Of a stretch of DNA of 45,916 nt, positions 1 through 45,916 are shown one piece after another (within the stretch, counting starts at the first letter, position 1; each line of letters starts with the position of its first letter). The notes under the pieces were generated by a model that was not told the DNA's origin, made no database searches, and was given only the letters and a program-made list of their open reading frames with translations. The stretch spans positions 1 through 45,916 of the forward strand of contig DSAQ01000053.1 in the NCBI GenBank assembly GCA_011046395.1, written 5' to 3'. Made by a program: the position numbers and the translations under genes. Source of the DNA: Pseudomonadota bacterium (GTDB taxonomy: Bacteria; Desulfobacterota; QYQD01).

Positions 1-112
1 GTATTTCTTGTTCCATCACGATCTCTTTCTCTTGGTTTTTGTTGGGGAACTCTAACCATAGAAAGAGATCGTGATTTAATCAATTTTTAGACCATGTAAA
101 CACTTTTGAACG

Positions 113-532
113 TTACCAATATATTAGCAAATCCAACATAGTAATGTCTCCCACAATCTTGTTTTCCTTGTTCACAACAGCGATTTCCTTCACTCCAGCC
201 CTGATCATACGCTTGATTACATCTTCTACATCATCCTCTTCTGTAGCATTGATCATCCTGCGGCTCATGATGTCCTTGGCTGTCTCAGCAGTTATCATAG
301 ATATAATAGAACGAGGATGAATGGCCGGTTCAAAGCCATGGGAAAACAAATGCCTTATCAAAATACCTAGTGAAATTGTTCCTTCAAATTTGCCATCCTT
401 GTCCACGACGTAAACGAGGCGCGTATGGCAATGATCAAACATCTTTTGGACCACTCCCTCAATTGTCTCCCCTTCTTCAACCAAGGGGAGCGCTCTTTTG
501 CCCAGCTTATTGAGGATATCTCTAACTTTCAT
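113..532 (-). CDS. CBS domain (Bateman module) protein
   Basis: 139 aa with two CBS motifs (LVYVVDKDGKFEGTIS; IAVVNKENKIVGDITMLDLL). Overlaps the 3' end of the upstream antiporter, so probably co-transcribed. Confidence 0.9.
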   Translation of the reverse strand: MKVRDILNKLGKRALPLVEEGETIEGVVQKMFDHCHTRLVYVVDKDGKFEGTISLGILIRHLFSHGFEPAIHPRSIISMITAETAKDIMSRRMINATEEDDVEDVIKRMIRAGVKEIAVVNKENKIVGDITMLDLLIYW

Positions 533-1778
533 GACTTAACTCCTTGACGTCTTCCCCTGCCTTCTCAAGGGCGTATTTCACCAAGGGCGGTGCTATTAAT
601 TCATTTATAATCACTGATCCCAGTACAGCATTGACCATTATCTCAGACATCACCGGATTCTTTATCAGGGGCTGAGCCAAAAGAACAAGACCAATGGTTA
701 CCCCAGCCTTTGGAAGCAAACCAAAACCAAGATATTTTTTCACTGCCTCTGGGGTGTAAGAAAGATAGGCACCCAGCCTAGTCCCAAGAAGCTTGCCGGT
801 AAAGCGCCCCAGAATGATTATAAATGCCATCGGTCCGGCCAACTTGAAAACACCCAAATCGAAATGAGCCCCAGCCAGGGTAAAGAAGAGAACAAAGATA
901 GGTTCTTCAATGCCTTCCAAAGAATGAAAAAGCTCCGGGCTATGTTTTCCCATATTGATTACCAAAAAGCCCATCATCATATTTGCCAACAGAAGAGAAA
1001 ACCCTAACCTCACTGCAATGCCAGTGCAGAAAAAGATAGAGCCTAGGATAATGACCAGAAGAGACTCTTTTGTTTTGACGTAGGCAACGATACGAGTTAA
1101 CAAAAATCCAAAGACTGCCCCCAAGCAGATAGCCCCAAGGATAGTGATTACTGGCCTGGCACCCACTTCATACAAAGAGATTGCACCAGTTCCTCGCCCC
1201 AGGGCAATCACTGCAGCACTGGCAAAGGCATAAAAAATTATGGCTATACCATCGTCAAGGGCCACTACTCCCAGCAGAGTAGTGGTTAAGGGCCCTTTGG
1301 CCCTACATTCGTGCACTATGGCCAGGACCGCGGCCGGAGCGGTCGCCGCAGAAATCGCCCCAATAATTAGTGCCATAGGTAAATAAGCCTCCCAGAAAAG
1401 TGCATGGGACATGGGCAATCCCATGACATAACGGCTTAGGCCAGCGACCAAGGCGGTGGTCAAAAAGAAGGCTCCCAAGGCCTGACTTATGGTTATCCAA
1501 AAGATACTCTTCCCCAGGAGTTTAAGTCTTGATAACTGTAAGCTGCCACCTATGGAATAGGCGATTACAGCCAGCGCTATGTCAGTAATAATTGCGAATC
1601 TATCTGTTACCAGTTCTCGCGGAATAATACTGAAAAGCGACGGGCTCAACAGTATCCCCGCCAGGATATATCCGGTTACCCTGGGGAATTTAAGACGATT
1701 GGCTATCCGTCCGCCGAAATATCCAGAGAGAAATATGATACCCAGGGCAGTGAGGGGTTCAATTTTATAATATTCCAT
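522..1778 (-). CDS. Cation:proton antiporter (CPA2 / Na_H_Exchanger family)
   Basis: 418 aa, about 12 hydrophobic segments; motifs PRVTGYILAGILL, ATAPAA, VALDD, GKLLG and LLPKAGV are typical of this family. Confidence 0.9.
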   Translation of the reverse strand: MEYYKIEPLTALGIIFLSGYFGGRIANRLKFPRVTGYILAGILLSPSLFSIIPRELVTDRFAIITDIALAVIAYSIGGSLQLSRLKLLGKSIFWITISQALGAFFLTTALVAGLSRYVMGLPMSHALFWEAYLPMALIIGAISAATAPAAVLAIVHECRAKGPLTTTLLGVVALDDGIAIIFYAFASAAVIALGRGTGAISLYEVGARPVITILGAICLGAVFGFLLTRIVAYVKTKESLLVIILGSIFFCTGIAVRLGFSLLLANMMMGFLVINMGKHSPELFHSLEGIEEPIFVLFFTLAGAHFDLGVFKLAGPMAFIIILGRFTGKLLGTRLGAYLSYTPEAVKKYLGFGLLPKAGVTIGLVLLAQPLIKNPVMSEIMVNAVLGSVIINELIAPPLVKYALEKAGEDVKELSHES

Positions 1779-1850
1779 ATGAACCTGCCGAAGTTTTGCT
1801 CGGCTTTCCGTTCCTTGCTAGAAAAATCGGTAGGCGGCTCATGGGTTGAA

Positions 1851-1926
1851 CATGCATAGCGAGCGAATACGATGTATTTTACCTTGCATACGGAGATTCC
1901 CCGCAGCTTGCTGCGGGGAGCTTCAA
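1851..1926 (+). mobile_element. IS200/IS605-type non-autonomous palindromic element (PATE-like), copy 1, left hairpin deleted
   Basis: Follows TGAA (1847-1850); starts CATGCATAGCGAGCG and ends GATTCCCCGCAGCTTGCTGCGGGGAGCTTCAA. Near-identical to the copies at 7218 and 38911, but lacks 34 nt between TAGCGAGCG direct repeats. Confidence 0.8.
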
Positions 1927-1953
1927 TGTTTTTGGTAACAAATCTACACCGGC

Positions 1954-2538
1954 TCAACCCTCACTGCAAGGAATACAGATAATCTTCCCGCCCTTTACCC
2001 GGGCGCGAGGCTCCATGACCTTTTCTCCACAGATTGCACAGCGCACGCCGGGATATATCTGCGCTTCGGGCGGGACGGGCATGGTCACATGCCTTATCTT
2101 CATCACTTCCTCAGGAGAAGCACTGAGGATAGCCTGAATTTTTCTGGCCTTACGACTCCGGATTCGCGACATAACCTCCTCGGTCTTTTCGCCCGCATGG
2201 AATCTCTCCCAGGCCGCTTTCTCTTCCGGTGTCTCCGGGTAATCGAAGTCTATAGAAAAACGGATTCCTTCACCAGTAGCCCGGCTGTAAAACGTATAAA
2301 CCTGTTTCCCGTAGTCTCTGTGGATGAGGTTCCCCTTGCCAAAGGTGCAGCCGGTCAATACCTGAATAGCATCTACAGCACAGGAATCATTTTCCACAAT
2401 AGCCACGAGTTCTTCATCTTTTGCCTTCCGGCCAAGTTGTTTAATCGCCTCCCTGGCCACCCTGTAACCATAGGCCACCCCCGGACAGATGTGACCGTGA
2501 AAGGCAACGATCCTTTTTAAATCATCGTCATATTCCAT
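1954..2538 (-). CDS. FmdE family protein (formylmethanofuran dehydrogenase subunit E-like) with C-terminal Zn finger
   Basis: FHGHICPG, ENDSCAVDAIQ..TGCTFGKGNL and CAICGE...CIPC motifs. Start moved to ATG 2538 (MEYDDD), which has a GGAGG Shine-Dalgarno upstream. Confidence 0.88.
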   Translation of the reverse strand: MEYDDDLKRIVAFHGHICPGVAYGYRVAREAIKQLGRKAKDEELVAIVENDSCAVDAIQVLTGCTFGKGNLIHRDYGKQVYTFYSRATGEGIRFSIDFDYPETPEEKAAWERFHAGEKTEEVMSRIRSRKARKIQAILSASPEEVMKIRHVTMPVPPEAQIYPGVRCAICGEKVMEPRARVKGGKIICIPCSEG

Positions 2539-2554
2539 CTGAAAATACCCTCCT

Positions 2555-2577
2555 GACAGGCGAGACGCCTGTCCTAC
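2555..2577 (-). repeat. GTAG-family REP palindrome
   Basis: Minus strand reads GTAG-GACAGGCG-TCT-CGCCTGTC: a GTAG tetranucleotide followed by an 8-bp stem, the architecture of RAYT-associated REPs. Confidence 0.6.
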
Positions 2578-2717
2578 TGCTAACGTTACCACCTATGGTA
2601 GTCCGCCGGAGGCGGATCAAGCCAAATCCAAATGACCAGGAACCCCAACATTTGAACTTCGGTACTTTGACATTCCTTTGGGCTTTGGGCTTCAGGCTTT
2701 CAGCCTTGAGCTTCTTT

Positions 2718-4058
2718 TTAGGTCGCTACCAGCTCTCCGACCAAATCATAAGGATGGGCCTCGGTGATCCGGACTGAAGCGATCTGGCCGATTTCCGTCT
2801 GACCGCTTGCGATATAAACCTGCCCGTCTATATCCGGGGCCTGAAAAACAGCCCGGCCCTTTAAGAGAAGTTCTGTTTCATCGCTCAGGCCTTCAACCAG
2901 TACCGGGATTATCTTCCCGACCCGGGAGCGGTTTATGGCCAGAGATATGGCCTGTTGCGCCTTGAGTATTTTTTTCTGCCGCTCCCTTTTTACCTTTTCC
3001 GGCAATTGGCCGGGCAACCGGCCGGCTACCGTCCCATCTTCCGCTGCATAGGGAAAAACCCCTACGTGCTCAAAGCGCGCCTCTTTGACAAGTCGCAGCA
3101 ATTTCTGGAATTCTTCCCCGGTCTCACCGGGAAATCCCGCTATAAGTGATGTGCGGAGCGCAGCCCCGGGTAATTTGCGGCGGATTTTTTCTATCAAGGC
3201 ATAGATATAATCCTGATCGTAAGGGCGGCGCATAAGTCTGAGGATGCGCGGACTTATATGCTGGATGGGAATATCGAGGTATGGGCATATCCGCGGCTCT
3301 GAGGCCATTAATTCCAGGAGTTCATTATCAATAGCAGTAGGATAGAGGTAAAGCAACCGAATCCAGTCTAAACCCGGAATAGTAAGCAGCTTCTTCAGCA
3401 GATCGGTCAGGCCTGTGCCGTCCCCAAGGTCACTGCCATAGGCACTTGTGTCCTGAGCAACCAAGATAAGTTCGCGCACCCCTTCTCCGGCCAGTCGCGA
3501 GGCCTCTGCAAAAACCGAGTCAACCGGACGGCTCCTTAATTTTCCTCTGAGACGCGGGATCAGGCAGAAGCTGCAGCGATGGCCACATCCTTCAGCAATC
3601 TTCAGATAAGCAGTATAAAAAGGCGTGGTGCGTCTCCGCGGGGTATATTCATCCATAATAAAACAGGATCTGCGCGGTAAGGAGAGCGGCTGAACCAGGC
3701 CATCTTTGAGACTGCGCAGCACCTCTCCTATATTCTGGAAACCATCTGTACCGATAAAGACGTCAACTTCAGGAAGGAGTTTTATCAGTTCCTTGCCATA
3801 GCGCTGAGGGAAGCAGCCGGTTACGACCAGGTATCTTAAGCTGCCTCTCTTCTTGTTCTCAGCAAGGGCCAAAATAGTTCCGATGGATTCTTCCACGGCC
3901 GGCTGGATGAAGGCGCACGTATTTATAATTATGACCCCGGCCTCTTTCTCCCTGGAGGTAATCTCATAGCCGGCGGCTATCAGCACGCCCAGCATGACCT
4001 CGCTGTCCACCAGGTTTTTGGGACAGCCGAGACTGGTTATGAAAACTGACTCAGGCAT
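2718..4058 (-). CDS. rimO: Ribosomal protein S12 methylthiotransferase RimO
   Basis: SLGCPKNLVDSE N-terminus, radical-SAM CxxxCxxC (CGHRCSFC), C-terminal TRAM domain with APDIDG. Confidence 0.93.
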   Translation of the reverse strand: MPESVFITSLGCPKNLVDSEVMLGVLIAAGYEITSREKEAGVIIINTCAFIQPAVEESIGTILALAENKKRGSLRYLVVTGCFPQRYGKELIKLLPEVDVFIGTDGFQNIGEVLRSLKDGLVQPLSLPRRSCFIMDEYTPRRRTTPFYTAYLKIAEGCGHRCSFCLIPRLRGKLRSRPVDSVFAEASRLAGEGVRELILVAQDTSAYGSDLGDGTGLTDLLKKLLTIPGLDWIRLLYLYPTAIDNELLELMASEPRICPYLDIPIQHISPRILRLMRRPYDQDYIYALIEKIRRKLPGAALRTSLIAGFPGETGEEFQKLLRLVKEARFEHVGVFPYAAEDGTVAGRLPGQLPEKVKRERQKKILKAQQAISLAINRSRVGKIIPVLVEGLSDETELLLKGRAVFQAPDIDGQVYIASGQTEIGQIASVRITEAHPYDLVGELVAT

Positions 4059-4063
4059 CGGTA

Positions 4064-5029
4064 TTAGTAAAATACAGGGGCAAAGGAGTGAACAGTCTTT
4101 TGATCAATGGTCTGGAACATAATGTAGGCATAGGAGACTATGATAGCCACGGCTGCCAGCACAAAATAAGGCGCTGTCTTCTCCTGTATTCCAATACTCC
4201 CCTCTTCCCACCCTTTATTCTCCCGTAATAAGGAGATGAAATTATATATGACATAACATTCTACTGCAAAAGGCGGGAACCCGAGATAGCCGGCAATGGG
4301 CATCTCAAACACTTTAAACTGTTCCACAAAGGGCACGGTATATACCCACTTGCTCCCGGCCCAGAAATTCCACAGCTCCCAGAATACGCCGCAGATGAAT
4401 CCAGCCGTAAGCAGGAGAGAGAATTTGCGGAGAGAGCCTTGCTGCCAGTCGCGCATTAACGACCGGCCGCCAAAGTGATGATTTATCGGCTCCAGAAGAA
4501 AAACGAAACAGCCCCAGACCAACGGGAAAAAGTATTGCGGCCAGATGACCGGCAGGATGAAAAAGGCCAGGCCTAAAAGTATAAACGGGCCATACCAACT
4601 TTTGGTCGGAGAAAGTGGCCGAATGTGCCTCTTCTTGTAGAGACCGGCTGCCTCCAGAAACTCTGTGGTTTCAAAAAGGCCAGGCAGTACCGTACCATAG
4701 GCTACAAAATAACCCAGCCAGCGCAGCCAGCGGATATCTATTATCCTGACATAATACCAGTTTTTGATATAAATGTTAAAGGCCTCGAAGATGAGCCAGA
4801 TAAAGACTGACCAGGGAACAAGTAAAAGAAACTCGCCAGTACGATCTACGAGAAGGGAATTCCCCTTATATCGATAAACCAGGCCATCGATCAGCAGGAT
4901 GTACGGCCACCAGGCAAAGATGTAAAAAAGCGAATAGACTGGCTCAGTCCTGGAAATAAGCAACATAGAGGAAACAGCCAGAATTATCAATCCCAGGTAG
5001 GCGTGTGCAGGCAATTTAGCCGTAGCCAT
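4064..5029 (-). CDS. Conserved integral membrane protein of unknown function
   Basis: 321 aa, 8-9 TM segments; two related segments (FEAFNIYIKNWYY and WELWNFWAGSKWVY...FEMPIAGYLGFPPF). Ends 5 nt before rimO. Confidence 0.75.
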   Translation of the reverse strand: MATAKLPAHAYLGLIILAVSSMLLISRTEPVYSLFYIFAWWPYILLIDGLVYRYKGNSLLVDRTGEFLLLVPWSVFIWLIFEAFNIYIKNWYYVRIIDIRWLRWLGYFVAYGTVLPGLFETTEFLEAAGLYKKRHIRPLSPTKSWYGPFILLGLAFFILPVIWPQYFFPLVWGCFVFLLEPINHHFGGRSLMRDWQQGSLRKFSLLLTAGFICGVFWELWNFWAGSKWVYTVPFVEQFKVFEMPIAGYLGFPPFAVECYVIYNFISLLRENKGWEEGSIGIQEKTAPYFVLAAVAIIVSYAYIMFQTIDQKTVHSFAPVFY

Positions 5030-5145
5030 GATTTTCCCTTATGTTTTTATGTTTATCTCACCGACCGCAGACTGTCAACGTTTTTGACTAAAAGCGTCAA
5101 AGGCCATGTTGAATGTCTCTCGCTTTTACAGTATATTGCCATATC

Positions 5146-5384
5146 GTAACTACTCAGGTTCAAAGTTCCAAGGTTCACGGTTCAAAGTTAGAGAGCGAAG
5201 AATGCGGAGTTTATCCGGTTTTTGCAACCTGTCTGCCGACAGGCAGGTACGCCAAGCGGTCTTGCACGGAAGTCCAGAGCGAACTCTATGTCGCCTTGGA
5301 TAAAGAGAATGGTTCACCGTGCACCGTTCTGTGTTTTGTTAACCCTGAACCCTGAACTTTGAACCTGACAACCTGAGTAGTTAC
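5146..5384. mobile_element. MITE with GTAACTACTCAGGTT terminal inverted repeats and 8-bp target duplication
   Basis: Perfect 15-bp TIRs at 5146-5160 and 5370-5384; flanks GCCATATC (5138-5145) and GACATATC (5385-5392), 7/8 identical; heptamer arrays inside both ends. Confidence 0.85.
5201..5307 (+). pseudogene. Internal fragment of a four-helix-bundle (23S rRNA IVS / Avd-like, TIGR02436-type) gene, interrupted by a 20-bp palindrome
   Basis: Removing CCTGTCTGCCGACAGGCAGG (5228-5247) restores the frame NAEFIRFLQ-YAKRSCTEVQSELYVALDKE, the recognisable core of that family. Confidence 0.75.
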
Positions 5385-5476
5385 GACATATCAAAATATT
5401 AGGCGTTCCTTACTGAAAGCCGAGGGCTGATCGCTGAATGCTTAACCCATATTATCCTCTTTGGGGGCTCACATAG

Positions 5477-7216
5477 ATGAAGGTTATTCTGGCCAAGAAG
5501 GCGGGGTTTTGCATGGGCGTAAGAAGGGCCATGGATACTGTGCTGGCCGCGGTCAAAGAAAAATCCGCCGCAGGCGGACCTATATCCACTTTTGGCCCTC
5601 TTATTCACAACCAGCAGGTCCTGGATTTGCTGGCTGCTAAAGGCGTCTCCGTGGTCAGGAGCGTCGGTGAGATCAAAGGTGGCACGGTAGTCATTCGGGC
5701 CCATGGCATCCCTCCTCAGCAAAAAGAAGCTATCCTGCAGACCGGCGCACAGGTAATAGATGGCACCTGCCTGCGGGTTATAAAGGTTCAAACCATTATC
5801 CGCCGCTTTGCCCGCAGAGGATATCGAGTAATCATCGTTGGCGACCAAGGGCATCCGGAGGTATTGGGACTCCTTGGTTTTGCCGGAGGCCAGGGCCTCT
5901 TAATAAGCAGCAAGAGCGATATTGCCGGACTCCCCAAACTGGACAAATACATCGTTGTGGCCCAGACTACGCAGGATGAAAACCTTTTTAACGAGATCGC
6001 CTCGGAAATCACCTCAAAATATCCAGGGGGCCAGATATTTAATTCTATCTGTCATTCAACCCACGAACGGCAGGCCGAGGTTCTTGAACTCTGTAAAGAA
6101 GTTGAGGCCGTTGTTGTAGTGGGTGGCAAGGAAAGCGCAAATACAAAAAGACTGGCTCAAATTGCAGAAGAGGCCGGGTTAAAAGCCTACCATATCGAGA
6201 CAGAAAACGATTTGGATTTAAAAAAGATGTCTGGTTTCAGCCGGGTGGCCGTTACGGCCGGGGCATCGACCCCCAACTGGATAATCAACCGGGTTGTAAG
6301 CAAACTGGAAAGCGTAAAGGGTAAACAGGAAAGCACCCTTAAGGCTACGGCATATACATTCTTTCGCTTTCTTCTGGAAAGTAACCTTTATATCAGCCTC
6401 GGGGCAGGATTCCTCGCTTATGCCTCTCTCAAGTTACAGGGAATAAAAGGAACCTTACCATATTTATTCATTGCGGCCGCTTATATCTATGCCGTCCATA
6501 ATTTGAATCATTTTACAGACAAAGAAGCAGACGCCTTTTCCGAACCCGGACGGGCTGTATTCTTCGCTAAACATGAAAGACTTATCCTTTTATTATCTCT
6601 CCTGGCCGCTGCCTTTGCCCTTTCTCTATCTCACTCCCTGGGTCTATTTCCGTTTCTCTTCCTGTTTTTTATTTGCATCCTGGGGACATTGTACGGAGTT
6701 AAAATTATTCCCGATTTTTTAAGCCCTATTATTCCCCTCCGTCGATTGAAAGACATACCAGGATCCCGGACATTATTTATAGCCCTGGCCTGGGCGGCAG
6801 TTGCGGCTTTTTTGCCTGCCTGGAACTCAGGCCAGGGGTTCACGCCGGGCCTTATCGCGGCCTTCCTCTTTGTCCTTGCCTTTGTCTTCGTGCGTTCGGC
6901 GCTCCTGGAAGTATTTGATGTCCAGGCTGACCGTATGTTCGGACGAGAAACACTGCCTATTTTAATCGGAGAGAGGTCAACGCTTACCCTGCTGAAGGGA
7001 CTTATAGCCTTTATGGTTATCCTCCTCGCGGCTTCTTCCTTCCTCGGATATGTTACCACGGTCGGCCTCTGGCTGACCTTACCGGTGTTATCTATGGCCG
7101 GATGCATTGTCCTTTTCGAAAAGAACTACTTGCGACGGGGAGTAAAATTAGAATTCCTGATTGAAAATAACTTTGTTCTGGCCGGCCTGGTAAGCTATCT
7201 ATGGGCGCATTTCTGA
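5477..7216 (+). CDS. ispH: 4-hydroxy-3-methylbut-2-enyl diphosphate reductase IspH fused to a C-terminal UbiA-like prenyltransferase domain
   Basis: IspH motifs GFCMGV, PLIHN, IRAHG, DGTC, HPEV, AQTT, SIC, SANT, GASTP. The last ~290 aa are multi-TM with Asp-rich motifs NHFTDKEAD and EVFDVQAD...GRETLP. Confidence 0.9.
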   Translation: MKVILAKKAGFCMGVRRAMDTVLAAVKEKSAAGGPISTFGPLIHNQQVLDLLAAKGVSVVRSVGEIKGGTVVIRAHGIPPQQKEAILQTGAQVIDGTCLRVIKVQTIIRRFARRGYRVIIVGDQGHPEVLGLLGFAGGQGLLISSKSDIAGLPKLDKYIVVAQTTQDENLFNEIASEITSKYPGGQIFNSICHSTHERQAEVLELCKEVEAVVVVGGKESANTKRLAQIAEEAGLKAYHIETENDLDLKKMSGFSRVAVTAGASTPNWIINRVVSKLESVKGKQESTLKATAYTFFRFLLESNLYISLGAGFLAYASLKLQGIKGTLPYLFIAAAYIYAVHNLNHFTDKEADAFSEPGRAVFFAKHERLILLLSLLAAAFALSLSHSLGLFPFLFLFFICILGTLYGVKIIPDFLSPIIPLRRLKDIPGSRTLFIALAWAAVAAFLPAWNSGQGFTPGLIAAFLFVLAFVFVRSALLEVFDVQADRMFGRETLPILIGERSTLTLLKGLIAFMVILLAASSFLGYVTTVGLWLTLPVLSMAGCIVLFEKNYLRRGVKLEFLIENNFVLAGLVSYLWAHF

Positions 7217-7217
7217 A

Positions 7218-7327
7218 CATGCATAGCGAGCGCTAACCCCGCTGCTTGCAGCGGGGTTAGCGAGCGAATACGATGTATTTTACCTTGCATACGGAGATTC
7301 CCCGTAGCTTGCTGCGGGGAGCTTCAA
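7218..7327 (+). mobile_element. IS200/IS605-type non-autonomous palindromic element, copy 2
   Basis: Follows TGAA (7214-7217), which contains the ispH TGA stop. Two hairpins, CCCCGCTGC-TT-GCAGCGGGG and CCCCGTAGC-TT-GCTGCGGGG; ends TCAA. Confidence 0.82.
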
Positions 7328-7344
7328 TTGCTTACCGGATGCCT

Positions 7345-7363
7345 GACTTTTTACGAAGCCACC
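7345..7363 (-). repeat. Solitary end of the GATG..TCGTAAAAAGTC MITE family
   Basis: Reverse complement GGTGGCTTCGTAAAAAGTC matches the ends at 10502, 15295/15427 and 45803. Confidence 0.6.
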
Positions 7364-7364
7364 T

Positions 7365-7559
7365 TTAATGATACACTCCGGTTTCATTGTCGGATGACAG
7401 AAAATAATAGATCTGCAGCACATGTGTATAGCAGACCCGCTCTCTCCAATTAGCGCAGCGCTGCTTTATACTATCCCATTGGAAAAATACGCAATCGACA
7501 CAGGGGGATTCGCCTTCGGCTGTCTTAATCATCCGTTGTCCCTTAGCTACATCCATCAT
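7365..7559 (-). CDS. Small Cys-rich hypothetical protein
   Basis: 64 aa with CxxC...C...C; AGGTGA Shine-Dalgarno-like motif 7 nt upstream of the ATG. No recognised family. Confidence 0.4.
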   Translation of the reverse strand: MMDVAKGQRMIKTAEGESPCVDCVFFQWDSIKQRCANWRERVCYTHVLQIYYFLSSDNETGVYH

Positions 7560-7823
7560 GTCATATTCACCTGTTAAATGATATGCATCAAGGTATTCCG
7601 CAGTCTCTTATTTTTATTATCGGACAAGACGGTCCTCCCCTTGAAAATTTCAGTACAAGTTGACCAACTATTGCTTATATGAAGCAATTACTTTTATTTC
7701 TATAAAGAGTTCTTGCCTTGCCCTTTAAAAAATGATAGTTATTTTTTATTATTTATGTACGATTAAAATAATACCGATTTATTGAATTATATTTAATAAC
7801 ATAGGTAAAAAGGAGGAAGACAA

Positions 7824-8405
7824 ATGGCAAAGAGAAATTTGTACTATAGTCTGTCTTTTTTATTGGCAATAATAGCGATTTTTCTTATGTCTTGCTGTGC
7901 CAAGAGAGTCAGCGTCTCTGAAGAAGAAGCGGCTAAAACACCAGAGACCGTTGCGCCCGCACCAAAACCAGTAGAGACCGTTGCACCTAAACCCATGGTT
8001 GAAGAAGCTATGCCCACCACCGAGGCGCTTAAAGAAGAAGTCCTCGCGATGGCAGAGGGCCGAACCTCGGCTGGTCTGTTACCGGTTTACTTTGATTTTG
8101 ATAAGTATAATATGCGTAGTGACCAGACCTCAAGACTGGATCAGAATGCCAAATGGCTGAAGAAAAATCCTACGGCCAAAATACGCATCGAGGGTAATTG
8201 CGACGAAAGAGGCTCAAACGAATATAACCTGGCCCTGGGCGAGCGCAGGGCAAACAGCGTCCAAGAGTATTTAACAAACATGGGCATTGCTCCTGAGCGC
8301 ATAGAAACCCTAAGCTACGGGGAAGAAAGACCGCTTTGTTTTGAGCACGACGAAGAATGCTGGGGTAAAAATAGACGTGCTGACCTTGTCACGATAAGAA
8401 AATAG
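7824..8405 (+). CDS. pal: Peptidoglycan-associated lipoprotein (OmpA-like C-terminal domain)
   Basis: AGGAGG SD, signal peptide with lipobox-like Cys, Pro/Glu-rich linker, VYFDFDK, IEGNCDERGSNEYNLALGERRA, SYGEERP, NRRA. Confidence 0.93.
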   Translation: MAKRNLYYSLSFLLAIIAIFLMSCCAKRVSVSEEEAAKTPETVAPAPKPVETVAPKPMVEEAMPTTEALKEEVLAMAEGRTSAGLLPVYFDFDKYNMRSDQTSRLDQNAKWLKKNPTAKIRIEGNCDERGSNEYNLALGERRANSVQEYLTNMGIAPERIETLSYGEERPLCFEHDEECWGKNRRADLVTIRK

Positions 8406-8441
8406 CTGCATATTAAAAATAAGAAAGGATAAGAACAATAA

Positions 8442-8969
8442 ATGAAAAAGGGACTACTAATAGGGATAATGATTGTCCTCATGTTTGCCGGGCAATCGTG
8501 GGCGGAGGAAAAAACTAAAATAGCTATTCTGAACATACAAAAAGTACTGGCGGAGTCTGAAGTAGGCAAAAAGACTAAAGATGACTTATCCTTAAGATTT
8601 AAGGCTCTGCAGGAAAAAATAAACAAAAAACAGGATGAGTTGGAAAAATTCAGGCAGGACTTAGAGAAAAAAAGCGCTGTCCTCAGCGCTGAAGCCAAAG
8701 ACGAAAAAGAGAGAGAATACCAGAAACAATACCGGGAATTTAAACAGCTTTACGAGGATGCCCAATATGAGATGCAGCAAGCTGAACGCAAGGCAACTGA
8801 GCCTTTAATAAAGAGCCTGCAAACGATTCTGGAAAAATTTGGCAAAGAGCAGGGGTACACGCTGATATTAGACCCCGTAAGGAGTGGTGTTGTTTATGCT
8901 GCGGAAGAAATCGACATCACGGATAAGATCCTCGACCTCTTCAATAAGGGCACTAAGGTAAAAAAATAA
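8442..8969 (+). CDS. skp: OmpH/Skp periplasmic chaperone
   Basis: Signal peptide, KIAILNIQKVL, long coiled coil, GYTLILD...VVYA...DITD. Confidence 0.9.
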   Translation: MKKGLLIGIMIVLMFAGQSWAEEKTKIAILNIQKVLAESEVGKKTKDDLSLRFKALQEKINKKQDELEKFRQDLEKKSAVLSAEAKDEKEREYQKQYREFKQLYEDAQYEMQQAERKATEPLIKSLQTILEKFGKEQGYTLILDPVRSGVVYAAEEIDITDKILDLFNKGTKVKK

Positions 8970-8994
8970 ATCGATTGAAAATCGCAAATCTAAT

Positions 8995-9025
8995 AAAAAA
9001 GGGCGGGCGTCACCCGCCCTTTTTT
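8995..9025. terminator. Bidirectional intrinsic terminator between convergent skp and mgtE
   Basis: A6-GGGCGGG-CGTCA-CCCGCCC-T6. Confidence 0.85.
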
Positions 9026-10376
9026 ATTTAAACAGGATAAATCGAGCCACCTGGAAATAGGTGAACACCCCCAGCACATCGACCATTGTTGTAATAAAAG
9101 GGGCGGACATGATGGCCGGATCAAGTTTTAAACGCGAGAAGACAAAAGGCAGCATACCTCCCGCAAGACTGGCCAAAGTCGAGATGACCACGAGACTCAA
9201 ACCAACGGTGAGAGAAACAAGCCAATTACCTTGCAACCAGTGGGCCCAGACTGTCACTATTGTTCCTAACATAACGCCCAATAAACAGCCGATGCCCACT
9301 TCCCGCGACAGCAGGCCCCAATAATTCCTTGCCGATACCTCCCTTAGCGCCAGACCCCTGACCATGACCGTGGAAGACTGCGCACCTATGTTGCCTCCGC
9401 TCCCTATTAAAAGCGGTATAAAAGCCGCCAGCGCAACGACAGACTTTAAGGTATCCGCTTGGCCCATGATAATATTGCCGGTAAGTGTGTTGGTTATGAG
9501 TAGTATCAGAAGCCAGCCTACCCGCCGGCCTACAACAGAAAAAACCCGGGCCTTAAAATATCCCGTATCCGGGACTTCCACACCACCCATACGGTAAATA
9601 TCTTCGGTAACCTCTTCTTCCATAACGTCCATGACGTCATCGACCGTTATTATCCCCACCAGCCTATCTTCTTTATCCACTACCGGCACAGCCAGGAGGT
9701 CGTACTTTTGCAGGTCACGCGCCACTTTTTCCTGGTCGTCCTCTGTCCTTACTGATATGGCGTCGGAGTCCATAATATCGCCGATGATGGCTGTAGGCGG
9801 CTTAATAACCAGGAGCTTGAGAGAAACAATACCCACCAGCCGTCTTTTTTCGTCAACCACATAACAGTAATAGACGGTTTCCTTTTCCAAACCTACGCGT
9901 CTGATCTTGTCCAGGGCCTCAGCTACGGTCATCTCCCTCTTTAGAGCGACGTATTCTGGCGTCATAATACGCCCGGCGGTGTCCTCCGGATAGCCAAGCA
10001 ATGTACTGGTATTTTTACGTTCCTGCGGCGGCAGTAACTGCACCAACCGTTTGGCCACTACAGCCGGCACCTCGTCTAAAAGCCTGGCCAGGTCGTCCGG
10101 CGACATCTCTTCAAGAATATCCTTGACCTTACTGTCTTGAAAATTTTGCAAAAGGTGTTGCTGGTCCGGAGAGCTGAGATGTTCAAAGACATCAACGGCC
10201 AGCTCTTTGTCCAACAACCTGAAGAGAAGCACCTGTTCTTTCGGTGGCTGGTGGGTGATCAGCTCGGCAATATCCTGGGCATTGTTGGCTGAAAGTATCT
10301 GTTTAATGGCCGCAAACCGCCGTTCAGCCAATAATGGCTCTACTTCTTCCCGTAGATCTTTATAGAGCTCTTCCAT
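9024..10376 (-). CDS. mgtE: Magnesium transporter MgtE
   Basis: MgtE N-domain, YPEDTAGRIMT, CBS pair, PLLIGSGGNIGAQ, DPAIMSAPFITTMVD. Confidence 0.95.
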   Translation of the reverse strand: MEELYKDLREEVEPLLAERRFAAIKQILSANNAQDIAELITHQPPKEQVLLFRLLDKELAVDVFEHLSSPDQQHLLQNFQDSKVKDILEEMSPDDLARLLDEVPAVVAKRLVQLLPPQERKNTSTLLGYPEDTAGRIMTPEYVALKREMTVAEALDKIRRVGLEKETVYYCYVVDEKRRLVGIVSLKLLVIKPPTAIIGDIMDSDAISVRTEDDQEKVARDLQKYDLLAVPVVDKEDRLVGIITVDDVMDVMEEEVTEDIYRMGGVEVPDTGYFKARVFSVVGRRVGWLLILLITNTLTGNIIMGQADTLKSVVALAAFIPLLIGSGGNIGAQSSTVMVRGLALREVSARNYWGLLSREVGIGCLLGVMLGTIVTVWAHWLQGNWLVSLTVGLSLVVISTLASLAGGMLPFVFSRLKLDPAIMSAPFITTMVDVLGVFTYFQVARFILFK

Positions 10377-10501
10377 GGCCAGCCTCCACTATGATTTTAT
10401 CCGGGCATCCTGTCCGGCAAAACCGACTACAAATCAAAGTTGAAGGTTTTACCCCAAAACATCTGAATGTCAAACATATTTTAGAGCTATTTTTGAACTT
10501 T

Positions 10502-10520
10502 GACGCCTTCGTAAAAGGTC
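10502..10520 (+). repeat. Solitary end of the GATG..TCGTAAAAAGTC MITE family
   Basis: AACTTT|GACGCCTTCGTAAAAGGTC; same 6-nt left flank (AACTTT) as the copy at 45803. Confidence 0.55.
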
Positions 10521-10535
10521 CGGAGGACTAAAGGC

Positions 10536-12203
10536 TTAAAGCCGGGCAGGGTTAACCGGCAGGTAGATATAACATATTGTCCCCTGATCCTCTTCCGGCG
10601 GACTTTTGAAATAAATCTTACCCCCGTAATACTCAACCAGGCGACAGATCACGGCCAAACCAAGCTCATCCGCACCACCTTCTATCATAGGAAACGGACT
10701 GAACGCACTATCTGTATGATCAGGAAACACTCCTGCACCGCCATATTTCACTAAAAGGCAAAGGAATTTCCCGTCTCCAACTGCAACGTTCCCATCTGCC
10801 TGCTTAACCAATCGTCCGTCTATCCTGATCTCTCCGCCTTCCGGTCCGGTCTCCAGTATTTTAATAAGCAGGTTTTCTATAATCCTGGAAAGGTGCTCAG
10901 GGGCTATCTTTATATAGACAGGCGATTTTAAATCAATCACTACCTGCATACCAATCCGGCCGGTCCGTTCACGAAGATCAGCGACTACCTCCCCCACTAC
11001 TTGTCCGACCTCAATCTCCCTGGCCTCGCTGTCTTCAGGTCTGGCATAGAGCAAAAAATCGGATAATAATCTGTCCAGTCTTTCTGCATCCCGTAATATA
11101 ATATTTATGAATTTTCCCGGGGTTCCGGATCCATCCCGGCCCAGCATCTGGGCACAGCCGCTTAGGGAGGCCAGGGGATTTCTTATCTCATGGGCCATAG
11201 CCGCGGTCAGTTTCCCGATGGAAGCCAAGACCTGCTGACGCTGAATCTCTGCCTCCATGGCCTTAATTTCTGTCATGTCCTGAAACAAGATGAGCTGGCC
11301 TATATTTTCGTGCTCCGCATTCTTCAGGGACGATATTAAAAAGGAAAGCCACAGCTCTCTGCCCTCTCTATTTTTATACTGAAAACTGGAAAGGTTATTG
11401 TTTTCAGAGATATTATCCCCTTCGGAAGGCAGGTTAAGATGTGGAAAAACCGTGGCTAAGGGTTGACCTGTAACCTCATTGTGGGAAAAAGCGGTAATGT
11501 CCTCCGCTGTGCGGTTAAACGAAGTTATCCGGCCATGCGTATCTAAAGTAAAAAGGCCGGTATTTATCGATTGTACGATGTTCCGGTTGAATGCCTCTAA
11601 TTCCCATATATTCCTCTGTCTTCTGTCCAGTTCAATAGCATCTTTCCTGGCCTGTTCAGACCAATAGCTGCTTAAAAAAGCCATAAAATAAAAGGCTGTT
11701 ATGTGAATACTAGCCTGGTAAATTACGTGGCCGACTGAAATACCGGCCAGGTCTATGGGGTCAAAGTTGAGGGGCGCTATGTAACCAAGATATTGAAAAT
11801 CGAGAAGGGCCGCGTAGAGTATGCCGCTCAACGAGGCTGCTATTACCCCCCCCCGCCTGTAAAGCAACCGGCTGGCCACCATGATTACCAGCAGGTACAG
11901 AAAGGTGAAAGGACTGCTTATCCCGCCGGTCACATAAATTAAGGCCGTAACCAGGAGGGGATCCAGGATCATCTGCACAAAAATGACCCGGCCGGGATCT
12001 CTGATCACCCTGAGCAGAATACTATAGACAACGGTCAGAAGATATACAGAGGATATAAATACGTATAAAGGAAACAGGGTGCCCAATACACCGGCCGGGC
12101 GTGACTGATACTGGATGAGGACAGTAATGACCAGAAGGAGAGTGGCCACCACCACCCTCAAAGACATTAACCATAGCGCCCTGCTGAGATGTGAGTCACT
12201 CAA
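10536..12203 (-). CDS. pilS: PilS-like membrane sensor (6 TM - PAS - HisKA) with degenerate HATPase domain
   Basis: PilS-type N-terminus (TGGISSPFTFLY), PAS domain and H-box AHEIRNPL; abuts pilC; TTG start. N, G1 and G2 boxes are degenerate. Confidence 0.82.
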   Translation of the reverse strand: MSDSHLSRALWLMSLRVVVATLLLVITVLIQYQSRPAGVLGTLFPLYVFISSVYLLTVVYSILLRVIRDPGRVIFVQMILDPLLVTALIYVTGGISSPFTFLYLLVIMVASRLLYRRGGVIAASLSGILYAALLDFQYLGYIAPLNFDPIDLAGISVGHVIYQASIHITAFYFMAFLSSYWSEQARKDAIELDRRQRNIWELEAFNRNIVQSINTGLFTLDTHGRITSFNRTAEDITAFSHNEVTGQPLATVFPHLNLPSEGDNISENNNLSSFQYKNREGRELWLSFLISSLKNAEHENIGQLILFQDMTEIKAMEAEIQRQQVLASIGKLTAAMAHEIRNPLASLSGCAQMLGRDGSGTPGKFINIILRDAERLDRLLSDFLLYARPEDSEAREIEVGQVVGEVVADLRERTGRIGMQVVIDLKSPVYIKIAPEHLSRIIENLLIKILETGPEGGEIRIDGRLVKQADGNVAVGDGKFLCLLVKYGGAGVFPDHTDSAFSPFPMIEGGADELGLAVICRLVEYYGGKIYFKSPPEEDQGTICYIYLPVNPARL

Positions 12204-13415
12204 TTAATTACCTACCGCCGCCGCCATCTTAAAGATAGGCAAATACATGGCAATGACTAAGCCGCCAATAGTCCCCCCGAGAAAGACCATCATAAAGGGT
12301 TCGATCATAGACGTTAAGGCATCTACGGCCGCATCTACCTCGTCATCATAAAAATCGGCAATCTTTCCCAGCATGGCATCCAGGGCGCCTGTCGTTTCAC
12401 CCACGGTGATCATTTGAACCACCATGTTAGGGAACACCCCGGTCTCCATGAGCGGTTCGGCTATCGGGCGGCCCTCGCTTATGTTTACCCTGACCTTTAA
12501 GATAGCCTCTTCAATGATCTTATTTCCAGCCGTGCCGGCTACTATGTTTAAGGAATCCAGTATCGGGACACCGCTGCTTATCAGGGTTCCCAGGGTCCGG
12601 GTAAATTTAGCTACGGCTACCTTGCGGACCAGCGGTCCGAACACCGGGAGCCTGAGAACAAGGCTGTCCACCCATTTCCTGCCCTTAGCCGTAGAGTAAA
12701 ATCTCCGAAAGGCAAATACAAACGCAATCAGCCCGGCAATCATAAAAATGATATTTTTCTTAAAGAAATCGCTCAGATTAATAACAAGTTGAGTAGGAGC
12801 CGGTAATGCCTGGCCGAAATCGGCAAACATTTTCTGGAACACCGGGATAACAAAGATGAGGATTACGGCCACGACTAAAACAGCAATGCAAAGGACTACT
12901 AAGGGATAAGTCAGTGCACCTTTGACTTTTTTCTTCAATTTCATAACCTTTTCCATGTACATAGCCAGACGATTGAGGATAACATCCAGTATGCCGCCCA
13001 ACTCCCCCGCGGCTACCATCTTGGAAAAGAGGCTGTCAAAAATCTTATCATGCTTTGCCAGAGAATCGGCAAATGTTGAGCCGGTCTCTACGTTCGTCTT
13101 TATATCCGTAAGCACATCCCTGAAAGTCTTATTGATCTGCTGCTTGGCCAGGATATCCAGGCCCTGAATAAGAGGCAGGCCCGCATCTATCATGGTAGAA
13201 AGTTGTCGTGTAAAAATGACTATATCTTTCTGTGTCACCTTGGGCTTTAAAAATTTGATATTCCCCAGGAGATCCTTTGGTTTTTTCTTTATCTTCGTAG
13301 GTGTTAGCTGCAACCTCCTCAACTGAACCCGCACCGTGGTCTCATCCGGCGCTTCTAACTCACCGCTCCTCTTTTCCCCTTTGCCTGTCTTTGCTTCCCA
13401 GATATAAACAGCCAT
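12204..13415 (-). CDS. pilC: Type IV pilus inner-membrane platform protein PilC
   Basis: FTRQLSTMIDAGLPL, AGELGGILD, GETTGALD, LTSMIEP, AMYLPIF. Confidence 0.93.
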   Translation of the reverse strand: MAVYIWEAKTGKGEKRSGELEAPDETTVRVQLRRLQLTPTKIKKKPKDLLGNIKFLKPKVTQKDIVIFTRQLSTMIDAGLPLIQGLDILAKQQINKTFRDVLTDIKTNVETGSTFADSLAKHDKIFDSLFSKMVAAGELGGILDVILNRLAMYMEKVMKLKKKVKGALTYPLVVLCIAVLVVAVILIFVIPVFQKMFADFGQALPAPTQLVINLSDFFKKNIIFMIAGLIAFVFAFRRFYSTAKGRKWVDSLVLRLPVFGPLVRKVAVAKFTRTLGTLISSGVPILDSLNIVAGTAGNKIIEEAILKVRVNISEGRPIAEPLMETGVFPNMVVQMITVGETTGALDAMLGKIADFYDDEVDAAVDALTSMIEPFMMVFLGGTIGGLVIAMYLPIFKMAAAVGN

Positions 13416-13453
13416 CTTTATCCCTCCTTAAGTCCTCTAAAACCCCGTAACTA

Positions 13454-15145
13454 TCAATCTGCTACCGTTGTTCGGGCCACTTCTTCTATTGTGGTAACTC
13501 CTTCGAGTATCTTGGTTAACCCGCTCTGACGGAGCGTTTTCGTGCCCAAACGTATAGTCTCTTTCTTAATCTCCATGGCCGAGGCCCCCACCAGAACCAT
13601 TTCTTTCAATTCTTCATACATAGGCATAACCTCATAGAGGGCAATCCGTCCCCGATAACCACTCTGATTGCAATTAAGGCAGCCCTTGCCCTTGTAGCAG
13701 ATAATCTCTCCGTCAGACTCCTGTTGTAACCCCATATTTCGTAAGACCTCGCTAGGAATAGAGACTTCCTCCTTACAATCCGGACAAATCTTTCGTACTA
13801 AACGCTGAGCCAGGATAAGATTGACAGAAGATGACACCAAAAATGGCTCTACGCCCATATTGAGCAGACGGTTAATCGTAGAAGGAGCATCATTGGTATG
13901 AAGCGTAGAAAGGACCAGATGCCCGGTCAGGGCAGCCTTGACTCCAATCTCTGCCGTCTCAAAATCTCTAATCTCACCAACCATAATTATGTCTGGATCC
14001 TGCCTCAAGAATGACCGTAAGGCAGCCGCAAAGGTCAAACCTATATCATCATGGATTTGTACCTGGTTTATGCCCATTAGGTTGAATTCCACAGGGTCTT
14101 CCGCAGTCGAAATATTCTCGGTCACCTTATTTAACTCGGCCAGTGCCGAATAAAGGGTGGTGGTCTTCCCGCTCCCGGTCGGTCCGGTAACCAGGACCAT
14201 ACCATAGGGCTTGTGGATAGCCTCCATAAAATCATCCAGGGCCTTTTCCTCAAAACCCAGCCTGGTCATATCCAGTTGGAGATTAGACTTGTCGAGGAGC
14301 CGTAAGACTACTTTTTCACCGAATAGGGTGGGCAGCACCGATACCCGGAAATCCATCTCCTTACCCTTCCCTACGATTAGCTTTATACGCCCGTCCTGAG
14401 GCAGCCTCCTCTCCGCAATATCCAGTTTGGACATAATCTTAATTCGCGAGATTATCGCGTTCTTCAGTCGCAAAGGTGGGTTCATTATCTCATATAAGAC
14501 GCCATCGATTCTGAACCTGACCCGAAAGACCTTTTCATACGGTTCTACATGGATATCGCTGGCCTGCTTTTTAATAGCGTCAGCCAGAATAAAGTTAACC
14601 AGCTTAACAACCGGCGCCTCCGTGGCTGCTGTAGCCAGGACTGAGGCATCGAGCTCTTCCTCATCACCGGCATAGTCCATCCCTTCGTCTTTAAATCCCT
14701 CCATCACATCGCTCAGGGAAGCAGACATATCATAAAAACGATCAATGGCCTTTTTGATCGCCAGGTCAGTGGCTAACTGAACTACCACGTTTGTACCGGT
14801 AAAAAACTTTATGTCATCTATGGCCGAAATGTTGGAGGGATCAGCTATGGCCACGGTCAAAACCGAGCCGACTTTCTTTAGCGGGATAACATATTTCTGG
14901 ACAATACGGGGGGGGATAAGCCTGATAACCTCCTCGGGGATATCTATAGCGGAAGGATCCACCACGGAAACCCCAAATTGTCTGCTCAAAAAACTGAGCA
15001 GGGCATTTTCAGCAAGAATGCCCATTTTAACAAGATGATAACCAAGAGTCCCCCCGTGGAGCCTTTGTTCGTTCAAGACCCTTTTCAGTTGTTCCACGGT
15101 TATCAACTTTTCTCTAACTAATAATTCGCCGAGACGGGTTGACAT
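13454..15145 (-). CDS. pilB: Type IV-A pilus assembly ATPase PilB
   Basis: RLGELLV (MshEN-like) N-terminus, ASDIHVEP, Walker A GPTGSGKTT, TAEDPVE, LRQDPD, GHLVLSTLHTND, tetracysteine motif. Confidence 0.95.
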   Translation of the reverse strand: MSTRLGELLVREKLITVEQLKRVLNEQRLHGGTLGYHLVKMGILAENALLSFLSRQFGVSVVDPSAIDIPEEVIRLIPPRIVQKYVIPLKKVGSVLTVAIADPSNISAIDDIKFFTGTNVVVQLATDLAIKKAIDRFYDMSASLSDVMEGFKDEGMDYAGDEEELDASVLATAATEAPVVKLVNFILADAIKKQASDIHVEPYEKVFRVRFRIDGVLYEIMNPPLRLKNAIISRIKIMSKLDIAERRLPQDGRIKLIVGKGKEMDFRVSVLPTLFGEKVVLRLLDKSNLQLDMTRLGFEEKALDDFMEAIHKPYGMVLVTGPTGSGKTTTLYSALAELNKVTENISTAEDPVEFNLMGINQVQIHDDIGLTFAAALRSFLRQDPDIIMVGEIRDFETAEIGVKAALTGHLVLSTLHTNDAPSTINRLLNMGVEPFLVSSSVNLILAQRLVRKICPDCKEEVSIPSEVLRNMGLQQESDGEIICYKGKGCLNCNQSGYRGRIALYEVMPMYEELKEMVLVGASAMEIKKETIRLGTKTLRQSGLTKILEGVTTIEEVARTTVAD

Positions 15146-15294
15146 ACATATCCACCTAATTTATATCCTGATCGGCATCTCCGGGCAAACCCTTGAACAC
15201 GCCCTGGCGCATCTACGACCGGCTTAGGTTGCCTTGTCACATTCGTTTGATAAAACACGCCTTTCAGCCGATAATATTGTTAGCAGTCAGCTTT

Positions 15295-15427
15295 GATGAC
15301 TTCGTAAGAAGTAAGATGTTACCGCAGAGATCGCTGAGAACGCCGAGATAATATATTGAATAGTTTATATTTTTTCTCTGCGGGCTCTGCGTGCTCAGCG
15401 GTGAAAAGGCTTTTTTACGAAATCATC
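15295..15427. mobile_element. MITE with GATGA(C/T)TTCGTAA ends enclosing a 9-nt-periodic hairpin
   Basis: Left end GATGACTTCGTAAGAAG; right end reverse complement GATGATTTCGTAAAAAAG. Inner arms 15321-15348 and 15375-15402 are built from CGCAGAGnn-like units. Flanks AGCTTT/AGCCCT. Confidence 0.7.
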
Positions 15428-15476
15428 AGCCCTAAGCATGCGCAAAATCAGCGCAAAGCCGAAGGCTGAATGCACA

Positions 15477-15615
15477 GTATCCGTTCACCGTTCACCGTTC
15501 ACCGAAAAAGACGTTTTCGTGTTTTTCACGGACAACGGTGGCCGAATAACGGAAATTTTGACCAAGGCAACCGTGTTGCCGTGACAACGGTGAACTGATA
15601 ACGGTGAACGGATAC
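15477..15615. mobile_element. MITE with GTATCCGTTCACCGTT terminal inverted repeats
   Basis: Perfect 16-bp TIRs (15477-15492, 15600-15615) and CCGTTCA heptamer runs; 33 nt identical (inverted) to 31353-31385. No clear target duplication. Confidence 0.75.
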
Positions 15616-15646
15616 AACGATTGTTTCCGGACGGAAACCAGGCGAC

Positions 15647-17596
15647 ATGGAAGAACTGGCCCCTAATAACATAGAAGTCTTTTATGCACTTCCCGGAGTG
15701 GATTTCCTGGCATTTCTCCCGGAAGAGGAACTCTTCCATTTAGCAAAACGGTTCAAAAGGCTCCAGGCCAGAAAAGGTGAGACAATCTGCCGGGAAGGAG
15801 ATCCGGGAGATTCACTTTTCATAATCAAGTCCGGCATGGTTGGCGTTTACGTAAGGAAGGACGAGCAGGATAACCTTATTGCCCAATTACACCGGGGAGA
15901 TTTCTTCGGTGAACGGGCCATTCTCACCGGGGAACCAAGGATGGCTACAGTCAAAGCAGCCCTTGACGTCGAACTTTTTGAACTTAAGAAAGCAGATTTT
16001 GAGGAACTACTGTACAAACATCCATCGGTTGCTCTGCACATCAGCCGCGTTATATCTTCCAGGTTCAGTAAGGTTGGAGGGCTTATTACTCCGCTGCTCA
16101 CCCCTTGTTTTTATAGTGTCATCGGTTCTCATGCCGGCCTTGGTTGCTCCACTTTCACTGCTATGCTGGCGGTATCCGTCACCCGTGAAACAGGGGGAAA
16201 AGTCCTGGTTATAGACTTGGAAGCCTCCTGTGGACAGGTCTTACATATCTTGGGCGGGGAACAGATAGACTGCCCGGACAAACGATTAATTGAAGACTTT
16301 TCTCCGGAAACCAGGGCTAAGCTAAGGCAATCCTGGTACAAAAGTCCCAACGGTGTCACTATCTTCCAGTTGCCGCAAACGAGTGATCGACAATTTGTTG
16401 CGGAAATCAGGTCGCATCTATCCTCTATCATGGAAGTATTGAAAAATAATTTTGCATTTGTCTTTTTCGATCTCCACCCTGTGATCAATACGGTGAGTAA
16501 AAGGGTCTTGAGGCTCTCTGACTGCATTCTCTTTCTTAGCCCGACCCTTGCGGAAGATATGGCCGATGTCCGGAAAAAGCTCCGTCAGATTCAGAATATC
16601 ACCGATTCTACGTCAGCGCGGGTCAAGATCGGCACAAGCCATACAAGAGGAGACACAGGTCTTCACCGCGCTGAAATAAAGGCCCGTCTGAACCTGGCCG
16701 AGGTTCCGGAGATATGGCAATATAAGGAGGAAGAAAAAAATAGAACTGCGCTGAGAAGACTGGCGCGCGAAATTTGCAAAAGACGAGTCGGGGTAGCGCT
16801 CGGGGCCGGAGGCGCACGGGGATGGACACATCTGGGCGTTCTGAAAGCGCTGGAAGAAAGGGGCATCCCCATAGATATGATGGCCGGATGCAGCATCGGG
16901 GCATTTGTAGCCGCATTATACGGGAAGACCGGTTCGGCAAAAGAGGCTATAAAACTGGCCTTGTCCTATTTCTCCACCACTCGCCAGGTAAGAAAAAATA
17001 TATACGACTACACACTGCTGGGCGGTGGAGTTTTAAAGGGAAATCGCATCCTCTCCGTACTCGAAGAGATGTTAGAGGGTGCAGATTTTCTTGACCTATC
17101 GATCCCGGTGAGTATTATTGCCGTTGACATGGCCACCGGTCAGGAGGTTATTATGGAGCGGGGGTCGGTGAGCAAGGCCGTGAGGGCCAGTATATCCAGC
17201 CCGGGCATGTTCAATCCATTTAATATGAATGGACAGTGGCTTAGCGATGGGGCGCTTCTCAATCCGTTGCCCGTGGATGTACTTGTCAATAAAGGCGCCG
17301 ACTTTGTATTAGCTTCGGTAGTAGAAAGGCGTACCCGCGAGCACTGGCCTGAAAATAGCGGGCCTTCTATCTTAGGCGTACTCGCCCGTTCCTTCTCCAT
17401 AATGTTTTCCCATGCGGCACGGGAAAGCATTAATAAATCTGACATCGTTATTTATCCTGATGTCGAAGGCTACCGGTGGGGAGATTTCCATATGGGAAAG
17501 GAATTAATACGCAGGGGAGAAGAGGCCTGCCTTAAAAAGATCGAAGAGATTGAGAAATTAATAAGCGGAGAACTACCAGCAGTCGGCAGTCGATAG
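15647..17596 (+). CDS. cNMP-binding / ParA-MinD-like / patatin-like phospholipase
   Basis: cNMP domain (GDFFGERAIL..EPRMATV); central P-loop-like region (VIGSHAGLGCST...VLVID); patatin motifs GAGGARG, GCSIG, DGA. Confidence 0.88.
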   Translation: MEELAPNNIEVFYALPGVDFLAFLPEEELFHLAKRFKRLQARKGETICREGDPGDSLFIIKSGMVGVYVRKDEQDNLIAQLHRGDFFGERAILTGEPRMATVKAALDVELFELKKADFEELLYKHPSVALHISRVISSRFSKVGGLITPLLTPCFYSVIGSHAGLGCSTFTAMLAVSVTRETGGKVLVIDLEASCGQVLHILGGEQIDCPDKRLIEDFSPETRAKLRQSWYKSPNGVTIFQLPQTSDRQFVAEIRSHLSSIMEVLKNNFAFVFFDLHPVINTVSKRVLRLSDCILFLSPTLAEDMADVRKKLRQIQNITDSTSARVKIGTSHTRGDTGLHRAEIKARLNLAEVPEIWQYKEEEKNRTALRRLAREICKRRVGVALGAGGARGWTHLGVLKALEERGIPIDMMAGCSIGAFVAALYGKTGSAKEAIKLALSYFSTTRQVRKNIYDYTLLGGGVLKGNRILSVLEEMLEGADFLDLSIPVSIIAVDMATGQEVIMERGSVSKAVRASISSPGMFNPFNMNGQWLSDGALLNPLPVDVLVNKGADFVLASVVERRTREHWPENSGPSILGVLARSFSIMFSHAARESINKSDIVIYPDVEGYRWGDFHMGKELIRRGEEACLKKIEEIEKLISGELPAVGSR

Positions 17597-17695
17597 TCGG
17601 CAGTCAGGGACCGTCAGTTCGCCGCGGCGAACGAAAGGTACGAACGAATCGAACAACTCGAACGAATTGATAGCTGATAGCTGAAGGCTCATAGG
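17577..17695. repeat. Composite short-period repeat patch (7-mers, 16-bp palindrome, 9-mers)
   Basis: CGGCAGT-type 7-mers at 17577-17608, GTTCGCCGCGGCGAAC at 17617-17632, CGAACGAAT-type 9-mers at 17641-17667, TGATAGC-type 7-mers at 17668-17695. Confidence 0.7.
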
Positions 17696-17705
17696 ATCAC
17701 CGGAC

Positions 17706-19496
17706 ATGCAAGACACAATTAACCATTTACTTGAGCAGGCCATATCCAAATTCCCGGAAAGTGTTGCGCTGCAGGAAAGGCATCATACCGGGTGGACAAC
17801 CCTGTCCTACAGCGCACTGGGAAAAACTATTGCCGAGTTAGGAACTGGCCTTATCTCCCTGGGTGTAAGACCGGGGGAAAACATAGGCCTTTTCATAAAT
17901 AAAGGCTGCAACTGGCTCATCAGCGACTTTGCTATCCTGGGCAGCGGCGGGGTAGATGTCCCGCGCGGTAATGACCTGGCCCTGGACGAGCTCACCTATA
18001 TAGCCAACCACGCAGAGGTCAAGATCGCTATCACGGATATGTCCCCGGACACAATCCCAATCCTGAAAAAGGAAGCCCCAACCATTGGATACATCATCTA
18101 CTCAGGAGATAAAACGCCCCCCGAAGTAAAAGGTCTCATCACCTGGGAAGAGGTAAGGCTTAAGGGAAAAGAACTGTTATCCAACGGCGATAAGACATTT
18201 TTTGAGCGGGCTAACACGGCCAGAGAAAACGATCTGGCCACTATTGTCTATACCTCAGGCACGACCGGGCGGCCTAAAGGGGTTATGCTCACACATGGGA
18301 ACATAGCTAAAAACGTTGGTTCCGTCCTCAAGTGCATACCGGTATATCCAGGCGAGCGCTTTTTGTCCCTCCTCCCGCCTTACCACATGTTTGAAAGGAT
18401 AATCGAATATGTCGCCCTTTCAAACGGGGCCACGCTTATTTTCAGTGACCCCCACCACTTTCGTAAGGATCTGTCTGCGCAACAGCCAAATTTCATAGCC
18501 GGTGTGCCCAGGCTGTGGGAGATATTTTATCAGGGGGTAATGGACAGATTAAAAAAGGAAAAATATTATAAGCTGATCAGCTTATTACTTACGGCCAGCA
18601 AAAACTTCATAAAATCCAGGCGGTTCATGTACCTTCCACTCCACCTTCTGGCTGACCGGCTGATATATAAAACCGTGCGAAACAACCTGGGCGGCGAGTT
18701 AAGGATAGCGGTGAGCGGAGGAGGAAGCCTGCCGATCCATCTCGATGATTTTTTCGAAATGATAGGAGTAACCCTTCTCAATGGCTACGGGCTGACGGAA
18801 ACCTCACCAGTCCTCACCATAAGACGGCCGGAAGCCAACATTAAGGGCAGCGCGGGAAGACCGATACCCGAAACAGAGATAAAAATACTGACCGAAACTG
18901 AGGAACCCGTCCCGCCCGGCAAGGCCGGGATTATCTGGGTAAAGGGGCCTCAGGTTATGCAGGGATACTTTAAGGACAAGGAGGCCACGGATAAGGTACT
19001 CAAAAATGGCTGGCTGAACACCGGCGATCTCGGCATGCTAACCCCGCAAGGGGATCTCATCATCACCGGCCGGGCCAAGGATACTATCGTCCTTTTGAGC
19101 GGTGAAAACGTGGAACCGGAACCCATAGAAACAAGCCTGGCCTTAAGCCCGTTCATATCCCAGGCCATGCTCGTCGGACAGGACCGAAAATACCCTGGAG
19201 CACTTATAGTGCCACATATACAAGTTATCAAGGATTATGCCCATGAACATAATATACCCTATAGTGATTCTAACCAATTGGTCCAGCATCCTGAAATTAT
19301 CCAGCTTATCAAAAATGAGATGGATCGACTCCACAATAAAAAAGAAAGCGCCAAGCCATGGGCAAAGATTATCAGGTTTAGGCTAATCCCTGAAGAATGG
19401 ACTACACAAAGCGGCCTTTTGACCTTTACCTTAAAAAAGAAAAGGACGGCCATCGCCGCAAATTTTCAAGAAGAGATAGAAGACCTCTACCGGTAA
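17706..19496 (+). CDS. Long-chain fatty acid--CoA (or ACP) ligase, AMP-binding family
   Basis: YTSGTTGRPKG, GYGLTETS, WLNTGDLG, GRAKDTIVL.SGENVEP and C-terminal TLKKKR. Confidence 0.92.
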   Translation: MQDTINHLLEQAISKFPESVALQERHHTGWTTLSYSALGKTIAELGTGLISLGVRPGENIGLFINKGCNWLISDFAILGSGGVDVPRGNDLALDELTYIANHAEVKIAITDMSPDTIPILKKEAPTIGYIIYSGDKTPPEVKGLITWEEVRLKGKELLSNGDKTFFERANTARENDLATIVYTSGTTGRPKGVMLTHGNIAKNVGSVLKCIPVYPGERFLSLLPPYHMFERIIEYVALSNGATLIFSDPHHFRKDLSAQQPNFIAGVPRLWEIFYQGVMDRLKKEKYYKLISLLLTASKNFIKSRRFMYLPLHLLADRLIYKTVRNNLGGELRIAVSGGGSLPIHLDDFFEMIGVTLLNGYGLTETSPVLTIRRPEANIKGSAGRPIPETEIKILTETEEPVPPGKAGIIWVKGPQVMQGYFKDKEATDKVLKNGWLNTGDLGMLTPQGDLIITGRAKDTIVLLSGENVEPEPIETSLALSPFISQAMLVGQDRKYPGALIVPHIQVIKDYAHEHNIPYSDSNQLVQHPEIIQLIKNEMDRLHNKKESAKPWAKIIRFRLIPEEWTTQSGLLTFTLKKKRTAIAANFQEEIEDLYR

Positions 19497-19533
19497 GGTA
19501 GCAAAATCACGACAGCGGAGGCTTTTTACTTAC

Positions 19534-19794
19534 ATGGGCAGACACAGACATGAATTTGTGAATACATTTGATGAAGGCCAGATAGCCTTTGGCTTAAGTC
19601 GGGAACTGGATGAAAAGTCCCTCATTGCGTACCTGCAAAAATTTACGGATGACGAGCTTATGCATCTTCTGGTGAAACGACTAACTGACGCAGAGATCGA
19701 GGATATAGTAAATTTTGTCACCAAAATACTCAGAAAGCACCTCGCTGAAGAAGAATATCATAAATATTTTCTGAAAGACGAAAGACATCACTAA
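19534..19794 (+). CDS. Small conserved hypothetical cytoplasmic protein
   Basis: 86 aa with GGAGG SD; amphipathic helical pattern (YLQKFTDD...HLAEEEYHKYFLKD). Confidence 0.7.
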   Translation: MGRHRHEFVNTFDEGQIAFGLSRELDEKSLIAYLQKFTDDELMHLLVKRLTDAEIEDIVNFVTKILRKHLAEEEYHKYFLKDERHH

Positions 19795-20059
19795 AAAGGA
19801 TTCGCGCCGGCTTGCACAATTTGCCGAACCAGACTTGGCCTCCTACCAATAAAGATGCCAATCCCGATGTTTTCTTCGGCCAAACCGTCTCAAAATTCTC
19901 CCTACCCATACCATTTCATCTTGCAATCGTACCCATTCCTGATATAGCATTGAATAATACATTTATACTGATACTGGGCCGATAAATTTCCAAATAACAG
20001 CTCAGCTTGCGCGGTTCAGTTCAATTGAATTTGAGGGGGCGGGAAAGGGAGGAAATAGA

Positions 20060-20563
20060 ATGGAAGAGAAAAAAAGGAACTATTATCTGTATGCGATAGG
20101 GATTCTCATTTTACTGCTTGTCGCAGTGTATATATGGAAAACCGCCGCTGTCAGAAATACAGAAAAGAGGTTGACGGAACATTATCAAAAGGTCATCACG
20201 AGCAGGACAGAGGGGCTTCTCCGCATGACGGCTATTCCCTTTAGCTGGGCCGTCAGGAAAGAGATGATCAGGGAAAATTATGATCAGATAAACGAGTATC
20301 TGATTCGGTTTGTTAAAGAGCCGATGGTCAAACAGATACTCGTTGTAAAGTCTGACGGCATCGTTGCGGTCTCGACCGACAAGAAGCTGGAGGGGATGTC
20401 CTTTTCGTCCCTTTATCCAACTCAGACCCTAAACCAAGATGAGATTTCGGCAACTTTCGCAGAAGACGGCAATATAGTTGTGGTTGCCCCGATCATGGGG
20501 CTTAACGCAAGTCTCGGGTTTATCTATATGATTTATATGCCAAAAAAAATCTCCAGGGAGTAG
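20060..20563 (+). CDS. Membrane-anchored hypothetical protein with possible PAS/Cache-like periplasmic fold
   Basis: GGGAGG SD; single N-terminal TM; ILVVKSDGIVAVSTD...VVVAPI...LGFI pattern. Confidence 0.7.
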   Translation: MEEKKRNYYLYAIGILILLLVAVYIWKTAAVRNTEKRLTEHYQKVITSRTEGLLRMTAIPFSWAVRKEMIRENYDQINEYLIRFVKEPMVKQILVVKSDGIVAVSTDKKLEGMSFSSLYPTQTLNQDEISATFAEDGNIVVVAPIMGLNASLGFIYMIYMPKKISRE

Positions 20564-20652
20564 ATATTGCCGCAAAAAGGAGGGAGGTGGATGGGGGAGG
20601 ATTTTCAGAGCAGATAAAATGTCATATAATATATAATTTTTAGGAGGATACG

Positions 20653-21243
20653 ATGTTAAAAAGAAAGGATATCAACAGGATTTTGGTATTAATGGTAGTT
20701 TTATCCTTTGCACTTCTCAGTGGATGTGCAAAGCCACCGACGGAAGAGATTACGAAGGCTGAAACGGCTGTAGCAGAGGCTAAGCAGAAAGAAGCAGACC
20801 TTTATGTGCAGGATGTTTTTGCAAAAGCAGAAGAGTCTCTGAAAAAGGCCAAAGATCTTGTTACTGCAAAGAAGTATAAAGAGGCAAAAGAAATTGCCGA
20901 AGAGACAGCCAGGATTGCCCAGCAGTCCGTTTCAATGGTTGAAGCCAATAAAGCCAAGATGAAGGAAGAGGCGGAACAGATGGTTAAAGATATTCAGGGA
21001 GCGATAGCTGAATTAAAAACCTCCGTTGCAATGGCTATCAAGAAAAAGGCTCAGATCAATCGGGAAGAGATACAGGGCATGATAGGCAAGTGGGAGATAG
21101 ATATGGTGAATATAAAAGACCAGATACAGACCGGCAAGATACGTCAGGCATATGACCCGTTATCATCAATAAAGGAACAGGTAAAATCGCAAGCAGAAGG
21201 CATTGCCGCTGCATTAGAACCAGAAACAGCAGACAAAAAATAA
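20653..21243 (+). CDS. Helical lipoprotein, DUF4398-like
   Basis: AGGAGG SD, lipobox LSGC, AKPPTEE..AE.AV..A...EA..Y pattern, coiled coil. Confidence 0.75.
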   Translation: MLKRKDINRILVLMVVLSFALLSGCAKPPTEEITKAETAVAEAKQKEADLYVQDVFAKAEESLKKAKDLVTAKKYKEAKEIAEETARIAQQSVSMVEANKAKMKEEAEQMVKDIQGAIAELKTSVAMAIKKKAQINREEIQGMIGKWEIDMVNIKDQIQTGKIRQAYDPLSSIKEQVKSQAEGIAAALEPETADKK

Positions 21244-21256
21244 CAGGCAGGAGGGG

Positions 21257-21420
21257 GGGATTAAAGAGGGCGCCTCAATGGTTGAGGAAGGGCTACTGTT
21301 GTAAAAGAGAAGGCAGAGGAACTTACTGAAGAAGGTTCATGAGCGGGTAGCAGAACTCGGTGGCCGGGTGTATGATTTGAGTTCGAAAGTCATAAATACT
21401 ATGGATGACACATCCGACAC
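21257..21420 (+). pseudogene. Possible frameshifted remnant of a small coiled-coil protein gene
   Basis: Protein-like segments in shifting frames (GIKEGASMVEEG / ATVVKEKAEELTEEG / KKVHERVAELGGRVYDLSSK). No family name can be given. Confidence 0.3.
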
Positions 21421-21434
21421 CCGGCTTCGACAAT

Positions 21435-21554
21435 GAAGCTCAAGCATTGTGGGATGATCCTGATTTAATTGAGATTCCTGTAAAAACCAGTGATGAACCA
21501 AGATTTTTGATAATCGGAAAGATTGCAGGAAAGCACTGGTCAGGAGTTACTTAA
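21435..21554 (+). pseudogene. BrnT-family toxin fragment
   Basis: EAQALWDDPDLIEIPVKTSDEPRFLIIGKIAGKHWSGVT* resembles the central part of BrnT; N- and C-termini are missing. Confidence 0.65.
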
Positions 21555-21718
21555 GAAATCGTAGTCAATCCCATTGAATTAAAGTCTCTATCAAAAGAGA
21601 GGGCCGGCAGGTTCTTTAGTTCGCCTGAAATGAGAATATATGAAAGGGCATCCACATACGAAATTTTCCTATCTTTTCCCAAAAGATTGAACAAGGCGAT
21701 GGCCTGATGGCAATGGTT
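21551..21718 (-). pseudogene. PIN-domain (VapC-like) toxin C-terminal fragment
   Basis: KISYVDALS...ALSFDRDF..MG carries the last two acidic PIN motifs; the N-terminal half is replaced by yajD sequence. Confidence 0.65.
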
Positions 21719-21731
21719 GGAGAGTGTGCAT

Positions 21732-22130
21732 ATGTCACCGAAGAAGACACAAACAGAGGGCGACAAGCAGGACCAGATCATTGCTGAAGCGCGCCGCGAC
21801 CGAGAGCGTCGGCAGAAGACCTATCGGGAGCGAGCCCTCAAGATTTTCCCGTGGATTTGCGCGCGGTGCGGGCGTGAATTCATGGGCAAGAGACTTCGTG
21901 AGCTGACGGTCCATCATAAGGACCACAACCACGATAACAATCCGCCTGATGGCAGCAACTGGGAGCTACTGTGTCTCTATTGTCATGACAATGAGCACTC
22001 ACGCTATTTGGATGCAGAATGGTATGACGGTCCAACGCCGGGAGGCGAGCCGGAACCACCTTCGACTTACAGGTCGTTCGCTAATCTCGCTGCCTTGCTG
22101 AAGGACAAGAACCTGAAGGACAAAAAGTAA
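21732..22130 (+). CDS. yajD: YajD-family HNH nuclease
   Basis: YRERALKIFPWICARCGREF...LTVHHKDHNHDNNPPDGSNWELLCLYCHDNEH. Start moved to ATG 21732 with GGAG upstream. Confidence 0.88.
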   Translation: MSPKKTQTEGDKQDQIIAEARRDRERRQKTYRERALKIFPWICARCGREFMGKRLRELTVHHKDHNHDNNPPDGSNWELLCLYCHDNEHSRYLDAEWYDGPTPGGEPEPPSTYRSFANLAALLKDKNLKDKK

Positions 22131-22139
22131 AGGAGCACC

Positions 22140-22748
22140 GTGCATACAGCAGCTGAAAGATACAGACTTGGATTTAGTTGGTTAATTGGATTAATTTTCA
22201 TCTCAATAATTCTATTTTCAAAATCAGGTCACGAAGGGTCACTTTCATATGAAATTCTAGAATTATCCGGATGTGCATTGATAGTTATTGCAACCCTTGG
22301 ACGAATCTGGGCTACCGTTTACATCGGAGGAAGAAAAGATGAAGAATTATGCCAGGATGGGCCATATTCTATATGGCGAAATCCTCTGTATGTGTTCTCT
22401 TTTCTCGGTGCAGTTGGGATCATTCTTAGCTCGGGGAAATTAATACTTCTTTTTATAATCATGCCTTTTTTTATTTATAACTACTACTTTGTTATCAAAG
22501 GAGAAGAAGCAAGACTCTTTGAATTATTTGGGAATGAATACGCTGAATACTGCAAAAAAGTTAAACGAATTATCCCAAACTTCAATAACTATTGGTCAAA
22601 AAACAGTTTCGAAGTTTACCCGAAGGTTTTTTTCCGCTCAATGGTCCATGCCAGTCTTTTTATGTGGTTATTCATTTTATTAGAATTTCTTGAATATTTT
22701 AAAGAAAATACAAAATTGATACCGACCTTATTTTATTTACCATTTTAG
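22140..22748 (+). CDS. Isoprenylcysteine carboxylmethyltransferase (ICMT/PEMT) family membrane protein
   Basis: GRIWA..YIGGRK...L.QDGPYS..RNPLY, EE.RL..LFG.EY..YC..V.R..P; AAGGAG SD before a GTG start; markedly AT-rich. Confidence 0.85.
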   Translation: MHTAAERYRLGFSWLIGLIFISIILFSKSGHEGSLSYEILELSGCALIVIATLGRIWATVYIGGRKDEELCQDGPYSIWRNPLYVFSFLGAVGIILSSGKLILLFIIMPFFIYNYYFVIKGEEARLFELFGNEYAEYCKKVKRIIPNFNNYWSKNSFEVYPKVFFRSMVHASLFMWLFILLEFLEYFKENTKLIPTLFYLPF

Positions 22749-22761
22749 AGAATAAAATCTA

Positions 22762-22952
22762 ATCGGGTAACCGGGGGCTTTTCCCCTCCCAGTCCCCATA
22801 CCACCCAGCATCCGCCTGCGGCGGGCGGCTCACAGGGCCTACCAGGTTCGCCCCAGGCGAAATCATGAACGTTCACCCACAGCTCTTTAAGTGAAACAAC
22901 CCCCCTGATTTTTCAGTCATTGGTTGGTCATGCCGGTCTGGATGGCCAGAGT
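22762..22952 (-). mobile_element. Group IIC(-attC) intron 3' remnant: degraded maturase C-terminus plus domains V and VI
   Basis: Minus strand encodes TLAIQTGMTNQ*LKNQG/VVSLKELWVNVH, then D5-like GAGCCGCCCG..ATGCTGGGTGGT, D6-like stem and terminal ACCCGAT joined to TAGAT. Confidence 0.75.
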
Positions 22953-23005
22953 ACAAACCTGACCGGCCTCCCTGCCAGCCATTTATGAAGCTTTTAAGCT
23001 ATATT

Positions 23006-23317
23006 TCAGAGTACCTTCCGCCCGCTATTCAGGGCCTCCTCTTCCACAAACCTATCCATAACATAGAGCCTGATCTTATGACTCCTGGGAAACTCCTTCT
23101 TTAAGAGGGGCTTCAATATCTTCTCCAGCTTTTCCGGCTTCAGGCGAAATTTTTCCTGGAAATAGCCGTTCTCAATGACTAACAGGTCCTCTTCGCCCGT
23201 CTTGACAATAATGACCGATCGGTTGCGCTTATAGGTCCGGAGGTCCAGATAATGGCCTACCGGAAGCTTTTCCAGCCTTTCGCGGACGGTTTCAATTATC
23301 TTGGTCTTATCAATCAT
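23006..23317 (-). CDS. Conserved hypothetical protein
   Basis: 103 aa from ATG 23317 (MIDKTK); LDLRTYKRNRSV...IENGY...KEFPRSHKIR looks like a real globular protein. Confidence 0.65.
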   Translation of the reverse strand: MIDKTKIIETVRERLEKLPVGHYLDLRTYKRNRSVIIVKTGEEDLLVIENGYFQEKFRLKPEKLEKILKPLLKKEFPRSHKIRLYVMDRFVEEEALNSGRKVL

Positions 23318-23473
23318 TGGAAACGGTTGGGTTAACGGGCTGGAAGTCTTTGCGGATATCCCCAATAAAGCGGTCAGCGTTCAGCTTAATGTTTTGTTTA
23401 TGCTAGGTTTTTTTCGCCTCGGCGAATCTGCCTGTGGCACGACCGGAAACGGTAGTTTCCGGATGAGCACTAA

Positions 23474-24955
23474 CTACTCGAAAAACTCCACGGCCTTCCG
23501 CAGGCGATCTACTACCCGCTTTTGTCCTACAGCAATCAGGACATCGAATATACCGGGACCGACTGACTGGCCGGTGACCACAGTCCGGGTACTGTTTATC
23601 AAGACCCCGGGCTTAATCTCCAGTTCTTCAACCATCCCGTGAAGCACCTTTTCAATCTCTTCAGCCGTAAATGACTCGATCGCCTCCAAGCGTTCCGCCA
23701 GGACGGGAAGCCATTTTTTGAGCGCCTCGTGCTTACGAACGTTTTTTTCGAGGGCCTTGGGATCGATTGGATACTCATCAGAAAAATAGGCACGGCCAAG
23801 GGTTGCAAAATCCGTGAGCAGATGATACCGGCTTCGAATCAGGTCGATGGTCTGAAGGAACCAGGTCCGTTTCTCGTCCTCAAAGGCTGAATCCCACATC
23901 CCTGCCTTTTTCAACTCCTCCCTTACGTAAGGCTCGATCTCTTCCACCGGAAGGGTCCTTACGTAATGGACGTTGATATTGATCGCCTTGGGATCGGTGA
24001 AAAATCTCGGATCATTCGGCAGGAGATTTAATATGGCGTTATGACGGCTGATCCCTTCCAATGAAAAGGCCTCGATCAATTCTTCCTTTGAGAAGATCTC
24101 TCTTGAGTCAGGCGTTGCCCAGCCAAGAAGCACCAGGAAATTTACCAGCGCCCAGGGAAGAAAACCGTGTTCCCGGTAAAAATGAACGGCAACCATCTCA
24201 CCATGTTTCCGCTTGGAGATCTTGGCCTTCTGCGGATCGAGCGTAAGGGACATATGGGCAAACTTGGGGACCGGCACGCCGAGCGCATTGTACAGGAGGA
24301 TCTGCTTGGGAGTGTTGGCCAGGCCGTCCTGACCGCGAATGATGTGCGTAATACGGTCACGGATGTCGTCTACGGCGTTCGAAAGGATATACAGGGGCTG
24401 GCCATTGGATCGCACAATGACAAAGTCCTCTATGTCTTCATACTTCTTTTCAATAATCCCGTAGACCATGTCCTGAAAAAAAACAGACCCCTCTCCACGC
24501 GGCACCTTGAAACGGATAACGTATGGGATACCGGCTCTTTCCTTTTCCTGGACCTCTTGTTGCGTCAAACCGAGGCAGACATCCCGCTCCTTCGAGGCAG
24601 TTTTACCTTTTTTCTCTTCTTCCCGTCTGCGCTCGAGTTCCTCTTTGGTACAGAAGCACTTATAGGCATGACCGGAATTAAGGAGCTTTTGCGCTGCGGC
24701 CAGGTGTTCCTTGATAAAGTGGGACTGGAAATAGGGCCCTTCATCCCAGTCAATCCCTAACCATTTTAAGCTCTCGATGATCCCCTGGAGCGATTCTTCT
24801 GTCGACCGTTCAACGTCGGTGTCCTCGATCCTCAGGATAAACTTTCCGCCCGTCTTTTTGGCAAAGAGCCAGTTAAATATGGCCGTCCGTGCCCCTCCGA
24901 TATGGAGATAACCCGTCGGGCTGGGAGGAAAACGAACCCGTACCTCTTCACTCAT
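23474..24955 (-). CDS. gltX: Glutamate--tRNA ligase
   Basis: RFPPSPTGYLHIGG (HIGH), LRIEDTD, ITHIIRG, KISKR (KMSKS), anticodon-binding domain. Confidence 0.95.
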   Translation of the reverse strand: MSEEVRVRFPPSPTGYLHIGGARTAIFNWLFAKKTGGKFILRIEDTDVERSTEESLQGIIESLKWLGIDWDEGPYFQSHFIKEHLAAAQKLLNSGHAYKCFCTKEELERRREEEKKGKTASKERDVCLGLTQQEVQEKERAGIPYVIRFKVPRGEGSVFFQDMVYGIIEKKYEDIEDFVIVRSNGQPLYILSNAVDDIRDRITHIIRGQDGLANTPKQILLYNALGVPVPKFAHMSLTLDPQKAKISKRKHGEMVAVHFYREHGFLPWALVNFLVLLGWATPDSREIFSKEELIEAFSLEGISRHNAILNLLPNDPRFFTDPKAININVHYVRTLPVEEIEPYVREELKKAGMWDSAFEDEKRTWFLQTIDLIRSRYHLLTDFATLGRAYFSDEYPIDPKALEKNVRKHEALKKWLPVLAERLEAIESFTAEEIEKVLHGMVEELEIKPGVLINSTRTVVTGQSVGPGIFDVLIAVGQKRVVDRLRKAVEFFE

Positions 24956-25014
24956 ATATGCTCACCTTTCTCATTCATCCACAAATGGTTTATTTTGTGC
25001 TGATACTGGGACAT

Positions 25015-26514
25015 TTATCCCCGGCCATAGATGTAAGTAAGCTCTGAAAGGCTGGCTATCAAAGAAGGCGTTAATTGTTCCGGCAAAAGCCGCCAGCCCC
25101 AATTGCCGTCGGCCGTGGCCGGGACGTTCATCCGGGCCTCTTCCCCCAGGCCAAGGATGTCCTGCATGGGGATGATAACCAGATCGGCCACGGACATCAT
25201 GGCCATCCTTATGAGTTCCTGGTGAACCGTCTCCTCTGAGACCTCCCGCCCCAGGTATTGAAAAAGCCTCTGCTTATCTTCAGGTCTGGCCTCTTTCCTG
25301 AACCATCCCTTAGCCGTGTTATTGTCATGCGTTCCTGTATATACCACAGAGTTTTTTACGTGATTGTGCGGCACGTAGGGATTGGCTGCCAGGTCGTCAC
25401 CAAAGGCAAAAAGGAGCACCTTCATCCCTGGGAATCCGTACAGGTCAAGGAGTTCCCGTACATCCGGGGTTATAATCCCCAGGTCTTCGGCAATAATGGG
25501 AAGGGAGGGAAAACGCTTTAAAAGCTTGTCGAAAAAGTCCCGGGCCGGGACCTCTACCCATCTTCCATTTATAGCCGTCTCTTCACCTGCCGGGACCTCC
25601 CAATAGGCCACAAGCCCCCTGAAATGGTCGAGCCTGATTATATCAAAGAGTTTCAGATTGCGTTCTATAAGCCTCATCCACCATGCGTAGCCGGTTTTCT
25701 TAAGGGCTTCCCAGTTATAAACCGGATTACCCCACAACTGGCCTGTACTACTGAAATAATCCGGCGGAACTCCGGCCACAAACACAGGCTTTTTGTTTTC
25801 GTCCAGTTTAAATATCTCGGGATTGGCCCATACGTCTGCACAGTCGTAATTCACATAGATAGGCATATCACCTATTATCTGGATGTCTTTGCTATTACAG
25901 TAAGCCCTTAACGAATGCCTTTGTTTGTAAAATACATACTGAAGAAACTTTTCCATCTCGATTTTGTCTTTAAGCTTGCCTTTTAACTTTTTACTTACCT
26001 CCCCTTTTCTATCTCTTATATCCTCCGGCCATTCACTCCAGACGGCCCCGCTAAAATTTTCCTTTAGAGTCACAAACAAGACATAATCATCAAGCCAGTG
26101 CTGATTCTCTTTACAGAACTTTTCAAAGCCGCTGTCTTTCTGCTTTCTGTTTTTAAAATTATCATGAGCAAGGCGAAAAAGTCCTGTCTTATACTCGGTC
26201 ACAGCCTTATAGACAACCTTCTCGCGCGGAAAGGAAGGGGGGCATTCAATATCCGATGGAGAGAGCAAACCGTCTTCCACCAGAAGCTGTGGACTGATGA
26301 GGAGTGTATTTCCGGCAAAAGCAGAGACGCTGCTATAGGGAGAATTACCATGTGCCTCATTTATTGGCGTTAAGGGGAGGATTTGCCAGAAGCTCTGTTT
26401 GGTTTCAGAAAGAAAATCTACAAACTGGTACGCCGATGGGCCTAAATCTCCTATACCGTAAAATGAAGGCAGGGATGTGATGTGCAGTAATATTCCACTT
26501 CCTCTTCTCTTCAT
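25015..26514 (-). CDS. malQ: 4-alpha-glucanotransferase (amylomaltase, GH77)
   Basis: GILLHITSLP, WQILPL, AGVPPDYFS.TGQLWGNP, RLDHFRG, IAEDLG, YTGTHDN. Confidence 0.95.
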   Translation of the reverse strand: MKRRGSGILLHITSLPSFYGIGDLGPSAYQFVDFLSETKQSFWQILPLTPINEAHGNSPYSSVSAFAGNTLLISPQLLVEDGLLSPSDIECPPSFPREKVVYKAVTEYKTGLFRLAHDNFKNRKQKDSGFEKFCKENQHWLDDYVLFVTLKENFSGAVWSEWPEDIRDRKGEVSKKLKGKLKDKIEMEKFLQYVFYKQRHSLRAYCNSKDIQIIGDMPIYVNYDCADVWANPEIFKLDENKKPVFVAGVPPDYFSSTGQLWGNPVYNWEALKKTGYAWWMRLIERNLKLFDIIRLDHFRGLVAYWEVPAGEETAINGRWVEVPARDFFDKLLKRFPSLPIIAEDLGIITPDVRELLDLYGFPGMKVLLFAFGDDLAANPYVPHNHVKNSVVYTGTHDNNTAKGWFRKEARPEDKQRLFQYLGREVSEETVHQELIRMAMMSVADLVIIPMQDILGLGEEARMNVPATADGNWGWRLLPEQLTPSLIASLSELTYIYGRG

Positions 26515-29384
26515 GTTTTCTCCTCACTTAGGAGCAAGGCCACAGGAAAATGTCTTAAGACATCCCCTATGGGCAGGGTTCCTTCACTTTTGATTATCTC
26601 TGAAGTTATGACATCCCTCCATACAGAAGGGCCATAACCGGGAAGAATAATATAGGTGTCGTCCCATATCTCTCTACCTACCGGATATCGGTCTTCGCTT
26701 ACGAGACTGGTTACAAACCTTGGAACTACGGTTATTGCCTGTAAGCCCTCACTTGATGACTTCGCCTTGTTACGCAGGGCATGTTTATGAGCCGTATACA
26801 TCTGGATCTGCGGGGTATCCATCTTCCTCATATAGGCCACTATGTGATCCTTAAACCTTCCGCCCACCTCAAGCGGAGCATAAACGCCTTTTTGGAAGAC
26901 CTCGCTATTCTCTCTTCTCGCCGCGAGCGCCCTGTTTGTCAAAAAAAGCTTAATCCTGCCATCTTCTTTCGTCAAAAAGAGTTCTTTTATTAAAGCCAAC
27001 ACGTCTTTACTTGCCTTATCCTTTATCTCCTGTAAAAATCTTTTTCTCTTTTCAAAATCTACAGGACGACGGTTATCTGGGTCTACGAGATTAAGATCCC
27101 ACAACTCTGTCCCCTGATAGAAATCCGGAAGTCCAGGCGAAGTGATCTTGATAAGAGCCTGCGAAAGAGAATTGAATATCCCATAAGAGGCCACCCGTTT
27201 CTGAAAGGGCAAAAATTCTTTTAAAAATTCATTCCCTCCCGCGGGTGTCAGAATCTCTTCGATGAAGGAGACAAACGCCTCCTCATACTCTGTATCGGGT
27301 TTCAGCCACGCCGTATGGACCTTGGCCTCCCGCACGGCCTTGACCATATAGTCCTTTACCCTTTCTATAAAGCTGGGGCGCTCGGTTTCATCGAAAGGAA
27401 AGGCCCCGATAAGTGTCTGATAGAGAAAATATTCATCATTCCGGTCTGGGACGCTGGTGCCATTTACAAGCTTCTTTTTTCTTTTGTTGATCCGGCTCCA
27501 TTTCTTGATGCTATCTTCCCATTCTTTCGGAACTTCAGACAAAATGTTAATTCTTGCCCGCACGTCTTCGCCTCTTTTCGTGTCATGGGTGGAGGTGGCA
27601 TTCACGGAGTGCGGCCAGGAATGTGCCCTTTTCTGGTTGAAGCCATGGAACTCCTTCATCGCTATACCGAATTTATCCGGACTTCCACCCACTTCATTAA
27701 GTGAAAGGAGTCGGTTATATATGTAGAAAATCGTATCCTCAAACCCTTTAGCCATCAGCGGTCCGGTGAACTGCTGAAATTTCATGACAAAATGAAACCA
27801 CTCCTCCCTTTCTTCTTCCTTAAGGTATTCCTCGAATTCGAGGAGGAGAAATTTTTCAATAAAGTCCAGTTCGTACAGCAGCCCGGGATTCCTCTGTTTG
27901 GCCTTTTTTACCGCCTCTGTTATGTACAGTTGATCTGTTTTACTAAAAGACTCCTTGCTTATATAGGTTCGATAAACTGGAAAGAGCGCCAGAACATCCA
28001 CTAAGGCCCTTTTGAGACCGTAGAGCGTAATATCACTGCTATGTCTATACCTGCCGGAGATCCTCTTCATAAGATGGGCAAGGTTGTCAACATCTCCGGC
28101 CATCTCCTTTCCTATTATGAGCCTCTTTTTATCACACACCAGATCCTCATAAGAGGTCTTTAAACGGGTAAACTCGGTGTATATTTTGCTGAATGCCCTG
28201 GCGTTTCTCGTCTTGCAAAAAATCCCATTTACATAATTCATAAAGTCATAGCCGGTTGTCCCCTGCACAGGCCAGGTGGCCGGTAACTCCTCTTCGAGGT
28301 CAAGAATTTTCTCAACCACCAGGTATACCTCCCCGGCCCTTTCTCTTAATCTTCCCAGATAACCGTTTGGATCATAGAGGCCATCTATGTGATCTACTCT
28401 CAGTCCAGTAAATTTCCCATCCTTTGCCAGGCTTATGATGAGCCCATGGGTTTGCTCTAAGACGTTTTCGTCTTCCATCCGCAAGGAGATGAGGCCGTTG
28501 ATATTGAAAAACCGCCGGTAATTTATCTCCTCGGTGGCCACCTTCCAAAAAGATAATCTAAAGAACTGTTCGGAAAGGAGGCTATCGAGCCTGTTAAAGC
28601 TCTCCGCCACCCCCTTTGTACCATTAAAGATTTCTATATTTTCATCAGTGAATCTCTTTATATCAGGATTTTCTCTGTAAAGCTCCCAAAGCATCCTCTT
28701 TATAAACCGTATCTGCTGGTAGCGTTCACTGACGTCTTCTCTGGATACAGGCATATTCTTTATGGAATAGAGGATGCCCAGCAACTTTATAAAATCCGGA
28801 TGGTCTTCACCCAGCTTTTTCCGCAATGTGTTTAATCTGTGGGTGATAACACTGGCATATGATTCCGGTCTTAGCGGCAGTTTCAAATCATAGTAGCGGA
28901 CACTAAAACCATCCCGGTCATATTGTAATTTAATTTCTTCCTCTTCTAAGGACTCCCCATAAAGCCGTCCCAGGAAAGGAACGAGGAGTCTTCCCTGAAT
29001 GCTTTCATACGGATGGCTCCATTCTATGTCAAAGAAATCAAAATACTCCGAACTCTGACCATTTTCCAGGACGTCCATAAGCATGGCATTTTCGCCATCA
29101 AAGGCCATGTGGTTCGGGACTATATCCTGAATCCAGCCCATTCCCCGGGCCTTTGATGCCCTTATCAGTTCTTCGAAGTCCTCAGCGCTCCCCAGCTCAG
29201 GGTTTAGCTGATTGGTATCTACCACATCGTATCCATGCAGACTTCCCTTCTTCGCTTTAAATATGGGGGAGGCATAAACATCGGAGACCCCGAGGTCAAA
29301 AAGAAACTGCACTATCTCCTTGGCCTTTTTAAACCCAAAGGTAGGATTAAACTGAAGTCTATAAGTAGCTGACGGGATCCTCAT
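26511..29384 (-). CDS. treY: Malto-oligosyltrehalose synthase
   Basis: [59 protein letters not shown]. Confidence 0.95.
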
Positions 29385-29411
29385 TCTTGAACCTTCATTA
29401 AAACCGCTCCA

Positions 29412-31250
29412 CTAAGCAATTCCTTTCTTTATATACATGACAAGGCCCTGTGCCCGCAGGGTTATCTTGTCCCCAGAAGCGATCGCTTGCGGGAGAAGGG
29501 TGCCCGGCCCATGCCACACACGGTCAGAAGAGTCCAGCACCTTTTGCCATTTTCCTGCCGGCAAAGAAACTGTGATTGCAATATCCGCTTTATTGAAATT
29601 AAAGATGCAGAAAACGTGGCTCTTTTCTGCATCTTTCCACCTTCTCATAAATAAAACCTCCTGCTCCTCAAGCCCCCATGCATCAAGGTTATCTTTATCC
29701 AGAGCGGAAAGCGCTGGAATCTCTCGCCTCAGCCTTATGAGATCCTGATAAAATTTGAGTAAAACATTGTGATTTCCTTCATCCCTACTCCCCCAGTTTA
29801 TCTTCGCCTTTAGAAATGTCTCTCCACTCTGAGGATCAGGAGGCTCTCCCTTCCAGCTAAAGGCATTGAACTCCTCCTTCCTTCCTTCCCTCACGGCTTC
29901 GATCAAATCCGCATCAGAATGGCTGACAAAATAAAGGAATGGAGCCTCCTCACCGTATTCCTCACCCATAAAGAGAAGCGGTATATAGGGAGAAAGCAAA
30001 ATAACACCAGATGCCAGTTTAAGCGCTTCAAACGAGACCAGGCTTGATAACCTATCCCCAAGCATTCTGTTTCCAACCTGGTCATGATTCTGTGCAAATA
30101 CAACAAATTGGTTCGCTGGCCTCTCCTTGGCAGAATTTCCGTGACTTCGTCTTCTATAACAGGAATACTGCCCGGAATATATAAATCCTTCTCTTATAGA
30201 CTTTATAAGGTGATCTATCTGGCCAAAGTCAACGTAGTACCCCTGATCCTCTCCGGTAAGAAGGACATGGAGGGCGTGGTGGAAATCATCGCACCACTGG
30301 GCATTAATGCCATATCCACCAACTTCCCTGGGTCGTATCACTCTGGAGTCATTCAAATCGCTCTCCGCTATCAGATAAACCTTTCTCCTTTCCTGATTCG
30401 AAAATTCTTCAACCCTTTCTGCAAGCTCTTGAAGAAATGGTCTGGCGCTCATGTCAAATATGCCGTGGATAGCGTCAAGACGAAGGGCATCAATATGATA
30501 AACCTGAAACCAATATAGAGCATTCTCTATAAAATAGTTCTTTACCTCGTCACTATAAGCTCCGTCAAAATTTATAGCCTGTCCCCAGGGGGTTTTATAT
30601 CTATCAGTAAAGTACGGTCCATAGTCCCACAGATAGTTTCCCTCCGGGCCGAGGTGATTATAGACGACATCCAGTATCACGGCCATCCCCTTTTTGTGGC
30701 AGGCATTGACCAGTTTTTTGAGTCCATCCGGCCCGCCATAAGAGTCTTGTACGGCAAAAGGATACACGCCGTCATAACCCCAATTTCTCTCCCCCGGGAA
30801 TTGGGCCACAGGCATTATCTCTATGGCGTTGACCCCGAGATCCTTAAGCTCATCAAGCCTGGGGATTACCGCCTCAAAAGTGCCTTCAGGCGTAAACGCC
30901 CCCACATGGAGTTCATAGATTATCATCTCAGATAGGTCTAATCCCCTCCAGATATCGTCGCCCCAATGAAAAGAATGGTGATCGACTACTTGAGAAGGCC
31001 CATGTACGCCTTCAGACTGAAAATAGGATGCGGGATCAGGTCTGTCCCGTTCGCCTTCAAGCCGGTAAAAGTAGCGTGTTCCGGGAAGCACATCTTCTAC
31101 CCGTGTCTTCCAGTAGCCTCTTTCATCCCTGCTCAATGAAACGAGCCGTTCCCGTGGAGAGACTATCTTTAATTTTACCTCTTTGAGGAGTGGAGCCCAG
31201 GCAGTAAATTCGCAACGCCCATTTCCCAGATAATGGGCCCCAATTCTCAT
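29412..31250 (-). CDS. treZ: Malto-oligosyltrehalose trehalohydrolase
   Basis: RNWGYDGV, DVVYNHLGPEGNY, LRLDAIH, IAESDLND, QNHDQVGNR. Start set at ATG 31250 (MRIGAH); an alternative in-frame ATG lies at 31316. The longer 683-aa ORF reads through repeats. Confidence 0.93.
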   Translation of the reverse strand: MRIGAHYLGNGRCEFTAWAPLLKEVKLKIVSPRERLVSLSRDERGYWKTRVEDVLPGTRYFYRLEGERDRPDPASYFQSEGVHGPSQVVDHHSFHWGDDIWRGLDLSEMIIYELHVGAFTPEGTFEAVIPRLDELKDLGVNAIEIMPVAQFPGERNWGYDGVYPFAVQDSYGGPDGLKKLVNACHKKGMAVILDVVYNHLGPEGNYLWDYGPYFTDRYKTPWGQAINFDGAYSDEVKNYFIENALYWFQVYHIDALRLDAIHGIFDMSARPFLQELAERVEEFSNQERRKVYLIAESDLNDSRVIRPREVGGYGINAQWCDDFHHALHVLLTGEDQGYYVDFGQIDHLIKSIREGFIYSGQYSCYRRRSHGNSAKERPANQFVVFAQNHDQVGNRMLGDRLSSLVSFEALKLASGVILLSPYIPLLFMGEEYGEEAPFLYFVSHSDADLIEAVREGRKEEFNAFSWKGEPPDPQSGETFLKAKINWGSRDEGNHNVLLKFYQDLIRLRREIPALSALDKDNLDAWGLEEQEVLFMRRWKDAEKSHVFCIFNFNKADIAITVSLPAGKWQKVLDSSDRVWHGPGTLLPQAIASGDKITLRAQGLVMYIKKGIA

Positions 31251-31308
31251 CTGAAAATCCCCCACACCCCCCTTTTCCAAAGGGGGGTGTGGGGGGATTC
31301 GGGGGATT
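31251..31308. repeat. G/C-run palindromic element with 8-bp target duplication at the treZ start
   Basis: AATCCCCCACACCCCCCTT-TTCCA-AAGGGGGGTGTGGGGGGATT-type hairpin flanked by ATTCTCAT at both 31243-31250 and 31309-31316. Confidence 0.78.
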
Positions 31309-31352
31309 ATTCTCATTGTCCCTTGTCCGTCGCAGACAGATGTGTATTTCAG

Positions 31353-31430
31353 GTATCCGTTCACCGTTATCAGTTCACCGTTGTCCGTAAGAACCTGAAA
31401 AGCTTTTTTCGGTGAACAGTGAACGGTTAC
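31353..31430. mobile_element. MITE of the GTA(A/T)CCGTTCAC family with 8-bp target duplication
   Basis: TIRs GTATCCGTTCACCGTT / GTAACCGTTCACTGTT (14/16); flanks TATTTCAG (31345-31352) and TATTTCAT (31431-31438). Confidence 0.8.
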
Positions 31431-31434
31431 TATT

Positions 31435-33354
31435 TCATTTTCCTTCGCTCTTAAAAAAGACAACGCTGAGCGGTGGTAAGATTAGAGATAAAGAATGGTA
31501 TTGCCCATGCGCCGGAACCGGGGCTGCTTCAACGCCCCCGGAATTTCCCCAATTGCCTCCCCAGTATATCCGGGCATCGCTGTTTAAAACCTCTCTCCAG
31601 AAGCCTCCCCGTGGAACCCCGACCCTGTAATTCTGTCTGGGAACCGGGGTGAGGTTACAGACTACGAGGATAATATCGTCTGTACTTTTACCTCTTCGCG
31701 TATAACTTATGACGCTCCCTTCCCAATCAGAGCTGTCTATCCAGGCAAAGCCTTGATTGTTAAAATCCAGTTCGTACAGGGCCGGCTCAGCCCTATAAAA
31801 GTGGTTCAGGTCTTTGACCCACCTTTGTAACCCGTGATGGGAGGGATATTCGAGAACATGCCATTCCAGACTCTCCTCGTGATTCCACTCTTTCCACTGA
31901 CCAAATTCGTCTCCCATAAACAATAGCTTCTTTCCGGGGTGGCCGTACATGTATCCGAATAATAGTCTGAGGTTTGCATACCTCTGCCACTCATCCCCGG
32001 GCATCTTTCCGGACAGCGCGCCTTTTCCATGAACTACCTCGTCGTGGGAAAGAGGAAGGACGAAGTTCTCGGAAAAGGCATACCAGATGCTAAAGGTAAG
32101 CTGGTTGTGATGATACTTTCTAAAGACAGGATCGTTAGAAAAATAATCCAGCGTATCGTGCATCCAGCCCATGTTCCACTTCATGCCAAATCCCAGCCCG
32201 CCCACATATGCCGGCCTGGAGACCATAGGCCAGGCCGTGGACTCTTCCGCTATGGTCTGAACGTCGGGATAATTTTCGTAAACCGCCTCATTAAACCTCC
32301 TTATGAACCTTACGGCCTCTATATTTTCGTTCCCTCCATACTCGTTTGGTATCCAATCTCCGCCCGTTCTCGCATAGTCCAGGTAAAGCATAGAGGCCAC
32401 GGCATCCACCCTCAACCCATCAATATGGTATTTGCCAAGCCAGAAGAGGGCGCTGCTGATAAGAAAATTTTTCACCTCGTTTCGCCCATAGTTAAAGATG
32501 GCGCTTTTCCAATCAGGGTGAAATCCTTTTCTAGGGTCTTCGTGTTCATAAACGTGCGTGCCATCAAAATAGACGAGTCCGTGCTCGTCATTTGGAAAAT
32601 GGGAAGGTACCCAATCAAGGATAATGGCTATCCCGTTTTGATGGAGGTGATCAACAAAGTACATGAAATCCTGAGGCGTTCCGAACCGGCTGGATGGCGC
32701 AAAGTAGCCTGTGGTCTGGTACCCCCAGGAGCCGTAGAACGGGTGTTCCATTATTGGTAATAGTTCGATATGGGTGAAACCCATCTCCTTCATATAATCC
32801 GCCAGGTAATGGGCCATCTCCCGGTAGGTAAGGAACCGGTTACCCTCTTCGGGGACCCGCCGCCAGGATCCGAGGTGTAATTCGTAGATAGCAAAGGGGG
32901 AGTCAAGCCCGTTACGTTTATACCGATTCTGCATCCATTCGGCATCGTTCCATTCATAGCCTAGCTCCCATACCACAGTAGCGGTTTTGGGTGAAAGCTC
33001 CCACAGATAGGCATAGGGATCGCCCTTGTCCACTTTATAATCGTTATAATTTGAGACGATGTGATACTTATAAAGCGCGCCCTGGCTGACCCCGGAAACA
33101 AAACCCTCCCAGATGCCGGAGGCGTCCTCTCTTGACTTTAAGGGATGGGTTTCCGGAACCCATGCGTTGAACTCACCGACCACGGATACCCTGTTGGCAT
33201 TGGGCGCCCAGACGGCAAAGTAAGTCCCTCGGGTGTCACCCACAGACATTACGTGTGCCCCCAGTTTGTCATACAGTTGAAAGTGATTCCCCTCTTTGAA
33301 GAGATAAATATCATGCTCTGTGAATAGGCTAACATCGTATCGTACGCTTCCCAT
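31435..33354 (-). CDS. glgB: 1,4-alpha-glucan branching enzyme
   Basis: [57 protein letters not shown]. Confidence 0.96.
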
Positions 33355-33414
33355 TTTACCTCCCTGTCTTTTTCAATCAAAAATACCCTTATACCTAAAT
33401 TGAGCGATTTAAAA

Positions 33415-33484
33415 ACCACAGAGTGCACAGAGAAAGAGGGTCTTTTCTTTTATTTATCATGTTCTTCTCTGTGTTCTCTGTGGT
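33415..33484. repeat. ACCACAGAG-type inverted repeat between treS and glgB
   Basis: 20-bp arms at 33415-33434 and 33465-33484 (18/20 complementary), 9-nt periodic; related to the arms inside the 15295 MITE and to 45708-45727. Confidence 0.72.
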
Positions 33485-33501
33485 GAATCGCCTTTTTTAG
33501 G

Positions 33502-36500
33502 TTATATACCACTTTTTAAGATACACTGTACGCCCCTGACGGGAATAATAATCCAATCAGGACGATTATTCAGTTCATAACCAAGTTCATAAATCGCTTT
33601 GTCCAAAAGGAAGGCATGGAGGAGGGTTTCGAGCTCTCCTTTTTCATGCGGGATGAAAGGAGCTTCTCCACAGGTCTCCAGATAGGAATGGAGGAATATC
33701 CCGCTCACATAGTGATACCACAGGTCAGCCCATGGCTCCAGCAGAGGCTTATCTTTGGCTCGCAGCGATGCATCCAGAAAAAGGGCATTATAGGCCGCAT
33801 AATGAAAGGAGCGAATCATGCCCGCCACATCCCGAAGAGGCGAACGCTTCAATCTCCTTTCACTGAGTGTCCGTGCTGGTTCACCCTCGAAGTCTATAAT
33901 CACGAAATCCTTTCCGGTAAAAAGAACCTGGCCCAGGTGATAATCTCCGTGAATACGAATCTTCATCGCGGAGATCTTTTCCGGCAAAATTTTCTGGAAG
34001 CGGGCCAGAATCTCTTGCTCAGAAGCCAGAATTGCAGATGCGTCCTTTTGCACACCTTCGCGCAGTCTTTTGAGGTTTTTCCCCAGAGATTGTAGCACCC
34101 GCCGCGCTAAGCTCCGCATAGACTGATATACAGATCTTTGATAAAGCGTTGAGAAGGGTTCAGGGGCAAAATCTGCATCCCCGGATACGGATGATAAGGC
34201 GAGATGCAATTCTGCGGTTCGCTTTCCCAGGAGGCGAGCCGTTTCGAAATAAACGCCGCCTATTAATTCCTGCACCAGCGGTGGAATGGCGGAAAATTCG
34301 ATGCCCAGCAGGGAGGTAGGTATTTCCGGCACATGCCGAATCTCTCGTCTCCTGGACAGAATGCGCTCGAAATATTCGCGCACTGCGTCCAGTGTGTACG
34401 TCCAGGCATCGCCTTGATTGGGGACAAAACCCTGCAAGAGGCCGATTAATATCGGCTCCGAGCCCTGATGCCGGTACTCAATGGCACCGGCAAAAGGGGG
34501 AACCTGGGAAAAGTCCGTCTTTTCCGTGAGGAATCTCAAGATTTCAAGGTCAGGATTTACTCCTTCTTCGAGCCGCCGGCAGAGCTTTAAGAAAAACTTA
34601 TCCTCATAAAGGACGGAGGTATTGCTTTGTTCGGCCTTGAGTACTTGAGAGGTCAATAGCAGCGCCTTATCAGACAGCAGGCTGCGGAATTCCCTACCCG
34701 GGAAAGCGACAAGCTCTCCCCTCTTGCCCTTTATCCGTTTTCTTTGCGCAATCATGGCCAGAAGACTCTCACGGACCTTCTGGTCATAAATGCCGTCGCA
34801 GAGAATCCCCTCTTCATCCCCGATATGCAAGCATGCGATTACGGCCTGCGGAAATTCTTGTGTAATCTGCTTGGCCTTAGCCCCTTGGATGTATGAGACA
34901 GCAAGTGAATATATCTCCATCGTACCCTCTGTATAACCCACCTCCAACAAGACTAATTGAGTCACATCGGCATTTTTAGAAATCGGTATACTTTCCAGGA
35001 TCTTAACCTGCCGGATCGTCCGTGCCTTTCCGGCAAACCAACGACAACCTCTTAGGTAACCCGGAAGGATTTTTTTCTCCAGTATTTCCCGGGCATCATC
35101 CTCCAGAACCGTCTCCCAGTTCCCCTCTACGCGCAGCCCCGGAATGGCTATTTTTTCACAGACGCTGACAGGCTCTCGTCTCTCTTTTAGTAAAAGCCAA
35201 TAGTGATCGTAGGGCCCGAATGTGAGTACATAAGGTGACTTTTTTATGATCGGGAATTTATTTTGACTGAAGACCTCTTCCGGCACAAATCCGGCATATT
35301 GTGAAAGGTCGAGTCCGCCCACTTGAGAAAACCTGGACAGGTTTATAACCACGAGTATATTTTCATCCTCATACCGGCGGATAAATGCCAGTACCTTCGG
35401 GTTATTGGGCGAAAGGAATTCTATGGTTCCCCGACCAAAGGCCTTAAAGCGTTTCCGCATACCTATGACGCGTTTCATCCACCAGAGGAGTGAAGATAAG
35501 TTCCGTTCGTGGTTCTCCACGTTTACTGACTCGTAGTGATACTCAGGGTCGATAATCACCGGCAGATACAGCTTCTGGGGATTCACCTTAGAAAAGCCGG
35601 CATTCCTGTCCGGACTCCACTGCATTGGTGTTCTAACGCCATTCCGGTCACCGAGATAATAGTTGTCACCCATGCCAATCTCGTCGCCATAGTAAATAAT
35701 GGGTGTACCCGGAAGAGAAAAGAGGAGGATATTCATAAGTTCTATCTTCCTTCGATTATTACCGACCAGTGGCGCCAGACGCCGGCGAATACCCAGGTTG
35801 ATTCTGGCGCGCGGGTCTCTGGCATAGACCCGGTACATATAGTCACGCTCTTCATCTGTAACCATCTCCAGGGTTAATTCATCGTGATTACGAAGGAATA
35901 GCGCCCACTGAGCGGATTCAGGTACAGCGGGAGTTTGTTCGAGGATGTCTATAATCGGATAATGATCCTCCATCCAAAGCGACATAAACATCCTGGGCAT
36001 AAGGGGGAAATGAAAGGCCATGTGGCATTCATCACCGTCACCAAAATAGGCCGTGGCATCTTCCGGCCACTGGTTGGCCTCTGCCAGAAGCATTCGGTTT
36101 TTAAACTTACCATCTATATAAGCCCTTAATTTCTTTAGGAAGGCGTACGTCTCGGGCAGGTTTTCGCAGTTGGTTCCCTCCCGTTCATATAAATAGGGGA
36201 TAGCGTCCAATCGCAGACCGTCTACCCCCATGTCAAACCAGAAATCAATCACCCGGAACAGCGCCTTTTGTACCTGGGGATTGTCAAAATTCAGGTCCGG
36301 TTGATGGGAATAAAAACGGTGCCAGTAATACGCCTTGGTCATGGGATCCCAGGCCCAGTTTGAAGGTTCAAAGTCTTTAAAGATGATCCGGGCGTCCTTG
36401 TATTTTTCCGGGGTATCACTCCAGACGTAAAAGTTTCGCCATGTCGAACCCGGCTTCGCCTGTCTGGCTCGTTGAAACCACAAATGCTGATCAGAGGTGT

Positions 36501-36834
36501 GGTTTAAAACAAGCTCCGTAATAACCCGCATGCCGCGTCGATGGGCCTGCCTCAGAAGCTCCCGAAAATCTCGCAGACTGCCATAATCTTGATGAACATT
36601 GTAATAGTCCGCAATGTCATACCCATCATCCCTGAGGGGAGACGGATAAAAAGGCAAAAGCCATAGAGCTGTCACCCCCAGATGTTCGAGGTAATCGAGT
36701 TTCTCTATAAGCCCTCGAAAGTCACCTATGCCATCTCCGTTGCTGTCGTAAAACGTCTTTATGTGGAGTTCATAGATGATGGCATCCTTGTACCATAAAG
36801 GATCGTCATCGAGATATACCTCTTTCTTAGGCAT
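33502..36834 (-). CDS. treS: Trehalose synthase fused to maltokinase (TreS-Pep2/Mak)
   Basis: GH13 TreS motifs (SPLRDDGYD, RLDAIPYL, FLRNHDELTLEMV, DRNGVRTPMQW) followed by kinase motifs (EQSNTS, RIHGDYHLGQVL, IDFEGEP, YELNNRPDW). Confidence 0.95.
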   Translation of the reverse strand: MPKKEVYLDDDPLWYKDAIIYELHIKTFYDSNGDGIGDFRGLIEKLDYLEHLGVTALWLLPFYPSPLRDDGYDIADYYNVHQDYGSLRDFRELLRQAHRRGMRVITELVLNHTSDQHLWFQRARQAKPGSTWRNFYVWSDTPEKYKDARIIFKDFEPSNWAWDPMTKAYYWHRFYSHQPDLNFDNPQVQKALFRVIDFWFDMGVDGLRLDAIPYLYEREGTNCENLPETYAFLKKLRAYIDGKFKNRMLLAEANQWPEDATAYFGDGDECHMAFHFPLMPRMFMSLWMEDHYPIIDILEQTPAVPESAQWALFLRNHDELTLEMVTDEERDYMYRVYARDPRARINLGIRRRLAPLVGNNRRKIELMNILLFSLPGTPIIYYGDEIGMGDNYYLGDRNGVRTPMQWSPDRNAGFSKVNPQKLYLPVIIDPEYHYESVNVENHERNLSSLLWWMKRVIGMRKRFKAFGRGTIEFLSPNNPKVLAFIRRYEDENILVVINLSRFSQVGGLDLSQYAGFVPEEVFSQNKFPIIKKSPYVLTFGPYDHYWLLLKERREPVSVCEKIAIPGLRVEGNWETVLEDDAREILEKKILPGYLRGCRWFAGKARTIRQVKILESIPISKNADVTQLVLLEVGYTEGTMEIYSLAVSYIQGAKAKQITQEFPQAVIACLHIGDEEGILCDGIYDQKVRESLLAMIAQRKRIKGKRGELVAFPGREFRSLLSDKALLLTSQVLKAEQSNTSVLYEDKFFLKLCRRLEEGVNPDLEILRFLTEKTDFSQVPPFAGAIEYRHQGSEPILIGLLQGFVPNQGDAWTYTLDAVREYFERILSRRREIRHVPEIPTSLLGIEFSAIPPLVQELIGGVYFETARLLGKRTAELHLALSSVSGDADFAPEPFSTLYQRSVYQSMRSLARRVLQSLGKNLKRLREGVQKDASAILASEQEILARFQKILPEKISAMKIRIHGDYHLGQVLFTGKDFVIIDFEGEPARTLSERRLKRSPLRDVAGMIRSFHYAAYNALFLDASLRAKDKPLLEPWADLWYHYVSGIFLHSYLETCGEAPFIPHEKGELETLLHAFLLDKAIYELGYELNNRPDWIIIPVRGVQCILKSGI

Positions 36835-36846
36835 TAACCTATCTCC

Positions 36847-38850
36847 TCACATAAAATAGTCGAAGTCCGTCTCTCTTTTCAGCCTTTTCCTGACTCTCAA
36901 AATATTCGCCGGAAGCACGTGAGGATTAAGCTCTACATAATTCCGTTCGCCCTGCCAGATATACTTATCATCGCTCAAAAGGTCGTGCACCAGATATGGT
37001 TGGTCAGGATCTATGCCTAACTCATGAATAGGAACTTTCAGCCACCCGGACTGGGTATGATACGGATCAAGATTTACCACCACAAGTATAATGTTGGAGA
37101 AGTCCTCGGTCGCCTTGGCGTAAAAGAGGAGATAATCATTATCCACTTCGTAAAACTTCAGGATCCACGGAATCTGAAGGGCAGGATTTTCCCTCCTTAT
37201 CCTGTTCACTCTCGCGATGAAGTCTCTGAGGTTCCCAGGCGCATCCCAATCCCAGTGTTTCAGTTCATATTTTTCTGAATGGAGATATTCCTCCTTTCCA
37301 GGTACCGCGTCGTTAACGCACAGTTCAAAAGCCGGCCCATAGATGCCGTAACTGGATGAAAGGGTTGCCGCCAGGGCCAGCCTTATGGTAAAGGCTGAGC
37401 GCCCTCCATATTGCAGTTGCTCCGGGAGGATATCCGGCGTATTAGGCCAGAAGTTGGGCCGGAAGTATTCTCTCACCTCGGTTTTCATAAGCTCCGTAAG
37501 GTATTCCATGAATTCTCTTTTTGTATTCCGCCAGGTAAAGTAGGTATATGACTGGGTAAATCCCAGTTTGGCCAGGTAGTACATGACCTTCGGCCTGGTA
37601 AACGCCTCGGCGAGGAAAATCACCTCCGGATAATCCCTTTTGATCTCCTTTATCAGCCATTCCCAGAACGGAAACGCCTTGGTATGCGGGTTATCGACCC
37701 GGAATATCCGTACCCCTTTACCAATCCAGCAAAGAACCACACTCTTCAGTTCCTCCCACAGTTCCGGCCAGTGTTCGGTTTCAAAGTTAAGCGGAAAAAT
37801 GTCTTCATACTTTTTGGGAGGGTTTTCCGCATACTGGACTGTCCCATCCGGACGCCACCGAAACCATTCCGGGTGTTTTTTGACATAGGGATGATCCGGA
37901 GAGCACTGAAAGGCCAGGTCGACGGCAACTTCTATCCCATGCTCGCCAGCTTTGGCTACCAGCCTCTCAAAATCCTCGATGGTTCCAAGTTCGGGATGAA
38001 CAGCCTTGTGCCCGCCTTCATCCGAGCCAATGGCCCAGGGACTCCCCACATCGGCCGGGTCAGCCTGGGGAAGGTTATTCTTCCCTTTACGCTTGGTCTT
38101 CCCTATAGGATGAATGGGCGGGAGATAGAGCACATCAAAGCCCATTCTCGCTATCTCAGGGATGATCGTCTCACAATCCCTGAATGTTCCATGTTCACCA
38201 GACCTTGAAGGACATGACCTCGGAAACAATTCATACCACGTGCTGAAAACTGCCTTATCCCGGTCCACGACCACAACCAGTTCCTTTTCATAACGTGTAG
38301 CCATCCCCTTATCCGGATATCTATCCATGAGTTTACCAATTTCTTTACCCAGGATAAATGTCACGGTCTTTTCTATGTCCGTTTCTTTTCTTAAGATGTT
38401 AATATATTCCAATAGCTTCTTTCGGTCGTTTTTCGAAGTCTTCTTCACGGACTTTTCAAGGTGTTCAATCCCTACAAGTACATCCACCCGTATATCCTGA
38501 CCGGCCTCAAATTTCTTCTTGAGATCCTTCTGCCAGGTCCTGAACTGATCAACCCAGCCCTCGATAGCGTAAAGGTAAGGTCCCAGTTCCTCAACGATGA
38601 ACTGTCCCATCCAACGGTCGTTCTCAATAAACTTCATGGGAACGTCCTGCCATCCTTTATCGCCTTGCCGTTTATAGAGAAGTCTGGCTGAAATAGAATC
38701 ATGCCCATCACCAAAGATATCGGCCGTCACTATAACCTTTTCTCCGACAACCCTCTTAATAGGGAAAAAACCACCGTTTATCTCAGGCCTCACATTCTCT
38801 ATCACTACTCTCTTTCTTCCCCTATCCGCCATCATAGATGACCCATCCAT
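36847..38850 (-). CDS. glgE: Alpha-1,4-glucan:maltose-1-phosphate maltosyltransferase
   Basis: WYELFPRS, YLPPIHPIG, GSPWAIG, YAENPPKKYED, FRVDNPHTK, FWPNTPDIL; AAGGGG SD. Confidence 0.95.
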   Translation of the reverse strand: MDGSSMMADRGRKRVVIENVRPEINGGFFPIKRVVGEKVIVTADIFGDGHDSISARLLYKRQGDKGWQDVPMKFIENDRWMGQFIVEELGPYLYAIEGWVDQFRTWQKDLKKKFEAGQDIRVDVLVGIEHLEKSVKKTSKNDRKKLLEYINILRKETDIEKTVTFILGKEIGKLMDRYPDKGMATRYEKELVVVVDRDKAVFSTWYELFPRSCPSRSGEHGTFRDCETIIPEIARMGFDVLYLPPIHPIGKTKRKGKNNLPQADPADVGSPWAIGSDEGGHKAVHPELGTIEDFERLVAKAGEHGIEVAVDLAFQCSPDHPYVKKHPEWFRWRPDGTVQYAENPPKKYEDIFPLNFETEHWPELWEELKSVVLCWIGKGVRIFRVDNPHTKAFPFWEWLIKEIKRDYPEVIFLAEAFTRPKVMYYLAKLGFTQSYTYFTWRNTKREFMEYLTELMKTEVREYFRPNFWPNTPDILPEQLQYGGRSAFTIRLALAATLSSSYGIYGPAFELCVNDAVPGKEEYLHSEKYELKHWDWDAPGNLRDFIARVNRIRRENPALQIPWILKFYEVDNDYLLFYAKATEDFSNIILVVVNLDPYHTQSGWLKVPIHELGIDPDQPYLVHDLLSDDKYIWQGERNYVELNPHVLPANILRVRKRLKRETDFDYFM

Positions 38851-38910
38851 TTTGATCCCCTTTAAGTGGTAATTATCATAAGAAAAGAACCTTTACCTAA
38901 GGCATTTGAA

Positions 38911-39021
38911 CATGCATAGCGAGCGCATTCCCCGCTGCTTGCAGCGGGGTTAGCGAGCGAATACGATGCATTTTACCTTGCATACGGAGATTCCCCCACA
39001 GCTTGCTGCGGGGAGCTTCAA
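38911..39021 (+). mobile_element. IS200/IS605-type non-autonomous palindromic element, copy 3
   Basis: Follows TGAA (38907-38910); CATT-CCCCGCTGCTTGCAGCGGGG left hairpin; slightly mutated right hairpin; ends TCAA. Lies between divergent glgE and glgM. Confidence 0.82.
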
Positions 39022-39197
39022 TTTGTGGCAGAGTAAAGCCCGAAAAGATCAAAAAACGGGTTCTTAAAAACCTGTAACCTGTATGGTTTAAAATAGCGTA
39101 AAATAGGCACAAAAGTCAAGTTAGGGCAGGATGCGATAAAGCAACCAACGATAAAAAGTACTTGAACTTCTCTCTTGAACGTGCCAAATACTCACCC

Positions 39198-40439
39198 ATG
39201 AAAATTGCCTTCTTAACCAATGAATATCCTCCTCATATATACGGAGGAGCAGGAGTTCATGTTGAGTATCTGTCCCGCGAACTGGCAGATATTGAAAACA
39301 AAAGACATGCCATAAAGATTCTCTGTTTCGGCGAACAAGAGGAATATTCGGAAAATAAGACCGTGAAAGGGATTAACCCGGATTTTACTTTCCCTTCCCA
39401 TGATCCCCGACATCAAAAGTTTTTGCATACCCTCCTGAGAAACCTGGTCATGGTCGGTTCTATGAGAGATGTGGACATCGTTCATTGCCACACCTGGTAC
39501 ACCCACCTTGCCGGTTGTCTGCTTAAGCATCTCTTAGGCGTACCCCTCGTCCTCACCACCCATTCCCTGGAGCCTCAACGCCCCTGGAAAGAGGAACAAC
39601 TCGGCTCTGCCTATCAGGGTAGCACATGGGTAGAGAAAACGGCCTATGAAAATGCTGATGGAGTCATCGCCGTATCTCAATCCATGAAAAAGGCTGTCCA
39701 CGATCTTTATGGTATTCCGTTAGAAAAGGTTCGCGTTATCTATAACGGCATTGATACCAACCAGTATAAGCCCACGCCCAATCCCGCAATTCTTGCCTCT
39801 TACCAGATCAGGCCTGATCAGCCCTTCATTCTCTTTGTAGGCCGGATCACCCGGCAGAAGGGTGTCTTCCATCTCCTCGAAGCAGTAAAATATCTGCGGC
39901 CGGGCGTGCAGATTGTGGTCTGTGCTGCATCCCCGGATACGGAAGAGATCGCCAAAGAGATGGTGGAAAAGACGGAAGCAGCACAAACCAAGACACAAAA
40001 TGAGGTCATCTGGATATCACAGATGGTTCCCAGAGAAGACCTTATCAGTCTGTATACCCACGCCTCCATCTTTGTCTGCCCTTCTATCTATGAACCTTTC
40101 GGGATTATCAATGTAGAAGCCATGGCCTGCCAGACGCCCGTGGTCGCCTCATCTGTAGGTGGTATCAAGGAAGCGGTGGTGCATGGAGAAACCGGTCTTC
40201 TCGTCTCCTTTGAACCCTTAAGCGCCCGTGACCCTGCGCCCAAACATCCGGAGCAGTTCGCACAGGGTCTGGCTTCGGCTATAAACAGTCTTCTTTCTGC
40301 ACCAGAAAAGATTCAGGAGATGGGTCTCAAAGCCAGGCAGCGGGTCGAAAAGTACTTCAGTTGGACCAGTATAGCCCAGCAGACCCTGGAATTTTATCGG
40401 GAGATGATAAGGGCCGAGCATTACAAACGGCTAGACTGA
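39198..40439 (+). CDS. glgM: GT4 glycosyltransferase of the GlgM / Corynebacterium-type GlgA family (probable alpha-maltose-1-phosphate synthase)
   Basis: LTNEYPP..YGGAGVHV, HCHTWY, HSLEPQRPWKEEQLG, FVGRITRQKG, CPSIYEPFGIIN. Start moved to ATG 39198. Confidence 0.85.
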   Translation: MKIAFLTNEYPPHIYGGAGVHVEYLSRELADIENKRHAIKILCFGEQEEYSENKTVKGINPDFTFPSHDPRHQKFLHTLLRNLVMVGSMRDVDIVHCHTWYTHLAGCLLKHLLGVPLVLTTHSLEPQRPWKEEQLGSAYQGSTWVEKTAYENADGVIAVSQSMKKAVHDLYGIPLEKVRVIYNGIDTNQYKPTPNPAILASYQIRPDQPFILFVGRITRQKGVFHLLEAVKYLRPGVQIVVCAASPDTEEIAKEMVEKTEAAQTKTQNEVIWISQMVPREDLISLYTHASIFVCPSIYEPFGIINVEAMACQTPVVASSVGGIKEAVVHGETGLLVSFEPLSARDPAPKHPEQFAQGLASAINSLLSAPEKIQEMGLKARQRVEKYFSWTSIAQQTLEFYREMIRAEHYKRLD

Positions 40440-40532
40440 TGACCTTCCAACCTATAATATTGTTGGCAAAACTGATCATAAACATCAGTTTGCACGGGCT
40501 TGTCAAGAAACATTTAATCCCCATAGCTTAAC

Positions 40533-40561
40533 TTGCAAACGATTTGCATTTTTGTTATTAT
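40533..40561 (+). promoter_or_regulatory. Sigma70-type promoter overlapped by a Zur-box-like palindrome
   Basis: -35 TTGCAA (40533-38), 17-nt spacer, extended -10 TGn-TATTAT (40553-61); palindrome TGCAAA-CGA-TTTGCA (40534-48). Confidence 0.7.
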
Positions 40562-40568
40562 GGCGGCT

Positions 40569-41000
40569 ATGGATATAGCGAACCATTTGCGCAGGCACAA
40601 AAAGTCTCTCACCCGGGCACGGGCGGAAATATGGCACATATTGACCCAAAGCGAAAAACCCTTAAGTCCGGATGAGATCCACAGGCGACTTACAGGCCAT
40701 AAGGTCGATCTGGCCACTGTCTATCGCAACCTGCGCGCCTTGAAGGACATTGGCCTGGTGAGGGAAATCGATTTAAGAGAGGCTTTCAAACGCTACGAAG
40801 CTATATTACCCGGCCAGCATGTGCACCATATCATGTGCCAGGTCTGCGGCCGGATAGAAAAAGTGCGCCATTGTGTGGTGCAGAATATGGCTAATGCTAT
40901 TCAAAAAGAATCAGGTTTCACCTTAAAAGACCACTCCCTGGAATGTTTTGGTATTTGTCCAAGCTGTCAACCTCACAAAACTAAAGCACAGGGGACTTAG
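40569..41000 (+). CDS. zur: Fur-family regulator, probably Zur
   Basis: LTRAR, VDLATVYRNL, HVHHIMCQVCG, FGICPSC; first gene of a ZnuABC operon. Start uncertain (40560 or 40569). Confidence 0.85.
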   Translation: MDIANHLRRHKKSLTRARAEIWHILTQSEKPLSPDEIHRRLTGHKVDLATVYRNLRALKDIGLVREIDLREAFKRYEAILPGQHVHHIMCQVCGRIEKVRHCVVQNMANAIQKESGFTLKDHSLECFGICPSCQPHKTKAQGT

Positions 41001-41003
41001 TTT

Positions 41004-41969
41004 ATGCGTAAACTAATTTCGCTCGCTGTTTGCTTCATTATCTCGTTAGTCCTGTTTATATGTCCGATGCCTGCCCATGCCAGCTCATCGCAAGCGAAAA
41101 ATGACCTCCACATCCTCGCATCTTTCCTGCCCATCTATGTCTTTACAAGTAATGTAATCCAAGGAGTTCCGGGAGTATCTGTCGAACTCATGCTCCCTCC
41201 GGGTACGGGTTGTCCGCATGACTATACCTTGACACCAGGCGACTTGAAAAAGATCGCTGCCTCCTCCGTTCTGGTCATCAACGGTCTCGGTATAGAAGAA
41301 TTTGCCGGCCGCCCTGTTCAGGCAGCAAACCCTGATATTAAAATCATAGATGCTTCAAGAGGGATTACACCTCTGGAAGCGAAAGAAGGCCACAGTCACC
41401 ATGGCCATGAACATCATCCCGGCCGGATCAATGCCCACGTATGGACCAGCCCGGCCCTGGCCGCGGTTCAGGTTAGAAATATTGCCGCGTCTCTTTCCGC
41501 CATAGACCCGAAACATTCTGTACTCTACCGCAAAAACGCCGCAAAATTTACGGCGCGCCTGGAAAAACTCATCTCCGGGGTCAAAGACACCGCCGGCAAA
41601 CTTAAAAAACGAAAGGTCGTTGCCTTCCATAACATTTTTGATTACCTGGCCCGCGACCTTGGCCTTACGGTAGTCGCTTATATCGAAGAAGATCCCGGCC
41701 AGCCGCCATCCGCCGGGAAATTGAACAAATTGGTCCAGACCATACAAAAAGAGAAGGTCGCCGCTATTTTTGCCGAACCGCAGTATCCGCCCCGCCTGGC
41801 CCAGGTCTTGAGCCGTGAAACCGGGGTCCCATTTTATGTCTTAGACCCGGTAAACGCTGCCCGGGGGAGCGTCGGGCTTGACTACTATGAAAAGGTCATG
41901 CATGCAAACCTTGCTATCATACAAAAGGCCCTGGCAGGAGAATTAACTGATGGCCGAAACAGCTATTGA
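41004..41969 (+). CDS. znuA: Zn/Mn ABC transporter substrate-binding protein
   Basis: Signal peptide, CPHDY, His-rich loop GHSHHGHEHH, NAHVWTSP, FHNIFDY. Confidence 0.88.
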   Translation: MRKLISLAVCFIISLVLFICPMPAHASSSQAKNDLHILASFLPIYVFTSNVIQGVPGVSVELMLPPGTGCPHDYTLTPGDLKKIAASSVLVINGLGIEEFAGRPVQAANPDIKIIDASRGITPLEAKEGHSHHGHEHHPGRINAHVWTSPALAAVQVRNIAASLSAIDPKHSVLYRKNAAKFTARLEKLISGVKDTAGKLKKRKVVAFHNIFDYLARDLGLTVVAYIEEDPGQPPSAGKLNKLVQTIQKEKVAAIFAEPQYPPRLAQVLSRETGVPFYVLDPVNAARGSVGLDYYEKVMHANLAIIQKALAGELTDGRNSY

Positions 41970-42738
41970 ACTTGCAAATGTAAGCGTAACTGTAAATCGT
42001 GTATCTCTTCTGAAGAATGTCAGCGCCGGCATCCCTAAGGGCAAAATTACGGCCCTGATCGGCCCCAATGGTGCGGGAAAAACAACTTTGGTTTTGGCCA
42101 TCCTTGGTGTCATCCCATATGAAGGTGAAATATTTTTTATACGCAAAGGGCGACGGGAAACAACCAGGCCCCGCATCGGGTACGTCCCGCAGCGCCTGGA
42201 TTTTGATCGTGGGCTGCCGCTCACCGTCCTAGATTTTCTCACCCTTTCTTCCCAGCGCCGCCCCCTCTGGCTGGGCTACCAGCAGGCCAAAAGAGACAAG
42301 GCCCTGGAAGCCCTCCGGGAGATCGGTGTGGAACACTTGCGCGAGCGTCAGATCGGACGGCTATCCGGCGGAGAACTGCAGCGGGTTATGCTGGCCATGG
42401 CTATCTCGCGGGATCCGGAAATCCTGCTTCTGGACGAACCGGCCGCGGGGGTCGATGTATCCGGAGAAGTCCTGTTCTGTGAATTTATGACCCGGGTGCA
42501 GAGAGAAGGCCACTTAACCATGATGATTGTCTCTCATGATCTCTCCATAGTGACCGGCCATGCCGAACACGTCATCTGTCTTAACCGAACCGTCCAGTGC
42601 CAGGGTGGAGCGCCGGAAGTTTTGACACCGGAAAATATCATGGCCGTCTATGGCCCCCACGCCGGCCTGTACCGGCACGGCAAAGATACACGCCCCGGCG
42701 CATCTGCGACCTGTATCCATCCCTTGCACCATAAATAA
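41950..42738 (+). CDS. znuC: Zn/Mn ABC transporter ATP-binding protein
   Basis: GPNGAGKT, GYVPQ, LSGGELQR, LLLDEP, VSHD. Confidence 0.9.
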   Translation: MAETAIELANVSVTVNRVSLLKNVSAGIPKGKITALIGPNGAGKTTLVLAILGVIPYEGEIFFIRKGRRETTRPRIGYVPQRLDFDRGLPLTVLDFLTLSSQRRPLWLGYQQAKRDKALEALREIGVEHLRERQIGRLSGGELQRVMLAMAISRDPEILLLDEPAAGVDVSGEVLFCEFMTRVQREGHLTMMIVSHDLSIVTGHAEHVICLNRTVQCQGGAPEVLTPENIMAVYGPHAGLYRHGKDTRPGASATCIHPLHHK

Positions 42739-42741
42739 CCT

Positions 42742-43599
42742 ATGACTATGGAATCTCTCTTCGCCACAATCTACAGCCTTATGGACACCGCCCTCCCCTT
42801 CGCCTGGGCCGCTTCCCTCTTTATGAAAAGGGCCTTTCTGGAAATCATGCTCATAACCCCGCTCTGCGCCATCGTCGGCATACAGGTGGTGAATTACCGC
42901 ATGGCCTTTTTCAGTGATGCCATCTCTCATTCGGCCTTTGCCGGTATCGCCCTCGGCCTGCTTTTAAACATAAATCCGCTCCTGACCATGGTCGTATTCG
43001 GGGTCCTGGTAGCCCTGGGCATCGCCAAGTTTAAAACCCGGTCCGATCTCCCTATGGACACCATAATCGGCGTCTTTTTTGCCGCCACCATCGCCCTGGG
43101 TATCGCCATAATCAGCGCCCGCAAAGGTCTTTCCCAGACTCTTTCCCCTTTCCTCTTTGGTGACGTCCTCACCATAGCAGAAATGGAGATAGCCATCACT
43201 TTCGCCCTGTTCGCGGTCGTTCTTATCTTCATAGCCCTTAGCTATAACCGCCTCCTACTCACCGGGATCAACGAACCATTGGCGCGCTCACAAGACATCC
43301 CGGTCAAGATCTATAACTACATTTTTGCCATAATCCTGGCCGTGGTGGTAACCGTGGGGATAAGAACTATAGGCATGCTGCTTATCACCGCGCTCCTCAT
43401 TGTCCCCCCGGCCAGCGCCCGAAATGTCAGCCGGAACGTCCGCCAGATGTTCTGGTATTCTCTGGTTTTTGCCTGGGTATCCGGTATCGCCGGGCTGGTA
43501 ATCTCCTTCTACACCGATATAGCCACCGGCGCCTCAATCATCCTCACGGCATCGCTCTGCTTTTTACTCACCTTTATAATCAGCTTGGTAAGAAGATAA
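42742..43599 (+). CDS. znuB: Zn/Mn ABC transporter permease
   Basis: MAFFSDAISHSAFAG, FLFGDVL, IGMLLITALLIVPPASA. Confidence 0.9.
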   Translation: MTMESLFATIYSLMDTALPFAWAASLFMKRAFLEIMLITPLCAIVGIQVVNYRMAFFSDAISHSAFAGIALGLLLNINPLLTMVVFGVLVALGIAKFKTRSDLPMDTIIGVFFAATIALGIAIISARKGLSQTLSPFLFGDVLTIAEMEIAITFALFAVVLIFIALSYNRLLLTGINEPLARSQDIPVKIYNYIFAIILAVVVTVGIRTIGMLLITALLIVPPASARNVSRNVRQMFWYSLVFAWVSGIAGLVISFYTDIATGASIILTASLCFLLTFIISLVRR

Positions 43600-43748
43600 A
43601 TTACCACAGGCCTGCCCGGGACATCTTCCTGAACTTCATTGACTTTTTAACAGATTTATGGAATCTTACCGCAGGTTGCTGTAACATATTGCGTATTGCG
43701 CCTTTTCGAAGGCATTGTATCGGTTTGACCGAACAAAAAGGGGCGTAC

Positions 43749-45608
43749 ATGATAGACTATTACCACACCTTTCACATCCCGGTCATGGGTACCGGGCACT
43801 CTGTTGACACGCCCATCCGTGTGGCTCCGCTGGGTATCTCTTCCGTTATTTCACTGGTAGATGACATTTTGCTCGAACAAATCCGTAGATACTACAGCGA
43901 AAAATACAATTTACCATACGTCGAAATCCCAAGGCACGAAGAGAATGGCAGGGCAAAAAGGATCACTGCTTACCTCGAAGTCGTCAGGGAAATCGTTCAG
44001 CTTAGAATGGAGGACATCCGGCAACAACCCTTCTTCGCAGACAACGACAAGAGGAAGTATTTTGAGCTGTTACCGGATGAAAGCCCCCTGAAGAAGGATT
44101 ACAGCAGACTTTTCGATATGCAGGCCGGGCCGGGAAGAGATGCGCTGGAAGGGGATCTGACCCGTAGAATGCGCGCCGGCTCTATCGACGTCAATATTAT
44201 GGTCAAACTGGACAACACCTTTGACAGAAACGGCCACCCCCGCGATGATGAATTCAGCGACGCCAAGACAGCCCTTAAAGGCTATGCCGATAGCAGCCTC
44301 AAGTCCGGCATCGTATTTTCCGCCGGAATTAACCAGAGCCTTTACACCTACATGACCCGGTTCCGGGATTTTTACCGGGATGAACGGGGTGAGGTCAAAA
44401 AGAAAATAATCCTCAAGGTGAGCGACTTCCGCTCCGCACTCATCCAGGGGAAGTTTCTGGCGAAAAAGGGATTGGAGGTGCATGAATTCCGCATTGAATC
44501 AGGACTTAATTGCGGAGGGCATGCCTTTCCCACCAACGGAATTTTACTCCCCGGCATTCTCCAGGAATTCAAAGAAAAACGCGGGCAACTGGCCGCAGAA
44601 TTTAAACCGCTGATACTCAGGCACTACCGGGATATGGGCTGGACCTATCCGGAACCGGGCCTGGAAACCGGCCCCCTCATCACCGTTCAGGGGGGCATCG
44701 GCAACCACGGAGAGGTGCGCAGGCTGCAGGAAGACTTCGGTATGGACCTGACCGGATGGGGTACCCCGTTTCTCCTGGTCCCTGAAGCCACCTGCGTGGA
44801 TGCCCCTACCCGTGAGTTATTAAGGCAGGCCGGGGAAAGTGATCTCTACATTAGCGGCGCCTCCCCTCTCGGAATTCCTTTCAACAATGTGCGCAACACC
44901 GGGTCAGAACTGTGGCTGCGCAAGATGGCGGCAGGGGGCAGGCCGGGCTCTCCCTGCGCCAAGGGTTACTTGATATCCAACACCGAATTTACTAAAAGGC
45001 CTATATGTCTTGCCTCCAGACAATTCCAGAAAAATAAGCTGGAAGAGATAAATCAGATGAGGCTTCCGGAAGTCGAGAAAAAGAGGCTGCGTGAGGAGAT
45101 CATGGAAAAGGCCTGTATCTGCGATCATCTGGGAAATGGAGCCCTTATCGCCCTGGGAATCGCCGAGGCCAAAGATGCGCCCCAGTGTATATGCCCCGGC
45201 CCTAACCTTGCCTGGTTTAACAAAATTTACACCTTGCAAGAGATGGTGGATCATATCTACGGGAGGGGCCCGTCCCTGGTTTCATCCCAGCGGCCGCATA
45301 TGTTCGCCAACGAAATCGTGCTGTACGTGGATTACTTCGAAAAACAGGTGGCTCGCAGTCAACACACGCCCAAGGAAATCAAAAACCTGCGGGAATTTAA
45401 GGACAATCTCGAAAAAAGTATGGATTTTTGCCTTGATATTGGGCGAAGGCAGCCCTATCCGGGAGAAAACCTGGCATCCATCCCGTCGGTCGTGGAGCAG
45501 CAGAAAGCCCGTATGAAATCTCTATACGCCGGCTTTGAAAAAAAATGTGCGATTAGAGAGAGGGGGCACGATGAGGCGTGCCCACCGCAGGTCGGAATTT
45601 TACAGTAG
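43749..45608 (+). CDS. Large uncharacterised protein, probable FMN-dependent TIM barrel (nitronate monooxygenase/FabK-like) with Cys-rich C-terminal region
   Basis: 619 aa from ATG 43749 (G-rich SD). IPVMG, VFSAG, ESGLNCGGH, VQGGIG and GWGTPFLLVPEA parallel NMO/FabK motifs; SPC, PIC, CIC and CICPGP cysteines follow. Confidence 0.65.
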   Translation: MIDYYHTFHIPVMGTGHSVDTPIRVAPLGISSVISLVDDILLEQIRRYYSEKYNLPYVEIPRHEENGRAKRITAYLEVVREIVQLRMEDIRQQPFFADNDKRKYFELLPDESPLKKDYSRLFDMQAGPGRDALEGDLTRRMRAGSIDVNIMVKLDNTFDRNGHPRDDEFSDAKTALKGYADSSLKSGIVFSAGINQSLYTYMTRFRDFYRDERGEVKKKIILKVSDFRSALIQGKFLAKKGLEVHEFRIESGLNCGGHAFPTNGILLPGILQEFKEKRGQLAAEFKPLILRHYRDMGWTYPEPGLETGPLITVQGGIGNHGEVRRLQEDFGMDLTGWGTPFLLVPEATCVDAPTRELLRQAGESDLYISGASPLGIPFNNVRNTGSELWLRKMAAGGRPGSPCAKGYLISNTEFTKRPICLASRQFQKNKLEEINQMRLPEVEKKRLREEIMEKACICDHLGNGALIALGIAEAKDAPQCICPGPNLAWFNKIYTLQEMVDHIYGRGPSLVSSQRPHMFANEIVLYVDYFEKQVARSQHTPKEIKNLREFKDNLEKSMDFCLDIGRRQPYPGENLASIPSVVEQQKARMKSLYAGFEKKCAIRERGHDEACPPQVGILQ

Positions 45609-45650
45609 GCCGCCATGCTGTTTTGAATTTGCATGGCCGCTACCATTTGT

Positions 45651-45727
45651 TAAACCGCTAATAACAGTTCAAGCAGCTTAAACCGCTCAAACGGTTGAAA
45701 CCGTCTCTTCTCGGTGTGCTCTGTGGT
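45651..45727. repeat. 9-mer tandem array plus a lone ACCACAGAG-type arm
   Basis: TAAACCGCT/CAAGCAGCT/TAAACCGCT/CAAACGGTT/GAAACCGTC units, then TTCTCGGTGTGCTCTGTGGT (45708-45727). Confidence 0.6.
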
Positions 45728-45802
45728 TAATCTTTTGACAGTACTATTACCATCAAAGGGATATGATTATGTTTCTGTTTAAAAAAATAATCTCTCAACT
45801 TT

Positions 45803-45821
45803 GATGACCTCGTAAAAAGTC
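45803..45821 (+). repeat. End of a GATG..TCGTAAAAAGTC MITE (partner end not in window)
   Basis: AACTTT|GATGACCTCGTAAAAAGTC. Confidence 0.6.
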
Positions 45822-45916
45822 ATGCAGCTGTTTTAAGATCAAACTGAGAGCCAAGTGCAAATGAGGTCAGAATATTTTTAAATTGGCCCCAGGTAGTTTC
45901 AGTTTGCTCTTTGAAA

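Follow-up and report, generated by a model that had tools for sequence, protein, structure and literature searches.

Protein-less transposons of the IS200/IS605 type, known as PATEs, have been described in Haloquadratum walsbyi, where elements such as HqIRS46 lack inverted termini and target duplications, carry similar near-terminal palindromes at both ends, have a targeting sequence of 4-5 nt on the 5' side, and have their palindrome farther from the end on the 5' side than on the 3' side (Dyall-Smith et al. 2011, PMC3119063, in the excerpts cited here). According to the same excerpts, terminal-only forms of about 50 bp arise by deletion between the two palindromes, the 52-bp forms being attributed to repeat-mediated deletion; other small repeats are inserted within palindromes, and intact IS200-type transposases are scarce in the hosts. 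PATE-like elements of the ISGst family in Geobacillus stearothermophilus are also gene-less with IS200/IS605 end architecture, are predicted to move in trans by one TnpA, and often bear omega-RNA scaffolds beside a known tnpA (Meers et al. 2023, PMC10055086, in the parts cited).

The guide code of these transposons is exemplified by IS608, which carries tnpA and tnpB and inserts 3' of a tetranucleotide, TTAC, that is kept in the left flank, its right end being TCAA. In the cited sections of PMC3201880 and PMC5934647, 19 nt separate the left cut from the hairpin foot, and the 4 nt immediately 5' of the foot serve as the guide. Its first two bases pair crosswise with the site, base 1 with site base 2 and base 2 with site base 1, in the contacts A+16:T-3 and A+17:T-4 at one end and C-3:G-35 and T-4:A-34 at the other. 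A pairing of guide base 4 with site base 4 fits both IS608 pairs by inspection.

The window analysed here, the whole stretch of 45,916 nt from contig DSAQ01000053.1, contains three copies of a short repeat. They are very likely members of a PATE family of the IS200/IS605 type, mobilised in trans by a Y1 TnpA. The family adds a clear case to a class already on record and does not represent a novel kind of system. All the features listed above for the Haloquadratum elements and their hosts recur, while the family differs from the excerpted descriptions in its bacterial lineage, sampled from sediment and groundwater metagenomes, in its sequence, in its target (TGAA), and in the small full unit of about 110 nt. 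Compared with the ISGst elements as excerpted, it shares the missing genes, the end architecture, and the predicted mobilisation in trans, but has no room for a scaffold, and neither a TnpB nor a canonical TnpA was found in this genome.

Anatomy of the three window copies

The full unit of about 110 nt consists of a 15-nt left terminus, CATT, a 9-bp hairpin with a TT loop, a 40-nt linker, GATT, a near-identical hairpin, AGCT, and TCAA. Both subterminal hairpins are alike and face the same way, their arms being set apart by a compensatory T-A/A-T swap, and the two types are exchangeable in some copies. The left hairpin reads CCCCGCTGC-TT-GCAGCGGGG and the right hairpin of copy 1 CCCCGCAGC-TT-GCTGCGGGG; to this pair, already recognised in the original prediction, can be added a G-T wobble in the right hairpin of copy 2 (CCCCGTAGC) and an extra C and a mismatch in that of copy 3 (CCCCCACAGC).

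All three copies lie on the + strand, at exactly the positions first proposed, each following TGAA and ending in TCAA. Copy 1 is a 76-nt short form (1851-1926) behind the TGAA at 1847-1850, which sequence and flank logo mark as target and left cleavage tetranucleotide; it retains the 15-nt left terminus without the left guide and left hairpin, and continues with the guide GATT (1895-1898), the right hairpin (1899-1918), AGCT, and TCAA (1923-1926). This copy is predicted to be immobile. Copy 2, a 110-nt two-hairpin form (7218-7327), follows the TGAA at 7214-7217, the first three bases of which (TGA) terminate the LytB-UbiA ORF at 5477-7216. Its left part comprises the left terminus (7218-7232), an atypical CTAA in the guide position (7233-7236) that lengthens the palindrome, and the left hairpin (7237-7256), and its right part the guide GATT (7296-7299), the right hairpin (7300-7319), and TCAA (7324-7327). 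Copy 3, a 111-nt two-hairpin form (38911-39021) behind the TGAA at 38907-38910, has the left terminus (38911-38925), the guide CATT (38926-38929), and the left hairpin (38930-38949), followed on the right by GATT (38989-38992), an imperfect right hairpin (38993-39013), AGCT (39014-39017), and TCAA (39018-39021). GATT thus stands 5' of the right hairpin in all three copies and CATT 5' of the left hairpin in copy 3, where each had been reported. Terminal inverted repeats are absent, because the left end (CATGCATAGCGAGCG) and the reverse-complemented right end (TTGAAGCTCCCC) share no sequence. The whole-element fold as single-stranded DNA is unexceptional (z = -1.63).

The family has about 50 copies in the 2.73-Mb genome, where BLAST returned 60 pieces that merge into 57 loci, and TGAA precedes the further copies as well. 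Among 54 left-end matches, one of them spurious, 35 are two-hairpin forms, 10 are short, 3 are single-hairpin forms, and 6 have no right end within 260 nt, the last group being made up of contig ends, truncated copies, one composite single-hairpin form, and the spurious match. Two identical pairs occur among the 17 copies of 110 nt. The strand bias that replication-linked, lagging-strand targeting would predict was not observed on these short contigs, GC skew being positive for 32 of 54 copies (p = 0.22). The 76-nt form, which has no left hairpin, and the single-hairpin forms of 47-55 nt are deletions between internal direct repeats, like those reported for the Haloquadratum PATEs, and they are probably unable to move on their own. 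The remaining seven genomes of the taxonomic family all contain the element, as do 87 metagenome stretches, and it is essentially absent from 33 genomes of other families.

Target sites, unoccupied alleles, and guide complementarity

Across 53 genome copies, the four bases 5' of the left-end core are T in 51 and G, A, and A in 52 each, and the base after the right end is T in 49 of 68, against a genome-wide background of 20.1% for T after TGAA. The 69 distinct metagenome copies, retrieved with a search pattern that did not include base -4, have T at -4 in 68, a TCAA end in 67, and T at +1 in 57. The pattern is far beyond chance.

Alleles with and without the element differ between species and between populations. 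A screen of 65 copies from relatives gave 20 whose two flanks lie together on a single contig of this genome, and these sites were unoccupied in 14 cases, occupied in 5, and other in 1. The 14 empty sites and the empty alleles of window copies 2 and 3, in G005 and G003, make up 16 comparisons of occupied and unoccupied alleles. Exactly one TGAA was present in 11 of them, the other five unoccupied alleles reading GGAA, CGAA (twice), TGGA, and TGAG, and none of the 16 showed a duplication. The site of copy 3 is empty in a related genome, G003, and on a public 3382-nt contig of run X9, both reading cattTGAAtttgtgg; the X9 contig skips exactly 111 nt, from 38908 to 39020, and keeps TGAA once, and the same site is occupied in G004. 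At the locus of copy 2, G001 and G006 have the 76-nt form in place of the full form seen here, and G005 lacks the element altogether. The window also holds, at 15340-15385 on the + strand (match at 15360), one example of a host sequence present in multiple copies (...gagataatatatTGAAtagttta...), into which the element has inserted in G003 and G001; this example is a preferred target that stands empty. Insertion takes place 3' of TGAA without target duplication, as originally proposed, with the boundaries ambiguous by 2 nt since AA stands before both junctions; on sequence alone, this ambiguity makes a 2-bp AA duplication compatible with the data.

The geometry of the left end is that of IS608, with 19 nt between the cut and the hairpin foot. 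CATT occupies +16 to +19 as the guide and is complementary to TGAA, as the original prediction had held. By the same rule the right guide GATT is complementary to TCAA, so that the C/G swap between the guides mirrors the G/C swap between the sites. Among hairpins of this genome with a GCTTGC apex and these feet, CATT stands 5' of 28 and GATT 5' of 23. Further features shared with IS608, in the parts of its description cited, are insertion 3' of a tetranucleotide kept in the left flank, TCAA as the right end, a guide of 4 nt abutting the 5' side of each foot, and AG directly 3' of the right hairpin (A-10 G-9 in IS608). In contrast to IS608 as described there, the family is gene-less and targets TGAA, the right cut lies 8 nt from the foot in place of 10, the third guide base is T rather than the A that in IS608 inserts into the protein, and the hairpins are perfect and without the extrahelical T of the imperfect IS608 hairpins.

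Related elements extend the comparison to other guide/site pairs, and the right ends of sibling families conform to the rule as well. Right ends with GATA/TCAT occur in G021, in the IS200 copies G021:C119 and G007:C36, and, on contig C80 of the present genome, in a solo copy. In G013 the pair is CATA/TGAT at the right end (6 of 6 copies) and AATT/TTTA, at 19 nt, at the left end (3 of 3). At the left end of the sibling family of G021 and G007, whose boundaries are estimates based on few copies, no more than 2 of 5 guides fit the presumed flank. All sibling families have T as guide base 3; across the five guide/site pairs, guide base 3 and the first site base are constant, with A as the third site base in four of them. 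The five pairs of these related elements covary as the code predicts.

Candidate enzymes and competing explanations

By analogy with IS608, a Y1 (HUH) TnpA dimer supplied in trans would bind both hairpins on the single-stranded top strand, with CATT pairing to the flanking TGAA and GATT to the terminal TCAA. The strand would be cut after each tetranucleotide, the element would leave as a single-stranded circle, and the donor would be resealed seamlessly. CATT would then choose a new TGAA, preferably with T as the next base, and the element would insert 3' of it. What the sequences themselves establish is the anatomy, the target, the lack of a duplication, the insertion polymorphism, and the complementarity of guides and sites; that the chemistry is single-stranded, and which enzyme performs it, are proposed by analogy. 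All testable sequence-level predictions of an IS200/IS605 mechanism held for the minimal, non-autonomous, PATE-like transposon originally suggested.

The search for the helper covered an assembly that is 98% complete in 261 contigs. Its only Y1 proteins are a 313-aa Y1+HTH protein and a 100-aa fragment, and tblastn found no canonical IS200 TnpA in it. Y1 transposases do exist in the lineage, as expected from the original prediction, but no TnpA with matching ends was found in this genome, seven relatives, or 80 metagenome loci, and none of 82 metagenome copies adjoins a TnpA. The canonical TnpAs of sister species (G005:C60, G001:C11, and G001:C23) carry different hairpins, and the nearest hairpins belong to two degraded IS200 copies in other genera (G007 and G021), which are frameshifted or deleted. 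To our knowledge, no parent IS with the same ends as the TGAA family has been reported. In the cited part of PMC3119063, a TnpA with cognate ends is not a defining feature of PATEs, whose hosts there likewise had no intact IS200 transposases.

A second reading takes the element not as an IS200/IS605 derivative but as a REP/REPIN-type repeat, kept by a domesticated REP-associated Y1 transposase (RAYT); the enzyme would then be the 313-aa Y1+HTH protein encoded on contig C14. Such repeats are, like the element here, short intergenic hairpin repeats tied to a Y1 HUH enzyme. The C14 protein is the sole intact HUH Y1 protein of the assembly and is RAYT-like: it scores 74.9 bits with NF047646, where the cut-off is 80, and its tail is DnaA-C-like. 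Some 520 bp upstream of its gene there is a diverged copy of the element, and Y1+HTH paralogues occur in eight of eight genomes of the family. However, REP/REPIN-RAYT repeats flank the RAYT gene and form inverted doublets, and the element here does neither: its two hairpins are direct, a copy stands within about 1.5 kb at 1 of 20 Y1 loci, and another ORF intervenes between copy and gene. Typical REPs carry a conserved, GTAG-like 5' head tetranucleotide, whereas CATT and GATT take that place here; three loci of this genome hold another, separate repeat, an inverted doublet headed by GTAG, which fits REPINs better. An orthologue of the C14 protein was found only in G003 (87% identity), with a pseudogene in G004, the remaining Y1+HTH proteins being paralogues at 32-39%, and the classical 180-aa RAYT of sister species is absent here. 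Together with the defined ends, target, and unoccupied sites of the element, these observations make a REP origin unlikely.

The 2-nt shift that AA before both junctions allows in the boundaries would suit a conventional MITE, if a DDE transposase duplicated the AA of the TGAA target. Against this stand the absence of terminal inverted repeats and the conservation of TCAA, TC included, in 67 of 69 copies; such a model offers no role for the guide/site complementarity or the 19-nt geometry, no matching DDE element was seen, and we regard this origin as extremely improbable. The strong hairpins and the intergenic position of the copies (47 of 49 outside ORFs of at least 120 aa) would also suit a structured non-coding RNA or a regulatory hairpin module, such as a terminator, a small RNA, or a PATE-borne TnpB/IscB guide RNA, and the right end had been said to resemble the 3' ends of TnpB omega-RNAs. 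Neither an omega-RNA-bearing PATE nor the resemblance found support, because the genome has no TnpB (no match to PF07282, nor by tblastn with a sister-species TnpB), Rfam gave no match at E up to 1 except two chance matches far below threshold, and the elements measure merely 47-142 nt, with 40 nt between the hairpins, too short for a transposase gene as well. Orientation to neighbouring genes is random (45 co-oriented, 42 opposed), a T-run follows neither hairpin in the window copies, and insertion polymorphism between close populations fits a mobile element, so an RNA or regulatory function appears very unlikely.

Possible mobility without a matching transposase

Which enzyme moves a PATE where no matching transposase exists is a puzzle that was noted for Haloquadratum in 2011 and arises here again. 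It is conceivable, if unlikely, that the family is still mobile without a cognate IS200 transposase, a heterologous Y1 enzyme reading the shape of the hairpin foot alone while the element brings its own DNA guides; one candidate for this enzyme is the group of Y1+HTH RAYT-like paralogues that all eight genomes of the family possess. If this were true, the 47-nt single-hairpin forms might move and would be the smallest mobile DNA described. For annotation, the elements matter because assemblies break at the roughly 50 copies in each genome, and because these copies look like regulatory hairpins. The family also puts the DNA-guide code of IS608 to a natural test, in a bacterial lineage that is uncultured.

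Element anatomy and the guide rule

The element is a gene-less repeat of which three copies lie in the window, at 1851-1926 (copy 1, 76 nt), 7218-7327 (copy 2, 110 nt) and 38911-39021 (copy 3, 111 nt). Each follows TGAA (1847-1850, 7214-7217 and 38907-38910, respectively) and ends in TCAA, exactly at the positions of the original prediction. Both hairpins are present in copies 2 and 3, and copy 1 is without the left one. The left end reads TGAA, then the element boundary, CATGCATAGCGAGCGCATT and the hairpin; the right end reads GATT, the hairpin and AGCTTCAA. As had been noticed, GATT stands before the right hairpin, here in each of the three copies, and the left hairpin of copy 3 follows CATT; in copy 2 the left hairpin is preceded by CTAA, which makes the palindrome longer. 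Copy 3 has an imperfect right hairpin. No inverted similarity was found between the two element termini, and the ssDNA fold of the whole element was uninformative (z = -1.63), the single hairpins being obvious.

The genes beside the window copies are ordinary (Na/H exchanger, FmdE, LytB-UbiA fusion, OmpA, GlgE, glycosyltransferase). The fusion is a single 579-aa ORF at 5477-7216 on the + strand, combining LytB/IspH and UbiA prenyltransferase domains, and its stop codon is the TGA of the copy 2 target TGAA. Targeting of stop codons was considered and rejected, as the target TGA terminates an upstream ORF for 3 of the 49 copies, by a rough estimate no more than chance.

For IS608, the Helicobacter pylori paradigm of IS200/IS605 elements, two published accounts (PMC3201880, PMC5934647) describe insertion 3' of TTAC, which remains in the left flank, and cuts 19 nt 5' of the hairpin foot on the left and, at TCAA, 10 nt 3' of the foot on the right. 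According to the same accounts, the sites are read by 4-nt guides directly 5' of each foot (AAAG and GAAT), with left pairs A+16:T-3 and A+17:T-4 and right pairs C-3:G-35 and T-4:A-34, and A-10 and G-9, the two bases that follow the right hairpin on its 3' side, make triplets. By inspection, both IS608 pairs also have guide base 4 paired with site base 4.

In the element, the left cut-to-foot distance is likewise 19 nt, which places CATT at +16 to +19. Against TGAA, C pairs with G, A with T, and T with the last A; GATT pairs with TCAA in the same manner at the right end. The two guides differ only at position 1 (C versus G) and the two sites only at position 2 (G versus C), and these differences match. 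The IS608 rule had been predicted to require CAnT for TGAA and GAnT for TCAA, and CATT and GATT both fit. A further likeness is that AG directly follows the right hairpin on its 3' side. The element differs from IS608 in its perfect hairpins, in a right cut 8 nt rather than 10 nt from the foot, and in guide base 3, which is T, whereas IS608 has an A that is inserted into the protein.

Distribution, target preference and unoccupied sites

BLAST of copy 3 against its own genome (2.73 Mb, 261 contigs) returned 60 pieces, corresponding to 57 loci, and the 15-nt left terminus gave 54 matches, one of them spurious. By class, these matches are two-hairpin copies (35, mostly 110-122 nt), short copies without the left hairpin (10), single-hairpin copies (3) and matches without a right end within 260 nt (6: two contig ends, two truncated copies, one composite single-hairpin copy and the spurious match). 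The 17 copies that measure exactly 110 nt have a median pairwise identity of 95% and include two identical pairs. Each of the six other species in the genus carries the element, as does the sole species of the sister genus. Across 33 genomes from the phylum's other families it is essentially missing, the exceptions being one 59-nt single-hairpin copy in G026 and, elsewhere, short hairpin matches.

The genome searches and flank logos that had been proposed revealed a multi-copy family whose copies follow TGAA: the bases before the left terminus (n=53) are T in 51, G in 52, A in 52 and A in 52, with T at -5 in 30. Directly after the right end, T stands in 49 of 68 copies in the own genome, against a background of T after TGAA at 20.1% of 25,796 sites genome-wide. 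In metagenomes, a 27-nt left-end pattern starting at the G of TGAA matched 87 stretches, of which 80 were fetched, yielding 82 copies. For the 69 with distinct flanks, T precedes the pattern in 68, TCAA ends the element in 67 and T follows in 57; the right guide is GATT in 51/54. Neither strand bias (GC skew positive around 32/54 copies, p = 0.22) nor orientation relative to neighbouring ORFs (45 versus 42) was significant. Abutted right-left junctions, the signature of a circle or tandem, numbered zero in the own genome; one metagenome locus holds a near-tandem 5 nt apart.

Comparison of 65 element copies from sister-species loci (26 + 39) with the own genome placed both flanks on one contig in 20, of which 14 sites were unoccupied there, 5 were occupied in both and 1 carried 41 unrelated bases. 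In the reverse direction, the copy 3 site is unoccupied in the sister species G003 (cattTGAAtttgtgg), and copy 2 has no counterpart in another, G005. These add up to 16 occupied/unoccupied comparisons, in 7 of which the counterpart is a paralogue belonging to some other multi-copy host sequence; an unoccupied paralogue of this kind is found in the window near 15360. Empty sites had been expected to read TGAA joined straight to the right flank, and the junction is exactly TGAA, once, in 11 of the 16, and GGAA, CGAA (twice), TGGA and TGAG in the other five. Target duplication was seen in 0/16, with the qualification that AA before both junctions lets the boundaries slide by up to 2 nt, so that a 2-bp AA duplication is formally possible. 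Additionally, a 3382-nt contig from the public sequencing run X9 spans the site of copy 3 and is missing exactly 111 nt, with a placement ambiguity of 2 nt; in runs X1, X2 and X4, contigs end within the repeat and give no bridge across this site, and uncovered stretches are uninformative.

At two own-genome sites, C195:2511 and C112:4192, compared with loci L092 and L123, the unoccupied sequences are GGAAc-att and CGAAc-att and the occupied ones TGAA[element]t-att. The two alleles thus differ at the target's first position and also just past the element, in flanks 93-96% identical, which may reflect ascertainment, insertion needing TGAA and then T. One multi-copy host sequence (...gagataacatatTGAAtagtttacag...), with at least 5 copies in the own genome (window ~15340-15385, C83:8932, C75:157, C151:2220, C2:49255), carries an element insertion in G003 and in G001. 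In G005 a second one (C176, C86, C9) has two insertion points, separated by 60 nt. Other repeats seem to be favoured by the element, often in the context cattTGAAttt.

Shortened forms and sibling families

The short form equals the full element minus the exact stretch between two TAGCGAGCG repeats, and the copy 2 locus holds the full form in the own genome and a 76-nt form in the sister species G001 and G006. Forms of 47-55 nt (3 in the own genome, 11/69 in metagenomes) have a single hairpin between left guide and right tail, with varying crossover points: the whole right hairpin, the whole left hairpin, or a left arm with a right arm. They match the core deletions which PMC3119063 describes for Haloquadratum PATEs (palindrome-associated transposable elements), where repeat-mediated loss leaves 52-bp terminal-only forms. 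According to the same paper, PATE palindromes can also harbour further small repeats, and these are resembled by some element hairpins whose tops are replaced or interrupted by other hairpins. In some copies the left top carries an extra 22-45-nt insert (CATCCAGGTC...GGCGGGC), and in other copies the right top is replaced by GTCCGCC-N4-GGCGGRC; such tops occur at C114:5607-5752, C46:15948 and C8:15694 in the own genome and at metagenome loci L152, L157, L166, L194 and L196. The inner hairpin GTCCGCC...GGCGGAC was rejected as a separate mobile family, having just 17 copies, 7 of them within the element.

Related hairpins with a GCTTGC apex are present on other small elements, whose boundaries are drawn from few copies and without unoccupied sites. 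At right ends, a GATA guide with TCAT, 4 nt past the foot, occurs in an element of genome G021, in IS200 copies G021:C119 and G007:C36, and in a solo copy on own-genome C80. In genome G013, all six right ends combine a CATA guide with TGAT, on a hairpin with an extrahelical T, and 3/3 left ends have an AATT guide 19 nt from TTTA. All these pairs follow the guide rule, with T throughout as guide base 3; at left ends of the G021/G007 family the rule fits in only 2/5. Sibling loci are L129, L131 and L133-L136 (G013), L125, L127, L130 and L137 (G021) and L065 (G007:C93), and G013 has at least 16 matches to GCTTGC-apex hairpins.

Search for a helper and alternative readings

A tnpA(-tnpB) element with the same ends, which the original prediction had proposed to look for, was not found in the own genome, the family genomes or the 82 metagenome copies; this absence is weak evidence, because repeats are often lost from such assemblies. 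The own assembly gave two Y1_Tnp matches, a 100-aa fragment and a 313-aa protein on contig C14 with a DnaA-C-like tail, scoring slightly under the NCBI RAYT cut-off; it gave no tblastn match to a canonical TnpA from a sister species, and no TnpB. Searching the 8 family genomes for Pfam Y1_Tnp returned 36 rows, and among 20 loci scanned, an element copy lay near the Y1 gene in one, on C14, with another ORF in between. The C14 Y1+HTH gene was rejected as the element's partner, with an orthologue in 1/7 relatives (G003) and a pseudogene in G004. By eye, a perfect 24-bp inverted repeat (L001 912-935, 1907-1930) brackets this gene, one arm being the start of a neighbour gene, presumably a phosphomannomutase.

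Canonical TnpAs of G005 and G001 bear other hairpins; intact TnpAs of sister species include the G005:C60 and G001:C11 types. L053 (G002:C206), from a sister species, is of IS605 type, the tnpA 3' end being followed by a 491-aa TnpB ORF, and has no counterpart in the own genome. Two IS200 copies resemble the element in hairpins and right-end geometry, both broken. When the degraded G007 IS was used as a DNA query on the order's 9 genomes, no intact copy turned up; the left end of G001:C23 as query retrieved just another truncated copy and a different mini-family, and Y1 searches of G013, G021 and G026 yielded a single degraded IS200 whose ends are similar. No transposase adjoins the element in any of the 82 metagenome copies, and the 80 fetched stretches contain no TnpA.

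A REP/RAYT system, in which the hairpins would belong to a REP-associated Y1 transposase, is unlikely: the element has no head motif, its hairpins are direct, and its copies flank no RAYT gene. A separate GTAG-headed doublet family also exists; its inverted hairpin doublets (GTAGGGGCAGGGCTTGCCCTGCCC ... GGGCGCAGCAAGCAGCGCCCCTAC) at C2:45314, C29:19987 and C144:2069 of the own genome look like classical REPINs. A 180-aa gene resembling classical RAYTs occurs in G001, G003, G006 and G007 and was not found in the own assembly. Since inverted termini are absent, a DDE-type MITE is judged unlikely. The repeat is also unlikely to be a structured RNA, as the Rfam search gave nothing meaningful, orientation to genes is random and insertions are polymorphic. 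An omega-RNA reading of the right end, for which a likeness to a TnpB omega-RNA 3' end had been noted, was rejected on the same Rfam result and the lack of TnpB in the own genome.

The proposal of a minimal non-autonomous, PATE-like ssDNA transposon is kept and is well supported. PATEs are protein-less IS200/IS605 derivatives, and the evidence supports well the view that this element is a new member of their class, small and with unusually clean guide/site logic.

Follow-up and report, generated by a model that had tools for sequence, protein, structure and literature searches.

The element in front of ispH

How did a piece of a four-helix-bundle (4HB) gene, framed by several kinds of repeat, come to lie between a membrane-protein gene and ispH in a bacterium of the Desulfobacterota (assembly GCA_011046395.1, GTDB lineage QYQD01)? 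The initial annotation of the window, by which we mean the whole 45,916-nucleotide stretch of contig DSAQ01000053.1, had described a nested element and named it a candidate for an undescribed mobile system. The element in question is repeat-rich and spans 239 bp (5146-5384), and it contains neither a transposase nor an open reading frame with a family match. The features of the locus, in window positions, are as follows.

5109-5137, plus strand: sigma-70-like promoter match TTGAAT-17-TATATT, a consensus match only, directly upstream of the insertion
5138-5145, no strand: left copy of the target-site duplication, GCCATATC, also present singly at empty sites
5146-5160, plus strand: left terminal inverted repeat (TIR), GTAACTACTCAGGTT, with the 12-nt core GTAACTACTCAG, an IS66/ISBst12-type end
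5157-5189, plus strand: left heptamer array of GGTTCAA-type units (GGTTCAA/AGTTCCA/AGGTTCAC/GGTTCAA), also found ahead of the intact gene of G002 and G007
5190-5202, plus strand: ribosome-binding/start-codon remnant of the cargo gene (AGAGAGCGA...), with the first deletion just 3' of it
5201-5227, plus strand: first part of the 4HB gene fragment, NAEFIRFLQ, corresponding to full-length codons 61-69
5228-5247, plus strand: 20-nt mobile hairpin CCTGTCTGCCGACAGGCAGG, a later insertion that made no target duplication
5248-5307, plus strand: 4HB gene fragment, part 2, YAKRSCTEVQSELYVALDKE, codons 70-89
5308-5340, plus strand: filler standing where the second deletion took out the gene's 3' third, with a degenerate third array unit, GGTTCACCGTGCACCGTT
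5341-5369, plus strand: right heptamer array of AACCCTG and AACTTTG units (AACCCTG/AACCCTG/AACTTTG/AACCTGAC), the inverse of the left array (inverted pairs I1 and I3-I6)
5370-5384, minus strand: right TIR, AACCTGAGTAGTTAC, with loose ends of metagenome contigs at 5384
5385-5392, no strand: right copy of the target-site duplication, GACATATC, with one substitution

The perfect 15-bp TIRs, the 8-bp duplication (7/8 identical) and the inverted heptamer arrays inside the TIRs had all been called beforehand, and each was recovered at these positions. The layout is beyond chance, because the exact 12-mer end was counted 15 times in the 2.73-Mb genome as opposed to 0 times for the backwards control, because the 255-nt stretch folded as RNA reaches -107.3 kcal/mol (z = -8.8; none of 200 shuffles folded as stably), and because metagenome contigs from three DNA runs switch to discordant flanks precisely at positions 5146 and 5384. 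Rfam returned no family at E ≤ 1 for window positions 4000-8000 or for either full-length locus described below. No sequencing run contained as much as half of the sampled words, and the RNA-library run X19 yielded only 5 contigs, which carry no information on transcription or processing.

The insertion site can be read directly in related genomes. Among the seven genomes of the genus, the site upstream of ispH is filled in two (G000 and G003) and empty in three, where a single GCCATATC (G001, G006) or GCCGTATC (G005) runs straight into AAAATA; the whole ispH-upstream stretch is missing in the other two. The empty site that had been suggested as a check is thus present in close relatives. One weak metagenome joint, 5139 to 5387, was also seen. 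Two promoter consensus matches were found compared with 0.8 expected in shuffles, and the promoter-match sequence in front of the element is conserved at the orthologous loci of relatives. If this match is used, the element would lie in the 5' leader of ispH. Taken together, the terminal repeats, target duplications and empty site point to a past transposition event. The deletion derivative would have entered GCCATATC in an ancestor that G000 and G003 share, 8 bp downstream of the -10 box in the promoter match.

An intact form with a 4HB gene

Intact TIR-bounded copies of the element measure 467 bp. They were found at G002:C109:5650-6116 and G007:C25:8097-8563, with target duplications that are perfect or 7/8, and further such copies occur on public MAG contigs; the expectation that TIR-bounded 4HB genes would exist elsewhere was therefore borne out. 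The intact copies encode a 130-aa four-helix-bundle protein that matches both PF05635 (4.8e-29, 101 bits, cut-off 33.8) and TIGR02436 (3.4e-28, 98 bits, cut-off 24). With a 467-bp copy as the blastn reference, positions 1-57 of the window element correspond to positions 1-57 of the full-length form and positions 52-75 to 229-252, which places the first internal deletion at full-length positions 58-228. Element positions 103-162 correspond to 260-319 at 98.3% identity. The filler at 5308-5340, third copy of repeat family D1, has no match in the full-length element; an identical filler is present in G004:C115, where the same deletion variant occupies another locus and lacks the hairpin.

The 4HB frame had been described as cleanly split, with no duplication, by CCTGTCTGCCGACAGGCAGG, and the two parts do indeed abut the hairpin at 5201-5227 and 5248-5307. 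Read across it, the peptide halves are identical to residues 61-90 of the full-length relative at 27 of 30 positions, so that the window copy would retain only codons 61-89 of its cargo gene. The proposed assignment of the repaired peptide to PF05635/TIGR02436 held through this relative, whereas the halves alone match no model: neither half, nor the 22-aa frame (5248-5313), nor the 80-aa open reading frame (5113-5355) matches any Pfam or NCBIfam model. The family assignment of the fragment consequently depends on the full-length member, and since it combines no profile match of its own with 27/30 identity to that member, the fragment is, judged from its sequence, a remnant of a PF05635/TIGR02436 gene and not a gene.

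This genome contains 12 short TIR-bounded copies in addition to solo ends, a count that omits four unconfirmed long pairs with 2 mismatches per end (C5:1683-4378, C17:15708-18305, C33:323-2824 and C117:2977-4523). The duplications of the 12 short copies are perfect (8/8) in five cases, perfect after a 1-nt shift in one and 7/8 in three; three copies have none. A 177-bp derivative of a sister form, in which the cargo is of the GxxExxY type, is found at four loci of this genome with one shared junction and 95.5-98.8% identity. Near-identical copies of the cassette were found in MAGs labelled with several phyla (labels as submitted). On plasmids the 467-bp element had no match, and only the IS66-type transposase is common there.

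Among 12 intact cargo reading frames, dN/dS lies at 0.04-0.23 in 64 of 66 pairs. The cargo is thus under purifying selection, and the strength of that selection (dN/dS about 0.1) suggests a role of the protein for element or host.

Arrays and gene as a single cassette

RNA folding of the full-length element yields a terminal stem of about 40 bp that encloses the open reading frame; in the sister GxxExxY form only a 14-bp terminal stem folds. The nested reading had treated the arrays and the gene as separate layers, but together they behave as one cassette, and the hairpin alone was inserted independently and later. The TIRs and arrays probably form a long RNA stem around the gene, a design that, by analogy, would be that of the S23p-bearing intervening sequences (IVSs) of 23S rRNA, which RNase III excises. 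Such a stem could keep the cassette harmless within host transcripts and free its own message. The window copy itself is presumably inert, save that it would place a highly stable hairpin in the leader of ispH.

In a study from 2016, the IVS of Coxiella burnetii is reported to carry heptameric repeats before its S23p open reading frame and to be cut by RNase III, and the origin of IVSs is called unclear, with transposition among the hypotheses (PMC4990558). The full-length element matches this IVS by that paper's description, with heptameric repeats ahead of its S23p-type open reading frame and a stem that closes it. The likeness to S23p IVSs of Coxiella burnetii and Leptospira therefore comprises a PF05635-type reading frame of about 130 aa, preceding heptameric repeats and an enclosing stem, whereas the window element resides in an intergenic leader and not in rRNA. 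The main 23S gene of this genome (contig C22) is 2964 nt long with no large insert, and none of the 80 closest homolog loci lies in a 23S gene or matches that of this genome. PF05635 proteins are further described as resembling Avd of diversity-generating retroelements (DGRs) in sequence and structure (PMC10053308). Unlike a DGR, the window element has no reverse transcriptase, template repeat or variable repeat, and the full-length protein matches TIGR02436, a generic four-helix-bundle model.

A probable IS66-type vehicle

The ends of IS66 elements generally start with GTAA and give 8-bp repeats (ISfinder). The 12-14-bp ends and 8-bp duplications of the window element also bound IS66-family elements elsewhere in the phylum: the exact 12-mer delimits transposase-bearing elements in G208, G084 and G128, and a version with 1 mismatch does so in G137. 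G208 contains six copies of a 1580-bp IS with GTAACTACTCAGGC ends, and both copies examined have perfect 8-bp duplications. Its 491-aa protein is a transposase by profile (PF03050 2.7e-48; NF033517 2.3e-96). The published description of ISDge4 of Deinococcus geothermalis gives the ends GTGACTACTCAGCA / GTAACTGCTCAGCA, a 449-aa transposase and an 8-bp repeat, and reports that transposition of this IS was observed (PMC12898284). Since ends and duplications are shared with IS66 elements and nearly match those of ISDge4, the vehicle is of a known kind, namely a MITE or mobile insertion cassette of IS66. The label of an undescribed mobile system accordingly falls away for the transposition machinery, which is that of the described IS66/ISBst12 group.

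A transposase with the same TIR and 8-bp duplication, as called for earlier, was thus located in G208, G084, G128 and G137, but not in the assemblies of the genus. A PF03050 search of the seven genus genomes found no IS66 transposase of this type, only two weak fragments in G001; with the G084 transposase as query there was none in the family's eight assemblies, G007 among them, and a weak match of 26% identity in G008, the ninth of the order. This absence counts as weak evidence, because the assemblies searched are drafts and the present one has no contigs under 2.5 kb. For the end type GTAASCGTTCAC, no transposase-bearing copy was found among long-range end pairs in other genomes. Two sets of long-range pairs proved to be something else: those of G090:C63 and C44 are separate small elements, and those of a second end type at G232:C2 and G084:C3 enclose ordinary host genes.

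The element at 5146-5384 is very probably a dead, internally deleted, non-autonomous transposon of IS66 (ISBst12 group), that is, a MITE, or a gutted mobile insertion cassette. In its whole form it is a 467-bp unit: a 12-15-bp TIR leads into a GGTTCA-type array and a ribosome-binding site, the 130-aa 4HB gene follows and has its stop codon within the inverse array, and the other TIR closes the unit. A DDE transposase of the IS66 type, acting in trans, would cut at the GTAAC... ends, and insertion would generate the 8-bp duplication. Compared with ISs of the ISBst12 group (ISDge4 and the IS of G208), the terminal 12-14 nt (GTAACTACTCAG(GC) here and in G208, G084 and G128) and the 8-bp duplication are alike. 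The differences are that neither the window element nor its 467-bp parent encodes a transposase, both carrying a 4HB gene between heptamer arrays, and that transposase-bearing IS copies with matching ends have no arrays.

Mobile insertion cassettes (MICs), such as MIC231 of the Bacillus cereus group (IS231/IS4), are mobilised in trans and have IS-type ends and a passenger gene. The present element resembles MITEs and MICs in being short, in its IS-type inverted repeats, target duplications, missing transposase and many copies, and in having a full form with a passenger gene. It differs from MICs in that the passenger, 4HB or GxxExxY, sits within inverted arrays, and in belonging to IS66 instead of IS231/IS4.

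Alternative explanations

It is hardly conceivable that the stretch is not mobile DNA at all and owes its inverted repeats to chance, being either a 4HB gene that decayed in place or a purpose-built regulator of ispH such as a hairpin or attenuator. Its place between a promoter-like site and the ispH start, and its very stable fold, would fit such a role. This reading is contradicted by the presence of the same ends at many unrelated loci, each with its own 8-bp duplication, by the uninterrupted site in close relatives together with the exact divergence of metagenome contigs at both ends, and by the lack of any matching Rfam family. A different function of the arrays, as subterminal binding sites that the transposase requires, comparable to those of eukaryotic hAT/CACTA elements, and not as an RNA-level feature of the cargo, strikes us as improbable. 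The array does begin right after the 12-nt end, with no spacer, in every subfamily, and in a third family of this genome the end runs into the array (GTAACCGTTCACCGTTCACCG...), eight of its nine copies having an 8-bp duplication at 7/8 or 8/8. However, IS copies with the same ends carry no arrays, one and the same 12-nt end is combined with unrelated arrays (GGTTCA, ACAGAT, GGCACAA, GGCTGAA and GACTGTA), and arrays also flank cassettes that have no such ends as well as the S23p reading frame within the Coxiella rRNA IVS (PMC4990558).

Somewhat unlikely, though deserving of attention, is the proposal that the array-flanked cassette is the primary mobile unit, moved by another mechanism (array recombination, or homing by a nuclease-fold cargo), with IS66-type ends secondary in some lineages. 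Because the ends would then have been acquired secondarily, the TIR vehicle would be an add-on and not the cause of the family's spread. Locus-specific inverted arrays with no GTAACTACTCAG end surround the 4HB genes at C94, C19, C125 and C108 and the GxxExxY loci of this genome. GTTCA-type arrays flank 53 of the 72 homolog loci with complete flanks, far more than the TIR does, and only 10 of the best 80 homologs have a GTAACTACTCAG-type end on both sides (≤2 mismatches). At C94, between waaA and lpxK, the array is common to all seven genomes, with a 4HB gene in G000, GIY-YIG genes in G003 and G004, and remnants in G001, G002, G005 and G006; as relatives hold GIY-YIG or remnants in place of 4HB, another route of cassette turnover may exist. 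Against this proposal, many of the homologs that seem to lack a TIR have decayed ends and 7-8-bp duplications (ataattaa at L125, caaaatg at L128), and a motif-blind scan revealed, at four loci of the sister subtree, another end of GTAA type, GTAACCGTTCAC / GTAAGCGTTCAC, whose duplications are 8/8 or 7/8. In a quick tree, a single subtree of 33 rows (SH-aLRT 91) contains all 13 rows with both ends, and for movement without a TIR neither a mechanism nor a boundary signature was found. The suggestion that 4HB genes travel as TIR-element cargo mobilised in trans is upheld by the intact copies, the empty site and the IS66 ends. As an account of the scattered distribution of these genes it is only partial, because this genome also has 4HB genes whose arrays lack such ends.

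Wider reading of the cassette

Few small multicopy bacterial genes without known function are as common as those for the 4HB '23S rRNA IVS' and GxxExxY proteins. What is new at this locus, against the literature searched, is the cargo, a '23S-IVS-type' cassette with a 4HB gene, or in the sister form a GxxExxY nuclease-fold gene, between inverted arrays. A full-text literature search found no paper on the link between 4HB cargo and an IS66 vehicle, and the exact end sequence retrieved unrelated papers only. This locus and its relatives supply a concrete and testable route of movement for at least two cassette lineages, which are carried within ends that belong to a known family of DDE transposases, with target duplications, empty sites and deletion derivatives that are still spreading. 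Purifying selection makes the function of the cargo approachable by a simple two-plasmid transposition assay. With regard to annotation, promoter-proximal leader remnants of this kind should not pass as regulatory RNAs.

A far broader possibility, which we put forward as a doubtful one, is that IS66-type transposases (GTAA...-ended and 8-bp-duplicating) spread all 'IVS-type' hairpin cassettes between phyla, insertion into 23S rRNA included, so that rRNA IVSs would be such insertions, the arrays RNase III stems and the strongly conserved 4HB protein a servant of the element. The class of cassettes might then, equally speculatively, comprise 4HB, GxxExxY and perhaps GIY-YIG genes between inverted arrays. 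The arrays could conceivably make insertion into any transcript harmless, and the 4HB protein could, on a similarly tentative footing, be for example a nucleic-acid-binding cofactor, by analogy with Avd for the reverse transcriptase.

The 20-nt hairpin

The sequence CCTGTCTGCCGACAGGCAGG had been called a 20-bp palindrome. It is not perfectly palindromic: the 20 nt form a hairpin in which a CCGA loop caps a stem of 8 bp, one of them a G.T pair. It is missing from the G004:C115 deletion variant and from all full-length copies, and would have entered later than the rest, between codons 69 and 70. The sequence at 5228-5247 is a small dispersed hairpin in that it has many dispersed copies, nested insertions and no target duplication. 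Very small dispersed hairpin repeats (SDRs) were reportedly described in cyanobacteria by Elhai et al. in 2008. With SDRs and REP elements the present hairpin shares its dispersal in high copy number, its nests and the missing target duplication; from the SDRs it differs in sequence and in the phylum where it is found. Y1_Tnp genes exist in the genomes concerned, four of them in G046, but no copy of the hairpin lies within 1.5 kb of the four Y1 loci checked (two in G046, one each in G000 and G003), so that no link to a Y1/RAYT gene was found at these loci. This genome has three copies, one with a single mismatch, while G046 has 77 compared with 0 for the control; the copies in G046 include a self-nested one, and the hairpin also inserts into other repeats.

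Architecture of the element upstream of ispH

Reading of the window sequence bore out the arrangement of ends, duplication, heptamers and split frame proposed in the initial annotation for the 239-bp element upstream of ispH (5146-5384):

Features of the element and its target duplications (window coordinates)
5138-5145, left target duplication GCCATATC
5146-5160, left end (terminal inverted repeat, TIR) GTAACTACTCAGGTT
After the left end, through to 5189, GGTTCA-type heptamers
5201-5227, frame NAEFIRFLQ
5228-5247, 20-mer CCTGTCTGCCGACAGGCAGG
5248-5307, frame YAKRSCTEVQSELYVALDKE
Between this frame and the inverse heptamers, filler of 33 bp
5341-5369, inverse heptamers
5370-5384, right end (TIR) AACCTGAGTAGTTAC
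5385-5392, right target duplication GACATATC

A repeat finder returned a 59-nt inverted pair with 78% complementarity and several perfect sub-pairs, and the RNA fold of the 255-nt stretch including the duplications reaches −107.3 kcal/mol (z = −8.8). The element has the orientation of ispH and begins 8 bp behind a promoter-like TTGAAT-17-TATATT (a consensus match only), which together place it probably in the ispH leader. The ispH ORF itself (5477-7216) encodes 579 aa, with the IspH domain fused to a long hydrophobic C-terminal half.

Whole and gutted copies

The source genome is a draft of 261 contigs and 2.73 Mb, and the window corresponds to its contig C3. An exact search for the 12-mer GTAACTACTCAG gave 15 matches in this genome, versus 0 for the backwards control. 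Twelve short elements of 111-254 bp carry it at both bounds; their flanking duplications are perfect (8/8) in five cases, perfect with a 1-nt shift in one, 7/8 in three, among them the window copy, and absent in three. The same end is common to two subfamilies: type A, with GGTTCA arrays and interiors that are differing deletion remnants of a single gene beginning MKIERFEDIEAW, and type B, with ACAGAT-type arrays and remnants of another gene. Type-B copies at four loci have one common internal deletion junction at 95.5-98.8% identity, and the derivative therefore multiplied after the deletion.

With the 239-bp element as query, 22 of 61 related genomes gave matches, including all seven other members of the family. 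Intact TIR-bounded copies of the four-helix-bundle (4HB) gene, which the initial annotation had proposed to look for, were found in two relatives as 467-bp elements (G002:C109:5650-6116 and G007:C25:8097-8563). Both share the ends and arrays of the window copy and also have a ribosome-binding site. Their 130-codon ORF is intact, with its stop codon inside the right array; attataaa stands at either flank in G002, and the G007 copy has a 7/8 duplication. A 121-bp copy at C55 of the source genome occupies the same attataaa site as these whole copies, and thus deletion in place also occurs. The proposed family assignment holds for the protein of the 467-bp element (PF05635, 4.8e-29; TIGR02436, 3.4e-28), whereas the window's own gene fragments gave no match to any profile. 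The peptide read through the hairpin is identical to residues 61-90 of the whole-form protein at 27 of 30 positions, and the two elements align in four blocks:

Alignment of the 239-bp element with the full-length form
Element 1-57, full-length 1-57
Element 52-75, full-length 229-252
Element 103-162, full-length 260-319
Element 203-239, full-length 431-467

The whole form of type B (G006:C11, 469 bp) is flanked by the perfect duplication aattttct and carries a 141-aa ORF matching TIGR04256 (GxxExxY, 2.7e-38) and PF13366 (3.7e-39).

The empty site

Each of the seven genus genomes yielded the orthologous locus upstream of ispH. G003 has the element with its hairpin at 97% identity. The empty site anticipated in relatives was present in G001, G005 and G006, where one GCCATATC (GCCGTATC in G005) runs straight into AAAATA, the pattern expected of an unoccupied target. 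In G002 and G004, about 330 bp including the target site are missing and a 13-bp spacer takes their place. Public metagenome contigs are consistent with these site states: the 13-bp-spacer allele was found on a 15.5-kb contig and on one RNA-library contig, one weak joint bypasses 5140-5386, and three DNA runs each have 3-8 contigs that stop in discordant flanks at precisely 5146 (5143 in run X1) and 5384. Summed depth was 270-1060 over the arrays versus 14-17 over the flanks.

Sequence comparison marks the ispH leader as an insertion hot spot. Adjoining the element, window 5393-5445 (..TTAGGCGTTCC...GCTGAATGCTTAACC) is what is left of another array cassette, of which G001, G005 and G006 have a longer version in the same position, with CGTTCAC heptamers and the right end GTGAACGGTTAC, the second GTAA-type end described below. 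G006 has an extra insertion of about 290 bp upstream at the same leader.

The 20-nt hairpin

The 20-mer splits the frame without duplication, as initially described, but it is not a perfect palindrome; it forms a hairpin whose loop is CCGA and whose 8-bp stem includes a G.T pair. At G004:C115, another locus, the deletion variant seen in the window lacks the 20-mer and reads ...TTTTTGCGATACGCC...; the hairpin is a separate, later insertion into the element. The source genome has three copies (one with a single mismatch), each within an array cassette, and the closed genome G046, from another family of the phylum, has 77 at ≤ 1 mismatch versus 0 for the control; the exact sequence is common to different families. 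Copies in G046:C1 (e.g. L050 and L084) have unrelated flanks; some stand in tandem, and one sits within another. No target duplication was found at any hairpin site, nor was a linked Y1/RAYT gene when one was sought.

Transposase, possible RNA stem and novelty

The exact 12-mer is present in 51 of 301 genomes of the phylum, with blooms of up to 119 copies (G090). In G208, six end pairs, each 1580 bp apart, delimit an IS whose ends are GTAACTACTCAGGC; both copies retrieved are flanked by perfect 8-bp duplications (aaataaaa, gaagtatc), and the single 491-aa ORF matches PF03050 (2.7e-48), zf-IS66, DUF6444 and NF033517 'IS66 family transposase' (2.3e-96). Similar IS copies occur in G084 and G128, and G137 has 30 copies of the end and one 2.4-kb IS. 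The expected transposase gene with the same ends and 8-bp duplication thus exists in G208, but none was found in the genus or family assemblies, and among the nine of the order only G008 gave a weak match; all are drafts, the source genome being without contigs < 2.5 kb. An IS66/ISBst12 transposase would mobilise the element in trans. ISDge4 of the ISBst12 group, whose transposition was caught, likewise has an 8-bp direct repeat and encodes a 449-aa transposase; its ends, GTGACTACTCAGCA / GTAACTGCTCAGCA, are nearly identical to those found here (PMC12898284). Other element types with the same 12-nt end have arrays of GGCACAA, GGCTGAA and GACTGTA units (G090 L093, L095-L101; G051 L107; G137 L108).

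More tentatively than trans mobilisation, the TIR and arrays may function as an RNA stem, which would be about 40 bp in type A versus only 14 bp in type B. The S23p-bearing 23S rRNA IVS of Coxiella has the same design, with heptameric repeats before the ORF; it is excised by RNase III, and the authors describe its origin as unclear (PMC4990558). The cargo's PF05635 family is similar to DGR Avd (PMC10053308). The system is not undescribed as a transposon type, being a MITE or mobile insertion cassette of IS66; the novelty is the link between cargo and vehicle, absent from the literature searched. Besides its main 23S rRNA gene at C22, the source genome has another that diverges strongly from it (G000:C170:1569-5215; 67-86% identity) and carries about 860 nt of inserted sequence near C22-gene position 1930; the contig bearing this second gene is most likely a contaminant in the bin.

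Reach of the cassette-end association

As an account of the scattered 4HB genes, the TIR cargo model fits the end-bearing copies but not the other 4HB genes of the source genome (C94, C19, C125, C108); each of these, like the GxxExxY genes there, lies between inverted arrays particular to its locus and lacks the TIR ends. At the C94 locus, moreover, one array is kept in all seven genomes and the interior varies:

Interior of the C94 locus
G000, 4HB gene
G003 and G004, GIY-YIG gene (L117, L118 in G003:C123, G004:C112; waaA-lpxK locus)
G005 and G006, gene remnant
G001 and G002, nothing

Cassettes may therefore also turn over via a route other than the TIR vehicle, which stands as the chief rival to the TIR account. 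At G000:C108:7482-8141 a small GIY-YIG gene between gtcattcccg.../...cgggaatgac repeats breaks a 4HB gene, and a partial 4HB gene adjoins the same repeats at G000:C40:8760-8912. Window 7214-7329, 38902-39023 and 1857-1927 are copies of a repeat roughly 116 bp long (…GCGAGCGCTAACCCCGCTGC…CCCCGTAGCTTGCTGCGGGGAGC…), which has 56 blastn matches genome-wide and is also nested within a type-B element at G005:C36.

Among genomic matches to the G002 protein, the best 80 show up to 96% identity and derive from MAGs whose labels span many phyla. At ≤ 2 mismatches the GTAACTACTCAG end flanks 10 on both sides, 6 on one and 64 on neither; of the nine matches at ≥ 90% identity, eight carry the end on one side or both. 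A quick tree was built from 76 rows, leaving out 4 shorter than 100 aa. It groups all 13 rows that carry both ends (≤ 3 mismatches) within a single subtree of 33 rows and places none of them in the 35-row sister; support for the 33-row subtree is not strong (SH-aLRT 91), and the alignment offers few columns. Several 'end-less' loci have decayed ends and duplications. GTTCA-type arrays accompany 53 of 72 loci with complete flanks, and the cargo is under selection: among 12 intact ORFs, whose rows are kin rather than independent, 64 of 66 pairs have a dN/dS between 0.04 and 0.23.

A motif-blind scan for a ≥ 7/8 duplication adjoining ≥ 9/12 inverted ends was positive at 16 of 80 loci versus 6 of 80 in the displaced control. 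Six positives have the known end and four, in the sister subtree, the second GTAA-type end GTAACCGTTCAC / GTAAGCGTTCAC, with 8/8 duplications in three of these four. This end is highly repeated in the phylum (≤ 205 copies per genome); a one-mismatch search of the source genome gave nine bounded copies (duplications 8/8 in three, 7/8 in five), two of them inside the window. These two (15477-15615 and 31353-31430) belong to a third miniature family, whose ends GTATCCGTTCAC / GTGAACGG(A/T)TAC run directly into CGTTCAC heptamers.
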